A DNA stretch of 64,000 nt, taken from NCBI GenBank assembly GCA_965655095.1, contig OZ296649.1, positions 72,850,001-72,914,000 of the forward strand. The letters run 5' to 3'. Source of the stretch: Haplodiscus bocki (lineage: Eukaryota). A program made the position numbers and the translations under genes. This document shows, one piece after another, positions 1 through 64,000 of the stretch. The notes beneath the pieces are model-generated. The model was not told where the DNA came from. It saw only the letters and a list, made by a program, of their open reading frames with translations, and did no database searches. Numbering within the stretch: position 1 is the first letter of the stretch; each line of letters opens with the position of its first letter.

Positions 1-3000
1 AACGAGTGTCCACGACAACCGTGTCCTTCTACTTCACCGATCTCCTAACATTGAGCACTTGCCAGTTATTTATCAAAAGCTTGTGATTTTAGTTTTAAAG
101 TTGAGTAATTGTCAAAAACCTAGCAAATAAAAAAACTAAAAAAAACTTTGATTTAACTACGAACTTGTCAAAATTTCAGTATTTTTTGAACAAAACTTTC
201 CTGCTTTAGTCCATAGTATGACCTGTACGACCAAAGGGTCCCACAAAAAAGAAAAAAAATGGATAGAACCATATATCTGACGTTGAGCAACTTGTGAGTT
301 GAAAAAAAAACAACCGAATAACTGGATTGATGAAATTGGTTCTCTTCCGAGATGGACTTCCGTGTTTAACGAAATCCATTTTATCTCAAGCATTACCAAC
401 TCATCAAAAGAAAGCTCTGCTCCTATCTGGGGGCTGGATCAAACTAAGACTAGCTAAATCTTGGGCCAACCCAGCTTTGGGATTGCTGTTTATGGAAGAA
501 GGGCTCTTATATGTTTTTCACGGATGACAAACATCCTTGCAAATCTGCGGATGGAGGACAACGGACTAAAGAGCTACCTTTTCCTGAGGCACTTTTGGAA
601 CGTTTGTGATATGTTAGGCGTATGTGCTTTAAGCTCGAGCGCAATGCTTGCTGCGCTTCTGCTTCTAAAATTTTGTGACAACGGCAAAAAATCCCGCAAA
701 GCGCCCATGAATCTATGCCAATTGGACCTAGCGAGCTAAATTAATCTAATTCAACACAGAAAAACCCCTGCCTACAGTAGATTCCAGAGTTTTTTTCGCA
801 AAATTCTAGATCTTAATAATTTTTCCCATTGATACAACAAGGAAAACTTCAATTTCAACTGATAAAATGGTATGTTCGCAAATTCAGCATCTCCGTGCAA
901 TTTCCCTCGGCACTCGTAATGGATGAATGAAGTCTAATGATTTCTCGCTGATTCTGTGAAGTTTTTCAAAAGTTGCAAAAGTTACGAAAATCGAAATCTT
1001 AACCGAGGCTTGAGTTTCCAGACGTCATAGTTTTTCCAAACAGGCGTCATCCTCGCTCGAGGAGCTGCTAGAATTAGACAACCTGCCGGATATTTATCAA
1101 CAAGTTGTGGTTTCAGAGTCACAGTTACGTTTCTGTCAAACTCCTGAAAAAGAAAAAAACATGAAAAGTTTCGTTTTCAGCAGAAGGTGTTCAAAACTCC
1201 AGTTTTTTGAGGGTAATTTTTTCCTCTCGTCAATAAAACTCACCCGCGCGACCAGAAAATCCCGCAAAAAAAGAAAGAAAGTTAAATGAAACGACTTTTC
1301 TAACGTAGAGCATCTTGTGAGTCGGAAAAAAACCAACAACTGAATAATTGCATATAGAAAATTCGTTCCCTTGCGGGGTTGATTTTTGAGTGTAAGTTAT
1401 TCCAATTGCCTTCCCAGTAACAACAACTCATCAGAGAAAAAATTTGCTCCCATCTGGAGGCTGGTTCAAAGCATGAAAAGCTAAGTCTTGGGCTAATCCA
1501 GCCATTGGGATTGCTGTTTACAGAAGAAGGGCCTTGAAATGATTTTCACAGATGACAAAATTCGTTGCAAATCTGCACATGGAGTGCAATGGACTAAAAA
1601 ACTACCTTCTGAGAAATTTTTGGAACGTTTTTGATATGTTAGGCGTATGTGCTTTAAGCTCGAGCGCAATGCTTGCTGCGCTTTTGCTTCTTCTAAAATT
1701 TTGTGACAACGGCAAAAAAGTCCAGCAAAGCGCCGATATCTCTGAGCGAGTTGAACCTAGCGAGCTAAATTATTCTGATTCAACACGGAAAAAACTCTTG
1801 GATACACTACAGATTGCAAGGTTTTTCAAGAAAACTTTCACGCCTTCTTGTTTTTTCCCACTGAAAAAACATGAAAAAAGTAAACTTTAACTGATAAAGT
1901 GGTATTTTCGCAATTCTAGCATCTCCGTGCATTTTCCATCAGCATTATTAAAGGATGAATGATGTACAATAATTTCTCGCTACTTCTCCGAAGCTTTCGA
2001 AAGTTGTAAGAAAGTTACAAAAATCCAAATCTTGGCCGAAGATTAGGTTTTCAATCGTTGAAGGTTTTCTAAACAAGTATCATCCTCGTCCGCGGAGCTC
2101 CTAGGACTGGGCAGGCTGCCGGAGACTTATCAACAAACTGTGATTTCTGAGTCACAATTACATATCTGTCAAACTCCTGAAAAAGTACTAAAACATGAAA
2201 CTTTATTTTCAACCCAAGCCTGTCAAAATTTCAGTCGTTTCGTAAACTTTTTTCTTCGAGTCAAAAGTACTCACCTGTACAACCAAGGAGTCCCGGCAAA
2301 GAATGAAGTAACAAGTTCAATGAAACTACTTTTCTTACCTAGAGCATCTTGTAAGGCAAAAAACAACAAACGACAAATTGGTTTTAAGGAACTGATTTTC
2401 ATCTGAGATTGATTTCCGTTTGGATTATTCTGAGTTTCTTCCAGAAAGTGTGAACCCTCCAGAAACTAGCTTCTCTCCTATGCGACGCCCACCGTAAATC
2501 CTAACAAGCTGCTTTTTGCGTGAATCCACCCGTTGAATTTGTTGTTTATTAAAAAAAATGGCTATAAATTCTTCTTCAAAGATGACAAGAGTTTCAATGC
2601 ATAACCTTCATATGATATTCAACGGACTGAAGAGCTACCTTCCCCTGAGAACTTTTCAAACGCTCTTGATTTTTGAGGCGTATGCACTTCAAGCCCATGC
2701 GCAAAATTTGTTGCCTCTTCGTATTATTGGGGACTTTGTAACATCAACATTAAAATTAGGCAGAGCGCCCATGTATCGGTCACATTACACCTAGTGGGTT
2801 ACCTTTTGATTATTCAACTGGAGAAACCTGTGGCATACACTAAAGTTTTCGAAGATTTCCAAAACCTTTTATATCGACAAGGTTTTCTTCCCACCCACAG
2901 AAACAATGTGAAAAAATGCGAACTTCAACTGATAAATCGGTATATTTGCAATTGTTGAAGGTCCAAAATAATTTCAATAGGTGAGAAATTTTTCCTCCAC

Positions 3001-6000
3001 TCAGTAGTTTTCGCTCACATGACAAAAAACTTTCAAGGATGCAACTCCAAGGTTTGTTTTCACCGAAGAAACAACGCAAAAAAATTGGAAAAATTACCTA
3101 AGAAATGGGCAAATTTGCATTCTCTCTGATTTTTCCAATGGTCCATGACAATGGATGAAAAGTTCCAATGCCTTCTCGCAGCTTCAGTGAATTTAGTACA
3201 ATATGTAAAAGAACTACGAAAACCTCAACCAAGGACTGGGTTTGCAGTCATTTTATCGAGTTTTTCTAGACACTCGTCAACATTGTCCGAAGAACTGCTA
3301 GCATTGAACAGCCTTCGGGGTCCAAAAAAGGCGTGTGATTCCAAAGTTAAATTCAAGTATTTGTTAACTTCCTGGAACAAAAAATTTTGAGAAACTTCAT
3401 TTTTACCGCAAACCTATCGAACATTCTTTTTTTGGAAAACACTTTTCTCGTCAATAGATTTCGCTCACACGAACGAACACTCCTACGAAGAAAGAGGAAG
3501 TGACTCAATAAAGACCAGTTTTCTACGCAGAGCGTCACGTGGGCAAAATAACTCCCGAAAGCCGAAAAGATGGTTTTAAAAAATGGATTTTTCCTGTGAT
3601 TGTTCCAGAAAAAACTGAAACCGACTTTCTTTTGAGGTATATCAAACCATCCAACGTTAGCACCTATACCTTCTGGGACTTGTTTCGAGCCGTGCCGAAC
3701 TGTATTTTGCGCTAATCAACCCAATGACTTTGCTGTTTACGAAAGAATGGCTCTGAAACGTTTCGCACAGAGGAGAACTTTTCAGGAATTACCTTCAACT
3801 ACAGTTTAATGGCGAGAGGGGCGAGCAAATCCTGACTGAGATGTTTTCGAACGCTTTTGATTCATTAGGCCAAAGTACTCGAAACCCACGCTCAAAGCTC
3901 GTTGCGAAAGTTTTATTTGCAGACTGTGTTGTATGGACAGGAAGTTCAGCAGAGCGCCTGACCTCAGCCCCAATTAAAAAAACGTGTCAATTTTTGATGA
4001 TTCAATTTGCAACTCTCTAAGGTTGCATTTCAGCTTGCAGTTACAACCGGCAAAGTTTTATCATCCATGGTTTTTTCGACCGCATTAAGGACGAAAATTC
4101 AACACTCCACCCAAAAAACGGGTTAAATCCGAACTCTGGTTTCTCCGGACACATTTCGTGGGTCCAATACGAAAGACGAAGGATGTCTACTGATTTTTTG
4201 CAGCTTCTTCTTTATTGGAAGTTGCCAAAGAGTTATGACCATCTAAAGTTTAACAGAGGATTGAGATTTTTGGCAAGAAAATCGAATTTTTAATAAAAAC
4301 TCGTCTCTTTAGTCCGCTGGGATCCTAAAAGAGGGCAGCCCGCAAGGTATTCATCAACGAACTAGGATTTGAGAGAATAAGTTAGTTATCTGTTGATTTC
4401 CTGGGAATGTAAACAAAAAATTCAATCGAAAATTTCAAAAAAATATTTATTGTTGATGAAACAAGTTGTTTTTTATTGTCGATAGTACTCCCTCACACGA
4501 CCGGAGAGTTCCACAAAGAATGAACAAGCAACTGAGTTAAGACCAGTCTTTTTCATAACAGCATCAACACCGGATAGCCAGCAAGGTGATTTTACAAAAT
4601 TGGTTTTTTCCTGCAACACTTCTCCATTTACCCAAAACCGATTTTTTTCATCAACACAGCATAAGTCAACTCTGCCCATATCTGGGGTCCAACTCAAACC
4701 GTACCAAGCTGCTGGTTGCGCTAATCAGCCCATTGAGTTTGCTGTTTACGAAAGAATGGCTATGAAATGTTCTGCCTAGAAGACCATTTTTCTTGAACAA
4801 CCGCCAGTTACAGTTCAACAATTCGAGGGGTGAGCCTTTCATGAGATGTGAATGGGATGTTCTTGATTTCTCAGGGGTATCTACTTGAAGCCCATGTGCA
4901 AACTTTGTTGCGACTATATTTATTTGCCAATTTTGGGACTACCTCTTGAAAGTTCACTTAAGCGCCCATATTTCCAGCCCAATTTTTACGCGGGCTAATT
5001 TTTGGTGATTCAACCAGAAAAACGTCCGAGCTAAGCTAAATTTTGCAAAAATTCTCCAAACCTTTACGCTTCTATGGTTTTTTGCACACACAGAAACTAC
5101 GCTACGTGAAAATACGGAAAATGTATTTTTCAAATTTGTGAGTTCCCAATTCTCGAACCTCGGTGCATTTTCCATCGGTCCATCACAACGGATTATTGTC
5201 CTCTAATGACTTCTCGCTGCTTTGAGAAGCAATTGGAGGCTTGAAAAAAAACTACATAAATCGAAATCTCTACCGAGGACTGAAAATTCAGTCCTCAAAT
5301 CGAGTTTTTTTAAATAATTGATTCGGGCGTAAGCGGATCTCCCAGCATTGTGCTGCCTCCGGGTAATTAATCAACCGGGTGTGATTTCAGAGTCCAATTT
5401 ACGGATCTATTATTTTCTTGAAAAGGTCAAATTTCTGCACTACTTGAATTCTACCACGAACCGATCGAAAATTCATTTTTCGGAATACCGTTTTTCCTGC
5501 AGTCGACAGTATTCGTTCACAGGACTAAAGACTCCCATAAACAAAGAAGAAGCAACTCAGTTAAGACCAGTTTTCTACGCAGATCATCATGTGGGGCAAA
5601 AAAATTCCCGACAGCTTGAAGTTTGGTTTTAAAAAAGGTTCCTCCCGAGATTGTTTTTGGTTTACCTAGAAGATTCTCTTTTCTGAGTATAATCAACACA
5701 TCCAAAGTTAGCTCCGCTATTTTCTGCGACCTGTTTCAAATCGTACCAAGCAGCTCTCTGCACTGACTAATCCGTTGGATTTGCTGTTTACGAAAAAAAC
5801 GCTATGAAATGTTTTGCCCAGACGACAAGTTTTCTTGATTAACATTCAGCTACAGTTCAACAACTTGAGGTGTGACTCCTTCCTGCGAAACGTTCGTAAG
5901 ACTATTGAGTCATTAAGCGATTGTATTGGAAGCCCAAGCGCAAATATCGGTGCGCCAGTTATTTGACGATTTCGTTACATTGACAAAAAGTCAACAGAGA

Positions 6001-9000
6001 GCCTAAAAATCAAAAATCTGCCCCATTTTAACTATCGAGTTTAATTTCGATGATTCAACTGGAAAAAACTCTGGGGTAAACTACGACCCTGAAGGCTTCC
6101 CCCAAAGTTTTACGACTCCATGGTTTTTTCCACCCAGAGAAGCATCGTGAAAAATCCAGAATTTTAACAAATTAATCGGTAAATTTCCAATTCTTGAACG
6201 TCCGTAAAACCTCCGTTGGTCCATCACATTGGATGAATGATTTCTAATGAATTCTCATTGCTTCTGAGAAACTATTGGAAGTTGCCAAAAAAAAACGAAG
6301 ATCGAAAAAACGTTCAAAGATTGAGTTTTCAGTCAATGAAAAAAGTCCTTCTAAAACAATTGTCACCGTCGTCCGCGGAACTCCTGGGATTGGGCAGCCT
6401 GGAGAAAATTCATCGAGAGAGTGTGATTTTGAGGAAAGACTTACGGGTCTGTTAACTTCTTGAAAAGGTGAAATTTTTATGCAGAACTTCAATTTCACCC
6501 GAAATTTGTGGAAAAATCAATTTTCATGGAAGTCACTTTTTTCTCTAGTCAATATTAATCACTCACACGATCGGAAACTCTCAAGGGGAATGAGGAAGCA
6601 ACTCAGTAAAGATCAGTTTTTACGCCGAGCGTTATGGGGGAAAAATCCCAAGAGCCAGGAACTTGGTTTGAAAAACTAGTTTCATCCTGAGTTTGTTTTC
6701 AGTTTACCTAAAACCGAACTTCTTTCAAGTATTATCAACTCAACAAAGGTTAACCCTGCTGCTTTCAAGGACGTGATTGACGGCTTGCAAGCGAAATTTT
6801 GACCCATTCCGTCAAGTGGATTCGCTGTTTATGGAAGAAGGGCTTCAAAATGTTTTTCCCATAGGACAACTTACCATGGATAAACTTCAGCTGGAGATCA
6901 ACCGACTGCAGGGCGACTTTTTCTGAGAAAGGTTTAGAATGATGTTGATATATTAGGCTTCAGTACTTGAAGCCTAAACGCAAAGCTCGTTGCGCTGATG
7001 TTTGTTTTGCCAATTTTGCAACATCGACAGAAAATTTCTGTGAAGCCCTCATATCTCAACACCCATTGTATCTAACGGGTTGATTTTTGTTGATTCAACT
7101 CTAAAAATTTTTCAGTTGCCTTTCAGCCTGCAATATTAACCCAAAATATTGTATCGTCCATGGTTTTTTACATCGAAACAACGTGAAAATTCGGAATTTT
7201 TACCTATTAAACAAGGTACATTCCGAACTTTGGCATCACCGAGCACTTTTCATAAGCCCCTTACAAACAATGAATGATGCCTAACTTTTCTTTGCTGCTT
7301 CTGAAGGATTTTCAGAAGTTGCGAAAAAATTACGACACCCAGAAACTTAATCGAAGTTTCAGTTTTGAGTCGGAAAGTCGAATGTTTACTAACATCGTGT
7401 CTTCTTTGTCCAAGAGGCTCCTAGAGTTGGACAACTTAGCGGATATTCATCAACGGGTTGTGAATTCAGAGTGAAAACTACGTAATCGTCAGTTTTTTCA
7501 GAAAGTCAAATTTTATTTGAAACTTCAGTTTTACCTGGAAACTATCAAATATTCTAAGTTTCTCTGAAAAATACTTCTTAGTTTTGTCGACAGTACTCCC
7601 TCATACGACCAGAGAGTCCCACGAAGAAAAAAGAAGCAAGTCAATAAAGACCTGTTTTTTTACGTAAAGCATCATGTGGTTTAGAAATTTCCCGATAGCC
7701 AGACGTTCGGTTTCAAAAACTCGATTCCTATTGCATTTGTTTTCCATTTACCTAAAACCGAATTTCTTTCACATATTATCAAATGCAACAGAAGTTAAAT
7801 GAGCACCTTTCAGGGATTTCACTCACATCTTTCAAGCTTAAATTTGTGCCAAGCCATCCTTTGGGAATGCTGTTTACGGAAAAAGTGCTTTAAAGTGTTA
7901 ATGCCAGCTGACAACTATCCTTGGATAACCTTCAGCTGGAATTTAACGGACTGGGGGCAAGTTTTTCCTGAGAAGCGTTTGAAATGATCTTGACGTGCTA
8001 GGCAGATGTATTAAAGCCCACACGCATAGTTCCTTCCTATCACTTTTGTTTTGCCAACTTTGCAACATCGACCCAATATTGCAGCAAAGCCCCTATAACT
8101 GAACGCCCATTGCATCTAGTGGGTTGATTTTTGCTGATTCACAAAACTTCTGGGTTTTTTTCACCTCCATGGTTTTATTTCCACCCAAACAACGTGGAAA
8201 ATCCGAAACTTCTTCTAAAAAAATGGGGAAAATCCCAGCTCCAGCATCTCCGAGAACTTTTCATGGGTGCATTACGAAAGAATAACGATGTCTTAATATT
8301 TGTCACTGCTTCTCGGGGATTATTAAAGTTGCGTAGGAGTTGAGCCACTCAGAAGTTCAACAGAAGAAAGAGTAGTAAAAAAAACGAGTTTTTGCAGGAA
8401 AATTGTCTTCGTAGTCCACGGAGGTTCTAGAACTGGGGAGCCTGATGCGTATTCATCAAAAAGCTGTGATTTCAGAAACAAAGTTTCGTATCTGTTAACT
8501 TCCTGAAAAGGCCGAAAAAACTAAGAATTTTGAAGACCGAAAAAAGTGGAATTGCCAATTTTTCTCAAAAACACTTCATCGTTTAGTGGATAGTTTTCAC
8601 CTGCACGACCAGAGAGTCCCTCGAAGATTGAAGAAGCAACTTGGTGACGATCAGTTTTTTCACGCACGGCATCTTTATCTAGTGGGGCGAAAATAATCCC
8701 AACATTGGAAGATTAGCTCCGAAAAGAATTTTCTGAGATTGTGTTCAATTTGCCTAATTATGTTGAACTGTTTCAAATATTGTCAACTCGTCCGAAATTG
8801 GCTCTGCTCTTTTCTCGGGACTGGTGCAAAGCCTACCAAGCCGTGTTTTGCGCTAATCCATTAATTGGCTTCCTTGTTTAGCTAAAAGGGGCTCTGAATT
8901 GTCTTTCCCAGGGGACTATTTTCTTTGAATAAGCCTCAGCTAGAGTTCAACTGCTTGGGGGGCAAAAATTCCATCAGATTCATATGGAACACTCTTGATT

Positions 9001-10100
9001 CGTTAAGCATATGCACTTGAAGCCAAGGCGCAGAGCTCATTGCAGCGTTGTTCCTTTGCTGATTTTGTAAAATCGGTTAAAAAAAACTTCAGCAAATTGC
9101 TGTAACCTCGGCACCCAAGTTATCTTGCGGGTTGAGTTTTGCTATTTCAATTCGAAAAAAGTTGAGGCTATCTTTCAGTTTGCAAATACTTCCCAAATTT
9201 TTCTCGCCTTCACTGTTTTTTTCACTGAAATAACGTGAACATTAGAAAACTAACCAATAAATTGCTAATCTGGCAACTCCAGGATCTCCGACTCGGAGCA
9301 CTTTCAATGAGTCTTCTGCAATGGATGAAGCTTATCTGGTGGTTTCTCGCTCTCTCTGAGGGATTTTTGGGAGTTGACAAAATCTCACAACAATCAAAAA
9401 TTAAACCAATGATTGAGTTTTTAGTTTAAGAAAATGAGTTTTGACCGAAAAGAAATTGTTTCTTCAGTCAATGGGGCTCCAATTTTTGAGCAATTTGGAT
9501 TGTAGTTTCTAACGAATTGTATTTTCAGAGTCAAATCTACGTATCTGTTGATTTCTCAAGAAGGTAAAAAAAATTCCGAAAAAATTTAATTTCGCCAGAA
9601 AATTGTTTTAGATTCATTTTTTCTGGAAAGCATTCTGTTCTCTAGTTGATAGTATTCCCCTGTGGAACCGGGGAGTCTCATGAAGAATGAAAAAGCAAGT
9701 GAGTGAATTCCAGCTTGTTTAAGAGGAGCAACATCTCCGGTGAAAAAATTCCCGACAGCCAGAAGCTTGGTTTTCTAAAAAGAAGGTTTCCTCACTATTG
9801 TTTTCGGTTCCTAAATCCGATTTTCTTTCAAGTAATATCAACTCGTCAGAAGTTATCCGCTCTCCCTGCTGGGGCTTGATTCAAATCGGGTCGAGCCAAG
9901 TTTTGCGCTTATCCATCCATTAGGTTCGCTGTCTAAAAAAGAATGGCTATATAGGGTTTCTCCCAGAAGAAAGCTTTCAGCTAGAGTTCAAAAAGTTGAC
10001 GGGTGGGCCTCTCCGGAGAAGCATTCGGAAGACTCTTGATTTTTTGGATGTATGTACTTCAAGCCCAAACACAACGCTTGTTGACGCTATATTTATTTTT
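1..10100. repeat. Diverged tandem array of ~1.04-kb units (about 10 copies; continues beyond the left edge)
   Basis: Anchor motif TTGCTGTTTAyGrAAGAAkGGCT recurs at ~481, 1511, 2541, 3731, 4741, 5781, 6821, 7871, 8871 and 9931. Homologous short ORFs recur unit to unit (e.g. 461..739 vs 1552..1890; 6237..6455 vs 7274..7474). Confidence 0.9.
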
Positions 10101-12109
10101 TTTAAATCCGCTCACTTTTCATGTGGAAGGAAAATCATTAGCTCGACGTTCAAATTTTTTCAACATGAAATTTGCCAACTGCTCGATGAAGCAAAAATCC
10201 AATCTGAAAAAGTTCATTGCGTATTTTTTTTCCGAAGTTGCCGAACGTCTCGTCTCTTACGACTATCTTTTTAAAAAAATACACATTTCTTGCCAAAACT
10301 TTTTTGAGTTATTCGGAAAAAAACTACATCGAAAAGTTTTGATGCACTTTTTCACGTCTTTCAGACAATGTTTCGCTTGATTTAATTCTTCTTAGAACTT
10401 CATCTTTAATTTGGAAGGCAGAAGCCCTCAGATTTAGCCGGGGTCTTGTCTAACTTTTTAACTTTTCAGCCTCAGCCTCAACTTGTAGCTGAACAAATGT
10501 TTGAGAAGGCCTATCAAAGTGGCACATTTTAGAGAAATTTGAAAACAGAGGCAAAGCTGGAGCTTCAAACACATATTGATTACAAAAATCAAGCGATGGT
10601 AAAACGACAACTTGAGAGAAGTACTTAAAACCAGAGATCCCGAAAACTAATTCATAACATGATCGGAAACGTAATTGACATTCTTATGACCACAAGAGCT
10701 ACTCTCAATTGACGTTTGTTACTATGAATTTCGACTTCTGCTCGGAAAAAGAAAAAATTTACTAGACATCCCACAAAAAGCAATACCTGTTTTGAATTTG
10801 GGGATCTCAAGATGGCTAATATTAGGGAGCCGCATGTGAAAATGCTTCACAAAAATCTCACCTCAATTGCCTATTTTTCGAAATTGTGAAACCAGTAAAA
10901 ATTGAATCATTTCAGCAAAATAAATCCAGAAAACTTTCATTACCAGAAACTAAAAAAAAAGATTATGTCACTTTTACATTTTGAATAAATTTGAAATTGT
11001 CAATTCTGATGATTGAAGACAAGATGGGCGACTTGAGAGAAGTTTCACTTTTTTGTTCACGAATATCAGCAATTTCGGGTCAGCTGGTAGAAAAAAGTAC
11101 CTGCCACACTAAAAGAATTGCCGCAATAAAAAACTTAATTTATCTATTATGACTTTTTGATTTGCACCTTTTTAAGACCTAATCATTTATAAATTGGAGA
11201 TTCTGAACCATGTCTGAGCCTTACAGAACAATCAAAATTTTTCTGACGTCATTGTAGAGAGACCGAAGCCGTTAAGTAACAATAGTGAGCTAATAAAAAG
11301 CAAGTTGTAAATTGTGTTTTAGTTATGGCGTCATGATGATCGCGTGAAAAAAGCTCTTGTCAAAATGCATTATTCATTTAGCGTGATAATAATCATTCAG
11401 AAGCCGCAAAAAACCTGAAAGAGTCTCTGAAAAGCCTTGCACAGATTGAAAATTTCCTCTACAGATCCGGCCGAACGATTTGCCAGTGTTTAAGAAATGC
11501 GGACAATTTAAAACACAATCGAAACAAGTTCCTGCCAGATGTCTCAGAATTCATTCTGACTTTTCATACTAGACTCTCTCATGACGTCATAAACTGCAAG
11601 TTTGGAACTAGAACAAAAACAAAGTTCGGATACCCGTTCTTACTCTAGCTGAGCCTACATGAAAATTTTGCATGCTGCAATAACGTGTACAAGCAAATAA
11701 CTTATAAAACATAAAAAATGCAGACATTTAAGATACGTGTATCTCAAAAGTTTTCACTTCTGTAGTAAAAGATTGTTCAGGTTTCCGAGATATGTGTAGA
11801 AAAACAAAATCATTTGCTTGTGTTTTGACTCCATCAGTCCTAATTCACGCTTGCTGGTAATACATATTACATCATTCACTCATTGACCGTTAATTTATTA
11901 TTTATTCATAAGTTACGCTGACTAGAATAAGTTCAGCTCAGCTTAACCTACTTGTGCTGAAAAACGCGATAAAATTGGAAAGGTGTCTGCTACATGTAGA
12001 AAAAATGAATTGCATCTTAAAATTTGGAACATCTCAATGATTTGTCATTTAAATTTTACATGTAAATTATGAAAACCCGCCAAATTTTGCACGATTCCTT
12101 CAAGAAACT

Positions 12110-12441
12110 GGGTCTTTTCCGTTTCTTCCCCCCCCCCCAGCCCTACTGGCAAAATTATTATTCCCCCCCCCCCCCCCTAGCTGATATGCTCAGCTGAGCA
12201 GTATGGTTCAAGTTTCTGCTTAATAAAGTTATTGCAAATACCTGTTTGTTTACTTTAACTAGCTTCAGCAAGCAGTCAGCTTCTTGGAAGGTACTTGAGA
12301 TTTGTGAATTGTGGGCACTGCCTACTGACTCGCGAAAGACGTATTCAGTGAATAAATACATGTACACTGGTAGCAGCAGCTACAGCTTCGACTGGGGGGG
12401 GGGTATAATCCGCTGGGGGGGGGAAGAAACGGAAAAGACCC
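12110..12441. mobile_element. MITE with ~30-bp TIRs and 8-bp TSD (Merlin-like termini)
   Basis: Starts GGGTCTTTTCCGTTTCTTCCCCCCCCCCAG and ends CTG(G)nAAGAAACGGAAAAGACCC. Flanked by a perfect AAGAAACT at 12102-12109 and 12442-12449. The Merlin assignment is inferred from GG termini plus the 8-bp TSD. Confidence 0.85.
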
Positions 12442-14229
12442 AAGAAACTTTTAAAAAATCAACGCTACAGACAAAATTTAGGCATGAAATGATTTAAATG
12501 AATCATTGAAAATCTTTCACAACGTCTTTGGCAAAGTTAACAGGTTGCAAAACGAACTCGTCGCAAAAAATATTTTACAGAAAAGAATCGCAAAAAAATT
12601 AAGTGCTAATTTCTGCGAGTACATTAACATCTAACAAAAAATAGGCAAATTGCGAGCAGTCCCAGTTGGTATCGCCCTTAAGGATGAAAATCCTCGTAAA
12701 GATAGCCTGCAATGTTATCTAAAATATCACGGAAAACATAATAGTTGAAAAATTGGTACTTGCCTTTCGGGAAACCTTTTGAAGACACAAGGGTGTAACG
12801 CCAAAGTTTTGATGCTGTCGTTGTTGAAAAAATCCTACATGGGGTATAGAGTGTTTCGAAAAAATGCCTAATTTGTGATTTCAAAAGTTGGTATTTGTGT
12901 AGGAGCGTAAGTATGGTATCAGGCCAATCAGTGAAACTTGGGGTTTTTGTTTTTTTTGGGGTGTTGAAAATTGATTTTTATCACAACTTTCTGTTGAACA
13001 GTTCATTAAATGCCATCCATAATGAGTGAATACCATTTTTTACGCGTTGAATAGGCGAGAATGATAATTATTGGTGACTATTGTGCTTGTTGCTGGTCAG
13101 AGTTGTTAATGATGGTGGCCTCTATTTATCGCGTGATGTTTGCAGAGGCAACAACTTCATTCAAGTTTTAGACCCTTTGTAGTCGGCCTCGAACTTGCGG
13201 CTTGCAAAACGAAGTTCAACTAACTGCAGTTGGAATAGATGTACACAGTACAGTAGACTAACTTATTATGTCTCATAGAAAGAAGTTATTGTTACGACGA
13301 TCTTCGATGATGTTCAAACTCTTCAAATTAGATGCTCGAACATTAACGAATCCTAAAGGCCTTCAGCTATGATCGTCAAGTTCAAAATATTCAGGGCTCG
13401 TTTCTCACAAAAATTTGTTTTTCGAGGGAAACATTTGGTTCATTTTCTTATGCTATACCTTTTTTTAAAAAAAAATGTTTTATATGAGGGGATATCTATG
13501 AAAAAAATCTGGAATGAAGGTCCAATTTTTTTACATTAGAGTGTGCTAGTAGAATTTGTCAAAAAATCAGGTGTGTTGGGTGACATTTGGAAAAAAAACA
13601 TGAATAGGGGGCATCAGGAAAAAATTGGTGATCGGTTTTTTTTCAAAACTTTTCGTTTTGCCTTTGCAAAAAAAATATGCCTGGACGGTCTCAGTTTTTA
13701 GGTTTGCTGGTTGATTTTTGAGAATTTTTTTTCGGCTTTTAATTTTGCCAAAAAAAATGGAGGTGCTATTATATGCTACCTTGTAGGCTCTTTGATACGT
13801 TCCACAGTTCTAGGGGATGCCAGCAGTCGAGCCATAAAAATTTTATGGAACAAAAAACCGTCGCATAAAGTGTGATCTCTTCCGTCAAAAACTTAAAGCA
13901 CAAAGGCGAAGCGGAACTTCGCAACATTCTGACTTGTCAGTTGAAATCGAAAATAAAGTTGACAGATCAAAAGACCTGAGAGACATTGATTTTATATGTT
14001 ACAAAACACTGTTTGAAGTATTTTCGATGATTCAGATTTAACTTTCCATGCTTGAAGTTAATTTGGTGCTATGATATGTTAACGAAGAAAATTAGGTGCC
14101 GTTTTGGGGTCACTCTCAAAATTTTGCAGACAGAAAGAATGCAATTTTTGGGAAGTAACTCAAATAATTTTACATGTGACAGACAACCTTAGAACTTTGG
14201 TGCGCATTACATTAGAAGCAATGGAAAGT

Positions 14230-14495
14230 TAAGTTTATAGCCACCCACGCCTCGTCTTTATTAATCAAATAATAGCTTAAATGTCAAAACATCAATGAAA
14301 CAACAGATATTAGCACTTTGTAATAATTGCGATGGAGTCAAAAAACGTGCGAGTTAGGTTAAACTTTCTATTTGTTAGCTTGAAACATTGAGCAACCTTT
14401 TGCTGTAGCAAAGAAAACATTCAAAAAGTATGTAGCTAAATGTTTGAATTGTCTGTCAAAATTTTCAAATAAATTATTCGCTTGTGCTCATTACT
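14230..14495 (+). repeat. Dispersed repeat, copy 1 (copy 2 at ~32880-33156)
   Basis: Collinear similarity to 32880-33156 (TTTATAGC..CCCACGCC, CAAATAATAGCT, GCTG.AGCAAAGAAAAC, GCTAAATGT.TGAATTGTCT, TAAATTATT.GC.TG.GCTCATTA). Confidence 0.75.
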
Positions 14496-14514
14496 CCACT
14501 ATGAAGAAAATTCA

Positions 14515-14941
14515 GTAACTATTCCTAGCACCGACCTCCAAATCAAGTCTCATAGCTCCGTATTCTAATTTTCAAAAAAAAATTCTCAATTAAACGAGCG
14601 ATATTCTAGACGCAATTACTTCACCATAAATGGCTGGCAAAATTTGAATGAAGATTCCGTTTTCTGTAAAATGAAACAAGCATTTCAGGATTTTTGATCA
14701 TCGGAATTGTAAAGAGTCTAGAACAACAAATTGATCAACTATTCTGTCGGTATTATAATGTGTACCTTCCATACCTCTAGATCATCCATTTCGCCAGCTT
14801 TCAGGGCCCTATACCTACTCTGGCAACGCTTTAGGTTACTTATCTTTCACCAGAACTTACAATTGAATACGTAAAATTCAGAGCTAAGAGACCCAATTTC
14901 AATTTCGGAGCTATGAATATTCGGAGCAATGAGACGTTACC
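14515..14941. mobile_element. Non-autonomous MULE/foldback-like MITE with subterminal CATAGCTCCG/CGGAGCTATG repeats
   Basis: Inverted ends GTAAC.../...GTTACC with tandem subterminal repeats. Near-perfect 9-bp TSD GAAAATTCA (14506-14514) / AAAAATTCA (14942-14950). Confidence 0.6.
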
Positions 14942-15227
14942 AAAAATTCATGCGAGTTCAAATAGGGTAATCACCTCGAATATCTTAAATTGTAATAATC
15001 GACATTTATCATAAGAACGCTCGATAAATTTTTCTTTCAAAGCGTCGGAAAAACTAATGAAAATTCATCTCAGAAAAGATGAATAATCTTTAAAAATATT
15101 GATAGTTCTCGAATATAGATTATTTAAATGTATCTAAAGCAAACTGCTTTTCGATAGCTCTTTTGAAGACTTTCCCAACCCTGCTAGCAACAACAAATTC
15201 ATCTAATTGACCCCGAAAAATATTGTT

Positions 15228-15352
15228 AGTAGTATTGTAAGGGGAGTTTGGTGCAATTTTGATTCCTTTGCAGCTTTTGCACAATTATGAAGGTTTTGCT
15301 TAATATTGACAAAGAAAGCTAGTTTGACAGCTTACTGATAAGTGAATCCACT
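15228..15352 (+). repeat. Polinton left terminal inverted repeat
   Basis: AGTAGTATTGTAAGGGG...TTCCTTTGCAG...CTAGTTTGACAGCTTACTGATA matches the reverse complement of 29434-29560. Confidence 0.93.
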
Positions 15353-15852
15353 AAAGGCAGCTATATTTGGACCAAATAAATAGCTATAAAGTTAAATACA
15401 CACTGAGCTAATTTCATCAATGCAAAGTTAAAATAAAACAAATCTACCAATTTAAGAGAACCATCATGGAAAAAAGTTTAAGAACTAAACTTTAGGTCGG
15501 CATGCAGCAACACCCAGTAAAAAAACGAAAATTTTCACGATCGAAGTAAAATTTAAAAAAGTAGTAACGAGGTATACAGAAGTAAAATACTGGTTTTACC
15601 TCTGCATACCACAAATTGACTGCCTCCAAGGGTTTCTAGCACAGACCCTAACACGCACGGCAGCCTCCATTGGTGCCGCGGATTGCAACCAACAACATGC
15701 GAGACACCGGGACTGTGCTAGAAAGTCTTTTTGTATTACATTAACATTACGGAAAACTCCACAGAAGAGGAAAGATTAAGTTACATAACCGAGTTGAAAA
15801 AATCTGCTGAAAATTCGAGTAGCTGTGTGTCATTTACTTGAACGCCACCGCG

Positions 15853-16703
15853 ATGACAAGTATCTTTCCTGAAGTCCCCAGCAACTTCTATTACCTGATA
15901 TTCTACTGCGAAAAGGATTTCGAAGGAGACCCACTTCCATCACCCTCAAAGACTACAAAAATATATGCTGAAACGAATGAAGTCGAATAACCAGGAACAC
16001 TGAATGAATTCTTAACAAAACTAGTAGCTTCAACGAACTGTGACTACACCGTAAGACTTCATGCTCATGGCTGTGAAGATATCTGCTCGGTGATAACACA
16101 GCCCCATTTTCATTTAATGTTTTACAGCAAGAGTTTTGTTGGCGCAGAAAACTATTTCAAAAACACTCTTGCCCTGACGCTCGGGAACAAAAAAAGACTC
16201 AAGGACTGTAAGGTTATGATGTGCAGTGTCACATATCCAGAAATCTGTTTGAAGAAGGAAATATCGGCATCAGCAAACACCCTCCGATTGTATGGCAACA
16301 GGCTGAAAAAGATGAAAGCCTCTCAATCAACTTCCGAGTTGGGATGTAAAATTAAAGTGATTTGGAAGTTCCAACGAGAATGCTATTCACCATTCAGTGG
16401 TATGGATGACACAGAAAGTGTTGCTCATTTGTGTAAGAAACTACAGGAACTACAAAAATCCGAAGCAGTTTTCAAAGATTCGGTTTTGGATTTCATTGAC
16501 AAACTCATGCGTGGTTTTGGGCCAATGGAGGCTTCACATCACAACAGCATATTGAAAGTCGACTTGGGTTGTTCCAATGCTTAATGTCATTGTTGCGAAT
16601 GCGTTGAAGCACAAAACTCAAGCATTCCATTCTACTGTAAAGATGATTTGAACTATCATTCAAATTTATTCACTTTTGTTGATGAGAATACTCAATTTCC
16701 TTG
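15853..16703 (+). pseudogene. Polinton ORF of unknown function with an HUH-like motif and C-terminal Cys cluster
   Basis: Single frame from ATG 15853 with in-frame stops at 15988 and 16582. Contains FYYLIFY, LHAHG, QPHFHLMF and CSNA*CHCCEC. Confidence 0.6.
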
Positions 16704-16768
16704 AAGCATTTTAAATTCAAACTTCAATCAAAACGGTTGCTTTTTACCTAATATCAGAGTAAAACACC

Positions 16769-17344
16769 ATGCACAAAATTTTGACTGCGCAAGAACTAGA
16801 TGACACTATAAATAAGATAACATTTCTGTCTCCCAAAAACGCTCGACGCAAAAATGCATTTTTAGCCGTTTGTTATAGTTTGAATAACGAAATAAATTTG
16901 CGTTACTTCTTGAAAAGTAATTATAATGTTGGACCTAGTTACGTTTATGCAATATCGAAGAAACCAATTTTCGCGAACAGTATTTTTCTAGGACATATCA
17001 ATGGCTGAGCATATTGGCTTGTGATAAAATTTTGCAAAAACTCAGATTACAGAGAGTTTTCACTTTAATCAATTTCACTTTAAGTTTCACAGATATCAGT
17101 CGTGCGTTCCTACGTCGAGACATCCATTTCTTTTCCCATTTCGAGCACCACAAGCCTGACTGGACGAACAAACCCTAGAACGACATTAGTCTGTTTAGAG
17201 CAGCCAACACTTGCGAGTTCAAAAAATCGATTTAATCTCAATCGGATAAATTTGGATTTGACAGAGCTGCAACGACTTCACCATATTTTGAGTGTTTTAC
17301 TAAATTTGGCAGGTTATCAGTCTACTCTTGATCAACAGGCATGA
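16769..17344 (+). pseudogene. Polinton hypothetical ORF remnant(s)
   Basis: Co-oriented ORF fragments 16769..17008 and 17102..17344 packed in the plus-strand gene block; no recognisable motif. Confidence 0.35.
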
Positions 17345-17633
17345 CAAAGAGCCTCAGCAATGCTGATTTTCCTGACTCGATCAACATTGAAAACGTTATC
17401 TTTGACAAGCAGAAGAAAGAAAGATCTTCCTTTGAGGCAAAATTAAGCTGCCTCGAAAAAACTACATGCAACAGAGTTTTTTCATTTTGACACTCCACTA
17501 TTCTATCATTTTCGTGGTTGTTTTGTTCAGTATTGGTTTCTTGACCTTCAATTCTAAAACCAACTATCATTCTGGAGTGCTAGCATTGTTATCAGCTTGC
17601 ATTGTATATATCATACCAGGGCCAAAAGCATGA
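17341..17633 (+). pseudogene. Small two-transmembrane-helix Polinton protein (one frameshift)
   Basis: MTKSLSN...AKLSCLEKTTCNR, frameshift, then FILTLHYSIIFVVVLFSIGFLTF...SGVLALLSACIVYIIPGPKA*. Its stop overlaps the ATPase start (ATGA, 17630-17633). Confidence 0.65.
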
Positions 17634-18307
17634 ACAAAAAAATTAAGACAAACCCTCATTGCTTTCTGTCGGTCATTGGCCCGGGTGGATGTGGTAAAAC
17701 TCAACTGGTATCACGAATACTCCTCAACCAAAAGATCATTTTTAAACCCTGCTTCGAGAAAATTTTGTACTTTTATAAACATTTCCAAACTGAATACCAA
17801 TCGCTTCTATTGGGATGCACACGTGAAAAAAGATCAATTGAATTTCATCAAAGACTTCAATGGACAGCAGCTGACAGGAGTGAGGCTGAGAAACTAAGAA
17901 CACTAGTAGTTATCGACGATCTCTATCAAGATGCGTGCGAAAATGGAACGTTCCTTAACTTGGTTGTTGCTGGAAGACATCGAAACATACATTTGCTGAC
18001 TGTCAGACATAACTTTTACCAACCCGCAAAAAACTCGAAAACGATCGATCTCAACGTAACACAAATGATTCTCTTCAAAAATCCTCGGGATGTTGAACAA
18101 CTTGGGGTATTAGGTAGACAACTGGGCGACAGAAAAGTTCTCCTGGAAGCTTATAAAAGAGCTACATCAGAACCTTTTGGTCATTTATTGATTGATTTGG
18201 ATCCGCAAACGGATCCCAAACTTAAATACTCTTCAAACTGTAGCGGAGACCAGCCTATTGTTTTTTTATGTTTCCTCAACCCTAACAAAAGAGATCATCA
18301 AAAATGA
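17630..18307 (+). pseudogene. A32/FtsK-like genome-packaging ATPase
   Basis: Walker A GPGGCGKT, Walker B LVVIDD, and GRHRNIH motif typical of Polinton/NCLDV packaging ATPases; frameshift near the 3' end. Confidence 0.92.
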
Positions 18308-18630
18308 GTCAGCGCAAAATTTTATATTCTTGAACAGTTCAGTAAATTTAAACCTGTTTAAAAACAGTCATTTGTTTTACACTGTCCTGCTGAAATTATC
18401 AAATTTTTCTGCAATTGTCTTTTTAACGTTGTCAAATTAAAATGACTGCGGACGTTTCAGCAAGAAAACTAAAGAGGCATGAAGCCAATATTGCAATTAT
18501 CTGTAAAAAGAAGAGCCCGATTAAGAAAAAGCGTCAGCTTCTAGCTACCAGAAAAGGTATCCAGCTTCTGAAACTGATCGAATTTTCTGTTCCGAATCAT
18601 TTGAGGAAACGACTCGACATTAAGCAGTAG
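18304..18630 (+). pseudogene. Small basic conserved Polinton protein (putative core/DNA-condensing)
   Basis: Fragments CPAEIIKFFCNCLFNVV and KLKRHEANIAIICKKKSPIKKKRQLLATRKGIQLLKLI; Lys/Arg-rich and in the usual position after the ATPase. Confidence 0.55.
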
Positions 18631-18631
18631 C

Positions 18632-19282
18632 ATGAAAGAATTTGTGTTGATAACGTTGGACGAATGCACGTCTCTAATTTCTTCCGAAAATCAAGTCAAC
18701 CACGAAAAAACATCCCTCTCGGCATCACGGGACACAACCAGGTCAGAAGACACTCTGAACTCTCAGACTGATTTGCAAGACAAAAGCAATTCCGAGTTCG
18801 ACGACGAAAAAGTTTGCACTCAATTAAATTTGAATTCTAGACTGAAAGAGGCACAAAAACGGAAAGAAAAAACTTCTGATGATGCTCTAGCTGACCGGGC
18901 CAAAACATTAGCAAAAACAGACCAAATTGTTCTCGGTTTATTGTCTTCGGGACTATCTGGTGGCAAAGTTGAGCGGACAAGGCAGATTCTCCAAAAAGTC
19001 GATCAATGCAATGTCATATCGATCGATCGTAACTCCGGTCGACTGATGCTTCATGGCCGAGATCTAGGTTCGACGGTCTTCGACTTTTTGAATGATTTAC
19101 AAACAACCACAAAAAACATGAATGAAGGAACCCTAGATCTAATTAGACGGTTAAAGTTGCCAAACTTTTTACTTGCGAATACACATGCAAAACGCGTAGG
19201 AACGGAAGTGGCCGACTATGACGATAACGGCAAGGATGAAATTGGAAGTGGCTCCACAGCCAACTGGTTCCGACTATACTGA
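18632..19282 (+). CDS. Polinton hypothetical protein (216 aa), frame intact
   Basis: Uninterrupted ORF within the Polinton gene block, ending WFRLY. Confidence 0.6.
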   Translation: MKEFVLITLDECTSLISSENQVNHEKTSLSASRDTTRSEDTLNSQTDLQDKSNSEFDDEKVCTQLNLNSRLKEAQKRKEKTSDDALADRAKTLAKTDQIVLGLLSSGLSGGKVERTRQILQKVDQCNVISIDRNSGRLMLHGRDLGSTVFDFLNDLQTTTKNMNEGTLDLIRRLKLPNFLLANTHAKRVGTEVADYDDNGKDEIGSGSTANWFRLY

Positions 19283-19399
19283 GCAGGTGCGTCTTGCTAA
19301 TTCATTCAACAAGAGAAACCTTCCCAAACAGTTGATTGTTCAATGAACAGAAATGAGGCAGAGAAAAACTGGTGGTGGAACAAAAGTCAATGGAAAAAT

Positions 19400-20569
19400 A
19401 AAATACTACTGTGGCAATTCCGCGAAAGAGTTAGGCAAAGGTTGACGTCAAAAGCCTTTTATATGGTGCAACATTTGTGGTCGAGTATATTTCAATTGCA
19501 GCGGTCTTCGAGTCGATGACTATAAAAAGACTTGACTTTCTCCGTTCAAAATGTGCGGTGACACGGAAACTTGCCAATTCCACAGCGGAGTCTTTAGCCT
19601 ACAGCAAAATACATCACGTTTACACATCTTGCAACAACCCAGCAGGAATCGCCAGCAGAAATGCTCTCAAGAAAGCGTCGAAATGCAGCCAGCTACAAAC
19701 AAGTTGACAATTTTTTAAATCGGAGTGAGACTTATACCAAATTCAATAACCAAAAATCGCTTCCCTAGGCTGAAGGTCCAGAGTTTTCGATTGAATGAAA
19801 TTTGGTCCGTTGATTTGGGCGATATGCAAAAACTATCTCGCTACAACCATGGAATTAACTTCATTTTTATCGCGGTAGACACTCTGAGCCCCTTTGTCTG
19901 GGCGCTGCCATTGAGAAAAAAGACTTCATCAGAATGTAAAAACGCGTTGTAAAAAATAATGGAAGCCCTTCGCGCGCGAAAAAAAGATCAACGGAAACGA
20001 TGAAACCGAAGTGTTGTCGGCCCAATTCAAAATCTGAGCCTAAACCTGAAAAAATGTGGGTTGACGAGGGCCGAGAGTTTGCCGGTGAATTTTCTCCATT
20101 CTGCAGAGACAATGATATCGACCTTTATTCGACACATAAAGAAACCGAATCGGCGTTTGCAGACCGAAACATCCGATCTTTGAAAGCAATAATTTTCAAA
20201 TGTCTAACGAAAACAACACAGACACGTAAATTGAAAATTTACAGCAATTCGTAAACGTGATTAATTGTCGAGTGAATCGCATCACGGAGCTAGCGCCGAA
20301 ACACGTTGAAAAAAGCGATGAACCGTATCTGATTTCCCTCCAAACTTGCAACCAAATTCGCGAGCCCAAAAAAAATTGGCCAGCAAGTCAGAATAAAACG
20401 AAAAATTCAAACATTTCATAGAGGGTAACGCATTCAGTTTACAGATGAGGTTTTCACCATTAACTCACTTCAATCACTGAACACTCCCACATACACCATA
20501 AAACACGCCAACAATCAGTTGATTCAAGGCAAATTCTATGAACCCGAACTGACCCTCTTTGAAAAATAG
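19400..20569 (+). pseudogene. Polinton retroviral-like (rve) integrase with degenerate N-terminal PHD-like finger
   Basis: WSVDLGDM, FIAVDTLS, KPEKMWVDEGREF and AFADRNIRSLK (DDE core); C-terminal IQGKFYEPEL. Upstream remnant YYCGN..IWCNICG.VYFNCSGL..DFLRSKC. Multiple frameshifts and stops. Confidence 0.9.
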
Positions 20570-20619
20570 CTTCTTTCACAAGTTTTTCTAATCGACACCC
20601 CATCAAAAACAAGGTCACT

Positions 20620-21586
20620 GAAGGAATTTACTATAAATTTAGTGTCCAACGCATCCATGGCGACGTTTGCTGACAACACGTTGGCGGATTTTACAACACT
20701 ATGACCCGAACAACCTAACCTAACTGGTCTCTGGGAAGTGGCTTTAGCCGAAATTGCATGGCCCGCAGCAATACAAAATATAACGTCTGGCAATTTCAAG
20801 TATCGAGTCGCGCCGGGAGAACAAGATGACAACGATTTTAGCGGTAGCAGCAGCACAGACACTCGAAAAAGAAAGCTAAATGAAAGGCCATACGGCATGG
20901 TTACAATGTGCGAACTACCATTACGTCCTGTTCAAAAGGCAATCATTGAAAAAGTCGAAGCATCAACCCAGGTATCTATTTAAGCGTTGATCAAATTTTG
21001 CGTTCAATTTGCAAGAAAATTTTTGGGAGGCACGTGAAGGACAAGTTTCCTCTCTCGTGGAAACTGGATGCCGCATCAGAAGCTCTGAAACTCTATTATG
21101 AAGGTAGTGAACAAGAGTGTAAAATTTTGGAAACTATATCCAAACAAGAGTTGCAGATTGTTTTGGGCATGAAAACAATCATTGACTGTTCTGAAATAGG
21201 CAAAACCAACAAGCAAACTAACAACTCAGTGCTTTCCAAAACAATGGGAAAACTTCCGATAGACCTTACTGGTCGCTGCAACACAATTTTTGGATATTGC
21301 AATTTGGTGCAAAATGAAATTTTGGCAGACAGTCGAACTGCATTGCTGCGAGCCATTCCATTGACAGAGCGACCGGCTACTGGGAATCAGCAGCAGCAGC
21401 AGCAGAGCAGAATTATCGCGCGTTTGGCAACCTCCAATGGCGCCGCGTCGTAAAGTCTAGCGTAGAGTCTATTTCATATCGCTCCGGAACGAAACAGGCC
21501 AGTTGGTTACAGGCCAGTTGCTTCCGTTTCTCAGTCGCGGTCGGACAAACTTGACTTTCCACTTTCGACAACGCCTTGAACAATGA
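20620..21586 (+). pseudogene. Minor capsid (penton-like) protein
   Basis: FTINLVSNASMATFADNTLADFTT...GLWEVALAEIAWP at the N-terminus; YCNLVQNEILADSRTALLRAIP...TNLTFHFR at the C-terminus. Both are typical of Polinton minor capsid proteins. Confidence 0.85.
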
Positions 21587-21755
21587 GACAAAGGACTACT
21601 AAACTGAATTTCATCATCATCAAGATCATCTTCGTCTTCAACGACCGAAAAAAAAGTCGGTACCAAGAACATCATCATCAACACCATTCCTTTGCAAAAC
21701 AGTTCAAAAAAACTGTCGGACCAATTTTTGCAGGCTACTGCTGCTGCTCTCTCAA

Positions 21756-22270
21756 ATGGATGCGCATTATGACTTTCAAATTCGACAGCAGCATCGGCAA
21801 TCTACCTTTCACGGACCAGCGCGATAGTTTGGCTCTGGTGGAATGAGTGCGTTTGCCATGCGAATGGGGCGAGTGGCGATGCCGTTGATGAAAAAGTATG
21901 TTTTGCCAGTGGCCAAAGAATTTGGCAAAAGTCTGGCTTCTTCATTTGTTCCCGAATTTGCAAACATTATTTCTGGTAAAAAGAGACCTCGGAAAAATAT
22001 TCGAGATGTTTTGAAGCATTCAGCAAACAAAACAATTGCCAAGGCCACCGGAAGCCGAGGCGCCGCGACAGGCACCGGAGCGGGCGGCGGGCCGGGCGCG
22101 GGAAATGCCGCGAGCGGGCGGGCGACCAGTCACCCCCAGCTAGAAAAAAAATTGTCAAAGACGGTAACAAATCTTCAGCCGGCAATCCTTCAATCGCAGA
22201 AGAAGTCATTGTGAAAAAGAGTCCCGCCAAGAGAAGTCGGTCCGATAATTTATTCAAAATCATTTTTAGT
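21756..22270 (+). pseudogene. Amphipathic/basic virion-core-like protein (possible protease substrate)
   Basis: MDAHYDFQ...FHGPAR*FGSGGMSAFAMRMGRVAMPLMKKYVLPVAKEFGKSL; amphipathic helix after a GxG motif, between the minor and major capsid genes. Confidence 0.6.
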
Positions 22271-22300
22271 TGATGAAAAGAGGCTCCGGCAATATCCACA

Positions 22301-23666
22301 ATGGCAGCGAGTAACAACAATGCGACAGCTTTATTCAGTCGATCAACAGAAATTGCACAATCCCGTGAAACACAGTGCGCTTGACTTTTTCGAAAGCCCA
22401 AGCGTTTTGATTAATTACGAAGGATCCTTCGATCAATAAGTTTTTCCCCACGTCGGCTGTCGTTGACCGCAATTGGATTTCTTTGTAACCGCCGAAAACA
22501 AGAATTGTATCGATTTGAACCGCATTTGTTTGGCTATAGAAGTGTGCCTCCCTCAACCTGATGGCACAGAAAAGGTCAAACCAGCAGATGTTGATCTGAC
22601 GTTTGCAAACAACACTTTACATTCTTTGTTTTCACACGCAGAGATGTTCTTGAACGGAAAAATGATTTTTAGCAGCAATAACAATTATAACCACTTAGCA
22701 TTAATCGAAACCGAATTGACCAAAGTCATTGCCAGTAAACTTACGTAGGCCCAGTGTCAAGGTTATAAGTACAGAGCAAACGGCAAAGCAGACCAACGAG
22801 TAAAAGAGAAAACTGAATGAGTTCAGAAAGGGCGAACAATTTATTCTGGAGCTGTATGGAGCACCACATATAGATTTTTTGCATTGTGAACGGCTTTTGT
22901 TGCCGGGTGTTACACTCCATTTGCGGTTTTACAGATCCCCAAACACTTGCGCAATCGAGAGCGTGGGTACGTGGGCGGCGGCAGACATCAAGCGAGTTGA
23001 CCAGACAACGTACGCAGTAGTCATTGAAAGAGCCTCTCTGTTTGTCAACAAAGTTGTCTTGTCAGATGCTGTCAAAGTCAGCAATGAAAGAGCTTCGGCA
23101 AAAAGCCCAGCTGTTTACCCATATATTGAAAGTCTAAACAAAAGTCTCATCATTCAGGCTGGACAAAATTAATTTATTAAAGAGAATATCTTCGGCCCGG
23201 AACCTCTGCGGAGATTGACTCTTTGTATGGTTAGAAACAAGTTTTTCCGTGATCAAAAACTGAATCAACGCCTTTCCAATACAAAAAATTTCTTTTGAGC
23301 AAAATCGAAATTCAGCGTGGCAACGGCGTTCCGATTGCTGGTACACCGATTGACACCACCAAAAACACTCGTCTCTTTTACAACAGAATTTGTGCTCCTG
23401 GTTTCACAAAAGGCGGCAATGGAATCGAAATGGCCGATTTTGAAGCGAATCACTACTTTTTAGTGTTCGATTTGCCTTCGGCAAGAGCAGCTGGCAAAGC
23501 TCTCACCTTAATTCCAGAGCTCACAGGCGCCGGTATCACATTGAAATTGAGCTTTGCAGAGGCACTGAGTCATCCGGTAGAGCTATTTCTTGTCGGTGAA
23601 GGCTTCAGTCAAATCTTTATTGACGGCACGCCCAACATTTCGAAAAACAGCCTCATCAATGGATAA
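22301..23666 (+). pseudogene. Major capsid protein (double jelly-roll, hexon-like)
   Basis: LDFFESPSV, FANNTLHSLFSHAEMFLNG, ERLLLPGVTLHLRFYRS, YFLVFDL, ITLKLSFAEAL; several stops and frameshifts. Confidence 0.9.
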
Positions 23667-24260
23667 CATAACTCTTGCTGAAGTAGCCCAAACGTGTTGC
23701 GCTTCCTCGAGATCAAAAGTTGTTGGAGTATGGTCGGCCGACAATTTTGGTTTGATCTACTCTTTGCCCCGCCGCCGAGAAAAAGCTAGAATGCAGCAAA
23801 AAAATTAAATGAAAGTAAACGATTTAGTTCAATCCTGTTCCATTATAAACACTTCACCAAGCAGAGCTTTCGGAGCGCATTGGCTTCTTCTGCTTCCATT
23901 GTATGATCAACAACAGCAGAGCAACAGCCAAGAGGAAGGAACTTTCTTTTTCTCTGTATGGGATCCTTTGGGCCAACTTGTAGAACGCTATCAATTATTC
24001 TATGACCAGTTGCTGAAAGTTTCGAAACTAAACCAAAACTAAAAAATTTCAAGACCTCAGATTCCCAATCCAGTCTCCACATTCAAACACTTGTGGTCTT
24101 TGTTGCCTCTATATTGCGCACTAGTTGTTTCAAAAAATTGAACAACAATCAGTCAGCTTTCGCAATTTTGATTCCTGTATTTTGTCTGTATTCCAGCCAC
24201 TGGAAAATTTACAGGATTTGGATTTAGTTTTGTTTTGCAATGACCACTGTAATACATAGC
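23659..24260 (+). pseudogene. Adenain-like cysteine maturation protease
   Basis: GVWSADNF, IINTSPS..GAHWLLL (His), WDPLG (Asp), IQSPHSNTCGLCC (Gln/Cys). Confidence 0.88.
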
Positions 24261-24289
24261 TTTTGTAAAAAATAATTTAGCTTTTGAAT

Positions 24290-25012
24290 TCCCACACTTT
24301 CACCTTTTTGAGTCAGAGTTAATGACTTTAGTTTTTCCTACAGGACTAATACTGTGCATGTTGAGGTTAATTGCTCCATTGAGATTGATTTTTAGAGCGT
24401 TTGCTTTTCTTCAGAGTGGACACTGCGACTTCACTGTCATCACTTTCTTGAGAATTTCCCGTATCCTCAGCCTCATAATCAATGAAGGGGCAGATAGGAA
24501 GCCTTTTAGATGCTAGACTCGTTTCATCGTCAGTGAAATGGTCAAAATCCACACATTGAGCTTCTTCGTCAAAACCAAGGTCATTTTGTTCATTGAGATA
24601 GTATCCAGGGTCAGGGCCGGCTGAGAAAAAAGTTTACCTAAAAACGAAAGTCCATTTGAAATCAATTTTTGAACACTCCAGAAAGAAATGTGTCGAGTCA
24701 AAATGATGCTTTGCCCTATCAAAATGTTTAGAAGTTACTCACAAAAAGAACTGGCAGCTTTCCATGCCTTTGCCAAGGGTCCGTGATTGTGGACAAAGAG
24801 ACTGCTAACGTTAGAACTGGTTTGAGCCTCCTTGTCTCGATCGCTTGTTGTAGAAATAACACTGTCACTATGAACATCACCAGCATCATCATCATCATTA
24901 AACTCAGACGAACTGGATTCAGAAAAAGAGTCAATATCAACTAAACAAAAAGGAACGGTTCGCATTTTTCTTTAGACTTGATTTTATTTGTGCTGAGACT
25001 TTTCCTTGTCAT
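24290..25012 (-). pseudogene. Acidic Polinton ORF remnant downstream of PolB
   Basis: ATG at 25012 immediately after the PolB stop; Asp/Glu/Ser-rich fragments 24735..24965 and 24367..24552. Confidence 0.45.
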
Positions 25013-25013
25013 T

Positions 25014-28000
25014 TTAAAACTTACTGAAAATTGGCTTCGGATTGCCAAGGGAGTAACGTCCGTAGGCTAGAGAAGACACAGTATCGTCTAAGATGTAGCG
25101 TTTGTCGTCAAAACAACTGAGAGCAACTTTCTTCACAGCATTGACCACAATTTGATACCCAACCGATCTTAGTTGCAACATTTCTTCCAGTAGAACAGAC
25201 TTTGAGAATAAGCAGTTCTTGAAGACACTGTGAAGTAAAGTTTTTTTTCACGGATTTTCGAACACCTTTGGCGCTTTGTTTAGTTCCACCCAGATAATCC
25301 AAGTTATATAATTTCGATCGTAGGCAAACTACTTCTCTCAAGACTTTTCCATTAAGCTCGTCAGTCATCGTGAGTGGTACTTTTTTGTTTGTTTTGTCCT
25401 GAAGGAAGTGGTCTTCCGGATAATCCGAAAGGTCGGGGAGATGCTTGAAAGTTGACATGTCTTCATATAAATCGGCAGTTTTTATTCTATAGAGGAAGGA
25501 GTTAGTGTCTTTATAAACTACTTTCAGACGATCTGATCCATAACGAGGAAGCATTTCTTCGTAATGAAACTTGTACAAGGAGAGTTTCGAGAGATCCAAA
25601 ATAGTTGCACCCACTGGCGTTGGTTTAATCCAAACTACTGAGGAAGCCCGAAGGGAAGAAGATACTAGATCCTTGCTGATAATTTTGAAGTTTTTGAAAG
25701 TAGCTCGTTGGATGAAGGCTTCAGCTTGCGCTTCGGTTGTAATGAGTCGCAACATACCACGTCTACGTAAATTTTCCATTGTCTTGCGAAAGCAAGCGTT
25801 TGACATCAGTTTGTATTTTTTTTTCGAAATCATTAGAAGCTTATTTACGCATTATGGTGTTTTTTGATATGTATGCTCCAAGCCATTTTGATTGCTGGAA
25901 ATTTACTACCCAATGGAGTTTCGTGACGTTTAATCCATGATGTACATAAAAATTCAAGTTTTCGTAGTGACAAACGTAGCGATGCTTGTCTAGCAGAGTT
26001 TCCACAAGCTTTTAAGTCGTTAAACCAACAATTAACCCGAAGGAATTGGCATAATCAGATCTCCAATCTGTGCGAATTTTTATCTTTTTGGGGTGCCAAA
26101 AGAAGGTCATTTTGGATGTCGTGAATTGCTGGCGGATACGCAAGGTCCACTTCAACAAAGTAGCCAAAGCCAGAATCCGAAGGTGTGGCAAAAAAATGCG
26201 CCAGACTGATTTCAGTGCACCATTGATATCCTCCAACAGGCATTTCCTTTTGCATTGTCCCAGCATAAAGCGATGTTACGTCAAAAAAAGCACCAAAAGT
26301 AGACTCCTCTTTTGAATTGAAACTTTCAAGATACTTGTTATTTGCTTCAAAAAGACGAAGAGCACCCAAACCATTTATTCCACCGCAAATTCCTTTCTCA
26401 AAGAACAAAAGCTGGTCAATGTCCTGCAATAGTTCCAATTTCACACCAGTAGTAATTAGCATTGCATCCCAACTTAAGTTGGGCGCTGAGTAAAAGTGTG
26501 CTGGATCCAACTTGTACACTTGCATACAGACCTCTCTGAACTTCTGGAAAAGGTCACCAAGAAGAAACACATCAGTCCGTAGGTATAAATCATGGTAATC
26601 CACAAAGTTTTTACAATTGAAGGCGTTATAAATTTCCAAGGCAAAGTTATGTTGTTCTTTTGTGACATCAATCGCTTTTGTTAAAGTGTTGTACCACAAA
26701 GGCCCATGAGGTGGGAAGGACTCACTAAACTTTTCAAAAGAGTCGAGATAGTTGTACGGGAAAAAGCCTTTTTTAGTCAGCCTCTGGAAAAGATCATCTC
26801 CAATATTTGGGAAGCCAGCTCTCAGCAACTTGAAATCATCTTTTTCGACGGTTTTTACTAGCGAGTCCAAACTTTGCGACATAAATTGGAAGCTGTCCAA
26901 AAACCGCAGTGAATGATGAAGCACAACGTTTTGTCCCAGTTTCCTTTTGAAACGTTCCATCGGTATGTCCAAAGAAAAAGAAATACAGGTTTCATCGTTT
27001 TTTGCAATGGCTGAAAGCTTTTCTCCATCGTTGAGTTTCAAATCTTTTATAATATGATGAGCGTCATATGGCGACAAATTGTGGAAGAAAACCGGCAACA
27101 ATCGCGTTGTCTTGGCACGAAGATTGCATTTAGAATGGGCAACCCCAAAAATTTCGCCGGTCAAGTGGCAATGATTGATTACTCTAGGGTTGTGCTCAAC
27201 AATTTTCCCACATAAACACCAAACAATTTCATCTCTTTCCATCAAGATGTTTCTGTCGTCCGTAGAAATTTTCAGTTGTTTGAACTTGCGTTTTTCAGTA
27301 TAACACCAAGCTGACCAAGATCGAAATAAATCCATTAGACGACTAATACAGTCTTCGCCTTTGGAGATCTGCTCTTTGACCACAACGTTACCTAAACAGA
27401 AAAAGTGGTTAATTCCTCAGAAAGCAAAAAATGTTACCTAGAATACGCGGGTAAATTGTTAGACAGATAAGGTAGTTTCATGTTTGGGTTTTTGAAAAGC
27501 GTGACAGAAAACTAACTCCTTTCGTCCACGAGGATGGCACCGAAACTGCAGGGATACTGTCTTTCAATTTCTTTTGTGTAGGAACCATATCTCTGCACAT
27601 CCACACAACAGACATCGATTGCTTCGAGATCCGCGTGCACAACAAACTTTTTGAGTTTTCTGCCAATTCACAAATTCGATAGTCGGCGAGGAAATGGGCA
27701 TTCGAATTTCAAGCGGAGCATTTGACTCACAAAATCTTATGTGATTCATGTAGTTTCTCTTTATTATTGACTGGAAACAGTTTGACCAGAATCTCAACTT
27801 GGAGCCATTTCTTCGTTTCTTCTCTGATCGAGTCAGCCTCTGAAGCAAATTCGAGAAGTTTTTGATGATACAGTAATGAGTTTTGGAACTACTGACCAGG
27901 CGAAGTAAATTGACACGACGCTTTGAGTTTTTCTTCTTGCTGTAAAACACAGCCACCAATTTCCCATTCTCCAGTTGATATACATTAATAGAGACATTGT

Positions 28001-28950
28001 TGCTTTTCTCTAAAGACTGTATACTGGATAAGGGCATGGGCATTCACCTTGATTTTAAATTCAGCTGCTTTACATTTTCCTTATGAGAAATTCGGAGAGA
28101 AGGAGCGACCAGTGAAAGCAAATAATGCAGCTGCAACACAATATAAAAAACAGAAGTTGTCGTTCTTGTTTTTAACGTTCAAAAGGCTTTTCGAAATACC
28201 TTTCAATGTATTAGGCGTTTCTATGTAAGACGAGCCGTTGAGGGTTTGGCAAGTTGCTGTTTTCACTTCCACAGATTGTAGGCTTTCTAACACCCATCCA
28301 GAACCACAAGAAGCAAAGACATTGAGCTTCGACATTATTTGATCTACGTGGTCAAGGTATTCTTCATCTGTGATTTTGTTGGCAATTCTAGCGAGGAAAG
28401 TATTGAAGAATGCCGTAACTCTATCATTGTTCAATGTTTTCACGAAGTCGACGGCAATAGTAGGGCCAATTTTCATATTAGCTACTTTTTGAAGTTCGGT
28501 ATCGATGAAATCCATTATGCTCTGTTGGTGCATAACTAAATAATTGAACGGATCAATGATAGAAACTTCTTCCTTTGGTAACTTGAAACAATGCGTTTTG
28601 AATCTGTCATTCACAGCCACAGTTGTAGCTTCGACTTGAGCGGGATTCCCGGTTCGTTTCCGAAGGACATTCTCCTCAGGCAGTCTATGTTCGGCTACCT
28701 CATGGTCAAAGAGAGACTTTTCCGTTGCAAAATATTTAGGGCAGAAAAAACACCTGTGAACGTTCGGCGATTTGTGTTGATTTTGCAAATGTTTGAGAAG
28801 ATTATAGCTTTCGTTGAATTGGATAGCGCATTCTCCACACTGGAAGGAGACAGCTGTTTCGATTATATTTTGCTTATGTTTGGTTCTGAGATGATTATCC
28901 AGGAGCCGTTGAGTTTTGAAAATCTTGCCACAAGTCTCACATGATAACAT
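25014..28950 (-). pseudogene. polB: Protein-primed family B DNA polymerase with N-terminal C2H2 fingers and an endonuclease VII-like insert; one putative intron
   Basis: Three C2H2 fingers (in 28081..28950); HADLEAI (Exo I); NHCHLTG..AHSKCN; FHNLSPYDAH (Exo II); KGFFPY; LYLRTDV (Exo III); DVTSLY (Pol A); KLMSNACFRKT (Pol B); YKDTNS (mutated Pol C); AKGV; FDDKRY. Confidence 0.95.
27392..27516 (-). other. Putative 125-nt spliceosomal intron in polB
   Basis: A|GTTAGT donor, TTAAC branch point, TTTTTCTGTTTAG| acceptor. Splicing joins YPCSFGAILVDER-S-NVVVKEQISKGEDC in frame. Confidence 0.7.
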
Positions 28951-29433
28951 GATAGTCGAACCAAGCTATTGATAGGAGAGAGGGTTTCCCTGAACATCTA
29001 AAACTTTTCGACACTGTTTTTGATATACGACACAGAAATTCCTAAACCACGTTTCGTGATTACAAAAAATAAATCAACAAAAAAATATGAATTAAAAAAA
29101 GGAAAACCCTCTGGACATTTTTATTTTGAAAATTTTTTTGAGGTATGTGGTTCCCTTTGGGTAACAGTCAATTCTAAGTTTCCGAATAAGATATTAAGCT
29201 GAGGTATTTAATATTTGGACAATTGTAATTGAATTCTTAAAGTTCGAATTTATTTGGTGAAGTTTCAGTACGAGAATACAGTACGGTCGTTGAATGCATT
29301 TTATCTATGGAATTAGGAATATGGTGTCATTTTTGTTAGTTTTCGTGATGGGTTTAGATGAATTGTACGGAATTGGTATCATCGTATAATCTCTTGACAG
29401 CAAGATGTCAATTCTATTTTGGGTTCCAGTTCG

Positions 29434-29560
29434 GTGGCTTCATCTATCAGTAAGCTGTCAAACTAGTTTTCTTGGTCAATATTAGGCAAAACCTTCATGA
29501 TTGTGCAAAAACTGCAAAGGAATTAAAAATGCACTAACCCCCCCCCTTACCCATACTACT
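29434..29560 (-). repeat. Polinton right terminal inverted repeat
   Basis: Reverse complement of the left TIR, ending CCATACTACT and followed by the TSD ATTGTT. Confidence 0.93.
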
Positions 29561-30514
29561 ATTGTTTTCAGAAAAAACCGCCTACAAAATTTCCCCATAC
29601 AACAAATGTGATTTTTTTTTCAGTAAATAACTCTTCCGAATCTTTCTTAGTTCAGGAAAATAGTACAGAACATTTAGGTACTTGAATATTGTCGCCCAAT
29701 AAATTCACTTAAATTTTTCAGATACATCAGCCTTTTGGGTCAGTTGATTCGCCAATTGAAATTACTTTTTCTCATCTTTAACAATTATTTTTAATATATT
29801 GGCACTGCAATCTGTAATTTCGACAGTTGCCCGTCTTTTGTTCCACTGGCGCGCCAATGTAACTAGGGCGGATAATTGAACTTCATCTCATTTCGAACCT
29901 GGACTACGTGATCACAACTTTGTGTTATCCACATAATTTACCTGAAAAAAATTGGGAGCCATGTGCAATGCAACAGACCGGATTCGTCCGGTGATAAGAC
30001 GAAACTGATTTTTTTTGAAATATACAAATTGTCGAATATCAAATAAAGTAGGATCGCATTCTTTAACATGTTTTTACCTGGAAGCGCATTTTTTAAAAGT
30101 ACCTAAAATCGTCGGTGTCTAATCGAGCGACTTTTCAGTCAAAGGAAAATCTTTTGCCAGCCGAAGCAAGCATACTTCACGCTTCTCTAAACGTGATTGT
30201 ATTCGCATTTTTTCTGGTCTTCACAATAGCTATTTTTTCTGTTTTTATCATCTAAATAATTCCAGAAAAATAATGGCACCGGTTTTATAAATTAAATGCA
30301 TTTAATGATGGAGCCTGAATGGCTTTCCCATTCTAAATGAAGACATCATAAATAATTCCATTATGAATTCTCCAATCCCTGCACTTAACAGTCAGTAGAT
30401 AGAATTTCATCATCCATATCTATTAGCTACTATAATGAACTTTTTGCATGTCGCTATAAGTTTTTCAGCGTAATATATTGTTCGTTTTATCAAGAAAAAC
30501 AAAGAGGACCTTGG

Positions 30515-30915
30515 TCATCTGCTAATTAGCAAGTTTCCGGTACACCATTTATTGATATATAGATCAGACCGGAACTGGAATTTTGGACTCCGATCGGACG
30601 GGATTTGGAACCGGAACTATTTCAAACTGACTGACTGCTGCAGTTAAAACTTTCTTGCGAGCAAAGGATGGCCAGTTTCCAAATTACACATTAACAGTAA
30701 TCATTAAGTATTCTTTCATCCTTTTGCAAAATAATTGCTGTCTCTGTACCATAGCGACTTCACATTCTTTTACAAGCCAGTTTTTGGTTGAATTTTGAAA
30801 CATATCGAGTTGAAAATCTATGATTTTGTTTTCTGAGATCCGGCCGGATTTCAAACCTGTTCCGGCCAACTGAACAGGAATTCCGGTACAGGCCGACTAA
30901 TTATACAGATGACGA
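30515..30915. repeat. Possible small TIR element rich in CCGGAAC/TTCCGG motifs
   Basis: Imperfect inverted ends TCATCTGCTAATTAG / CTAATTATACAGATGA with internal CCGG-motif repeats; no clear TSD. Confidence 0.35.
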
Positions 30916-32879
30916 AAGCCTTCTTTGGCTAAAGATTTCTTCAGAACAGCATAGGAAATTTCGAATTTCTTCGTAAGATATGTGGTACGACCTAAGTCAT
31001 TCCAGCTGGCAAATAAAGCAACTATTCTCAATATTTGCCAAAAATTTGGCCAAATGAACAAAAGTAAGGAACTCCGCGAAGTAATTTACTATTATAAAAC
31101 AACCGACAATGGATAATTGAGCTTAAAGTTGACGTTACCTAAATTATTGCAATAATTGCATGCAAAGAAATAATTCCTGAAAATACAAAAAACTGACAAA
31201 TTCTGATACTCAGCGGCATTTCTTAGCGAAAACAAAAACATGTAAGATTGGCTATAAATCACTGTCCAGTTACTGGGTGTCATGTCCTCCTTATTATGAC
31301 ATGGGAACTTGTTAAAAAAGTGTTGTCTCGTCAAAAACCTTGTTCAAAAGTGTGGTTACAAAAAACAAAAAAAAGTGTGCGGTCCCATGATAAGTTTTGT
31401 TGTGGACTGTTTCACGAGACCGACCATATGGAAATTATGGAATTTTGCTCTTTTATGCCCTGATTTTCAATGAAACTTCTTTTGCTGACAAAAAATTTTT
31501 TCTGAAGAGCAGTGTACATGTACATGTACTCTGGCTACCATCTCAAGTGAAGAAAAAACAACACCGGAACTTATCTCATCCTAAGTAAGTAGACGGACCG
31601 GACATAACCCGCACTTGCAACCGCAAACGGCGACACAGTACCTTTGGAAGAAAAAATCCGATGACAAATGTAAAACACTTTAAAATTGCCAATTTATTCA
31701 TCAGTATTAATCAGTATATCACTGAACAGCTTAGAAACTACGTAGTTTCGATAGTTATGATATAACAGTTACTCAACGCAAAATATATGCAATATTCACC
31801 CATAAAGCATATCATAGCAATAAATTGCCGTCTTATTCAATTTCTGCAGATTGATTTATACAGGTAAATTTGCATAAAATGCATGTAAAATAGCCACCAC
31901 AAATTGGGTCAGATTTGCACTCACACTTTGAGTAGTTAATTAGTAATTACGCTCCAAAAAAACTATCCAAAGGTAAGAATTGCGTTTTACCATTGGTCAC
32001 GAGACCATGTAAATCCGACGACGATTGGCATTATTTTAATGACACAGCAAAGTACTCAACCATTCCTAATTTACACATACTTTCCGATTTCTTGCAATCG
32101 CGATAAATAGCTTCAACTTTTCATTACTAACAGAAAAAAAGTAAAGTCTTCGTTACTTTCAAGCCCATTTTCTTCGCAGCTAACACACTCACGGACGTTA
32201 AAAAGTTTTAAAAAGTCTCAATGCAAGAAACTATCAGAGAACACACCTCTGAAATCCAAAATACTCGTAGCTCCGATTGAAACGGGAGATATTTTAGGCC
32301 TGAAATTGTTACTCTCACTCGAGAACAGGTAGATATCCAAATTAAGGCACACTTGTCTCCGGTCAGCCAGCAACTAGCGGATCTAACTAAAATGCTCCAA
32401 AGTCTGACGCAGAAATCTACAAACAAAATTAACTCAACGACGAGTTCCTGTGCTCAGGCATTTACAACCTGAGTTTCGTTCAATAAATATGCTCCACATC
32501 GATGTTGAGCTTCATTTTCCGGCCTGGTGAAGGCTGTTTACTCAGATAGATTTCAATTAAGTAAGAAAAAAATCTCATTCTCATTTCATTTCCCTAGTTG
32601 AACGTGCATTCATGTTTTTTTTTAAATTTCATACGTTACTAGGCAGTTTTTTGAATGATTTTCGAATTTCATCCAAATTTTTCGGCTAATTTTGCCTGCT
32701 GCTGTTATGTCTTTCAAGTTTTGAGGTTTTTTATAAAATTAGGCGGGGTTTTCGAGGTTGTTTTCGAAAATTGGCAGACGACAAAAAAATGAAGTTTTGC
32801 AAGTTTTGTATGCACCTCAAATAATTTTACATTTGACAGATATTTCAATTTCGCCGCGCTGCAAACAGAAATAATACAG

Positions 32880-33156
32880 ATAAATTTATAGCTGCCCACG
32901 CCCCCTCATCAGTGAGCAAATAATAGCTGAACGTTCAAAGCATATTCTTAATGTCAAGGAAACAAAAAAAATAGCAACTTTAAGAAGTAGTGATTGAGCC
33001 AATAGAAGTGCGAGAAATGTTACGGTTTCTATGTTTGACCCTTAAACCCTTAAAGCTCTAACAAACTCTTGCTGCAGCAAAGAAAACTTCGAAAATAGAT
33101 GTATGCTAAATGTCTGAATTGTCTATGCTTTATAAATTATTTGCCTGCGCTCATTA
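32880..33156 (+). repeat. Dispersed repeat, copy 2 (copy 1 at ~14230-14495)
   Basis: Collinear similarity with 14230-14495. Confidence 0.75.
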
Positions 33157-33299
33157 TGCATCATACAAAACTTTAATGCAAGTTCAACTACAGTAGTGTG
33201 AGAAAAGAAAGGAACATTTATTTGTGAATTAATACTGGAACGCTACATATACTTGCGTAATACTCAAAGACAACTGAAAATCACAAATTATGGTCGAAA

Positions 33300-33920
33300 T
33301 TTAACAATCGCTTGTTTTCGTTCTTTGGATTTTATCTTGAATAGCTCTCGAAATGCGCGGGGCGATTGTTGGGGTTTTAAATTTGCTATTTCTTGGCGTT
33401 GAAAAGGGGGATATCTCTATTGAAAAACAAATTTGCAAAAAGAAGAAACGGCTTTAATTATTTCGTGCAATGTTAAGCAAAAACAGTACAAAATTACAGC
33501 AAAAGAGAGTCACTTACATTTGGCTGATTTATTGTTGAATGATTCTGATCTTTTATTTTCGGTTTCTCCAAGTTGGGTGGTTTCGCGTGCAGGTGTACTT
33601 TTTGTCAGACAGATGCTTTTTTCATAAATACTACATTAATTTTAGAATAATATTTGCGGTAGAGGCAGGTGAAAAGATTTTACAACAAGCGTATAATAAT
33701 AAAGTATACGAGTACTGTGAAAAAAAATATTATTTGCAGGTGAATGTAATATTATTTTACTGCAAAATAGATACAAAAGAAAAAAAAGCACACGCACACT
33801 TAATCAGTTCAGGTGCACTATTGGGACCTGGGACATATTACTCATATTACTCAGCTACAAGTCTTTCAGTTATTGTAACGCAAATGTATTTTTTTTGTTT
33901 TTGTTTTTTTAGTTGTTATA
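33300..33920 (-). repeat. 3' LTR of element A
   Basis: Direct repeat of 44971-45591 (about 20 differences by eye); sense termini TATAAC...TGTTAAA. Confidence 0.93.
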
Positions 33921-33966
33921 TTGGCCCATTTCATCTGGATTCTGTCCGCACAATAGAAACGACTTA

Positions 33967-34943
33967 TCAAAAAGTGTCATGCATCCGCGATAAAAATGTG
34001 TCACAGTCAATGCAGGTTCTGAGGTTCCGTTGAGTACGTCGGATACCATCAATTCCACAACAATTATACACGTTTCGAAGGTGTGGAGTTTGCAGAATAT
34101 TTTTGGTCTCACTAACCACAAAGACAAGAGGTTTAACATAATTAGGGGCATCGGGATTTTTGTCGGGATGTATAAGTTTGAGGATATGGCGAGCATGGAA
34201 AGCTAATTTGTTCCGAAGTAGCATCGAGGGAGCAACCAAGTAGATCGTAGAGCATGGATTCCGCTGCAAATTCAAGGGTGTTGGGATAGGTTGAAATTTG
34301 GCGAAGGAGCATTGTCTTAGGGCCGTTGTAAGATTCAGAGCTGATAGCAGACGTTTTTAAAGAAGAAATCTGTTCCGAGAGTTCTAAGGTCCTTGCGAGG
34401 AGGGCAGAATTTTCTTCATTGAGGACTTGGAGGCGTTTTTGGAGTTCCTGGATTTTTTCTTGTTTGGTACGCAATTCAGCCACGGTTTCTTCCATGACAG
34501 CAAAAGTATTATTCGCGGCTGTTCGAGCCTCTTCAAAACCTTGTTGTAATTTGCGAACATTGCAAAATTCGCTTGCCAACAAGTCCAAAGCTTCGTCCGA
34601 GTCTAGGGTTGCCTCAACGCTCACGTCAATGGTTTCAGGAAGAACAGGAGGGGGCAGGGGCGGGGAACAAAGGCCGTTGGGGGTCGGTTCATTGACATGA
34701 ACACTCATGTTAGAAGTGAGAGGAGGAGTGACCCAGATCTGGCTGGCCGGACGTACAGAGGCACGGTGCTTGGGTGCGTTTATCTTCTTAAGGGTAACAT
34801 TTTGACTGGTCGCATTGATACGAAGAACTCGATACTCGCTGGGGTCCAAGATTTGAACCACGTCACCAGGCGCCAGTTCAACCACGCGACCACTGCTGGT
34901 GAAGAAGGGGGCTTTTCCAAAAGAGAGCGGCACTGTTGAGAAC
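33967..34943 (-). pseudogene. Accessory ORF A: beta-rich N-terminal domain, Pro-rich linker, coiled coil, HPD J-domain, CxxC
   Basis: ORFs 34142..35014 and 33967..34275 join across one frameshift: MLYDLLGCSLDATSEQISF/HARHILKLIHPDKNPD...NILQTPHLRNVYNCCG...CIDC. Homologous to 56888-57879. Confidence 0.85.
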
Positions 34944-35023
34944 CTGAAACAGAAAAAATGAGCACACCTACCGGTGCAAAAAAAGACAAGAAAACGACCA
35001 GGAAAAAAAGACACACAAAAAAA

Positions 35024-35185
35024 GGTGACACGGAAACATGTCTCAAAGGCTCTGATTGAGGGAACTCAAACAGGAAGGAGTAGCTTAGGTAATAGGCGGC
35101 AACGTACGGAAACGCACGTTGAAAGACACTAGCAAAGCTAGGGAAAAACATCAACAGGGTTGAGGAAGTAGCACGGAAACGTGCT
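35024..35185 (-). promoter_or_regulatory. Three UUUC-tetraloop hairpins (putative cis-acting RNA element)
   Basis: Sense strand AGCACG-TTTC-CGTGCT, AACGTGCG-TTTC-CGTACGTT and GACATG-TTTC-CGTGTC. Confidence 0.7.
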
Positions 35186-35378
35186 TAATGACACCAACAA
35201 AAGTTGGGAAAAATAGTGTATGAGCATAAGTCATGTTTTTGGAGGAAATTGTACGGACACGTACAAAAAAAGACATCAACCGAAGTTGAGTAAAACCGTA
35301 GGTGAGCTAAAATGAAGGATGACATGTGTGACAGTATGATGAAAGTTGAATGCATGCATAAAACAAAAATAAACAGTT

Positions 35379-37863
35379 TCAGGTTGAAGTCTGGGCGTAC
35401 TGCGGTGAGGCAATGTCGGGGTAGGCTCGCGGCGGTAGAGCGGGCGCACAAGGAGAAGTGTAGTTCCACGGTTGCGCGTTGGCCTGAGTCATAGTCTCTC
35501 GTGCGAGAGCGACCAGTGCTCGGAACTCATCCGATGTAAGGTACAAAAACGAAGTATCAGTTTTTTCGTAGTCTGCTGGGTTTGATTCGACGATGTGTAT
35601 AAACCGTCCGGAAGTTCCACGGAAGAACTTTTGCGGGTGCCTAAAAAGGCGTTGCCACTGACGACGAAAAAAGGTAAAGCTCAGTGAGAATGTAAGTAAA
35701 GACTTTGAAATAGACAACGTGGACAAGAGAACAGTGGTACGAGTGGGTAGGTAGGATTGCAACGCGGGTGATGTGGCGGGCGTGATGGACGAGTAATAAT
35801 CAGCAATCGGTTTTGTGAGCTCATCGAGAGTGGTTTGCGACATGTGTTGAACATCCGGAAGTTCAGCTAATTCCATTCTGAGACTACATACAACGGATTG
35901 TCGCGCCTCTCCTGTAGAGTATGCTTGAAATTCGGTTGCACCTATGTCAGGGACGCGGGAAAAAACGTTTTGAAGTGATGGAGTAAGTTCGATGGAAGCC
36001 AGAAGGCTCCGGTTGTGTTTCGCAGAAATCCATGTCCGGATGCAAAACAAGATCGCCTTGATTAAACGAAATGATGCTGTTACAGCTGGGTCGCATCACA
36101 CATGCCTGGCACTGGATGGAAGAGATCGAAAGACCATGTGTTTGACTATCATTTTTGATTTGCAGCGTCGCGGTGCGTGAGATTATGTGATACATGCCAT
36201 CCGCAAGATAGAAGGCTTGCGGAGCGTCAGGCAGCAGAACTGAAATGACTTGACAGTTGCGGAGGGCCGGAATATCGTAATTGTAAAAGAGTGAACCTAA
36301 ACAAAGGAGTGTTTCATCTGTTGTTGTGGAAAAACCTTTTCGGCAGAGTTTGATTCGATAGTTCCCGGAACACTGTTGTAGTGTGTGCGATCCAAGCTCA
36401 GCAAACCTCGTGTTATCGGTGGATATTGCGAGAAAAGGATTTGTGAATGTGTACAAGGAGGCTGTTTTCTCGTCATTATTGGGCTGATATAACGGTGTGG
36501 CATTGTATATATCAAATTTTGAAGACTTCGAATTCATTGGTATGCCCAGAATAACGGATATGCCACGATGAATGAGCGTGACCTCTAGGACAAGTTGTAT
36601 TTCGTAATATATTGTCTCAAAACCAGGGCGTATTGCCGGTGACAACTTTGTTCCACGGGTTACTTCGTCATCTGCTAACTCCTTGACAATTTCAGCAATT
36701 TGTTGGGGTAACAAGAATTGTGGTGTGATATAACCACAGGCTAACGACGAGATTGTCGAGAAGAGTGAAAACTTGTAGGCAAAAAAAGCTGCGCGATATG
36801 TTTTCAAATGTGTGTATAGTGTTCCCATTTGGTACACGTAATTCCTGATTGCTTGCAAAAGGTGCATGTGTCGTACAATGACATGGTCACATGCGAGACT
36901 AGTACGGGCCAAGAATAGCGTTGCGTTTACGAGGTAGGATTCCATTTGTTTGAATCGTACGTCCACTACTTCCTTCAACTTGCGAACACTTTCCTGTGTT
37001 CCTTTGATTTCGTTTCCCAGTATGAAGAAATTTTTATCGTTTCTGGTTTGCACACGTTCCAAATTTTTAACAATTGCGTTCTGTGTTCGCATGATGTTGT
37101 CCACATCTCGTGACAGAGCATCGTTGTTTTTACAGAGGTTGAATATTGACAGCGCATTGCATGCAGCATTTTTAAATGGTTCTTCTAGAACTAATCCGGC
37201 GCCGGCTGCCACTGCTGCAATCGCTCCAATAGCTCTGCGTGATCGGCTACCCGGTTTTTGGTCCCTTCGTGCACCGGGCGGAATGAAGGAATTGGCTACG
37301 TCCAATAAACTTTTTTCCTCTTCTAACGCTGCCGTCAGCTCATATTCTAAAAAGCTAACTCTTGTCTCAAGTTGCTGGAGAAGGAGGGCATATGTTTCAT
37401 TGAAATACATATACTTGCAGTTTTTATTGATGTATATGACACCAATTGAGTCAGGGGCCCGTTTGAAAGCTTCAACCATGTATGTTGCTTGGGTCAAGTT
37501 AATTGCCGGAATCCGAGGGAACGGTGAGAAAATACGGACCTTACTCTCGCTCTCGGAGGTAACCGCTTGATATTTGAAAATAAAAGCAGCGCCTTTCTTG
37601 AAGACTGGTTTAGCCAAGTCATCACCCACATGAGTGGTAAATTGCATCTGGAGCTTGATTATGGGCAAGAAGACACTCACTAGTAGAACCGGGAGAATCA
37701 GTTGCTTTATTGAAGCAACTCGTTTGGATTTTTGAGAAGTGCTGAAACAACAACGACGTGGAAGGATTGCGCGGAGATCCTTGAAAGTAGAAAGGAAAAC
37801 AAAAGCTATAAAAATGCGAACAAAAAAAACGTTTAAAAAAGTTGATCGAACCTCTTGGTTCAA
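35379..37863 (-). pseudogene. env: Envelope glycoprotein, class I fusion (F-type); one frameshift
   Basis: Hydrophobic leader, furin site RSRR followed by fusion peptide AIGAIAAVAAGAGLVL, heptad region, Cys-rich domain, TM helix (VLLSTLSISKSLLTFSLSFTFF) and cytoplasmic tail. Confidence 0.9.
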
Positions 37864-39864
37864 AGTTTTGGCTTTGTTTTGCCCTCACGATTGGGGGAAT
37901 TGAAATCCGTAAGATTTGTCGGCAAGTTTGACATTAATAGGGGTTGTGCTCGACGCTGTTGCATCGTCGATGCTCTCAACGTTCGATGTTCTGGTGGTGT
38001 TTGTGAAGCAACGCGAAGCTTCGCGGCGGCTTCATCGATGATTTTTCGTTTGCGAGAACGTCCACCAGGTCGGCTTGTTGGGGTGCTGGGGGAAAACGTT
38101 TTGTTTGACAGTCTTTGAGAAACAGGTGAGCTGGAAGGAATACTAGTTCGATTTTCGATGGATGTTGAAGTCGACGTTGGCGTGATTGGTGTGGTTTGTG
38201 CTGAATTTTGGCCGTACGGGAGTGTCGAGGCAGGTGTGTGTGGGACTGTGACTGTCCCCATCGAGGGTGTTGGTATCGCAGGTATAGGACAAGGTTTTGC
38301 GAGGTTACCACCTGAAGAAGACGTTGCTATTGAAGGTGAAAACTGTTGAAGTAACGGTAAAGATGACCACTCGGTGCAGTAGGTATGATGGATGTCGTTC
38401 TGAGGAGTTGAAGGCCTAGGCGTCCGATTTCGAGTTGGTACATTGGAAGTTGAAGTCGCAGGCTCAGGAGTTTTCTCTCTGGTCGGGATGTTCGTTGTGG
38501 GGGGTCTCCTTCGGAATGGTTTCAAACGATCGTAATGTACCACGGATTCTTTTCCTGTACTGACTTCATTGATTTGATAATTTACGTCATTCAAGCATTT
38601 CAGTATAGTGTAAGGACCACGCCATGGGCTAAAAAACTCGGGACTTTGGCCAATCGGTACCACTGGCGTATGTAAAAGCACTTCTTGTCCGTCTCGGTAG
38701 ATGGGGCCATGTACCTTGTGATTATATATGGCGTTACGCCGTCGCTGATTCTTGTTAAGGTTGTCGCGGACCAACGCAAATGCTAGCTGAAAAGCTTGTT
38801 TTCTCTGATGGACAAACTCATGAACATTATTTGTACAATCGGATTCTGGGCTCGGGAACATGAGATCAAAAGGTAATGAAGTTTCTCGACCATGCACCAA
38901 GAATTGTGGGGTGCATCCTGTGGATTCATGCACCGAGGATCGATATGCCATCATGACGTAAGGGAGTTGTTGTGACCAGTTGTTTTGCTCTGCGTTTATG
39001 CACTTCGCCAGCATGTTTTGGAAGGTGCAGTTCATACGCTCAATGACCGCATTAGACTGATGGTGGAAGGCTGTCGTACGAGACTTGTCTATCCCGAGAA
39101 GAGATAGTAGGTTCTTGAAAAGTAGAGTTTCAAAATTGCGTCCTTGATCACTGTGTATGCTATGTGGACAACCGAAGCGACTAATCCAATGTTCTATCAA
39201 TGCAGTGGCAGTTGTTGATGCCCTCTGGTCCGGTAGTGGTACAGCTTCATACCATTTAGTGAAGTAATCGCCAATCAAGAGGATGACTTTGTGTCCGTTG
39301 GATTCCGGTAACGGTCCCATGAAGTCAATGCCAATGTGGTGGAAGGGATAGCTAGCTTTCCAATCTACAAGAGCATGGCGATGTGTTTTTGGTGGGTTGC
39401 TTCTTTTTCGACAATGGGGACAACGACTGATAAAAAGTTTCACATCTTCTTGGAAACCGGGCCAATAAAATCTTTGCCTAATTTTTTCGGTAACCTTGGC
39501 TACACCTAAGTGTCCACCAGTTGAAGTCGAGTGAGTGGATCTCAAAAGTTCCTCTACCAAACTCTGCGGAACTATTTGTTGAAGAAAAGAAACGCGATCG
39601 TCTGTGGGGTCAAATTTACGAGAAAGTACTCCGTCGGAGATACAAAGGCTGCTAAATTGATTGTAAAGTTGCCAAGCTAGCCGTGGACTACCCTGGAGGT
39701 CGTTGTTTCTTGGTACACGTGACTGTCGAACCCAATCTTTGACCAACTTCAATGATTCGTCTCCATCTTGCGCAATTCGGATATTTTTAGTGAATGAGGT
39801 GTTCGCATGATCAGTCACACTGTTATTGGGGGCGTCTTGTAACTCCGTGGAGTCCAACATATAC

Positions 39865-40275
39865 ACTGTGAGGCGTATTTGCGAAGTTGCGAACTCCTCC
39901 TTTAATACTTTGCGGACTAGGTGCCATTCTAGTTGGTCGACACCACAACCAAGTTTGGGCATGCTGATTGCTTTGACATCATTGTCTTCCGCATGACGTC
40001 GAAGAGCCGCTAGAGACGTTCACAAGGAGCAATATGTTGGTTTGTGGAAAAATTGAAACTTGGTTAGTAGATGGTAGATGTATCGTTGACTTGACTCTAG
40101 AAACTGTGGCCAAAGTGATTTTTGATTCGGAGTGCCAAACTTTGGGTAGTTTGTCGGTTACTTTCGTCGAAAGGTACGGGCGATTCCAGCACTCATCTTG
40201 AAGTCCGAGGAGACACAGTGAGCAAGAGAATCGCTGGAGCTGAAGATATCGTCAACTTTTTCATGGTACCCGAAG
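39865..40275 (-). other. TARG1/OARD1 (Poa1p-like) macrodomain within Pol A
   Basis: DDIFSSSDSLAHCVSSDFKMSAGIARTFRRK...RYIYHLLTK..FFHKPTY...ISMPKLGCGVDQLEW (with two in-frame stops). Confidence 0.88.
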
Positions 40276-42664
40276 GTTTCAACTTCAGTGTACGGATTAG
40301 CCGAGGAAGACGGTTTCCGTGGCTGCGGAGCTTATTGGGGGGTAGTAAGGACTTCAGTTGGTAGCGTGTTAGGGTCAATTCCTGGTTTGGCATTGGGCCA
40401 TTCATCTTCCACCGTTGGCTTGACTTCTGAAAGATCAACCACTTTGGGATCGTGGTGAACTATCAGCACTTCAGCTTGAGGAATGCGGGACAATCCATCG
40501 GCATGTCCAATTGATTTTCCCGGTTTGTGTCGGACCTCGTAGTCAAAGGCGGCCAGTTTCCCGAGCCACCGTGCGGTTAAGCCATCAGGGTCTTTGAAGT
40601 TGTGCAGCCACTGAAGTGCTCGGTGATCCGTAACGATAGTAAACTTGCGACGCAAAAGATAATGTCGAAAATGGCGTGTGAAGTGGACAATTGCCAAAAG
40701 CTCCCGCTTGGTTGCAGAATATCTGGTTTGAGCTTTCGAGAAAGCCGTAGAAGCGTAGCAAATGGCACGTTCTTTGCCATTTTGAACCTGAGCGAGAACA
40801 GCGCCCATTGCAGTCAAGCTTGCGTCTGTGTACAAAATAAAAGGTTCTTTCATTGATGGGAAAGCTAAAATGGGAGTCGTTAGGAGGCGTGCTTGAAGAG
40901 TTTCGAAGGCTGTCTGTGCCTCAGGTGTCCAGCCGAAGGAAGGACTGGACTCGGTTAATTTGTGGAGTGGTCGAGCAATCTCGGCAAAGTTTTCAATATA
41001 ACGGCGGTAATATGAGCAAAGACCCAGAAACGACTTTACTTCTGTTTGACTGGTGGGGATAGGGAATTTTTTTACTGGAGCGATTTTTTCGGGATCTACT
41101 TGTAGACCATCGGCGCTGAGGACATGTCCCAAAAGTGGACTTTTGTTTTGAAGAACTCGCATTTCAGTGGATTTATTTTGAGATTTGCTTCACGAAATCG
41201 TTGGAGTACGACTCGAAGTCTTTCTAAATGCTCCTCAGGGGTTGCGGCAAAGATGATACAATCGTCCAGGTAAGGGACAGTGCTCTTCCACGTCAGACCT
41301 ACAAGGACATGTTCAATTAAACTTTGGAAAGTGTTGGGACTTCCCGTGAGACCCATAGGCATGCGGAGCCATTTGTAAGAGCCAAAAGGGGTGCTAAACG
41401 CTGTGAAGTCTTGGCTCTTTTCCTCCATTGGTAACTGATAAAAGCCCCAGGACATATCAATTGTCGAAAAGAAAGCACTTCCTTCTAATGTGTCGAATAT
41501 TTCTTCAATGGACGGTATGGGCCAACAGGACTTGATGGTTTGTTGATTCAGTTGTCTGTAGTCTATTACTAATCTGAACTTGCCATTTTTCTTTGGGACC
41601 AGCATGGCTGGTGCGCTATACGGACTATGACACGGCGTTATAAGTTCTTTGTCAAGAAACGCGTCTATCTTTTCTCGTAGATCTTGCTTGTAGTGGAGAG
41701 GTAATCTTCGATTCGGTAGTTTGACGGGCTTTGAACCCGGGTAAACATCAGTCTTATGACTTGTGGCATCGCACTCCCCGATGTCCCATTGATTTTTTGA
41801 AAAAACATCTGCGAATTGTTGCATAAGTTCGGCGAATTTATGCCTCATTTTGATGGGTATCGCCGGACTGATTGAGTCTATAACGTGCTTGAGGTCATAC
41901 GACTCATCAATTTCACCTGTTTTTGACTTCGGTGGTGGGGAAACTATGCGGTTCAACGCTTGTTTTGGAAAGATTCAGAGGTACCCAATGTTGTGTTTTC
42001 GTACACCGTAATTACTTCATCCCCGGTATTTTCAATTGTGACCGGTACATTTTCTTCTGCGAAGTTGAAAAGGACGCTGGGGACCACAGCGTTTTTCAAA
42101 GTACTTATTCGTTCCACCGGCTCAAATAGAGCGGGCATTTCCATCAATGGTCGTTGCCATTCTTGTATTCTGGCTGGCAAAATCATGGCATATCCAGCCG
42201 GCACGGAGACTGTTTCCGTCGCTATCACCCGAAAAACTGTGTTCACTTCGTGATTGAGTTTACGGTTATACAATGGTACATGATTCTTGGAATCCAAGCG
42301 AAGCAGATCTTTGGAAAACAAGGCGTCGCATTTGTTAGTCCTCAGGAAGTTGAGTCCCACTAGACACTCTGCTTCCGAATCGATGAGCACGTGAAATTCG
42401 TGCTCGTAGTGTTTAGGACCGATGGTGATCGGTGGGCGAACTGTTCCTCTTGAAGAAATTGGCAGCTTATTTGGAGCCACGAGTTTGGTTTCCGTCGGTA
42501 AAAGTTTCAATTCACCCAATTTTTGGAGCCTATCAAAAACTACTGAGCTGAGGCAAGACACACTTGCTCCACTGTTGCAGACTGCCTCGATGGTTTTACC
42601 GAAAACAGTCAATTTTAGAAACACACTCCTGTGGTCAACCACGGAATTGAGTGTTTGAATTTGT

Positions 42665-42726
42665 GGGCCTATCGTGGTGGTCTTGTCTGCGCGGCGACCC
42701 GTGGGCGTAGACTTTTCTAGTTTAAA
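42665..42726 (-). promoter_or_regulatory. gag-pol -1 ribosomal frameshift signal (UUUAAAC plus H-type pseudoknot)
   Basis: T TTA AAC directly before the gag TAG; 7-nt spacer; stem GTCTACGC/GCGCAGAC; loop GGGTC pairs with downstream GGCCC. The -1 frame is open into the protease. Confidence 0.85.
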
Positions 42727-43874
42727 GAATCATTTCTTTTGGACCTGCAGTCTCTTTGGAAATGACCGGGTTTCAGGCAATTGAAACAAGCCTTGCAGTC
42801 TTTGGAAACATGGTTTGTTCTTTTGCAATGCTTACATGCGCTCTTGTTACTGTCGTGTTCATTGCGCTTCTTGCGCTGGCTACTTGAACCATTGTCCCGA
42901 TTTTGGTTATCAGACCTGCGAAAGTTCGTCCTTCCCCGTTCTTGGGGAGATTGGAACCTAACAGAGCGAGTGCTACTTCTAGAATCATTGCTGAGTGAAT
43001 GTAACCGCTTCATGTTCTTAATCTCATTGGAGCCTGGTTGCACTTGGGTACTTTGCAACTGTGAATTTTGCAAACTTTGGCTCAACAAGCGGACAAGTTC
43101 TTCCAAAGTTTCGTTTGATGTACCCTGTGCTACTCGGTTAACACTTTGTGTGACTGCGGAATTTCCGTTCTCAATTTCTAAAAACGCGTTGAGCTCCATT
43201 GAGGCAGTTAAGGCGTCGTCCGCTGTTTGGGGTTTCGCTTTCCGCAGTTCCCACCGCAGGGTTTTGTCGCTGAGTCCTTCTACAAACGTGGTCAAGACCA
43301 TTGGGTCTATCATTTCAGGAAAATCACGATAGGCACGCCTGGCAAGGGTGCGGACATCGCAGAGGAACCCTGCGATATCTTGCTTTAGTTGCTGCTTCGC
43401 AGCCTCAAGACGTGCTTTCAAAATGTCGCCATTAGTTGTGTAATTCTGTCGGAACGCCACAATCAACAAGTCAAAATTTGTCTGTTGTTCGAACGATAGT
43501 GTTGTGTAGAAGTGAGGGGCGTTTTCCTTCAGGCGAAGAGCAAAGTAATGCGGTCGGTTGACATGAGTGTTGGAGTGCCATCCTGACAAGAGGGCGGCTG
43601 TGTTGAACTGTTGCAAATAATCTTCAAAATCGCTTGTGCCCGTGAAGGACTCAGGCATTAGGCATGAAGGGAGTGGAGTGACGTATGGGAAGCCTCGTCC
43701 TCCTTGTGGACTGCCTGGCATTGCAAAGAAATTTGCACCGGTGGCGGTTGAATTCTGGGTGTTCATTAACCCGCTGGCTTGGTGATTACTTCCGACAGAG
43801 TTACCTGGATTCGTCTGAGAATGTTGTTGTCCTTTTTGGTTAGTAGGAGTCGTTGGAGGAGGTGAGTTTGACAT
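42717..43874 (-). CDS. gag: Gag with two tandem CCHC zinc knuckles
   Basis: Capsid-like region (PESFTG..FEDYLQQF) and CKHCKRTNHVSKDC-KA-CFNCLKPGHFQRDC. Confidence 0.93.
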   Translation of the reverse strand: MSNSPPPTTPTNQKGQQHSQTNPGNSVGSNHQASGLMNTQNSTATGANFFAMPGSPQGGRGFPYVTPLPSCLMPESFTGTSDFEDYLQQFNTAALLSGWHSNTHVNRPHYFALRLKENAPHFYTTLSFEQQTNFDLLIVAFRQNYTTNGDILKARLEAAKQQLKQDIAGFLCDVRTLARRAYRDFPEMIDPMVLTTFVEGLSDKTLRWELRKAKPQTADDALTASMELNAFLEIENGNSAVTQSVNRVAQGTSNETLEELVRLLSQSLQNSQLQSTQVQPGSNEIKNMKRLHSLSNDSRSSTRSVRFQSPQERGRTNFRRSDNQNRDNGSSSQRKKRNEHDSNKSACKHCKRTNHVSKDCKACFNCLKPGHFQRDCRSKRNDSLN

Positions 43875-43909
43875 TTTTATCTCTATTTCTCGTTACAAAA
43901 AAAAATTTT

Positions 43910-44302
43910 TTAGAGTCGGTTCATGCTTCTTGAGGTGGAGTTTATGGGAGCACACTCAGGAAAACCCAAAAAGGATGGATTTGACACATGTAGAGAAAGG
44001 AATTCAATGTGCGAACGCCAAATGTTTGCTAAGTGGGGAAAGAAATGCGCAGACGTTGATTTTACACTAGAAGTTTGAGTGCTGGGAAGAAAAGGGAGCT
44101 GAGGTTGTCCAGTCAGATGTTTCCAATGATGAATTGCTTCCAAGCGAAGATGAATACTCATTTGATGAGGTGTGAACAGAAAATCTGGTAGTTGCGACAA
44201 AGGAATTTTGAAAAACTTTGCTTGGCAAAAGTAATACGGTATAATGTATGTTTCACGAACGGCATTCGAAAACACGGACACAGGAATGCAGAAAGTGAAC
44301 AT
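43910..44302 (-). CDS. Upstream ORF2 of element A (unknown function)
   Basis: Same position as, and aligns with, 47423..47791 (PYYFCQ/PCFFCQ; IHHWKH/IHDTEH; HLANIW/RLARKW). Confidence 0.55.
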   Translation of the reverse strand: MFTFCIPVSVFSNAVRETYIIPYYFCQAKFFKIPLSQLPDFLFTPHQMSIHLRLEAIHHWKHLTGQPQLPFLPSTQTSSVKSTSAHFFPHLANIWRSHIEFLSLHVSNPSFLGFPECAPINSTSRSMNRL

Positions 44303-44335
44303 TTTTCGTGACTAATATTATTTTTTAAAAAAGGT

Positions 44336-44590
44336 TTAATCACTTTTTGAGGTTTGAATGCTTTGACAAGTAACGTTTACACGGTTTACTTCGTACGAAA
44401 GACCGCAAAGCGCTAGGACGATCATCAGCAGCGCGAAAGTTTGGACGATAAACAAAAAAGTCAAAAAACAGATAGAAAACAACGGTCTGGAACGGGCTTC
44501 ATCGTAAGAAGGCGGCGGACCGATCGGTCGGGGGTTTTCATGCGGTAAGACGTACAAGGGCAGATGCGAATGAGGGTGAGAACACGGCAT
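44336..44590 (-). CDS. Upstream ORF1 of element A: PPxY-motif single-pass membrane microprotein
   Basis: HLPLY...PPPSY then a long hydrophobic helix and RVNVTC; homologous to 47105..47356. Confidence 0.7.
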   Translation of the reverse strand: MPCSHPHSHLPLYVLPHENPRPIGPPPSYDEARSRPLFSICFLTFLFIVQTFALLMIVLALCGLSYEVNRVNVTCQSIQTSKSD

Positions 44591-44951
44591 TTACAAAACT
44601 TCACGAAAACGCAATCAAAAAACCAAAAATATCAGAAAAAGAAATTTCGTTTTACCTAAGTACTCACGTGTGTGTCCTATTGCTTAGGGGAATGAAGGAT
44701 ACCGGGTCAGCTTCGCCAAGACTCGCATAAACGCGGGAGAGATGCCAAGAACACGCCGAAGCGGTAAGGACACAGCAAAAGCTGGAAAACTAGGCACGGA
44801 CTAGGTCCGGAGAAAGAGATCTTATCGGCATCACTGGAAAACAATGAACAGGCCAAAGAGAGCTCTACAAGGGAAAATGGGTCTGGGCCGGACAAATAAT
44901 TGGGGAACTAAGTGAATTTTACGATTTTAGAGAGAAATTTTCAACAGAGAT

Positions 44952-44969
44952 ATCCCACTCCTGTCACCA
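44952..44969 (-). promoter_or_regulatory. Primer-binding site, tRNA-Leu type
   Basis: TGGTGACAGGAGTGGGAT one base after the 5' LTR; complementary to a tRNA-Leu-like 3' end (ATCCCACTCCTGTCACCA). Confidence 0.85.
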
Positions 44970-44970
44970 T

Positions 44971-45591
44971 TTTAACAATCCCTTGTTTTCATTCTTTGGA
45001 TTTTATCTTGAAAAGCTCTCGAAATGCGCGGGGCGATTGTTGGGGTTTTATATTTGCTATTTCTTGGCGTTGAAAAGGTGGATATCTCTATTGAAAAACA
45101 AATTTGCAAAAAGAAGAAACGGCTTTAATTATTTCGTGCAATGTTAAGCAAAAACAGTACAAAATTACAGCAGGAGAGAGTCACTTACATTTGGCTGATT
45201 TATTGTTGAATGATTCTGCTCTTTTATTTTCGGTTTCTCCAAGCTGGGTGGTTTCGGGTGCAGGTGTACTTTTTGTCAGACAGATGCTTTTTTCATAAAT
45301 ACTACATTAATTTTAGAAAAATATTTGCGGTAGAGGCAGGTGAAAAGAATTTACAACAAGCGTATAATAATAAAGTATACGAGTACTGTGAAAAATAATA
45401 TTATTTGCAGGTGAATGTAGTATTATTTTACTGCAAAATAGATACAAAAGAAAGAAAAAGAACACGCACATTTAATCAGTTCAGGTGCACTATTGGGACT
45501 TGGGACATATTACTCATATTACTCAGCTACAAGTCTTTCAGTTATTGTAACGCAAATGTATTTTTTTGTTTTTGTTTTTTTAATTGTTATA
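44971..45591 (-). repeat. 5' LTR of element A (contains AT|GTAAGT donor at 45190-45183)
   Basis: Direct repeat of 33300-33920, adjacent to the PBS. Confidence 0.93.
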
Positions 45592-45991
45592 GAAGCAAAA
45601 GTTTCTTAGAATTTCAACTAGTTTGCAATGGTGTTTGTTTGAAACTTCTAGGAAAATCATTATAAAAGTTAGCAATTTTGCACCTCTATGTATTAACATG
45701 GGAGGTTGATATTGCGTCACAACTTTCGATGTTTTAAGTACCTTCTACTCCGTTTTTGTCTACATTTCACATACTGTAAGATACCTTGCATCTACTGATC
45801 ACACTCAGAAGTTGGCAGCTCCCCGGTGTTTACACTATCAAAATGAATGTTCGGCGCGATGGGAAGTCACCTGTCGATTACTGAGCAACACAGCGAAATC
45901 TGCTGCTCTCAAACCGAAATTGTGCTACCGCTCGAAATGAAATCTGCTTTTTGCAAATTTCCTTCAAAATTATTGAATTTATTCTTCAAAG

Positions 45992-46705
45992 TGTAGCGGC
46001 CCTGTATGAACCTGTACGAACATTTTGCAAGCAAATACTTGTCATCCACTTCAGATTAATATTGTCATCTTTTGTCCCCCAGCCCCATAAACAGGCCTCC
46101 TTTAAAACAATCATGTCTCAGCTTTGTATTCAATTAGCCAAGTAAACCCACACTTGAAGTGGCAATCTATCCTATCATAAACCGTCATTTTCATATGTTA
46201 TATTATATTCCAGTCTTAACTTGTTGATTTTCACATGCATCTAAACTTAAAACTAGACCTCAATTTGTAAACTTTCATGTTAATCTAAACCTGAAACAAA
46301 CTTGTAAATTATCTTAAAAACGTGAATCCCCCAACATTCTGCTGTTAATTGTAATCCTGTTTAAAACTTGAATATTCACGAATTCGAAACAAGAAAAAGA
46401 AGCAAAAACAGAAAAATTAGCGATCATTGGAACACTGAAACGAAACAAGAGGAAGCTGCTCGCCAGAGAAGACACAAGAAAGAAAAACTCTGAACAACTG
46501 TGATATTCTGCTGATCATCACTAATGTAAGTGATTTCTATTAAACATTAAAGTAAATTCAATCTTAAAGCAAAATTAGATTTTCTCTTGGAACAATCCCA
46601 AAAGAGTACCTAACACATACAACCGTCCTCGCATCCGAAGTTTTGAAAGAAATGAAAACCCTAAACTCTTGTTGCCAATTTTCCAATAAAATCACGGTTG
46701 TTAAA
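45992..46705 (+). repeat. 5' LTR of element B (AT|GTAAGT donor at 46524-46531; AATAAA at 46685)
   Basis: TGTAGC...TGTTAAA; about 6 differences from the 3' LTR by eye. Confidence 0.95.
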
Positions 46706-46706
46706 G

Positions 46707-46724
46707 TGGTGACAAGGGTGGGAT
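46707..46724 (+). promoter_or_regulatory. Primer-binding site, tRNA-Leu type
   Basis: TGGTGACAAGGGTGGGAT one base after the LTR. Confidence 0.85.
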
Positions 46725-47104
46725 TGTTTTAAGCAAATTAAGTTAAAATTTCTTAACTTAGCGTGATCGTAGCTTTCCAAAAACTGCCTTAAGACCTCTT
46801 TCCCGGGACTTGTCCCGCGCTAACGCTATTTTGTGCTCCACTAGCGAAAACCACTGTAGACGGCAGCTAAGGCCCATAGGTAGGAAAATTGAAATGAGCA
46901 CGGGCAATTAGGAAATTGGAATTATATAAAACGAACTACTCTTCATTACGGTTAGTTTAGTTCTTCATTGAATGATTAACTTGTAGATAACCTAAAATAC
47001 TAATTTTAGATTGTTTTCTCTAACTCTTTTCATAAATAACGCAAATTTTTTTTAATAAAATGACCTGTTTCCAAAGAAGTTTCTCCTTTTTCAAAATTTT
47101 CTAA

Positions 47105-47356
47105 ATGTTCCCTAACCATACTAATCAACTGCCCCTATACCTTTTCAACCAAAACCACGCCGTTGACCCCCCACCCCGTTATTCACGAAGCGACTCCAGG
47201 AGACTACGCCACGATAGCAGCTCTGTTTTCGTCTGTGCGCTTTTCGCATTCTGTGTACTAGCACTCCTCTTTTTGATAGTAATAAGATTAGTCCTCGTGC
47301 GCATACAATTAGATCACGTAGTAGCCAGTTGCACAGCCACTCCGCAAACAAACTGA
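47105..47356 (+). CDS. Upstream ORF1 of element B: PPxY-motif single-pass membrane microprotein
   Basis: QLPLY...DPPPRY then VFVCALFAFCVLALLFLIVIRLVLV and HVVASC. Confidence 0.7.
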   Translation: MFPNHTNQLPLYLFNQNHAVDPPPRYSRSDSRRLRHDSSSVFVCALFAFCVLALLFLIVIRLVLVRIQLDHVVASCTATPQTN

Positions 47357-47422
47357 AGAATTCCTAACAGCACCACAGTGGAAGTCGACTGTTTTTTTCT
47401 TTCCTTTTGATCCCAACACTCA

Positions 47423-47791
47423 ATGCACTCTTTCGTTTCCAAATCAGAAGCCAAATTCTTAGACCCCCAGCATACCCCCACCCAATACCCGTGTTTCTTC
47501 TGTCAAGTCGAATCGTTCGGACTCTTTCAACATTTAGAGAAATATTCTGACCATGCCTGTCAATTTTCACCTCAATTGTCTTTATTCTACTTAACTCTGC
47601 TGCAAATCCACGATACCGAACATAGTACTAACGCTGCTGTCCCAAAGCTTTCAAGTAGAAAACAATTATCGAGAGTGCGTCCCAAATCACTGTTTTATTT
47701 TCGATTAGCTAGAAAGTGGGTAGAAAACTTGCAAATTACTGAAGCCTATTTGATAAATCTGTACCTCAAAAGTGAGAAAACTGAAAGTTGA
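47423..47791 (+). CDS. Upstream ORF2 of element B (CxxC...HxxxH, unknown function)
   Basis: Homologous and syntenic with 43910..44302. Confidence 0.55.
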   Translation: MHSFVSKSEAKFLDPQHTPTQYPCFFCQVESFGLFQHLEKYSDHACQFSPQLSLFYLTLLQIHDTEHSTNAAVPKLSSRKQLSRVRPKSLFYFRLARKWVENLQITEAYLINLYLKSEKTES

Positions 47792-47865
47792 ACTACAATG
47801 TACACCAGTCCTTTAAATTCGCACCTTTCTAACAATAAAAACGATGACGCCGACTGCTAATCATA

Positions 47866-49284
47866 ATGACTGAATTGGAAGAAGTAAATAACCTCGAAGT
47901 CAACGAACTTGAAGAAAGAGACGCAGACGCGTCAAGGAGATCTCGAATAACAAACTCAAATGACCCTCATTCAACCCCGGGAGTTGATGCGCGACACGGA
48001 GCAAGTGGATCCGCATCGGCCGGACCTCGTTTTTCAACACTGTTGGGCAACGGCGCAGTCCCAACGGCCCAGACGGGACTTGGTGGTTTCTACTTGAACC
48101 CTCCCAGTACCCTTCCGTCATGCTTGATGCCTGACTCATTCACTGGATCCGGAGACTTTGAAGATTATCTCCAACAAATTAACACCGCAGCAATGCTCTC
48201 GGGATGGCACTCCTCCCGACACGACCATCGTCCCCAATATTTTGCACTTCGATTGAGGGACAACGCACTTCATTTTTACACCACATTGTCAACCGAACAA
48301 CAAAACGATTTTGACCTCCTTGTAGACGCTTTCAGACAAAATTACACAACAAATGTGGACATTTTGAAAGCACGATTAAAAGCTGCGAAACAGCAACCAA
48401 GTCAAGACATAGCAACTTTCCTTTGTGATATTCGAACTTTGGCGCGCCGAGCATACCGTGCCCATCCACATTTGATAGACCAAATCGTCCTTAACAGTTT
48501 CATTGAGGGATTGCAAAGTTCTACTCTCAGATGGGAACTGAGAAAAACGAAGCCGTCGACAGCCGATGAAGCCCTGACACTGGCCATTGAATTAGATTCG
48601 TTTCTTGCTTTGGAGCGCCAGAATAATGCTCCGACCAAATTCTCGTTCCCGAGCAGTGTTAATTCAATCGCAGCCAACACTTCGCAACCGGACCCTATGG
48701 ACGACTTCGTTAAAAGTCTCAGAAATGAAATTGATGAATTGAAATCATCAATCCACAGAAAACAAAACTCGCCTGAAAGAAGTCGGAATCAGTACCGCAC
48801 TAGTGACCCCAATTGGAACAGAAGCGGTTCCTTTGAACAGAAACATTATCGACAAAATTTCGAAAGAAGAAACGACGAACGGAGATCCGACAAATATGAC
48901 AACAGAAGTAAATCACGAGACAGAACAGCAAACAGGACAGTTCACCACAATGACCGAAGCACCTCGTATGACAGACAAAATGGTTTCAAAATCCGATCGG
49001 TTCGATTCGAAGAGGACTGCGGATTCACAGACAACAATCAACGACTTCATAGACACAATCCACCCCTGCGCTATAATACACAAAACATGACTGCCGGAAA
49101 TACCCAGCCAATTCCTTACAATCGCAACAAAACACCTCCCAGATACCAACCCCAAAACCAAGTATGTAGACGTTGTAAACGAAGAAACCATGCATCTCAT
49201 GAGTGTCAAGCCTGTTTTGATTGCCTTCGTGTTGGACATTTCCGAAAAGACTGTCCTATGCAACGATCCAACCCGGAAAACTAA
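47866..49284 (+). CDS. gag: Gag with two tandem CCHC zinc knuckles
   Basis: Intact 472-aa ORF; capsid-like region close to Gag A; CRRCKRRNHASHEC-QA-CFDCLRVGHFRKDC. Confidence 0.93.
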   Translation: MTELEEVNNLEVNELEERDADASRRSRITNSNDPHSTPGVDARHGASGSASAGPRFSTLLGNGAVPTAQTGLGGFYLNPPSTLPSCLMPDSFTGSGDFEDYLQQINTAAMLSGWHSSRHDHRPQYFALRLRDNALHFYTTLSTEQQNDFDLLVDAFRQNYTTNVDILKARLKAAKQQPSQDIATFLCDIRTLARRAYRAHPHLIDQIVLNSFIEGLQSSTLRWELRKTKPSTADEALTLAIELDSFLALERQNNAPTKFSFPSSVNSIAANTSQPDPMDDFVKSLRNEIDELKSSIHRKQNSPERSRNQYRTSDPNWNRSGSFEQKHYRQNFERRNDERRSDKYDNRSKSRDRTANRTVHHNDRSTSYDRQNGFKIRSVRFEEDCGFTDNNQRLHRHNPPLRYNTQNMTAGNTQPIPYNRNKTPPRYQPQNQVCRRCKRRNHASHECQACFDCLRVGHFRKDCPMQRSNPEN

Positions 49285-49336
49285 AACAGTCTACGCAAAA
49301 GGGTCTTGGCGCAGACTTTAACACTAAAAAGGGCCC
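49275..49336 (+). promoter_or_regulatory. gag-pol -1 frameshift signal (G GAA AAC plus pseudoknot)
   Basis: GGAAAAC then TAA; 7-nt spacer; GTCTACGC (49289) / GCGCAGAC (49309) stem; GGGTC loop pairs with GGGCCC (49331). Same structure as in element A. Confidence 0.8.
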
Positions 49337-51734
49337 ACAACGAACTTTTGGATTAAACTCGGTGGTCGACTCGCGCAGTGTTTTTGTACAACTGAAAATT
49401 TTAGACAAAACAGTGGAAGCAGTATGCGATTGTGGAGCAAGTGTATCTTGTGTGAGCTCTGAGATTTACAATGAACTGAAAAAAACTTATCAAATAACGT
49501 TGAAAAACTGCACCAGAAGCCTGAGAGCGGCAAATGGACTGCCGATTGATGTGAAAGGCATCATCAGAGTACCAGTATATGTGGGGAATAAATTATTCCA
49601 TCACGAATTTCGAGTCTTGGAAAAAGCACAAGCTGACTGTCTTTTAGGTCTGGATTTCTTAGAACGCCATAAATGCGACCCCTTGTTTTCACGAATGGAG
49701 TTAAAACTGGACTCAACCCATGCTGTCCCCCTCTATCACAAAAACTTTGAAAGTGACCACAATGCTATCTTTCGAGTCGTTGCGACCGAAACCATTAAAG
49801 TACCATCAGGCCACGCAACAATTCTTCCAGCACACATCCCAAATTGGAAGAGACCATTTTTCCATCTAAATGCTGTTTTTGAACCTTTGGAGAAATTCAC
49901 TATGAGTGAAGACATCTCAGCTCCCAACATACTTTTTGATTTTTCTGACGAGATGATCCCTGTCATAATGACTAACACAACGGACTCCGAGATCACGATT
50001 TTCAAAATTACAACTCTTGGGTCATCCGAACTTGTATCTGATGAGATTATCAATTTTGTTAGTCGCCCATTGCTAGCCTCCAGCGCACCTCCGGCTGCAG
50101 GATCGGTACAAAACCGGATAGAGTCCTCGAGAAACGACTTGCAAACAGTGATCACCTCAGTTGATCCAACCATTCACCGACAATACCATCAACAATTTGC
50201 TGCACTCTTCAAAGAATTCATGCACGTTTTTTCGTCCTCAGAATGGGACTTAGGTAAGTGCGACGCTACCAGTCACAAAATTGATGTACACCCGGGTTCG
50301 AAACCGATCAAAATTCCTAATCGCCGAATGCCATTGCACTATAAAGAATATTTGCAGTCCAAACGATGTCTTTTTGGAAAAAGACCTGATCGCTCCTTGT
50401 CACAGTCCTTACAGTTCTCCTGCTATGTTAGTGCCAAAGAAAAATGGAAAGTTGCGTCTTGTTATTGATTACCGCCAACTCAACAAGCAGACTGTTAAAT
50501 CCAGTTGGCCGATCCCGTCTATTGAGGAAATCTTCGACACACTGGGCAGAAGTTGTTATTTTTCTACAATTGATATGTCCGCTGGATTTTATCAGGTTCC
50601 CATGCACAGAGACAGCCAAGATTACACTGCATTTAGCACCCCCTTTGGGTCGTTCAAATGGCTGCGAATGCCGATGGGACTAACCGGGAGCCCGAACACT
50701 TTTCAAGGCCTAATGGAACATGTCCTTACTGGCCTTACTTGGAAAACTTGTGTGCCCTATCTCGACGATAGCATCATCTTCTCTACTACCCCAGAGGAAC
50801 ACCTCTCACGTTTACGCCAAGTGTTTCAACGTTTCCAACAGGCTAACTTGAAAATCAATCCTTCGAAATGTGCTTTCTTTCAAACGAAGGTACAATTCCT
50901 TGGGCACATTGTCAGTAAAGATGGACTTCAAGTGGACCCCGAGAAAATCAATGCAGTACTTAAGTTTCCTACGCCCACCAACCAGACACACGTGAAGTCC
51001 TTTTTGGGCTTAGCTTCTTACTATCGCCGCTATGTCAAGGATTTCGCCGAAATCGCTCGACCTTTACACAGAGCAAGTGAAACCTCTTCTGAGTTTCAAT
51101 GGAATGAAGCGGCACAAAATTCTTTTGACTCGTTAAAACATCGTTTGACGACCACTCCAATTTTAGCATACCCGTCACTTCAAAAGCCATTCGTGTTATA
51201 TACAGACGCCAGCCAGCTTGCAATGGGCGCTGTTTTGGCTCAGGAACACGATGGTCTGGAAAGAGCGATCTGTTACGCATCCAAGGCTCTCTCCAAGACC
51301 CAGAGCAAGTACTCAACAATACGCCGTGAGCTTTTGGCCATTGTGACATCCACCCGTCACTTCAGACATTACTTACTGGGACGCCAGTTTACCATTGTAA
51401 CGGATCACCGAGCACTCCAATGGTTGCACAATTTCAAAGATCCTGATAGCATAACTGCCCGTTGGTTGGAAAAGTTGGCGCCTTTTGATTACGATGTTCG
51501 ACATCGTCCAGGAAAGTCAATTGGACATGCTGATGGACTGTCACGAATTCCATCGTCCGTCAATGCAGTAGCAGAAACAAACAACCCTTCATTCCCGTTT
51601 GAAGAACATCTGGGACCCGATGGCTCACCCACCCACCTAACGCCAGCGACAGACGGTAGTTACTATTCTGACCAACATCACATTGATTCTCCCACGGCGA
51701 GTGCCGCGGCACAACAGCAAGATGCAGCAATCGG

Positions 51735-52150
51735 AATTTACCGTGAAACCATCGGAAACCTTTTCGATACCCAAGATTCTTTTGGCCACTGTGTGTCCGC
51801 TGACTTCAAGCTGTCGGCCGGTATTGCGAGAAAAATCCGCCGTAACTACCCTTGTACTTATCGAGCCGGTTGGAATCACAGTACGAATCCCCTTTGGCCA
51901 CAATGGTTGCCTGAATCCAAACGATACATCTACCATCTAGTCACAAAACAGAAGTTCTATCAGAAACCAACTTACGGAACTTTGCGTGCTTCCTTGGAAA
52001 GAATGCGATCGCATGCCGAGAACCATCGCGTTCGCAAAATTAGCTTGCCATGTATCGGATCTGGTCTCGACAAGCTCGAATGGGAGCAAGTACGCCAACT
52101 GATTCGGGAAGTTTTTCGTACTTCCCCTGTTCAAATCACAGTTTTTTTGA
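51735..52150 (+). other. TARG1/OARD1 (Poa1p-like) macrodomain within Pol B
   Basis: IGNLFDTQDSFGHCVSADFKLSAGIARKIR...RYIYHLVTKQKFYQKPTYGTLRASL...ISLPCIGSGLDKLEWEQVRQLIREVF; in frame with RT-RH and IN. Confidence 0.92.
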
Positions 52151-54123
52151 AAGCTTCAGTAGACCCTACGGAGAACGACTGTAACTCCAATTTCAATGAC
52201 AACGCATTGGCACAGGCACAGGAAGCTGATGAAAGCTTACACCAGGTTCGGAAAAGGATTCGAAGCAAACGTGTACACAAAAATGATGAACTGCAAGGAC
52301 TTCCTCGTTTGGGATGGCAAATGTTCAACCAATTATCTAGTCTTCACATCAAAAACAACGTGCTTTGTCGGAAGTTTGAACCACTCGACGGAAATTTGCC
52401 CTTCTTACAACGGATTGTCCTGCACTCCATGGTACCAGAAATTTTGACGGCTTTGCACAGTTCTAAAACCGCTGGTCATTTGGTCACGCACAAAGTCATT
52501 GAAAAAGTGCGTCAACGTTTCTACTGGCCTGAATTTAAGGAAGATGTCAAGCAATTCATACTATGTTGCGATGCCTGTCAAAAGAAGTCTGGACCCCCAA
52601 AGACTAACCGCCATTCCTTAGTTGACTGAAAGATCAGCTACTCCTTCCACCACATTGGTCTCGACTTTCTTGGCCCACTTCCCCTTTCTAATGGCAACCG
52701 CTTTATTCTTGTGATTGGCGACCATTTCACCAAATGGTACGAGGCGATACCTCTGCCGGACCAGCAAGCTTTCACTACTGCCGATGCGCTACTTGAACAC
52801 TGGATTTGCCGTTTTGGATGCCCTAATAGCATTCACACGGACCAAGGCCGTAATTTCGAATCAGCCTTGTTTTAACGCCTGATGACATTGCTCGAAATCA
52901 ATAAGACACGGACTACTTCTTTCCACCCACAGTCAAACTCAGTCATTGAGCGCATGAACCGTACATTACTGAATATGCTCACCAAAAGTATCGACAAACA
53001 ACAAGCTAACTGGTCTTATTTCCTTCCCTTCGTCCTCATGGCCTATCGGTCCTCCGTACACGAATCAACCGGTTTCACTCCGAACCGACTTGGACATGAG
53101 GTTTTGTTTCCTCTCGACTTGATGTATCCGCCTCCCGAAAGCAACGTCCCCACTAACATCAATGAATATGTGATGACACAACAACGGAAATTTCAACAAG
53201 CTTTCGAACTAGTTCGGCGAAATACTACGGCTCAACAACGCCGTCGCAACGCTCTTTACAACAGGAAAGTCCACGGCCCCACATACCGTGCGAACGAATT
53301 TGTCCTTCTCCACTACGATGTCACTGTTACTGGACAAAGTCCGAAACTATCCAGCCCCTGGCGCGGCCCCTACCGCATTTTGAAGTGTATCAACGACGTT
53401 AACTACAAAATTGAAGAACTCTCCACTGGCAAACAGCAAATTGTTCTTTATGATCGCCTCAAACGATACCATGGAACTCCCCCTCTCTCAACGCCAATAC
53501 CGACACGACAATCAGCTCCTGGACCTGCTCAGCAGACGACATCACACCCCTCCTCGACGACCGTCAATCACGATGACTGCGTTGTCTCGTTTATACCTCC
53601 TCCTAATCTCTTTGCTCCCTCACGTGGTTTAGCCACCCGCTTCCAATCCCCACAGACACCACCCCACCCAGAAATGTCACCGTTGATTCTCATGTCACAA
53701 AACCTCTTTCAGCGAGTATAAATGCCTCGACACTTCCCTACGATTTAACGTCTAGCTCCTTGCCATCTCAACCCTCCCTTCCTTGCCATAGTACTACCCC
53801 TTCCAATCAACCCAGGACCCTTCCGTTTGCCAACTCCACGCCTACGAGATCCCCTTCTTCCCGGTGGAGAATATTGTTCGCCGCGCTGCTCGCGAGCTAC
53901 ACAACCGCAGTCCCTCCAACAAACGTACCCTCCGACCTAGCACAGTGACTCAACGAAAGACACAGCCTCTTTTCCGCTCTCGCTTACCCCGCGATCTGAC
54001 GGATTTCCTTTCTCCTCGGAGGCTGACAAAAACAAAGCCTCCTGCTCTGTCTAACCAGCACTAGTACTCTGTCCCAGCCAATACATCAACGCCGAATGAT
54101 TGTATGGTCTTCTCTTTATTTAG

Positions 54124-56488
54124 GAGACACCCCAGCTATATGACGTCAACAACCCCTTTCCTTTTTCTTCCTATTATATTCTCCCTTCTCAACTTCTCTG
54201 CTGTGGTACAGTTCACAACACATTTGAGCGATTCATTGGACGACCCTGTTTTCAAGAAAGGTGCTGCTTTTGTCTTTCAATTTCAGGACGTGACACCGGA
54301 AAGTGAGAGTAAGCTTCGTGTGTTCTCACCGTTACCCAGGATCCCTGATATTAATTTGACCAACGAGCATACGATCCTCCAAAAACGAGGACACTCCGAT
54401 ACCCTTGCAGGAATGACCTCGGTTAAGATGTGCGACACCGCCGACATGGAACACTTATATGACAACTTATTTAATCGACTCGAAGAAAAATTGAGAATTT
54501 TGGAAAACGAAATTCAGGCTGCTCAGACGGATCAACACAATTTGGTGACGATGGCTTCTTCCTTCTTACCGCCGTCGATGCACCCGCATGAAGCGCCATC
54601 ACGAAGCAAACGAGCCATTGGACTCATTGCAGCGGCTGCGGGAGCCGCGGGACTGGCTCTAGGTGACCCAGTCAAAGAGGCTGCATGTTCAGCGCTCTCT
54701 ATTTTTAACCTTTGTACGGATACTACAGATTTGCAAAACGATATTGACGGAATTTTAGCGACTCGAAATCAGTTTCAAGATGTTCTGCAACGCGTTCAAA
54801 CGAAAAACGATGAAAAATTTGTCTTGCTTGATAACGAAATCAAAGACACACAGGACAGTGTAGTCAAGATAACAAAACTCGTGGGCACACAGTTAAAGGC
54901 CCTGGAAACCGAATTGATGGAAATCAAGGGCGTGATAGCCACTTTCCGGTTTGTCATCGACAAATTATACACAGTATGTCTTTCTTGCAACAAATTCGAG
55001 ATTATATTGCCCATTTGGGAACACTGTACGCACATATTAAATCTTATAAAGCCGCTTTTTACGCCTACCAGATTGCGCTCTACTCCACGATTTCGTCACT
55101 GGCCGCTGGGTATGTCAGCCCTCAATTCCTCCTCCCTTCCCAACTGGCCTCCATTGTCAATGAGCTTGCCCATGACGAGATTCTCCATGGCACCAAACTC
55201 TCGCCTGCCATCCATGTGGGCCAGGAAGCCATTTACTATGAACTCCAGATGGTTTTAAAAGTTTCCCTTCTCCCCAAAGGTATTTCAGTTGTCCTTGGCG
55301 TCCCGATGAACTCAAAGCGCAATGTCTATCGCGCCATTCCCTTGTACCAGCCTAACGATGATGGCGATACCGCTTCCTTGTATCACTTCCCAAAACCTCT
55401 TCTAGCCATTTCTACTGACAATTCCCGTTTTGCTGAGCTCGATGCCGCCAGCCTTCAGCAGTGCTCTGGTAATAACCGCATTAAACTCTGTCGTCAAGGT
55501 TTTTCGACCACTACAGACGAAACCTTGCTTTGTTTACCTTCTTTATACTATAACTACGATATACCCGCTCCTCGTAACTGTAAAGTAGAATCTGTCCTTC
55601 TGCCTGACGCTCCCCAAGCTTTTTACTTGGCTGATGGTTTATATCATATTATATCTCGTGACCCTCACATACAGATGAAGAATGACAGTGGCTCTGACTT
55701 TTCTATTTCTACCTTATCTTGTAAAGCTTGCTTGATCCGCCCTAGCTGCAGTAGTACCCTCTCTTTCAATCAAGGTGATTTGGAGCTTCGCCCTGACCTC
55801 GATCTTCTGCAAAACCAAACCCGAACCCTTCTTGGCCAAAATACAGCTTACTCCTTCTCTTGATCAGATCTTTCAGCATGTTCCCCGCACCACCAGTAAC
55901 TTTCACACGTATTCTGTGACGGAAGCGCGTCACTCCGTCCTTAGCAGCGTTCGTTTGGAATTAGCTGAACTCCCTAATGTTAATGCAATGTCCAGCGACT
56001 CCGTTGCTGAGCTGACTAGACCAATCGCTCAATATTATTCTTCCGTCTCTCCGGCAACTTCTGCCGCCTTATCCTCTTATCTCCCCACCCGTACAGCTAT
56101 CTGTTTTTCCGTCGTCTCCATCACCATTTCTCTCCTGACATTCAGTATCAGTTTTACACTCTTCCGTCGCCAATGGAAACGTCTCTTTGCACACCCTCAA
56201 CGGTTTTTCCGTGGTACTTCTGGAAAGTTCTTGCACATCGTGAATGCCCATCCGACTTCACCTGACGCAGACTCTTCTTTCTTGTACCTTTCGGTGCAAG
56301 AGTTTCAGGCCTTGCAGGCTCTTGCCCATGCCACACTCCGTGACCAGACCCCACCTTTAGTCTCCACCAACCCTCCGGCTGCCGCCTTACCCACTCACCC
56401 TCCTACTAACTACTCTCACCCTAACCCCCCACTCACTAGTGTGTATCCTACTGTTACCGTCCCTCTGTACTCAGAAACTTCTACATAA
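54124..56488 (+). pseudogene. env: Envelope glycoprotein, class I fusion (F-type); two frameshifts
   Basis: Acceptor TCTCTTTATTTAG|G at 54123; signal peptide; RSKR followed by AIGLIAAAAGAAGLALG; Cys-rich region; TM helix (AICFSVVSITISLLTFSISFTLF). Confidence 0.9.
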
Positions 56489-56616
56489 CTTGTCATCTCT
56501 CCCGCGTATGTTATATATCTATATCTCTCTCTGTATCTATGTATCTGCATCTCTATCTCCTATTCCTTCTCTATATGTTCTTATGTATTCTCCTCACATC
56601 CTGAGCGATGCCTTCT

Positions 56617-56792
56617 AACGCGTTTCCGCGTTTCCTTTTTCCTCCTCCCGCGCTTGCGTGTGCGCGCCTTGGCATGTTTCCGTGCCTCGGGCTGGCGGTG
56701 CGCTCCGCCCCCACGAGTTACACTGTTCGACACGTTTCCGTGTTTCCCTGCACTAGCCGACTTCTCCTCTTTTCGTCATACGTTTCCGTATG
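56617..56792 (+). promoter_or_regulatory. Four UUUC-tetraloop hairpins (putative cis-acting RNA element)
   Basis: AACGCG-TTTC-CGCGTT, GGCATG-TTTC-CGTGCC, GACACG-TTTC-CGTGTT and CATACG-TTTC-CGTATG, at ~50-58-nt spacing. Confidence 0.75.
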
Positions 56793-56887
56793 CAGCCCCC
56801 CTTTTTTTCTCCTCTCTCGTTGTTTTTTTCTTAGTCGCCTTGTCACTTCTTTCCCTAACTATAATGTATCAAATTTTGTTGTTTCAG

Positions 56888-57879
56888 GTCTCACTTCAAC
56901 TTCTTCAGCACCCACCCTGCCCGCCGCCACCCTGTGTTAACAAGTTCTGGACGCATCCACCCTGTCGCAGTCGGTGACCATGTGTATCTAGTAGAGGACA
57001 TACAATATCGTGTCACCAAGTTGTCCCCCGACAGTGATTCTGTTTGTCTCCAGAAAATAAATTCGCGAGACCGTCCCTTCAAGCGTTCAATCCGCCAAAT
57101 CTGGTTGCCACCACCCATTACCTCTGAATCTTCTGCCTCCGCTGACCTCCCCACTGCAAACTGTTTCTGCCCAGAACCCTCGCCTCCTCCCGTTCTCCCC
57201 GACGTCATGGATACGTCCTTCCAAACTGACATGGACAAAGAGTCAGCTCTCAATGATTGGGTCACCGTCACTACCGACTTTACTTCTGTCACCCAACTGG
57301 ACAAAGCTTTCCAAGATGCCCGACGTGAGGCTGAAGTCTTTTACGATATGTACACTGAAGCGGATTTGGCTGCTGCCTCCGCCCGCAAGCAAATTGAACA
57401 CCTTACAGCCGAATCTCAACAGCTCCGTTCTTCCCTGGATGACTTGAACCGTACCCACAATAGCCTCATGGCTGACTCCCTCCGACATATCAAACGATAT
57501 CAGTTCCCTCCGCACTCAACTAACCTCTTTGGACGGCTCCCACACAAAAGCGTTAGCTTCTATGATCCAACATCATCTCTTATCTCTTCCCACCGATTTT
57601 AACGACCCTGCCACCCCGGATGACACACTTTATCATTTTCTCTGCTGTAACCCTTCCGCCGATATGTCCACCATTGTTCGTCATGCCAACACACTTCTGC
57701 GTTGCCTACATCCTGATAAAACTTCGCCCACTACCGACCACGCCGTAGCTGCCTCTCGTCTTGTTCCCCTCCTTACTAACATCAAACGTGTTTTAACACA
57801 TCCGGGCCTCCGCAAAGTGTATGACCACTGTGGTCTTCTTGGCTTCCGCCGCCTCTTGGACTCTTTCCTTCGTTGCTAA
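56888..57879 (+). pseudogene. Accessory ORF B: beta-rich domain, Pro-rich linker, coiled coil, HPD J-domain
   Basis: Branch point CTAAC (56855) and acceptor TTGTTGTTTCAG|G (56887). ORFs 56934..57602 and 57529..57879: DTLYHFLCCNPSADMSTIVRHANTLLRCLHPDK...KRVLTHPGLRKVYDHCG. Confidence 0.85.
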
Positions 57880-58008
57880 CGTTGCACCCCTTGAGACGCC
57901 GATGACAATTTCACCAAGCAAGGCCGATGCGAATTCCCACAACTCTTCATGCTCTTCTCCACATCTTGATGAATTCTTAATTACAATTGCGCGGACGCAA
58001 TTTCTCGT

Positions 58009-58021
58009 GAAAGGGAGTAGT
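58009..58021 (+). promoter_or_regulatory. Polypurine tract of element B
   Basis: GAAAGGGAGTAGT immediately before the 3' LTR. Confidence 0.7.
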
Positions 58022-58735
58022 TGTAGCGGCCCTGTATGAACCTGTACGAACATTTTGCAAGCAAATACTTGTCATCCACTTCAGATTAATATTGTCATCT
58101 TTTGTCCCCCAGCCCCATAAACAGGCCTCCTTCAAAACAATCATGTCTCAGCTTTGTATTCAATTAGCCAAGTAAACCCACACTTGAAGTGGCAATCTAT
58201 CTTATCATAAACCGTCATTTTCATATGTTATATTATATTCCAGTCTTAACTTGTTGATTTTCACATGCATCTAAACTTAAAACTAGACCTCAATTTGTAA
58301 ACTTTCATGTTAATCTAAACCTGAAACAAACTTGTAAATTATCTTAAAAACGTGAATGCCCCAACATTCTGCTGTTAATTGTAATCCTGTTTAAAACTTG
58401 AATATTCACGAATTCGAAACAAGAAAAAGAAGCAAAAACAGAAAAATTAGCGATCATTGGAACACTGAAACGAAACAAGAAGAAGCTGCTCGCCAGAGAA
58501 GACACAAGAAAGAAAAACTCTGAACAACTGTGATATTCTGCTGATCATCACTAATGTAAGTGATTTGTATTAAACATTAAAGTAAATTCAATCTTAAAGC
58601 AAAATTAGATTTTCTCTTAGAACAATCCCAAAAGAGTACCTAACACATACAACCGTCCTCGCATCCGAAGTTTTGAAAGAAATGAAAACCCTAAACTCTT
58701 GTTGCCAATTTTCCAATAAAATCACGGTTGTTAAA
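58022..58735 (+). repeat. 3' LTR of element B
   Basis: Direct repeat of 45992-46705. Confidence 0.95.
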
Positions 58736-59084
58736 AAAGCAAAAATATGCTCTCCGACCAAAAACATCGAATCATGAAGTATTTTGAATATTTTTCTTGG
58801 ATTTTTCGTGTAGTATTTCAGTGTATCTCGAGATTTTCAGTCACATGTTCTCTCATTTTATGAGCAGACGAGACATTCTTTGAATATTTCGCTAAAATCA
58901 GAGCATAAAAAGGAGAAATCTCCCATCTGCTTAATATGCCTTGAATGGTAATTTCGACCAATTCTGCTGTTTTCTGCTCTCAGCAGATTTTCGCGGTGTC
59001 TGTTACTGAGGGACCACTGAGGGACGAACATGGGTTTCGCACTTCACCATAGCCAATTTTTGAGTCCGCAGTTTTTATGAAGTA

Positions 59085-59472
59085 CTAGCTTTCTGGGCCG
59101 TGGCTCGCTTCGCTTCGCCACCTATCACTGAAAGTTGAATTCCAAAAAAATCGGTTCTGTTTGGATTTCGTTTCGGTTCAACCACTTTCTCGCAATCTGA
59201 TTGGCTGTCAGCTTAAAGCAGCTTACTTATAGCGTGTCGCTTCACAACTGCATTTATCAATCATATGCCGTTCGAGTAGCAGTGCATAAAAGTAGTTCCT
59301 CAGTAAAATCAAAAGTTGGGTAAAATCGGCACCCGGAACCGGCTTACTCGCTGCTCCTTTGCTATTCATAGCTTTGTTCAAAATTTGAGCCAAATCGGGC
59401 AAGAAATGGCAGAGGAGTTTGATAATACACACACACACAAAAAAATTTTTCGCATTTAGTAATATGTATAGA
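59085..59472 (-). mobile_element. Short non-autonomous Helitron
   Basis: Minus strand A|TCTATAC... to a GC-rich subterminal segment and ...CTAG|T; inserted in an AT dinucleotide with no TSD. Confidence 0.65.
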
Positions 59473-59729
59473 TAGCGAACTGAGTTGAGTTTGTATTCAA
59501 GTAAAATGACTAAGTTTAATGAACTGAATTGAACTTACTTGTTAAAAACATACAATTTTTCAAACACAAACTTTCTGATTCACGATCTGATTAACGATCT
59601 GATTCACGATCTGATTCACTGTCTGATTCTTTAAAGAACACGCGTGATTGAAATTGTCGGTTTCATAAATAGTTTGAATCAATTATAAGAAATCAGCATG
59701 AAGATTATGTTATAACAAAGTACATAAAT

Positions 59730-60860
59730 GGTGTCGTCTCACAGCTCCGAACGTTCACAGCTCCGAAAATAAATAAAGAGTAGCTTAACTCCGAAAATTT
59801 TCTGTCACGTGACCCACGCGGCGTTAGTGTTCATTTTAAACATCATTTTGCACAAAAGTACACAATGCTTGAAATTCTTCCAGGTAAATGAGGAAAATTG
59901 AAAAATTCCTGAATAAAAGTTGAAAAATGTTTTCGACAACATTCTGGAAGAAAATCCGAGATAACTGGCTCCGGATTACAGATTAGTAAAAAGCAGTCTA
60001 TACCGAATAATGACAAAAAAAGTTAATTTTAATCTACAGTTTATAATCAACAATTTTAACAATTCCCCCTTTCATTATTTCTCCACCCCCTCCCCCGTTG
60101 TTTCTTCACTCCCCCCGCCTGTTGTTTCTTCACAAGTTACTTCTTCAAATGGATATCCAAACGAATTCCAAGAAAATAGCACTGCTTTTTTTTCAACCGA
60201 AAATGAAATTATGGATCTTTTGCGAGAATATTACAAATGTCGCAAACAGCACTCTGATGGGGGGGGGGGAGGGGGGCTCTCTGATAACAAATTCAAAAAA
60301 ATTATTTAGTTCGCCCCACTTCTTCAATCCCGTCTCACTTCCTTTTCACCAACCCCCCCCCCCCCCCCCCAAACCATTGTCCCCCCTCATCCGTTGTAAA
60401 AAAGACCCTATCATAGTATTTTTGCGATTCCGCCTGAGATTGAATAAGTGGAGGGGGTGTTAAATATTTAGTTAGTTTGAAATTATTTTGATTCAATTTT
60501 TATATTGATTCAATTTATCCTATTATTATTTTGATTCAACTATTCTCAATTTTAAAGACTTTACATTTTCAAGTTGATTATCTGTACCTGTGTTCAATTT
60601 TCGGAGTAATGGGAAAATTTTAATTTCGGAGTGATGAATAGCTATTGGGATACGATAGCCCAAATTTGCAATACAAATTAATATATTAATACCAATAGTA
60701 AAAAGAATTTGCAATCTTTTCCGCTTGTATTTAATAATATTCAATCAATATTTTTCGGAGTTAAGCTACACTTAATTTATTTTCGGAGCTGTGGATCACT
60801 TTTTTGAATTTCGGAGTTGTGAACTACTTTTATTATTTTCGGAGTTGCGGTATGGAATCA
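59730..60860. mobile_element. MULE/foldback-like non-autonomous element with CACAGCTCCGAA subterminal repeats
   Basis: Left end has tandem ACAGCTCCGA(A); right end has inverted TTCGGAG(C/T)TG repeats; TSD not resolved. Confidence 0.55.
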
Positions 60861-61159
60861 CTGCTTGTGTAAGTTGGAAAAAGAAATGCAAAGCACATAC
60901 GTAGCACTGAACAGTGTTTTGTGACAATAATAATAAACGAGAAAGACGTCATTTTGCGCTAGAACTCAATAGTGCAACCGAGAACAGCATCAGATGAAGA
61001 AACGAAGTCAGAAAGAATGCCGCGAAAATGTGAACTCGCTCATTTTACAACTCGAACGTTACAACAAATTCGTTCTTCACATGTGAATTCAGTTCAGTCA
61101 GCTATAAGTGCATGCGGACAGTCTAAATGCACATTGCAGTGCGGTCTACGGTGTGGCAG

Positions 61160-61614
61160 CAGGACCGCATTAATTCATGCTAAATTTTCTAGAAAATCAC
61201 GCTAAAATTCACGCTCATTTTCCCCCAAAATAACGGTAAAATCACGTTAGAAACAAGGCAGAAATCGCGAAATCAGGCTTTTTATTGTTTTATTGCTGTT
61301 TTTTCAACCTTTTCGGGATTGATATTCTCCATTTTGATCTGAAAGAAATAGAGTTCCTCTTAATTTATCAGACAAGAGAAATCAGGGCAATTATTGCAAA
61401 TTGAAGTTTATCTCAATTGATTGTTTGTTGGTTGGTTATTGAATTTATTTTCTCAAGTATTTCTTGATCAAATTCAAATTTCGTTCAAAAAACACGCTAA
61501 ATTATTAATTACAGGTTAAAATCACGCCGTGAATCACAACCTCTGATTGGTTCAAAATTCCAAAATTAACGCAAAAATCATGCAAAAGCACGGCGGGAAT
61601 TAATGCGCTCCCTG
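61160..61614. mobile_element. hAT-like MITE
   Basis: TIRs CAGGACCGCATTAATTC / GAATTAATGCGCTCCCTG; 8-bp TSD TGTGGCAG / TGTGTCAG. Confidence 0.7.
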
Positions 61615-61777
61615 TGTGTCAGGCAGGCGTACATGTACAGAAATCTGATGAAGAAATGGAACATAAGGCTGTGAAAAAGAAATGGGGCACTTTAGTTTCC
61701 CGGGTTGAGCTCTCATAGATATTCAGTCATTTTCAGCGCTGATTCAGAGATTTTTGCGTTTTCAGCGATGTTCAGAG

Positions 61778-61989
61778 GACGGCTATTCACAAGTCCGAAA
61801 ATAAATTTGGGTTGCACAAGTCCGAAAATAAATTTGGGTTGCACATGTCCGAAAATAAATTTGGGTTGCACAAGTCCGAAAACGAATTTAACCCCAACCC
61901 CTTCCCCCCCCCCCAACCCAGAAGCGAAATCGTGAGTTAAAACATTACGCGGTTTAAATTTTCGCATATCCATTATGGTGTGTGTGTGT

Positions 61990-62021
<32 letters not shown>

Positions 62022-62163
62022 GGGGAGGAGGGGAGGTGGAATTAGCCGAAAAGATGCAAATTTAATTAAGGATTGGCGACGGCGGCCAATCGGTACTTTA
62101 ATTTGATTGGACGAGAGATTTCATCAATTTTATTTTAATTTTTCGGACTTGTGACCCGACACC
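61778..62163. mobile_element. MULE-like MITE with 27-bp subterminal tandem repeat
   Basis: CACAAGTCCGAAAATAAATTTGGGTTG x~3.5 at the left end, inverted TTTCGGACTTGTGA at the right end; perfect 9-bp TSD TGTTCAGAG (61769-61777; 62164-62172). Confidence 0.8.
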
Positions 62164-63254
62164 TGTTCAGAGCTGAACCAGCCGACTTTAATTTTGACAT
62201 CTCTGGTCATAACTGATTCAGTGATGAACATTTCTGAACATCTCTGATTCAGCGCTGAACATTACTGGCAAGCAGCAAACAGGCAAAGACCATAAAAAAG
62301 CCAAAACAAGTGGTTTTTGTAATATTGATGCTGAAGAGACGAGAAATCGAAAATTTCAGAATAACTTTAAATGGGTTATTGTGAAAAATTCTAAAAATGT
62401 GATTTTTCCGAGATCTGTATTTTCTTTTGATTCCATGTCAGAAGACTTCTTACTAGAACAAACAAAAGTGAAAAAATGCCAAAATACCTCCTGCAATCGC
62501 GAAAAAAACTTTACAGGGTTAATTTTGATGTTTTTACAGTGTTTTTGCGCGAACATGTAAAGTCTCAGCGCCAGCAATGTTCATGGCTGGATCAGAAGAA
62601 ATCAGTTATGTTCAGAGCTGAATCATTATTTTTCAGAAATGATGCAGAGAAAATCAGTTATTTTCAGAGCTGATTCAGTATTGTTCAGAATTCATCAGAG
62701 TCAATTCGACGGAGCAGAATAACGTCTCAGGTTTTATTACCTAATCACATTCTGGGGGGGGGGGGCAGGAATTACATGTAAAGAATAACGTCTAAATCAA
62801 TTTCGGGAATAAAACCTAAAGCCATGCCAAGCTCCTCCAGTATCTTAGTAACACTGTGTTTTAGACGTTTTTGATTTGGACGTTATTCCCCAGTGACTTT
62901 AACATGTTATTCTTTTGATGTTTTGGGGGTTTTAGACCTTATTCTGTTTTGATATTTTAGATCTTTATCCCACTTTTTTTTTGTGTGGGGGGATAACATC
63001 TAAATCCATTTCGGGAATAACGCCTAAAGCAATATGATGCTCGCTCTGTTATGGATTTTTGCCTGAAGTTTGTTTGTTTTGTCCTAATTATTAATTTATT
63101 TTGTTTTTTTTTGTGTTTTTCTTAAATGTAGTTCATACGAAGTTGACATAACATAGGTCGAAAACCAATCAGCTATGAAGAGCGCCAACAGAGGTTTTCA
63201 GACCGTTTCAGAGTTGAAACAGTAGTTTTCAAAAGTTTTCCGTGGTATTCAGAC

Positions 63255-63670
63255 TTTTTCCGAGATGACAAGATTTTCATAGATGTTCAGAGCAGTTCTC
63301 AGACAATTTCAGTAATGTTAACGGATATTCATGAGTGTTCAGCTATGTTTAGGGCTTTTCAGAGATGACCAGAGATTTTCATAGATGTTTAGAGCAGTTC
63401 TCAGACATTTTCAGTAATGTTAACAGATATTCATGAGTGTTCAGCTATGTTTAGGCCTTTTCAGAGATGACCAGAGATTTTCATAGATGTTTAGAGCAGT
63501 TCTCAGACATTTTCAGTAATTTTAAGAGATTTTCATTGGTGTTCAGCTATGTTCAGGCATTTTCAGAGATGACCATAGATTTTCATAGATATTCAGCGGT
63601 TCTCAGAAATTTTCAGTAATGTTCAGAGATTTTCATAGGTGTTAAGCGATGTTCAGTAATTTTCGTAATG
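63255..63670. repeat. ~102-bp minisatellite, about 4 copies
   Basis: GAGATGAC-containing unit starts at ~63261, 63361, 63463 and 63565. Confidence 0.85.
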
Positions 63671-64000
63671 ATCAGAGAGTCTCAGTTCTGATAATAGCTG
63701 TTTCAGCTCTGAAAATCGCTGAATTCTTACTCTGTAATAACACTGATCATGGCTGTTTTAACTCTGAAACAGTGATTTTCATTGAAATTCATGCAATGTG
63801 CATCAATTATCAGTTCTGAATCATTCTGAAAAATCTATTTACATCGCTGAATCAATCTGGAGTTTCCATGATCATCGCTGAAAGTAGTAAGGACATCAAC
63901 CCGGGTTTCGTCGTTTTATAGTCAATGTAGGCAAGTTATCGAGGGTTCAAATAACACAACCTCTTCTTATTGTTTGCCTTTCAAGATTTATGCTGACAAA

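What the first reader, a model, noticed from the sequence alone, without database searches (positions are those of the whole stretch)
33300..58735. Two diverged 'complex retrovirus-like' Ty3/Gypsy elements sharing a six-gene plan with host-manipulation modules
Seen: elements A and B have dissimilar LTR sequences and clearly diverged proteins, yet keep an identical architecture: PPxY membrane microprotein, ORF2, gag, pol with a macrodomain, F-type env, a hairpin array and a J-domain ORF. Established: ordinary Ty3/Gypsy elements carry gag-pol, and errantivirus-type ones add env. Inference: conservation across this divergence implies selection on every accessory module, i.e. an invertebrate endogenous virus lineage with accessory genes for budding, ADP-ribosylation reversal and Hsp70 recruitment. 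I do not know a described element with this combination.
Basis: partly seen in the sequence, partly recalled or inferred. Interest (0 to 1): 0.92.

Follow-up and report, generated by a model that had tools for sequence, protein, structure and literature searches.

The report
Retrovirus-like gypsy elements with accessory genes
Two decayed copies of an envelope-carrying Ty3/gypsy retrovirus-like element sit head to head here; both carry the same unusual extras (an ADP-ribose-removing macrodomain inside Pol, a small PPxY membrane protein, a second small ORF, an RNA hairpin array and a J-domain protein), a set that the papers I could search do not describe.

Summary
Window 33300-45591 (element A, minus strand) and 45992-58735 (element B, plus strand) are two full-length LTR elements, 12.3 and 12.7 kb. 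Their LTRs are unrelated, but their proteins are collinear along the whole length (26-79% identity).

Both have this layout: LTR, primer-binding site, ORF1 (PPxY plus one membrane span), ORF2, gag (two CCHC knuckles), pol (PR-RT-RH-macrodomain-IN), env, a roughly 400-nt spacer with four small stem-loops, a 3' ORF (coiled coil plus J domain with HPD), LTR.

- **Macrodomain:** a clear TARG1/OARD1 relative (E 2.5e-24). Its catalytic Lys/Asp pair is kept in B and in 27-28 of 30 family sequences.
- **ORF1 and 3' ORF:** both recur in diverged relatives with their motifs kept.
- **Hairpin stems:** they covary.
- **Env:** it has the F-like class I layout, but sequence support is weak and the fold model failed.
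- **ORF2:** the least supported module.

Both copies are defective, with frame changes and stops in pol, env and the 3' ORF. Intact relatives are abundant in public data.

This is a new variant of the known envelope-carrying Ty3/gypsy kind. The proposed functions (budding or ubiquitin-ligase recruitment, ADP-ribosylation reversal, Hsp70 recruitment, RNA export) are inferences. Repbase, Dfam and GyDB could not be searched.

The parts
33300..45591 (-). Element A, full-length LTR element (12,292 bp), defective copy
   Evidence: LTR pair 96.8% identical, flanking GAAA/GAAG; domain content
44971..45591 (-). A: 5' LTR (621 bp)
33300..33920 (-). A: 3' LTR (621 bp)
44951..44969 (-). A: primer-binding site, starts TGG one base after the LTR; close to B's
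44336..44590 (-). A: ORF1, 84 aa, PPxY then one hydrophobic span; open
43910..44302 (-). A: ORF2, 130 aa, no known domain; open; 21-member 90% cluster, most members exactly 130 aa
42717..43874 (-). A: gag, 385 aa, Retrotrans_gag (E 7.4e-4, below the curated cut-off) plus two CCHC knuckles; open
42720..42726 (-). A: canonical -1 slippery heptamer at the end of gag; pol is open in the -1 frame
   Evidence: downstream fold not significant
37860..42729 (-). A: pol (PR-RT-RH-macro-IN), broken: 2 frame changes and 4 premature stops against the nearest intact relative
39861..40259 (-). A: macrodomain region of pol (placed by homology to B; interrupted in this copy)
35379..37647 (-). A: env, broken: 1 frame change; 95% identical to an intact 828-aa relative
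35024..35267 (-). A: array of four small stem-loops in the env / 3' ORF spacer, with a second hairpin type interleaved
33967..34943 (-). A: 3' ORF (N-terminal region, coiled coil, J domain), preceded by a pyrimidine tract and CAG|G; broken: 1 frame change
34030..34230 (-). A: J-domain part of the 3' ORF, HPD present
45992..58735 (+). Element B, full-length LTR element (12,744 bp), defective copy
   Evidence: LTR pair 99.2% identical, 4-bp duplication AAAG; domain content
45992..46705 (+). B: 5' LTR (714 bp)
58022..58735 (+). B: 3' LTR (714 bp)
46707..46726 (+). B: primer-binding site
47105..47356 (+). B: ORF1, 83 aa, PPxY then one hydrophobic span; open
47423..47791 (+). B: ORF2, 122 aa; open
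47866..49284 (+). B: gag, 472 aa, Retrotrans_gag plus two CCHC knuckles; open; one PPxY just before the knuckles
49221..54064 (+). B: pol (PR-RT-RH-macro-IN), broken: at least 2 frame changes and 2 premature stops
51745..52146 (+). B: TARG1/OARD1-like macrodomain between RNase H and integrase, uninterrupted, catalytic Lys and Asp present
54104..56488 (+). B: env, broken: 2 frame changes; 91% identical to an intact 784-aa relative
56615..56795 (+). B: array of four small stem-loops in the env / 3' ORF spacer
56888..57966 (+). B: 3' ORF, preceded by a pyrimidine tract and CAG|G; broken: 1 frame change and 2 stops; 92% identical to an intact 344-aa relative
57628..57825 (+). B: J-domain part of the 3' ORF, HPD present

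Best explanation
The region holds two defective proviral copies, inserted head to head 400 bp apart. They belong to two diverged subfamilies of one family of envelope-carrying Ty3/gypsy (Metaviridae, errantivirus-like) LTR retroelements of an unidentified, probably invertebrate, host.

**Shown by sequence:**
- LTRs, target-site duplication and primer-binding site.
- gag with two zinc knuckles.
- pol open in the -1 frame relative to gag, with a canonical slippery heptamer in A.
- pol order PR-RT-RH-macrodomain-IN.
- An env whose intact relatives have a furin-type R-x-K/R-R site directly followed by an Ala/Gly-rich hydrophobic peptide, a long helix and a C-terminal membrane anchor.
- A 3' ORF ending just before the 3' LTR.

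**Inferred way of working:**
- The element replicates like a retrovirus, with env (and probably the 3' ORF) made from spliced RNAs.
- The TARG1/DarG-class macrodomain, delivered as part of Pol, removes ADP-ribose that host PARP-type enzymes put on element proteins or nucleic-acid ends.
- ORF1 is an N-in, single-pass membrane protein. Its cytosolic PPxY recruits Nedd4-type ubiquitin ligases, either to drive ESCRT-dependent budding in trans or to down-regulate host membrane proteins.
- The 3' ORF protein oligomerises through its coiled coil and brings Hsp70 through its J domain.
- The four covarying stem-loops are a cis-acting RNA element. They lie upstream of the acceptor-like site, so they would be absent from a spliced 3' ORF message. 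The leading guess is that this protein or a host export factor binds them, in the manner of Rev/RRE or Cer1 CERV.
- ORF2 has no assignable function.
For: - **Structure of the elements:**
- **Core domains:**
- **Collinearity of A and B:**
- **Frameshift signal:**
- **Macrodomain:** PDB TARG1/OARD1 E 2.5e-24 over residues 69-202 of the queried region; NCBIfam DarG E 1.5e-11. The residues aligned with TARG1 Lys84 and residue 125 (dyad named in PMC7050489; positions counted on the alignment) are Lys in 28/30 and Asp in 27/30 sequences (B plus 29 relatives at 50-92% identity). One intact relative, P0169 (1302 aa, 137 members), has PR-RT-RH-Macro-IN.
- **ORF1:** a profile search found 12 clusters, 8 below 1e-10. 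All 8 have PPxY and a strong hydrophobic 19-mer.
- **3' ORF:** intact relatives are single ORFs of 344-375 aa. HPD always sits in the same context. J-domain hits came independently for A and B. A confident coiled coil and a helix-HPD-helix arrangement appear in the model.
- **Env:** 103 relatives, many intact at 750-830 aa. Furin site plus fusion-peptide-like segment plus membrane anchor. Weak Baculo_F (E 0.0019, 2 of 24 members) and PDB 'fusion protein' (E 0.013).
- **Hairpins:**. All non-Watson-Crick cells in the six inner pairs are G-U on the sense strand (4 versus 0 A-C), which favours RNA over duplex DNA. RNA folding z-scores are -3.1 (B) and -6.4 (A).
- **Acceptor-like site before the 3' ORF in both:**
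Against: - Both window copies are broken in pol, env and the 3' ORF, so nothing here is a working element.
- J-domain matches stay below Pfam's curated cut-off, and a whole-protein profile did not strengthen them.
- Both AlphaFold models were poor (pLDDT 42 and 50). The fold search gave no significant match.
- F-type env is not established by fold.
- ORF2 similarity is marginal.
- Donor-like sites occur at about chance frequency, and no RNA data exist, so the splicing model is unproven.
- The frameshift stem-loop is no more stable than shuffled sequence, and B has no canonical heptamer.
- Synonymous sites between A and B are saturated, so selection cannot be quantified.
- The host was not identified.
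Confidence: 0.8

Rival explanations
1. The accessory parts are passengers: host gene fragments (OARD1-like, DnaJ-like) picked up by one lineage, plus chance small ORFs. They drift neutrally and do nothing for the element.
For: Both window copies are decayed. ORF2 similarity is marginal. The accessory ORFs are the fastest-evolving parts, with the highest pN/pS of 0.57-0.67. J-domain scores fall below the curated cut-off.
Against: The modules sit at the same places in two subfamilies whose LTRs no longer align. The catalytic dyad is kept in 27-28 of 30 macro sequences. PPxY and the membrane span are kept in 8 clusters that are under 50% identical. HPD is kept wherever the frame survives. Frames of 83-130 codons stay open in both copies and in most cluster members.
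Confidence: 0.1
2. The hairpin array works at the DNA level, as a cluster of binding sites for a host transcription factor or insulator protein (as the Su(Hw) sites do in Drosophila gypsy; from my own knowledge). It is not an RNA element.
For: The units share six invariant central columns. They are spaced 48-80 nt apart in a non-coding spacer.
Against: The stems differ in sequence between units yet stay complementary: 5 of 7 pairs have changes on both sides, and 0 of 500 shuffles reach the covariation score. A duplex DNA site does not need that. All four non-Watson-Crick cells are G-U on the sense strand, with no A-C. RNA folding z-scores are -3.1 and -6.4.
Confidence: 0.12
3. ORF1 is not a budding factor. 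It is a Nedd4-ligase adaptor that removes host surface proteins (receptor interference or immune evasion), as PPxY membrane proteins of herpesviruses do (UL56, LMP2A; from my own knowledge).
For: ORF1 is a separate membrane protein, not part of Gag. B's Gag has its own PPxY. Basic residues lie before the span, and a short Cys-containing tail follows it.
Against: A's Gag has no PPxY, P(T/S)AP or YPxL motif, so a late-domain function supplied in trans would fit A. Sequence alone cannot separate the two roles.
Confidence: 0.35
4. The frame changes are sequencing or assembly errors, and one or both copies are in fact intact and recently active.
For: B's LTRs are 99.2% identical, so the copy is young, yet it shows at least 5 frame changes. 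Indel errors are typical of some long-read assemblies.
Against: Both copies also carry premature stop codons, 4 each, which indel errors do not explain. A's LTRs differ by 3.2%. A shorter public contig holds identical gag and ORF2 products, but that does not test the broken genes.
Confidence: 0.15

Closest known systems
Envelope-carrying Ty3/gypsy 'errantiviruses' of metazoans with F-type env (Chary & Hayashi, eLife 2026, PMC13524379)
   Same: LTR, gag, pol and env layout. Env has a furin site, a hydrophobic fusion peptide and a C-terminal anchor. Many near-identical copies per genome. [quoted passage not shown]
   Different: That paper never mentions a macro domain, DnaJ or J-domain, PPxY or accessory genes. 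The bridge-region structures it describes are RNase H-like or 'mini' domains. Here that region holds a TARG1-like macrodomain, and there are three extra ORFs and a hairpin array.
[quoted passage not shown] 2009, as cited in PMC4977317)
   Same: A reverse-transcribing element of animals that carries a macro domain.
   Different: Those belong to Retroviridae, not Ty3/gypsy, and the macro domain is an additional ORF. Here it is fused inside Pol between RNase H and integrase. I did not see their sequences.
Human TARG1/OARD1 (C6orf130) and bacterial DarG (ALC1-like macrodomain hydrolases)
   Same: Best sequence matches: E 2.5e-24 and 1.5e-11. The Lys/acidic catalytic dyad is aligned and kept.
   Different: Those are free-standing cellular proteins or antitoxins. 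Here the domain is embedded in a retroelement polyprotein. Activity was not tested.
Macrodomains of positive-strand RNA viruses (alphavirus nsP3, coronavirus nsp3, hepatitis E virus)
   Same: A macrodomain inside a replicase polyprotein, understood to reverse host antiviral ADP-ribosylation (abstracts of PMC5288732 and PMC7468284).
   Different: By my own knowledge those are MacroD-type. Here the class is ALC1/TARG1-like, and the carrier is a reverse-transcribing element.
CERV of the C. elegans Ty3/gypsy element Cer1 (PMC10309623)
   Same: An accessory protein of an LTR retrotransposon, made from a spliced mRNA with TTTCAG-type acceptors. It has a dimerisation zipper and is needed for export of unspliced genomic RNA. 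This is the model for the 3' ORF plus hairpins.
   Different: No sequence similarity was tested or seen. CERV has no J domain, and no hairpin array is reported for it. The export role here is a guess.
Bdelloid rotifer LTR retrotransposons (Vesta, Juno, TelKA) with diverse extra ORF3s (PMC5408684)
   Same: Ty3/gypsy-like elements that add modules: paramyxovirus-like F env, small transmembrane ORFs, coiled-coil ORFs and enzymes.
   Different: Their extras are dUTPase, GDSL lipase and DEDDy exonuclease. The paper does not mention macro, DnaJ or PPxY.
Viral J-domain proteins (polyomavirus T antigens) and PPxY membrane adaptors (herpesvirus UL56, EBV LMP2A) - from my own knowledge, not retrieved by any tool
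   Same: Viruses using an HPD J domain to engage Hsc70, and PPxY membrane proteins to engage Nedd4-family ligases.
   Different: These are unrelated viruses and no homology is implied. They serve only as functional analogies.

Membership tests
Ty3/gypsy (Metaviridae) LTR retroelement | Direct LTRs with a short target-site duplication | tested here: met
   621-bp and 714-bp LTR pairs; 4-bp duplication, exact for B and 3 of 4 for A
Ty3/gypsy (Metaviridae) LTR retroelement | Pol domain order PR-RT-RH-IN (integrase after RT) | tested here: met
   gag-asp_proteas, RVT_1, RT_RNaseH, Integrase_H2C2, rve, Integrase_p58_C, in that order
Ty3/gypsy (Metaviridae) LTR retroelement | RT/IN phylogeny inside the Ty3/gypsy clade | not tested
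   No reference set (GyDB, Repbase, Dfam) was on hand. Fetching reference elements of animals was not open to me.
Env-carrying Ty3/gypsy ('errantivirus' sensu PMC13524379), F type | Third large ORF after pol with signal peptide, furin site, hydrophobic fusion peptide and C-terminal membrane anchor | tested here: met
   on intact relatives 91-95% identical to the window copies. A signal-like N-terminus is seen in P0017 and P0111.
Env-carrying Ty3/gypsy ('errantivirus' sensu PMC13524379), F type | Ectodomain with the F-protein fold | tested here: inconclusive
   AlphaFold model pLDDT 42. Foldseek found no match at E<=0.001. Sequence hints only: Baculo_F E 0.0019 in 2 of 24 members; PDB 'fusion protein' E 0.013, or 0.08 with a profile.
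ALC1-like / TARG1 macrodomain hydrolase | Significant sequence similarity across the macro fold | tested here: met
   E 2.5e-24, 134 residues aligned; DarG E 1.5e-11; Pfam Macro above the cut-off
ALC1-like / TARG1 macrodomain hydrolase | Catalytic Lys84 and acidic residue 125 (human numbering) | tested here: met
   present in B; Lys 28/30 and Asp 27/30 across B plus 29 relatives
ALC1-like / TARG1 macrodomain hydrolase | ADP-ribosyl hydrolase activity | not testable with these tools
   Biochemical property
J-domain (DnaJ/Hsp40) protein | HPD tripeptide between helices II and III | tested here: met
   In the model, HPD lies between helices 244-258 and 267-287.
J-domain (DnaJ/Hsp40) protein | Score at or above Pfam's DnaJ gathering threshold (27.8 bits) | tested here: not met
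   21.4 bits (B), 16.5 bits (A), 15-18 bits in relatives. PDB J-domain hits E 0.001-0.003. For this reason I call it J-domain-like, not a proven member.
J-domain (DnaJ/Hsp40) protein | Four-helix J fold; stimulation of Hsp70 ATPase | tested here: inconclusive
   The helix pattern fits, but pLDDT is 46-58 in that part. Activity is not testable here.
PPxY late-domain / Nedd4-adaptor proteins | Accessible PPxY motif | tested here: met
   Motif accessibility (cytosolic side) is inferred from basic residues before the span.
PPxY late-domain / Nedd4-adaptor proteins | Binding of WW-domain ligases; effect on particle release | not testable with these tools
   Interaction and cell-biological property
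Rev/RRE-type or CERV-type RNA export module | Structured cis RNA element kept in unspliced RNA and removed from the regulator's own spliced mRNA | tested here: inconclusive
   Covarying stem-loops lie just upstream of an acceptor-like site in both elements. There are no RNA data, and donor-like sites occur at chance frequency.
Known RNA families (Rfam 15) | Match of the hairpin region to any covariance model | tested here: not met
   no match, even at E<=1

The most novel reading that the evidence does not exclude
A lineage of animal Ty3/gypsy 'retroviruses' that evolved a complex-retrovirus-like gene set of its own. Its parts would be:
- a TARG1/DarG-class ADP-ribose eraser built into Pol, which would mean that host ADP-ribosylation restricts retroelements in this host;
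- a spliced coiled-coil/J-domain regulator acting on a multi-hairpin RNA element, working like Rev/RRE but with Hsp70 recruitment;
- a tail-anchored-like PPxY protein that supplies ESCRT or Nedd4 access in trans.
Probability: 0.3. Interest if true: 0.85.

Novelty: new variant of a known kind. Interest (0 to 1): 0.62.

Why it matters
Envelope-carrying Ty3/gypsy elements are now known to be old and widespread in animals, but they are described as simple gag-pol-env elements. A family that also keeps a catalytically equipped macrodomain in Pol, a J-domain protein, a PPxY membrane protein and a structured RNA array would be new in two ways.

First, it would show that accessory-gene 'complexity' arose outside the vertebrate retroviruses.

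Second, it would point to specific host pressures on retroelements in invertebrates: ADP-ribosylation, chaperone dependence, and ubiquitin-ligase or ESCRT access. These pressures have so far been studied mainly for RNA and DNA viruses of vertebrates.

The many intact relatives in public data make this testable by sequence, structure and expression surveys alone.

Tried and rejected
- **Env fold:** AlphaFold2 on a 24-sequence alignment gave pLDDT 42. A Foldseek search of PDB with it gave no match at E<=0.001. Pneumovirus F post-fusion chains appear among the insignificant hits, which I do not count as evidence. An env profile against PDB did not improve the 'fusion protein' hit.
- **3' ORF fold:** pLDDT 50. 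A whole-protein profile against PDB was dominated by coiled coils.
- **N-terminal part of the 3' ORF protein as a copy of the integrase SH3-like domain:** no similarity.
- **NCBIfam on ORF1 and ORF2:** nothing. Pfam on ORF1, ORF2 and the env pieces: nothing.
- **Rfam on the whole window and on the arrays at E<=1:** nothing. No tRNA genes in the window.
- **dN/dS between A and B:** synonymous sites are saturated.
- **Frameshift-stimulating structure:** folding energy is no better than shuffled sequence.
- **Host identity:** An exact look-up of a flanking non-element ORF found nothing.
- **PDB entry codes as paper search terms:** irrelevant papers only.
- **Rejected: ORF1-ORF2 read-through.** Two stops separate them in both elements, and each ORF2 has its own ATG.
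- **Rejected: a programmed frameshift inside the 3' ORF.** Intact relatives read straight through.

- I stopped, used it in no tool, and make no claim about the primer tRNA.
- My scripts printed the bounds of stop-free reading-frame pieces and of piecewise matches. In my reasoning I worked through the reading frames and bounds of the stop-free pieces one by one, which comes to listing where the breaks fall. My references to pieces in several tool calls show the same bounds. The places of breaks could be inferred from these. I have not listed them in the notes or this report.

Full report
**What is there**

Self-comparison of the window shows two pairs of long direct repeats.
- 33300-33920 with 44971-45591: 621 bp, 96.8% identical.
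- 45992-46705 with 58022-58735: 714 bp, 99.2% identical.

Each pair bounds one element.
- Element A (33300-45591) has its genes on the minus strand.
- Element B (45992-58735) has its genes on the plus strand.

The two lie head to head, 400 bp apart. B is flanked by an exact 4-bp duplication (AAAG); A is flanked by GAAA/GAAG. One base after each 5' LTR comes a primer-binding site that starts with TGG and is similar in the two elements.

The LTRs of A and B do not align with each other. At the DNA level only patches of gag, pol and env match, at 70-79%. The window has no N runs, and I saw nothing human-like in it.

**Shared plan**

I compared the stop-free pieces of each element piece by piece and never joined them. 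The comparison is collinear from end to end.

| Part | A-B protein identity |
|---|---|
| ORF1 | 32% |
| ORF2 | 26% |
| gag | 43% |
| PR | 47% |
| RT | 57-79% |
| RNase H | 71% |
| macro region | 47-49% |
| IN | 48-75% |
| env | 46-66% |
| 3' ORF | 30-34% |

Pfam gives the following:
- Retrotrans_gag, above the curated cut-off in B and below it in A (E 7.4e-4);
- two CCHC knuckles in gag, found by motif scan in both, with Pfam zf-CCHC also hitting A;
- aspartic protease, above the cut-off in B only;
- RVT_1, RT_RNaseH, Integrase_H2C2 and Integrase_p58_C in both, and rve in A.

The domain order is that of Ty3/gypsy.

In both elements pol is open in the -1 frame relative to gag. A has a canonical slippery heptamer seven bases before the gag stop; B has none under the strict rule. 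The sequence downstream is similar in the two, but it folds no better than shuffled sequence.

**Macrodomain**

B has an uninterrupted macrodomain between RNase H and integrase.
- Pfam Macro: E 1.7e-5, above the cut-off.
- Solved structures: human TARG1/OARD1/C6orf130 at E 2.5e-24 over about 134 residues.
- NCBIfam: the DarG antitoxin at E 1.5e-11.

Both named matches belong to the ALC1-like class. Its catalytic dyad is Lys84 plus the acidic residue 125 (PMC7050489).

I counted positions on the alignment. B has Lys and Asp at those two columns. Across B plus the 29 relatives that cover the domain (50-92% identical to B), the columns hold Lys in 28 of 30 and Asp in 27 of 30.

Database relatives include an intact 1302-aa Pol with PR-RT-RH-Macro-IN that stands for 137 sequences. 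In A the same region is homologous but interrupted.

**ORF1 and ORF2**

ORF1 is 83 aa in B and 84 aa in A. Both begin with a conserved N-terminal motif, then have PPxY, then basic residues, then one strongly hydrophobic span and a short Cys-containing tail.

A profile of the two ORF1s, searched against 1.84 billion cluster representatives, found 12 clusters, 8 of them below 1e-10. All 8 keep PPxY and the span. Of the four weak ones, two match only the hydrophobic part and two have a degenerate motif.

A's Gag has no PPxY, P(T/S)AP or YPxL motif. B's Gag has one PPxY.

ORF2 is 122 aa in B and 130 aa in A. It is open in both and starts at its own ATG after two stops. The two share only 26% identity over 91 residues (E 3e-4), and there is no family match. 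A's ORF2 sits in a 90%-identity cluster of 21 sequences, most of them exactly 130 aa. ORF2 is real as a conserved open frame, but it is the weakest module.

**Env**

The env pieces have 103 database relatives. Many are intact at 750-830 aa and sit in clusters of 40 to 188 sequences. None carries a name.

Intact relatives 91-95% identical to the window copies show:
- a hydrophobic N-terminus;
- an R-x-K/R-R site followed at once by an Ala/Gly-rich hydrophobic 25-mer;
- a long helix;
- a membrane anchor about 100 residues from the C-terminus.

This gives a small N-terminal and a large C-terminal subunit. That is the layout PMC13524379 describes for F-type env of metazoan Ty3/gypsy elements.

Direct evidence for the F fold is weak:
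- Baculo_F at E 0.0019 in 2 of 24 family members;
- a PDB 'fusion protein' at E 0.013, not improved by a profile;
- a failed structure model and an empty fold search.

**Hairpin array and 3' ORF**

Between env and the 3' ORF lies about 400 nt without coding similarity. It contains four small stem-loops per element.

All seven exact matches to the degenerate 11-nt unit pattern in the whole 64 kb lie in these two arrays, on the sense strand of each element.

I aligned the eight units. The six inner pairs are always paired. Overall 89% of cells are paired, five of seven pairs change on both sides, and no shuffle out of 500 reaches the covariation score. Slid registers collapse to 18-55% paired.

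The only non-Watson-Crick cells in the inner pairs are four G-U on the sense strand, which speaks for RNA. The regions fold better than shuffled sequence (z -3.1 for B and -6.4 for A). A has a second, interleaved hairpin type. Rfam has no match.

Directly after the array, both elements have a pyrimidine tract ending in CAG|G, followed by the conserved start of the 3' ORF protein.

In intact relatives this is one ORF of 344-375 aa. It has:
- a short beta-rich N-terminal part of unknown kind;
- a confidently predicted coiled coil;
- a C-terminal domain that matches J domains.

For the J domain, Pfam DnaJ covers the whole profile at E 2.7e-4 in B and part of it at E 9e-3 in A. PDB J-domain proteins are the best hits for B and are all twelve hits for A. 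HPD is present in both and in 9 relatives, always in the same context.

The scores stay below Pfam's cut-off. I therefore treat it as J-domain-like, with good but not conclusive support.

**State of the copies**

Counts are against the nearest intact relatives, and only counts and outer bounds were kept.

| Gene | Element A | Element B |
|---|---|---|
| pol | 2 frame changes, 4 premature stops | at least 2 frame changes, 2 stops |
| env | 1 frame change | 2 frame changes |
| 3' ORF | 1 frame change | 1 frame change, 2 stops |
| ORF1, ORF2, gag | open | open |

Neither copy could code for a full set of proteins. Some frame changes in the young copy B could be assembly errors; the stops are less likely to be.

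**How it most likely works**

Shown: this is a Ty3/gypsy-type element with env and with the listed modules.

Inferred: it has a retrovirus-like cycle with spliced messages for env and the 3' ORF.
- The Pol-borne macrodomain would remove ADP-ribose placed by host PARP-type enzymes on element proteins or on nucleic-acid ends. The TARG1/DarG class acts on both (PMC7050489).
- ORF1 would present PPxY on the cytosolic face of a membrane to Nedd4-type ligases. That would serve either budding or removal of host surface proteins.
- The 3' ORF protein would oligomerise and recruit Hsp70.
- The hairpins would be a cis RNA signal kept in unspliced RNA. They may be bound by that protein or by an export factor, as in Rev/RRE or Cer1 CERV (PMC10309623).

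I have no function to offer for ORF2.

**Comparison with what is known**

Env-carrying Ty3/gypsy elements with F-type env are known across animals (PMC13524379). That paper never mentions macro, DnaJ or J-domain, PPxY or accessory genes, and it describes only RNase H-like or 'mini' domains between RNase H and integrase.

Macro-domain extra ORFs are reported in fish epsilon-like endogenous retroviruses. Other extra ORFs are reported in bdelloid rotifer and plant elements, and Cer1 has the spliced regulator CERV.

None of my searches for macro or J domains together with LTR retrotransposons found a described element of this kind. Repbase, Dfam and GyDB were not available, so the novelty claim is limited to the library I could search.

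**Verdict**

This is a new variant of a known kind, of solid interest to people who study retroelements and host defence. The functional reading still needs expression, selection and structure data.

I left two steps to others: fetching DNA of related copies, and looking up the elements' own products to find the host.

I also declare slips:
- a tRNA sequence recalled from memory during my reasoning, which I did not use;
- script output and piece references, and reasoning in which I went through piece frames and bounds, from which break places could be inferred.

Noticed in passing
window 25108-28950, minus strand: Neighbouring ORFs match Pfam DNA_pol_B_2 (organellar/viral type B polymerase, E 6.7e-11) with an Endonuclease VII-like stretch, and a C2H2 zinc finger. 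This looks like a piece of a different mobile element of the protein-primed polymerase kind (Maverick/Polinton-like?).
   Followed up: partly
window 17597-18307, plus strand: An ORF with a weak NB-ARC match (E 1.4e-4, below the cut-off), possibly part of a host NLR-type gene. Its exact product is not on record in the public collection.
   Followed up: partly
window 63271-63646: A tandem repeat with a unit of about 102 bp. Three good copies (89-100% identical) are followed by degenerate ones.
   Followed up: no
window 45592-45601 and 58736-58745: The sequence just to the right of A and just to the right of B starts with a similar A-rich 9-10-mer, although A is inverted relative to B. This could be chance or a target preference. 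The 400-bp spacer and B's right flank do not otherwise align.
   Followed up: no
window 35120-35215, minus strand (element A): A second kind of small hairpin, with covarying stems and shared flanks, is interleaved with the main units in A only (family D1).
   Followed up: partly
window 34000-58000: The sense strand of both elements is richer in C than in G. The effect is strongest at the 3' end of B (GC skew -0.36 at 56-58 kb). GC content is 0.44-0.50 inside the elements against 0.35-0.40 outside.
   Followed up: no
window 45188 (A LTR) and 46526 (B LTR): Both LTRs, otherwise unalignable, contain the same 9-nt donor-like string about two thirds of the way along. Donor-like hexamers occur at roughly chance frequency, so this may mean nothing.
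   Followed up: no
public protein collection (no window coordinates): Identical gag and ORF2 products of both elements are on record on one public contig of 19,680 bp. The same locus therefore exists in another public assembly. One ORF2 relative comes from a JGI/IMG metagenome contig.
   Followed up: no

Follow-up and report, generated by a model that had tools for sequence, protein, structure and literature searches.

What might a membrane microprotein with a PY motif, encoded ahead of gag, be doing in a retrotransposon? The question is raised by two short ORFs in the window, by which we mean the whole 64,000-nt stretch of Haplodiscus bocki DNA that was analysed (contig OZ296649.1, positions 72,850,001 to 72,914,000): one of 83 aa at 47105..47356 on the plus strand, in what we call element A, and one of 84 aa at 44336..44590 on the minus strand, in element B, many relatives of which are 88 aa long. 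A first-pass annotation, made from the DNA letters of the window, had described both as a conserved gene with the motifs LPLY and PPP[RS]Y, a single hydrophobic helix and a distal Cys, and had proposed that the product is either a matrix or budding adaptor or a Vpu-like adaptor for a ubiquitin ligase. All four features were found in both ORFs. In the element A protein, the first PY-like motif, LPLY (residues 9-12; 47129..47140, plus strand), varies among related families, and the main PY motif, PPRY (residues 23-26; 47171..47182), falls among the most conserved columns in an alignment of 14 sequences. These are followed by a hydrophobic helix of about residues 42-66 (47228..47302), predicted from hydropathy and a structural model to be transmembrane, and by Cys76 (47330..47332), which is retained in families A-F. 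The element B protein carries LPLY at 44563-44552 and PPSY at 44515-44504 on the minus strand. Kyte-Doolittle peaks over 19 residues reach 3.3 for the element A microprotein and 2.6 for that of element B, and the predicted model of the former leaves residues 1-37 without regular structure and forms a single helix from 38 to 78. The two proteins align locally with a score of 69, as against 25 +/- 5 for shuffled sequences, and none of 2000 shuffles scored as high.

Each microprotein ORF is located between the 5' LTR and the gag gene of its own element, and the two elements stand head to head, their 5' LTRs separated by only some 400 nt (45591-45992). The 5' LTR of element A (45992..46705, plus strand) is 99.2% identical to its 3' LTR, which lies at 58022..58735, and AAAG flanks the element at both ends. 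Its gag (47866..49284), with Retrotrans_gag and zinc knuckle matches in Pfam, is followed by a pol in several pieces (49695..53721; RT, RNase H, Macro domain and integrase, by Pfam), an F-type env in three pieces with the tail motif YPTV (54104..56488), and coiled-coil and J-domain-like ORFs (57207..57879), all on the plus strand. On the minus strand, the aligned part of the 5' LTR of element B (44971..45591) shows 96.8% identity to 33300-33920, the gag ORF occupies 42717..43874, and pol includes RT, RNase H and integrase, with a Macro-like domain seen by similarity in B's family. The order of LTRs, gag, RT-RNase H-integrase and env is that of Ty3/gypsy elements. The Env of a family H relative matched Baculo_F at E 2.8e-5 with 23.4 bits, slightly below the 24.1 cut-off; for an alignment of Env, the match to a solved fusion protein had E 5e-4; and a basic cleavage site, RxxR, precedes a hydrophobic run. 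Judged from gene order and Env sequence, both elements are Ty3/gypsy elements with an F-type env. They share LTRs, gag-pol-env, a furin-like site and a fusion peptide with the F-type-env Ty3/gypsy errantiviruses of metazoans treated in PMC13524379, the main text of which contains nothing on small ORFs, PPxY, accessory genes or Macro domains, although its supplements could list such ORFs. Relatives of env numbered zero among viral contigs, and the single env fragment obtained from metagenomes is 1.4 kb long and lacks a leader.

Several further observations concern these elements and their surroundings. The Macro domain lies within pol, between RNase H and integrase (51780-52110, plus strand; Pfam E 1.7e-5), and was matched in sampled copies of all nine families described below. 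The coiled-coil and J-domain-like ORF 3' of env (57207-57879 on the plus strand, 34142-34708 on the minus strand) occurs in eight families and was not seen in family G. Elsewhere in the window, the stretch 15227-29561 is bounded by 128-nt inverted repeats, contains a P-loop ATPase-like ORF at 17630-18307 and B-family DNA polymerase-like fragments at 25108-28950, and resembles a decayed Polinton/Maverick. About ten diverged 1.03-kb tandem repeats fill window positions 1-10100, and a 102-nt tandem repeat lies near the window end (63194-63684).

Searches of the genome with gag and pol, besides the microprotein itself, yielded nine families, A-I, eight of which have a pre-gag PY/helix ORF of 74-89 aa with a proline-rich N-tail and one helix. 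When the element A microprotein was used as query, all 150 scored places (among 457 candidates) matched it; with a D-type protein as query the figure was likewise 150 of 150, and with the B protein 78 of 150. In 79 of the 80 loci read, gag follows on the same strand at a distance of 644-1464 nt, the remaining locus being without a gag match. From eight families we drew 141 copies, filtered at 72% identity and 90% coverage and with six duplicate loci removed, and among these the ORF is intact in 115, [LP]PxY is present in 121 and PPxY in 105. The A-D copies were found via the ORF itself, so the sample favours intact copies; in families E, F, H and I, which were found almost wholly via gag or pol, 40 of 48 copies are intact and 35 of 48 have the motif. 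The maintenance of ORF and motif that the first-pass annotation had supposed holds for most copies but not throughout, the ORF being absent in family G and the motif in young copies of family E.

Pairwise dN/dS of the microprotein is 0.26-0.43 in all eight families, which indicates purifying selection; the gag capsid gives 0.07-0.28, and reading in the two other sense frames gives 0.66-2.35. Values from the antisense frame in register are low as well (0.28-0.57), as one would expect of a frame whose third positions coincide with those of the ORF. No sign of positive selection on the microprotein was found. An ORF with both a helix and a PY motif is rare by chance: resampling the leaders 2400 times produced one, and 236 kb of other DNA, with both strands counted, produced none. 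Together with the A/B similarity above all shuffles, these results uphold the claim of a conserved ORF: the microprotein ORF is a gene under purifying selection at the amino-acid level.

A regulatory uORF with an irrelevant peptide, or an exon that splicing joins to env to supply a leader peptide, might also occupy this position, and the start context is indeed weak (six of eight families have a pyrimidine at -3), with 6-18 ATGs upstream of gag in the eight ORF-bearing families. Both possibilities are made highly improbable by the selection on amino acids and by the comparison of A, C and D, in which codon position 3 is only 33-38% identical, as against 62-73% at positions 1-2. The leader-exon version also sits badly with the predicted splicing. 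In element A, a donor AAT/GTAAGT is predicted at 46523..46531 and an env acceptor at 54123/54124 (both plus strand, prediction only; the slash marks the splice point); by prediction, an in-phase AG/G acceptor is present at the env start in 7 of 7 of families A-G, and an unvalidated scoring function places an AT/GT donor upstream of the microprotein gene in A-F, that is, in six of nine families. Joining donor to acceptor would create the env ATG and skip the microprotein gene, so that the ORF would not be an Env leader exon in A-F. Drosophila gypsy has a similar ATG-creating arrangement for env splicing. Among the joints listed for contigs of four runs, none falls at the predicted sites; the kind of these contigs is unrecorded, and they have no bearing on expression. 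We infer that the microprotein is translated, probably from unspliced RNA.

As for the motif, shuffling gives [LP]PxY a chance occurrence of 0.02-0.16 per family. Within families, constraint on the PY codons barely exceeds that on the remainder (pN/pS 0.35 vs 0.43, 0.31 and 0.33), and the case for the motif is made instead by the fact that it persists between families whose identity is otherwise about 17-55%. Database searches retrieved 32 and 18 relatives of the microprotein, all unnamed and all of the same protein family; 7 of 8 divergent relatives examined retain PPxY, some of the divergent ones being 40-56% identical to the families described here. Three relatives (P0144, P0003 and P0009) have no close match in this genome, though a first look may miss some, and this hints at a second host. 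No match to the microprotein at E < 0.01 was found in Pfam, Herpes_UL56 included, and an Atlas search with the window microprotein gave no usable match. The proteins of families H and I stand apart. Homology to those of A-F beyond the motif was considered and not accepted, hhalign giving a probability of 5.6%, with shuffle z values up to 5.9. In a quick tree of 22 rows, H and I fall outside the A-G clade (SH-aLRT 99), and with homology unsupported, the device would be either ancestral to the lineage or gained twice.

The position of the PY motif relative to the membrane bears directly on function. The H and I microproteins are 74-76 aa long and end 5-8 residues past the helix; they are thus tail-anchored, and their PPVY or LPSY should face the cytosol. 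In A-F, a C-tail of 18-28 residues with a conserved Cys follows the helix, and the flanking charges are only weakly asymmetric, so that an N-in orientation is not secure there. By inspection, no family's microprotein has a signal peptide or Gly2. The sequences thus make a strong case for N-in topology in the tail-anchored H and I and a moderate one in A-F, and the PY motif is probably cytosolic. The microprotein N-tails contain 1 Lys and 25 Arg among 342 residues in all, a poverty in Lys that would suit an adaptor escaping its own ligase; the Gag N-termini are likewise Lys-poor, with 4/405 over the first 45 residues.

Two groups of copies reveal what the elements can do without. In family G, none of 14 leaders (393-447 nt) has an ATG ORF longer than 23 aa, and 19 stretches yielded no significant match to a microprotein profile. 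The first G copy was env-deleted, and we considered whether the ORF had been lost together with env, but a full-length env match was found in four of the five copies read, and this idea was rejected; the Gag of G is of the same kind as elsewhere. G also forms the largest pol cluster (923 members, as against 137 for C, 160 for H and 83 for F). All 15 copies of family E have the ORF intact. In the four older ones, the first site reads PPVY; the 11 young copies, whose gag is 99.8-100% identical, have no [LP]PxY at all, their main PY site reading LPS[TI][FC]. That young E keeps the ORF without the motif suggests that the helix has some value independent of PY. In being dispensable, the microprotein gene resembles accessory genes.

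Family G also differs after env, where a Cys-rich 84-aa ORF is found (L161:5767-6021) and where some copies have, besides, a tail-anchored ORF of 83 aa that lacks PY (L161:6949-7200); the latter was considered as a homologue of the H and I proteins and rejected, its z against them being only 2-4.

These observations can be set against the proposal that the microprotein is a late domain supplied in trans, gathering with Gag or Env at budding sites and bringing in NEDD4 and ESCRT. Gag itself appears poorly equipped for budding: none of eight full-length Gags has a late-domain motif ([LP]PxY, P[ST]AP or YPxnL), the sampled B-family gag copy being frameshifted; Gly2 is found in none of nine; and the first 60 residues contain at most five K/R, without a basic N-terminal patch. 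The window Gag does have a PPRY near its C-terminus, but this is missing from the second A copy that was inspected. All eight ORF-bearing families have env, and the presence of PPxY in 105 of the 141 copies agrees with a matrix or late-domain role. There are precedents: bluetongue virus NS3 is, like the microprotein, a membrane protein apart from the capsid that bears PPRY, together with PSAP (PMC7409164), and for LCMV Z, the PPxY carrier itself need not be ubiquitinated (PMC6874086). NS3, however, has a shown role in egress (PMC7409164), whereas the microprotein gene is missing from family G, which has Gag, env and the largest pol cluster, and the motif is missing from 11 near-identical young E copies. 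The Env cytoplasmic tail (region 55988-56488, plus strand; 35379-35876, minus strand) moreover ends in YPx[ILV] in 9 of 9 families, G included, followed in most by a second Tyr, and we take this to be a candidate ALIX- or AP2-type signal. Herpesvirus PY adaptors supplied in trans lowered the yield of retroviral vectors, according to PMC5849660. Co-folding of the Gag capsid with the microprotein scored 0.00 twice, which we do not count as evidence either way. A matrix-like or essential budding role is weakened by the absence of the ORF in G, the absence of the motif in young E and the YPx[ILV] of the Env tail. Not every enveloped member needs the gene, and a late domain in trans would survive if G and young E were complemented in trans or replicated inside the cell. 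The matrix or budding half of the first-pass proposal thus keeps its premise about Gag but meets families that manage without the ORF or motif, and we regard a late domain in trans as possible but unlikely, though it is the leading alternative to the reading that we prefer.

We prefer to read the microprotein as a conserved, dispensable accessory adaptor for NEDD4-family ligases, which would send membrane proteins to endosomes much as herpesvirus proteins do; this reading has in our view about an even chance of being correct. The helix would place the microprotein in the membrane beside its target membrane proteins with PY in the cytosol, the motif would recruit a host NEDD4-family ligase by putative WW binding, and the targets would be ubiquitinated and then sorted to endosomes. 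As to what these targets might be, a host restriction factor or an Env receptor seems the most plausible guess, or else the trafficking of Env itself may be affected. At several loci of the host genome, WW domains are encoded next to HECT domains, one case being a C2-WW-HECT reading frame, and the microprotein gene co-occurs with other extra ORFs of the elements. The layout is that of HHV-6/7 U24, HCMV UL42, HSV UL56 and VZV ORF0, which according to PMC5849660 are small proteins without a signal peptide, with one or more N-terminal PY motifs and one C-terminal helix, and which bind Itch via PY; U24 also clears CD3 from the cell surface. The ORF-bearing families share this layout, only H and I being strictly tail-anchored. 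The same paper notes low sequence similarity among the herpesvirus adaptors themselves. Our microproteins show no sequence homology to UL56, UL42 or U24 (no Pfam match), and they differ from these adaptors in being encoded by a retrotransposon, in the 18-28-residue C-tail with its conserved Cys in A-F, and in that their ligase binding is putative. In the Atlas search with the H protein, the sole named cluster was UL56 (0.79, a lead only). Counting against the adaptor reading is KSHV ORF16, which has LPxY and a C-terminal helix and yet did not bind Itch (PMC5849660), a case that bears on family I, in which LPSY is the only motif.

The comparison with HIV-1 Vpu made by the first-pass annotation holds in that Vpu, too, is an accessory single-pass protein of about 80 aa linking membrane proteins to a ubiquitin ligase. 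In Vpu, the helix is N-terminal and the cytosolic domain, with DSGxxS for beta-TrCP, is C-terminal. In the microprotein this order is reversed and the motif is PY, and inspection of the eight family sequences revealed neither the Vpu layout nor DSGxxS. The adaptor half of that proposal is the better supported one, with U24, UL42 and UL56 rather than Vpu as the model for the layout.

The position of the gene suggests another comparison, with sORF2 of the MDG1 group, likewise a short transmembrane sense ORF that Metaviridae elements carry upstream of gag, with a second small ORF adjoining, according to PMC11952523. The microprotein might act as a small fusogen of the MDG1 sORF2/FAST kind or as a viroporin-like pore, and PY would then control only its turnover. 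It shares the genomic slot and size of sORF2, the distal Cys could link oligomers, and young E retains helix and Cys without PY. In PMC11952523, however, sORF2 is N-out, often myristoylated and polybasic after the helix, and belongs to elements without env, and the microprotein has none of these hallmarks: the myristoylation motif MGxxxS/T is found in none of eight families, the 15 residues after the helix contain 0-1 K/R in seven of eight families and three in F, H and I have nearly no C-tail, and an F-type env is kept. A fusogen or pore is thus quite improbable, and to all other roles together we leave a slightly larger though still small chance. The terms PPxY, Nedd4 and ESCRT are absent from the text of PMC11952523.

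The microprotein gene has small neighbours, too. Between it and gag, a second conserved ORF that the earlier annotation had missed lies in both elements, with 122 aa and an invariant CxxC and HxxxH in element A (47423..47791, plus strand) and 130 aa in element B (43910..44302, minus strand). It is 122-149 aa long, with CxxC and HxxxH invariant, in seven of nine families, is absent in E and G, and in H and I comes before the microprotein gene. Pfam gave no match for it, its 102 relatives are all unnamed, and its predicted model has low confidence (pLDDT 64). Families C, D, H and I have yet a third ORF ahead of gag, about 100 aa long (L095:2914-3216, L097:3251-3559, L145:3709-4002 and L152:3642-3941), the C protein having no Pfam match, and families C and D have a 204-206-aa ORF with an Arg-rich C-terminus directly before the 3' LTR (L096:3488-4108 and L098:3944-4558).

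The microprotein gene is thus a real, selected, lineage-wide accessory gene, in layout a herpesvirus-style PY adaptor in the slot of MDG1 sORF2. In the literature searched, mostly titles and opening lines with subscription journals largely outside it, we found no report of a PY-motif membrane protein of a retrotransposon. A protein of 80 aa with one motif is easy to test alone, and the genome offers natural controls in family G (no gene), young E (no motif) and H and I (tail-anchored, and perhaps of separate origin). It is doubtful that both budding signals have moved off Gag onto membrane proteins, PPxY to the microprotein and YPx[ILV] to the Env tail; if they had, the elements would leave cells via a dedicated membrane adaptor, a route for which we found no retroelement example in the literature searched, the PY adaptor would be part of an accessory kit like that of complex viruses, with a zinc-finger ORF, a Macro domain and a J-domain, and it would be settled whether errantiviruses use ESCRT, a question that has been stated to be open. 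If the microprotein is instead a NEDD4 adaptor, herpesviruses and retrotransposons would have converged on one membrane-remodelling device, and invertebrate retroelements would bear accessory genes akin to those of complex retroviruses.

Follow-up and report, generated by a model that had tools for sequence, protein, structure and literature searches.

The stretch of DNA analysed here (the window, 64,000 nt of a Haplodiscus bocki contig, from a 1.5-Gb genome) contains two LTR elements in divergent orientation, of which B reads along the plus strand and A along the minus strand. Element B occupies positions 45992..58735 and carries gag, PR, RT, RH, Macro, IN, env and an accessory gene between LTRs (45992-46705 and 58022-58735) that are 99.2% alike. 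Element A (33300..45591) has the same layout, and its LTRs (44971-45591 and 33300-33920) are 96.8% alike. In both, the order gag-PR-RT-RH-IN between the LTRs is that of the Ty3/Gypsy elements. The Macro domain is situated within pol, in the interval between RNase H and integrase (50254-52629, plus strand; 37860-40019, minus strand), the LTR ends (46705, 45992, 45591, 44971) read TG/TA...TTAAA and not TG...CA, and element B has a 4-bp target duplication, AAAG. The env-like gene lies in three frames in copy B (54065..56488, plus strand) and in two in copy A (35379..37884, minus strand), and a relative, P0017, shows a weak match to Baculo_F (E=0.0019, below the cut-off). The accessory gene, split over two frames in either copy, encodes an SH3/KOW-like barrel, a coiled coil and a J-domain (B, 56888..57879, plus strand, DnaJ E=2.7e-4; A, 33967..34943, minus strand). 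Elsewhere in the window lie a degenerate tandem array with a period of ~1.03 kb (250-10100), a 102-bp tandem repeat (63194-63684) and, at 17558-29000, an A32-type ATPase, a protein-primed DNA polymerase B with endonuclease VII and a C2H2 zinc-finger ORF, remnants that we take to be Polinton/Maverick-like.

The gap between env and the accessory gene holds an array of short hairpins in both elements. The initial annotation had listed seven, four in B and three in A, and all of these are found with the stems it quoted; an eighth, in element A and with a UGUC loop, brings the window total to eight. The hairpins of element B lie on the plus strand at 56617..56632 (6 bp, UUUC loop; slot occupied in 18/31 subfamily copies), 56671..56686 (6 bp including a U-G pair; the best-conserved slot among the B-side subfamilies), 56729..56744 and 56777..56792. 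Those of element A lie on the minus strand at 35249..35266 (the added hairpin, 7 bp; slot occupied in 20/30 subfamily copies), 35170..35185, 35100..35121 (9 bp, one G-U pair) and 35027..35042 (one U-G pair). As had been claimed, each of the four pairs that depart from Watson-Crick is a G-U when read on the sense strand, although the terminal G-U of the third hairpin in B is atypical, this pair being G-C in 21/31 subfamily copies. A blastn comparison of the A and B gaps finds no similarity, in agreement with flanks described as not obviously conserved. The core RYG-TTTC-CGY occurs seven times in the 64 kb, counting both strands, always at the seven hairpin sites, and model R1, which was built from such hairpins, scores the eight at 21.7-25.9 bits and the next site in the window at 12.9. 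All six representative copies have 3-7 paired hairpins per gap, compared to shuffle means of 0.02-0.07 and a shuffle maximum of 1.

A first look at the genome with env gave 2526 candidates, and the family was surveyed in 249 copies, forming nine multi-copy subfamilies and five singletons. The survey left out 24 duplicate or unanchored loci and 12 loci without an env anchor, mostly upstream halves of whole elements; env clusters outside the sample include P0002, P0004, P0006, P0010 and P0011, and young copies are over-represented because the copies are mostly best hits. The array seen in the window, here termed type I, is carried by six subfamilies, G00 (element B), G01 (element A), G02, G03, G08 and G12, with at least three paired hairpins in 154 of their 184 copies. 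It consists of 4-6 slots, always in the sense orientation and about 80-400 nt (overall 80-480 nt) upstream of a predicted splice acceptor. The motif is a 5-6 bp stem with a G-C closing pair, and the UUUC loop, correct for the seven hairpins first described, widens family-wide to U-N-N-C (UUUC, UGUC, UAUC, UCUC, UUCC and UUAC were found). None of the 29 slot words departs from the closing G-C pair, from U1 and C4 of the loop or from the G that follows on the 3' side.

A search of the whole genome for doublets of the core finds 278, compared to 24 for a reversed control, and 647 compared to 29 when loop position 2 is left free and shorter spacing is allowed. On chromosome 1, the doublet rows of the relaxed pattern were merged by hand into 53 sites, 22 of which had already been assigned to env matches or loci. 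Among the other 31, the accessory N-domain follows 170-390 nt downstream on the same strand in 28, and env lies upstream in 27; the three left over lack an element gene, and two of these are in a short tandem repeat. Altogether, 50 of the 53 sites belong to the env-bearing Gypsy lineage, and the doublets are thus almost confined to the elements, not spread as the unrelated genome-wide DNA motif that the initial annotation had considered. The viral contigs searched contain no relatives of the lineage, and homologue searches with env and the accessory protein returned only homologues without a name. In the literature, covered at title and abstract level and mostly in open papers, no description of the lineage, the array or the J-domain accessory gene was found; the lineage treated in the available part of PMC12440569 is apparently a different one. 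The array is real, lineage-specific and undescribed in the literature searched.

Two further subfamilies, G11 and G13, form a sister clade in the midpoint-rooted RT, Gag, env and accessory trees, and their gaps contain no type I array. The same position between env and the accessory gene is taken by another array, type II, with about 9-10 hairpins in G11 and 5 in G13 (L158, L206). These hairpins have a variable loop, mostly a basal C-G pair, a 5' flank (U/A)C and a 3' flank AG; shuffles give 0.2-0.3 such hairpins, the type I subfamilies mostly none, and the two arrays are mutually exclusive. Type II stems and flanks are less variable than the loops and the remaining gap, which is partly by construction as the motif was defined on the same sequences, and the single-hairpin pattern is modestly enriched genome-wide (408 vs 155). 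In both array types, a U-C precedes a helix whose first pair is C-G, the partner G lying upstream, where it closes the loop, in type I and downstream in type II. Type II may accordingly be read as a circular permutation of type I, a relation that would argue for recognition of a folded single strand rather than of double-stranded DNA.

Evidence that the hairpin structure itself is maintained comes from seeds defined by the 8-base core only, which yield 21 distinct stems. Pairing by position is 21/21 at bp3, 20/21 at bp4, 18/21 at bp5 and 14/21 at bp6, and bp4-6 jointly are paired in 52/63 cases, where 20,000 shuffles average 39.3 and reach 49-50 at most, while the identical seed at other places (73 seeds) is 41-48% paired per position. 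In alignment A1, 82.8% of pairs form and the covariation score is 0.46, values each reached by 0/500 shuffles; two type-counting measures are unexceptional (267 and 114 of 500 shuffles). The covariation announced in the initial annotation is thus above shuffles, whose figures are not p-values because relatedness is ignored and some slots are orthologous between subfamilies. When the outer purine/pyrimidine of one hairpin pattern is left free, 97 of the first 100 of 404 genomic matches are Watson-Crick (67 A-U, 30 G-C), by a hand count over related copies. Furthermore, hairpin columns are 2-5 times less variable than the remaining gap in 5/6 subfamilies, G12 being too young for this comparison. 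A coding gap was considered and rejected, as the open sense frame of 23/31 G00 copies is found in only 0-10 of 10-37 copies in the other seven subfamilies; an antisense frame is open across the gap in 1/219. The nearly fixed CGY of the 3' arm could suggest a neutral short repeat or chance resemblance, or a binding site in double-stranded DNA, and because of it part of the pairing is sequence conservation. This explanation is nevertheless highly improbable in view of the compensatory outer pairs, the lower variation than in the flanks, the second array type, and retention across subfamilies whose env is only 45-75% alike. Taken together, the hairpins are under selection.

The strand on which the array acts is less clearly indicated. 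A strand-neutral search of 14 distinct fixed stems (70 pairs) finds seven fixed G-U against one A-C mismatch, two of the seven probably sharing one origin, whereas rare decay variants are symmetric (30 vs 27 in type I, 18 vs 17 in type II); for 7:1 against 30:27, Fisher p=0.065. Predicted folding does not tell the strands apart (0.74 for sense, 0.81 for antisense). The argument from G-U pairs made in the initial annotation is real, though modest, and folding energies give the sense strand no advantage. Decay of CpG is unlikely to be the main source of G-U pairs, with CpG o/e at 0.91-1.00 and strand-symmetric rare variants. A structure on the opposite strand, whether minus-strand cDNA or antisense RNA, or a DNA cruciform would agree with the equally high predicted antisense pairing and with the fact that all type I loops become GNNA when reverse-complemented. 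It is, however, quite improbable given the fixed mismatches and the variable type II loops, in which no GNNA appears. Action in sense RNA is thus modestly favoured from the pattern of substitutions.

A 6-bp stem with a 4-nt U-rich loop is also the geometry of the histone 3' stem-loop (RF00032), and the host has canonical, metazoan-type histone stem-loops. A large histone gene array with a period of ~4.6 kb and the UUUA stem-loop was observed in the genome (L286-L293; G000 C4 15.5-16.3 Mb, C37). A mimic that recruits SLBP or 3'hExo would share this geometry, but the host stem-loop closes with U-A, has the loop UUUA and starts with GGC, while the array closes with G-C (29/29) and also differs in its basal GG and flanks. 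Moreover, counting from the base, 10/29 stems have A-U as their second pair, whereas SLBP requires G7 (PMC10388802, in the part available). RF00032 matches three histone sites and 0/9 element loci, and the array is tandem and not at an RNA 3' end. On the closing pair, position 2 and the RF00032 result, identity with the histone stem-loop is rejected, and mimicry in the looser sense has hardly any likelihood left.

All eight subfamilies with an array have a conserved, open accessory ORF. The HPD motif is invariant in 19/19 accessory proteins, DnaJ matches are above the cut-off in two subfamilies, and the N-domain, which forms the barrel, has a dN/dS of 0.04-0.16 in 6/6 pairs; the accessory protein is under purifying selection. 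After the J-domain, at the C-terminus of alignment A3, a conserved CG is followed by a CxxC motif, possibly a zinc site. An AF2 model of the N-domain is a small beta barrel (pLDDT 76.5) that superimposes on Spt5 KOW domains with Z 7.5-8.0 and rmsd 2.0-2.4 over about 60 residues. The best matches are the KOW domains of Spt5/NusG, Spt5 KOW4 among them, tied with Tudor, BAH and chromo readers at Z <=8. Foldseek returned no E below 1e-3 for the barrel, and there was no Pfam KOW match for the N-domain and nothing informative in Pfam, PDB sequences, the ESM Atlas (best 0.80) or viral folds. Because of the tie with Tudor, BAH and chromo readers, the modelled barrel permits RNA binding and goes no further than that. 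A pattern scan finds NES-like strings in 15/19 accessory proteins, none of them common to all subfamilies.

The accessory ORF lacks an early ATG in most subfamilies, where it begins with a split codon at AG|G. The predicted acceptor, TTTCAG|G, lies at 56882..56888 in B (plus strand) and at 34943..34949 in A (minus strand), below the array in both, as the initial annotation had placed it. A matching candidate donor, AT|GTAAG, in the 5' LTR (46524..46530, plus strand, in B; 45184..45190, minus strand, in A) strengthens the predicted splicing and would provide the first two letters, AT, of the start codon of the accessory gene. The LTRs of G00, G01, G02, G03 and G08 each contain this string once, and G12 has it in the leader; no other GTRAG occurs in any of the five LTR sequences counted (with a chance of 0.035-0.052 for each), and the string is conserved though the LTRs are otherwise largely unalignable. 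The exon after the acceptor begins with G in an open frame, and the 10/25 G11 copies without this G have an ATG of their own. G11 has a weaker donor, AT|GTAAT; no AT|GTAAG donor was found for G13 and none with AT for G10, and a generic scoring of donors pointed to no consistent site near gag or env. Joining AT|GTAAG to AG|G would therefore remove the array from the accessory mRNA and keep it in genomic and env RNA. Contigs of unspecified kind from four sequence runs cover all 30 bins and have no GT..AG joint among 15 of their 68 joints, which speaks neither for nor against this splicing.

The subfamily G10, with at least 150 close copies the largest seen, departs from this arrangement. It carries at most one type I hairpin (0/25 copies have more), no type II array, and in 13/25 copies one hairpin ~42 nt upstream of its own acceptor. 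The coiled coil and J-domain are absent from 25/25 copies, a barrel-like match is kept in 6/25, and a RING-like zinc-finger ORF (zf-RING_4 E=2.5e-4) and a second ORF are present instead. Several 3' cassette variants occur in G10, and one or two hairpins with a UAGC loop are seen downstream of its env (L131-L155). In RT and Gag, G10 clusters with the type I clade; its env branch is a long one.

These relationships bear on a role in packaging or dimerisation, with Gag nucleocapsid reading the array. Dispersed small stem-loops are packaging signals in several RNA viruses, and the spliced accessory mRNA would not contain the array. A packaging signal should also be absent from env RNA and present in all replicating subfamilies, however, and the array, being downstream of env, would sit in env mRNA as well, while G10, with a Gag of the type I clade, is abundant without it, which argues against a packaging signal read by Gag. 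Across the switch from type I to type II, moreover, the Gag zinc knuckles remain 69% alike, and the 28 array-first loci include no amplified derivative with an internal deletion that has retained the array. Packaging is accordingly improbable. The broader proposal of the initial annotation, a multivalent structured element serving packaging, export, localisation or splice control, holds in so far as the array depends on structure, lies in a non-coding gap, is tied to the elements and falls in a predicted intron; packaging is the least likely of the options it offered.

The reading given the most weight, tentatively and with the chances leaning slightly against it, is that the array is a Rev/RRE-like response element bound by the accessory protein of the element itself. 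In its favour are the selected structure, the constant position, the arrangement of donor and acceptor motifs, the purifying selection on the protein, the KOW-like matches of its barrel and the joint absence of array, coiled coil and J-domain from G10 despite its type I Gag and RT. The clade with the alternative array, too, has a diverged barrel (28% identity between the clades) beside the similar Gag knuckles. Against it, the J-domain has diverged as much as the barrel (25%), and the G10 copies with a barrel-like match keep it without the array. The tie of the barrel fold with Tudor, BAH and chromo readers, the lack of a common NES-like motif, the gaps in the donor pattern (G13, G11) and the strand-neutral folding predictions also count against it. 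Phylogenetically, the loss in G10 and the switch of array type each amount to a single event, and since array and accessory gene adjoin, one cassette swap removes both together; G10 thus links the two by one event only, confounded by adjacency.

A factor of the host could do without any element protein, reading the array as an export signal of the CTE or RTE kind or as a splicing silencer or enhancer for the downstream acceptor. The position of the array matches that of 3' elements in simple retroviruses, and the U-C beside a C-G helix end common to both array types could be read by one host protein; if type II is a true permutation, a single constant host protein could read both arrays. The hairpin that G10 retains near its acceptor also fits, and CTEs are bound by host NXF1 (PMC5341730, available part). 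A host factor does not by itself explain, however, why the array was lost alongside the coiled coil and J-domain, and an Rfam search, which the initial annotation had suggested, returned no relevant match in the elements of the window (33000-59000, to E=10) or in nine family loci (E=5), and hence no sequence or structure match to known CTEs. This explanation comes second in weight and is somewhat unlikely.

If the element's own protein is the reader, the following course of events can be proposed. The accessory ATG would arise when the AT|GTAAG donor is spliced to AG|G; the array would go with the intron, and genomic and env RNAs would retain it. The SH3/KOW-like barrel would read U-C beside the helix end closed by C-G, the coiled coil would let the protein bridge several hairpins, and the J-domain would recruit Hsp70 to remodel the RNP, so that intron-retaining RNAs would be shielded from splicing and/or licensed for export. 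We infer the action at the RNA level, the splicing, the binding partner and the outcome; the likeness to Rev/RRE rests on structure at the DNA level, on position and on the predicted layout. The proposal in full, a Rev/RRE-like feedback in Ty3/Gypsy in which a KOW/coiled-coil/J-domain protein with a splice-made start binds the hairpin array and brings Hsp70, the motif having undergone a circular permutation between the sister clades in step with the divergence of the protein, is possible but on the doubtful side.

Retention or export of unspliced RNA beside spliced mRNAs is, for LTR retrotransposons, known mainly from vertebrate retroviruses. If the proposal is true, Rev-type logic would extend outside the Retroviridae, with an added step of Hsp70 recruitment. 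The system is unusually testable: the hairpin is 16 nt and the domain 60 residues long, a natural lineage lacks both, and the two motif types found in nature allow tests of cross-binding. If binding is specific, the system would also provide a compact new RNA-protein tag pair.

Among the known systems, the CTE of MPMV lies 3' of env, as does the array. Both have repeated units, which in the CTE are binding units, and would concern intron-retaining RNA, although for the array such action is predicted only (for MPMV, PMC5341730, in part); the CTE, an extended stem-loop of 150 nt, is bound by NXF1, whereas the array has no Rfam similarity and tracks a gene encoded by the element. In Drosophila gypsy, an errantivirus, the env ATG is likewise composed of a donor AT and an acceptor G (PMC2585583, available part), but the donor predicted here belongs to the LTR or the leader, and the ORF to be started from it would be a fourth, accessory one. 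Complex regulation of the Rev type is described for lenti-, delta- and some betaretroviruses in the available part of PMC5341730. Compared to HIV-1 Rev/RRE and the Rev-like systems of deltaretroviruses, MMTV, JSRV and HERV-K, the present elements are Ty3/Gypsy and not Retroviridae, have discrete 16-nt hairpins instead of one 350-nt fold, and encode a protein with an SH3/KOW-like barrel, coiled coil and J-domain and no common NES. What they would share with those systems, as far as the same partial source describes them, is a structured cis element in unspliced and env RNA, here predicted to be gone from the accessory mRNA, together with a small accessory protein with a likely oligomerising part, here the coiled coil.
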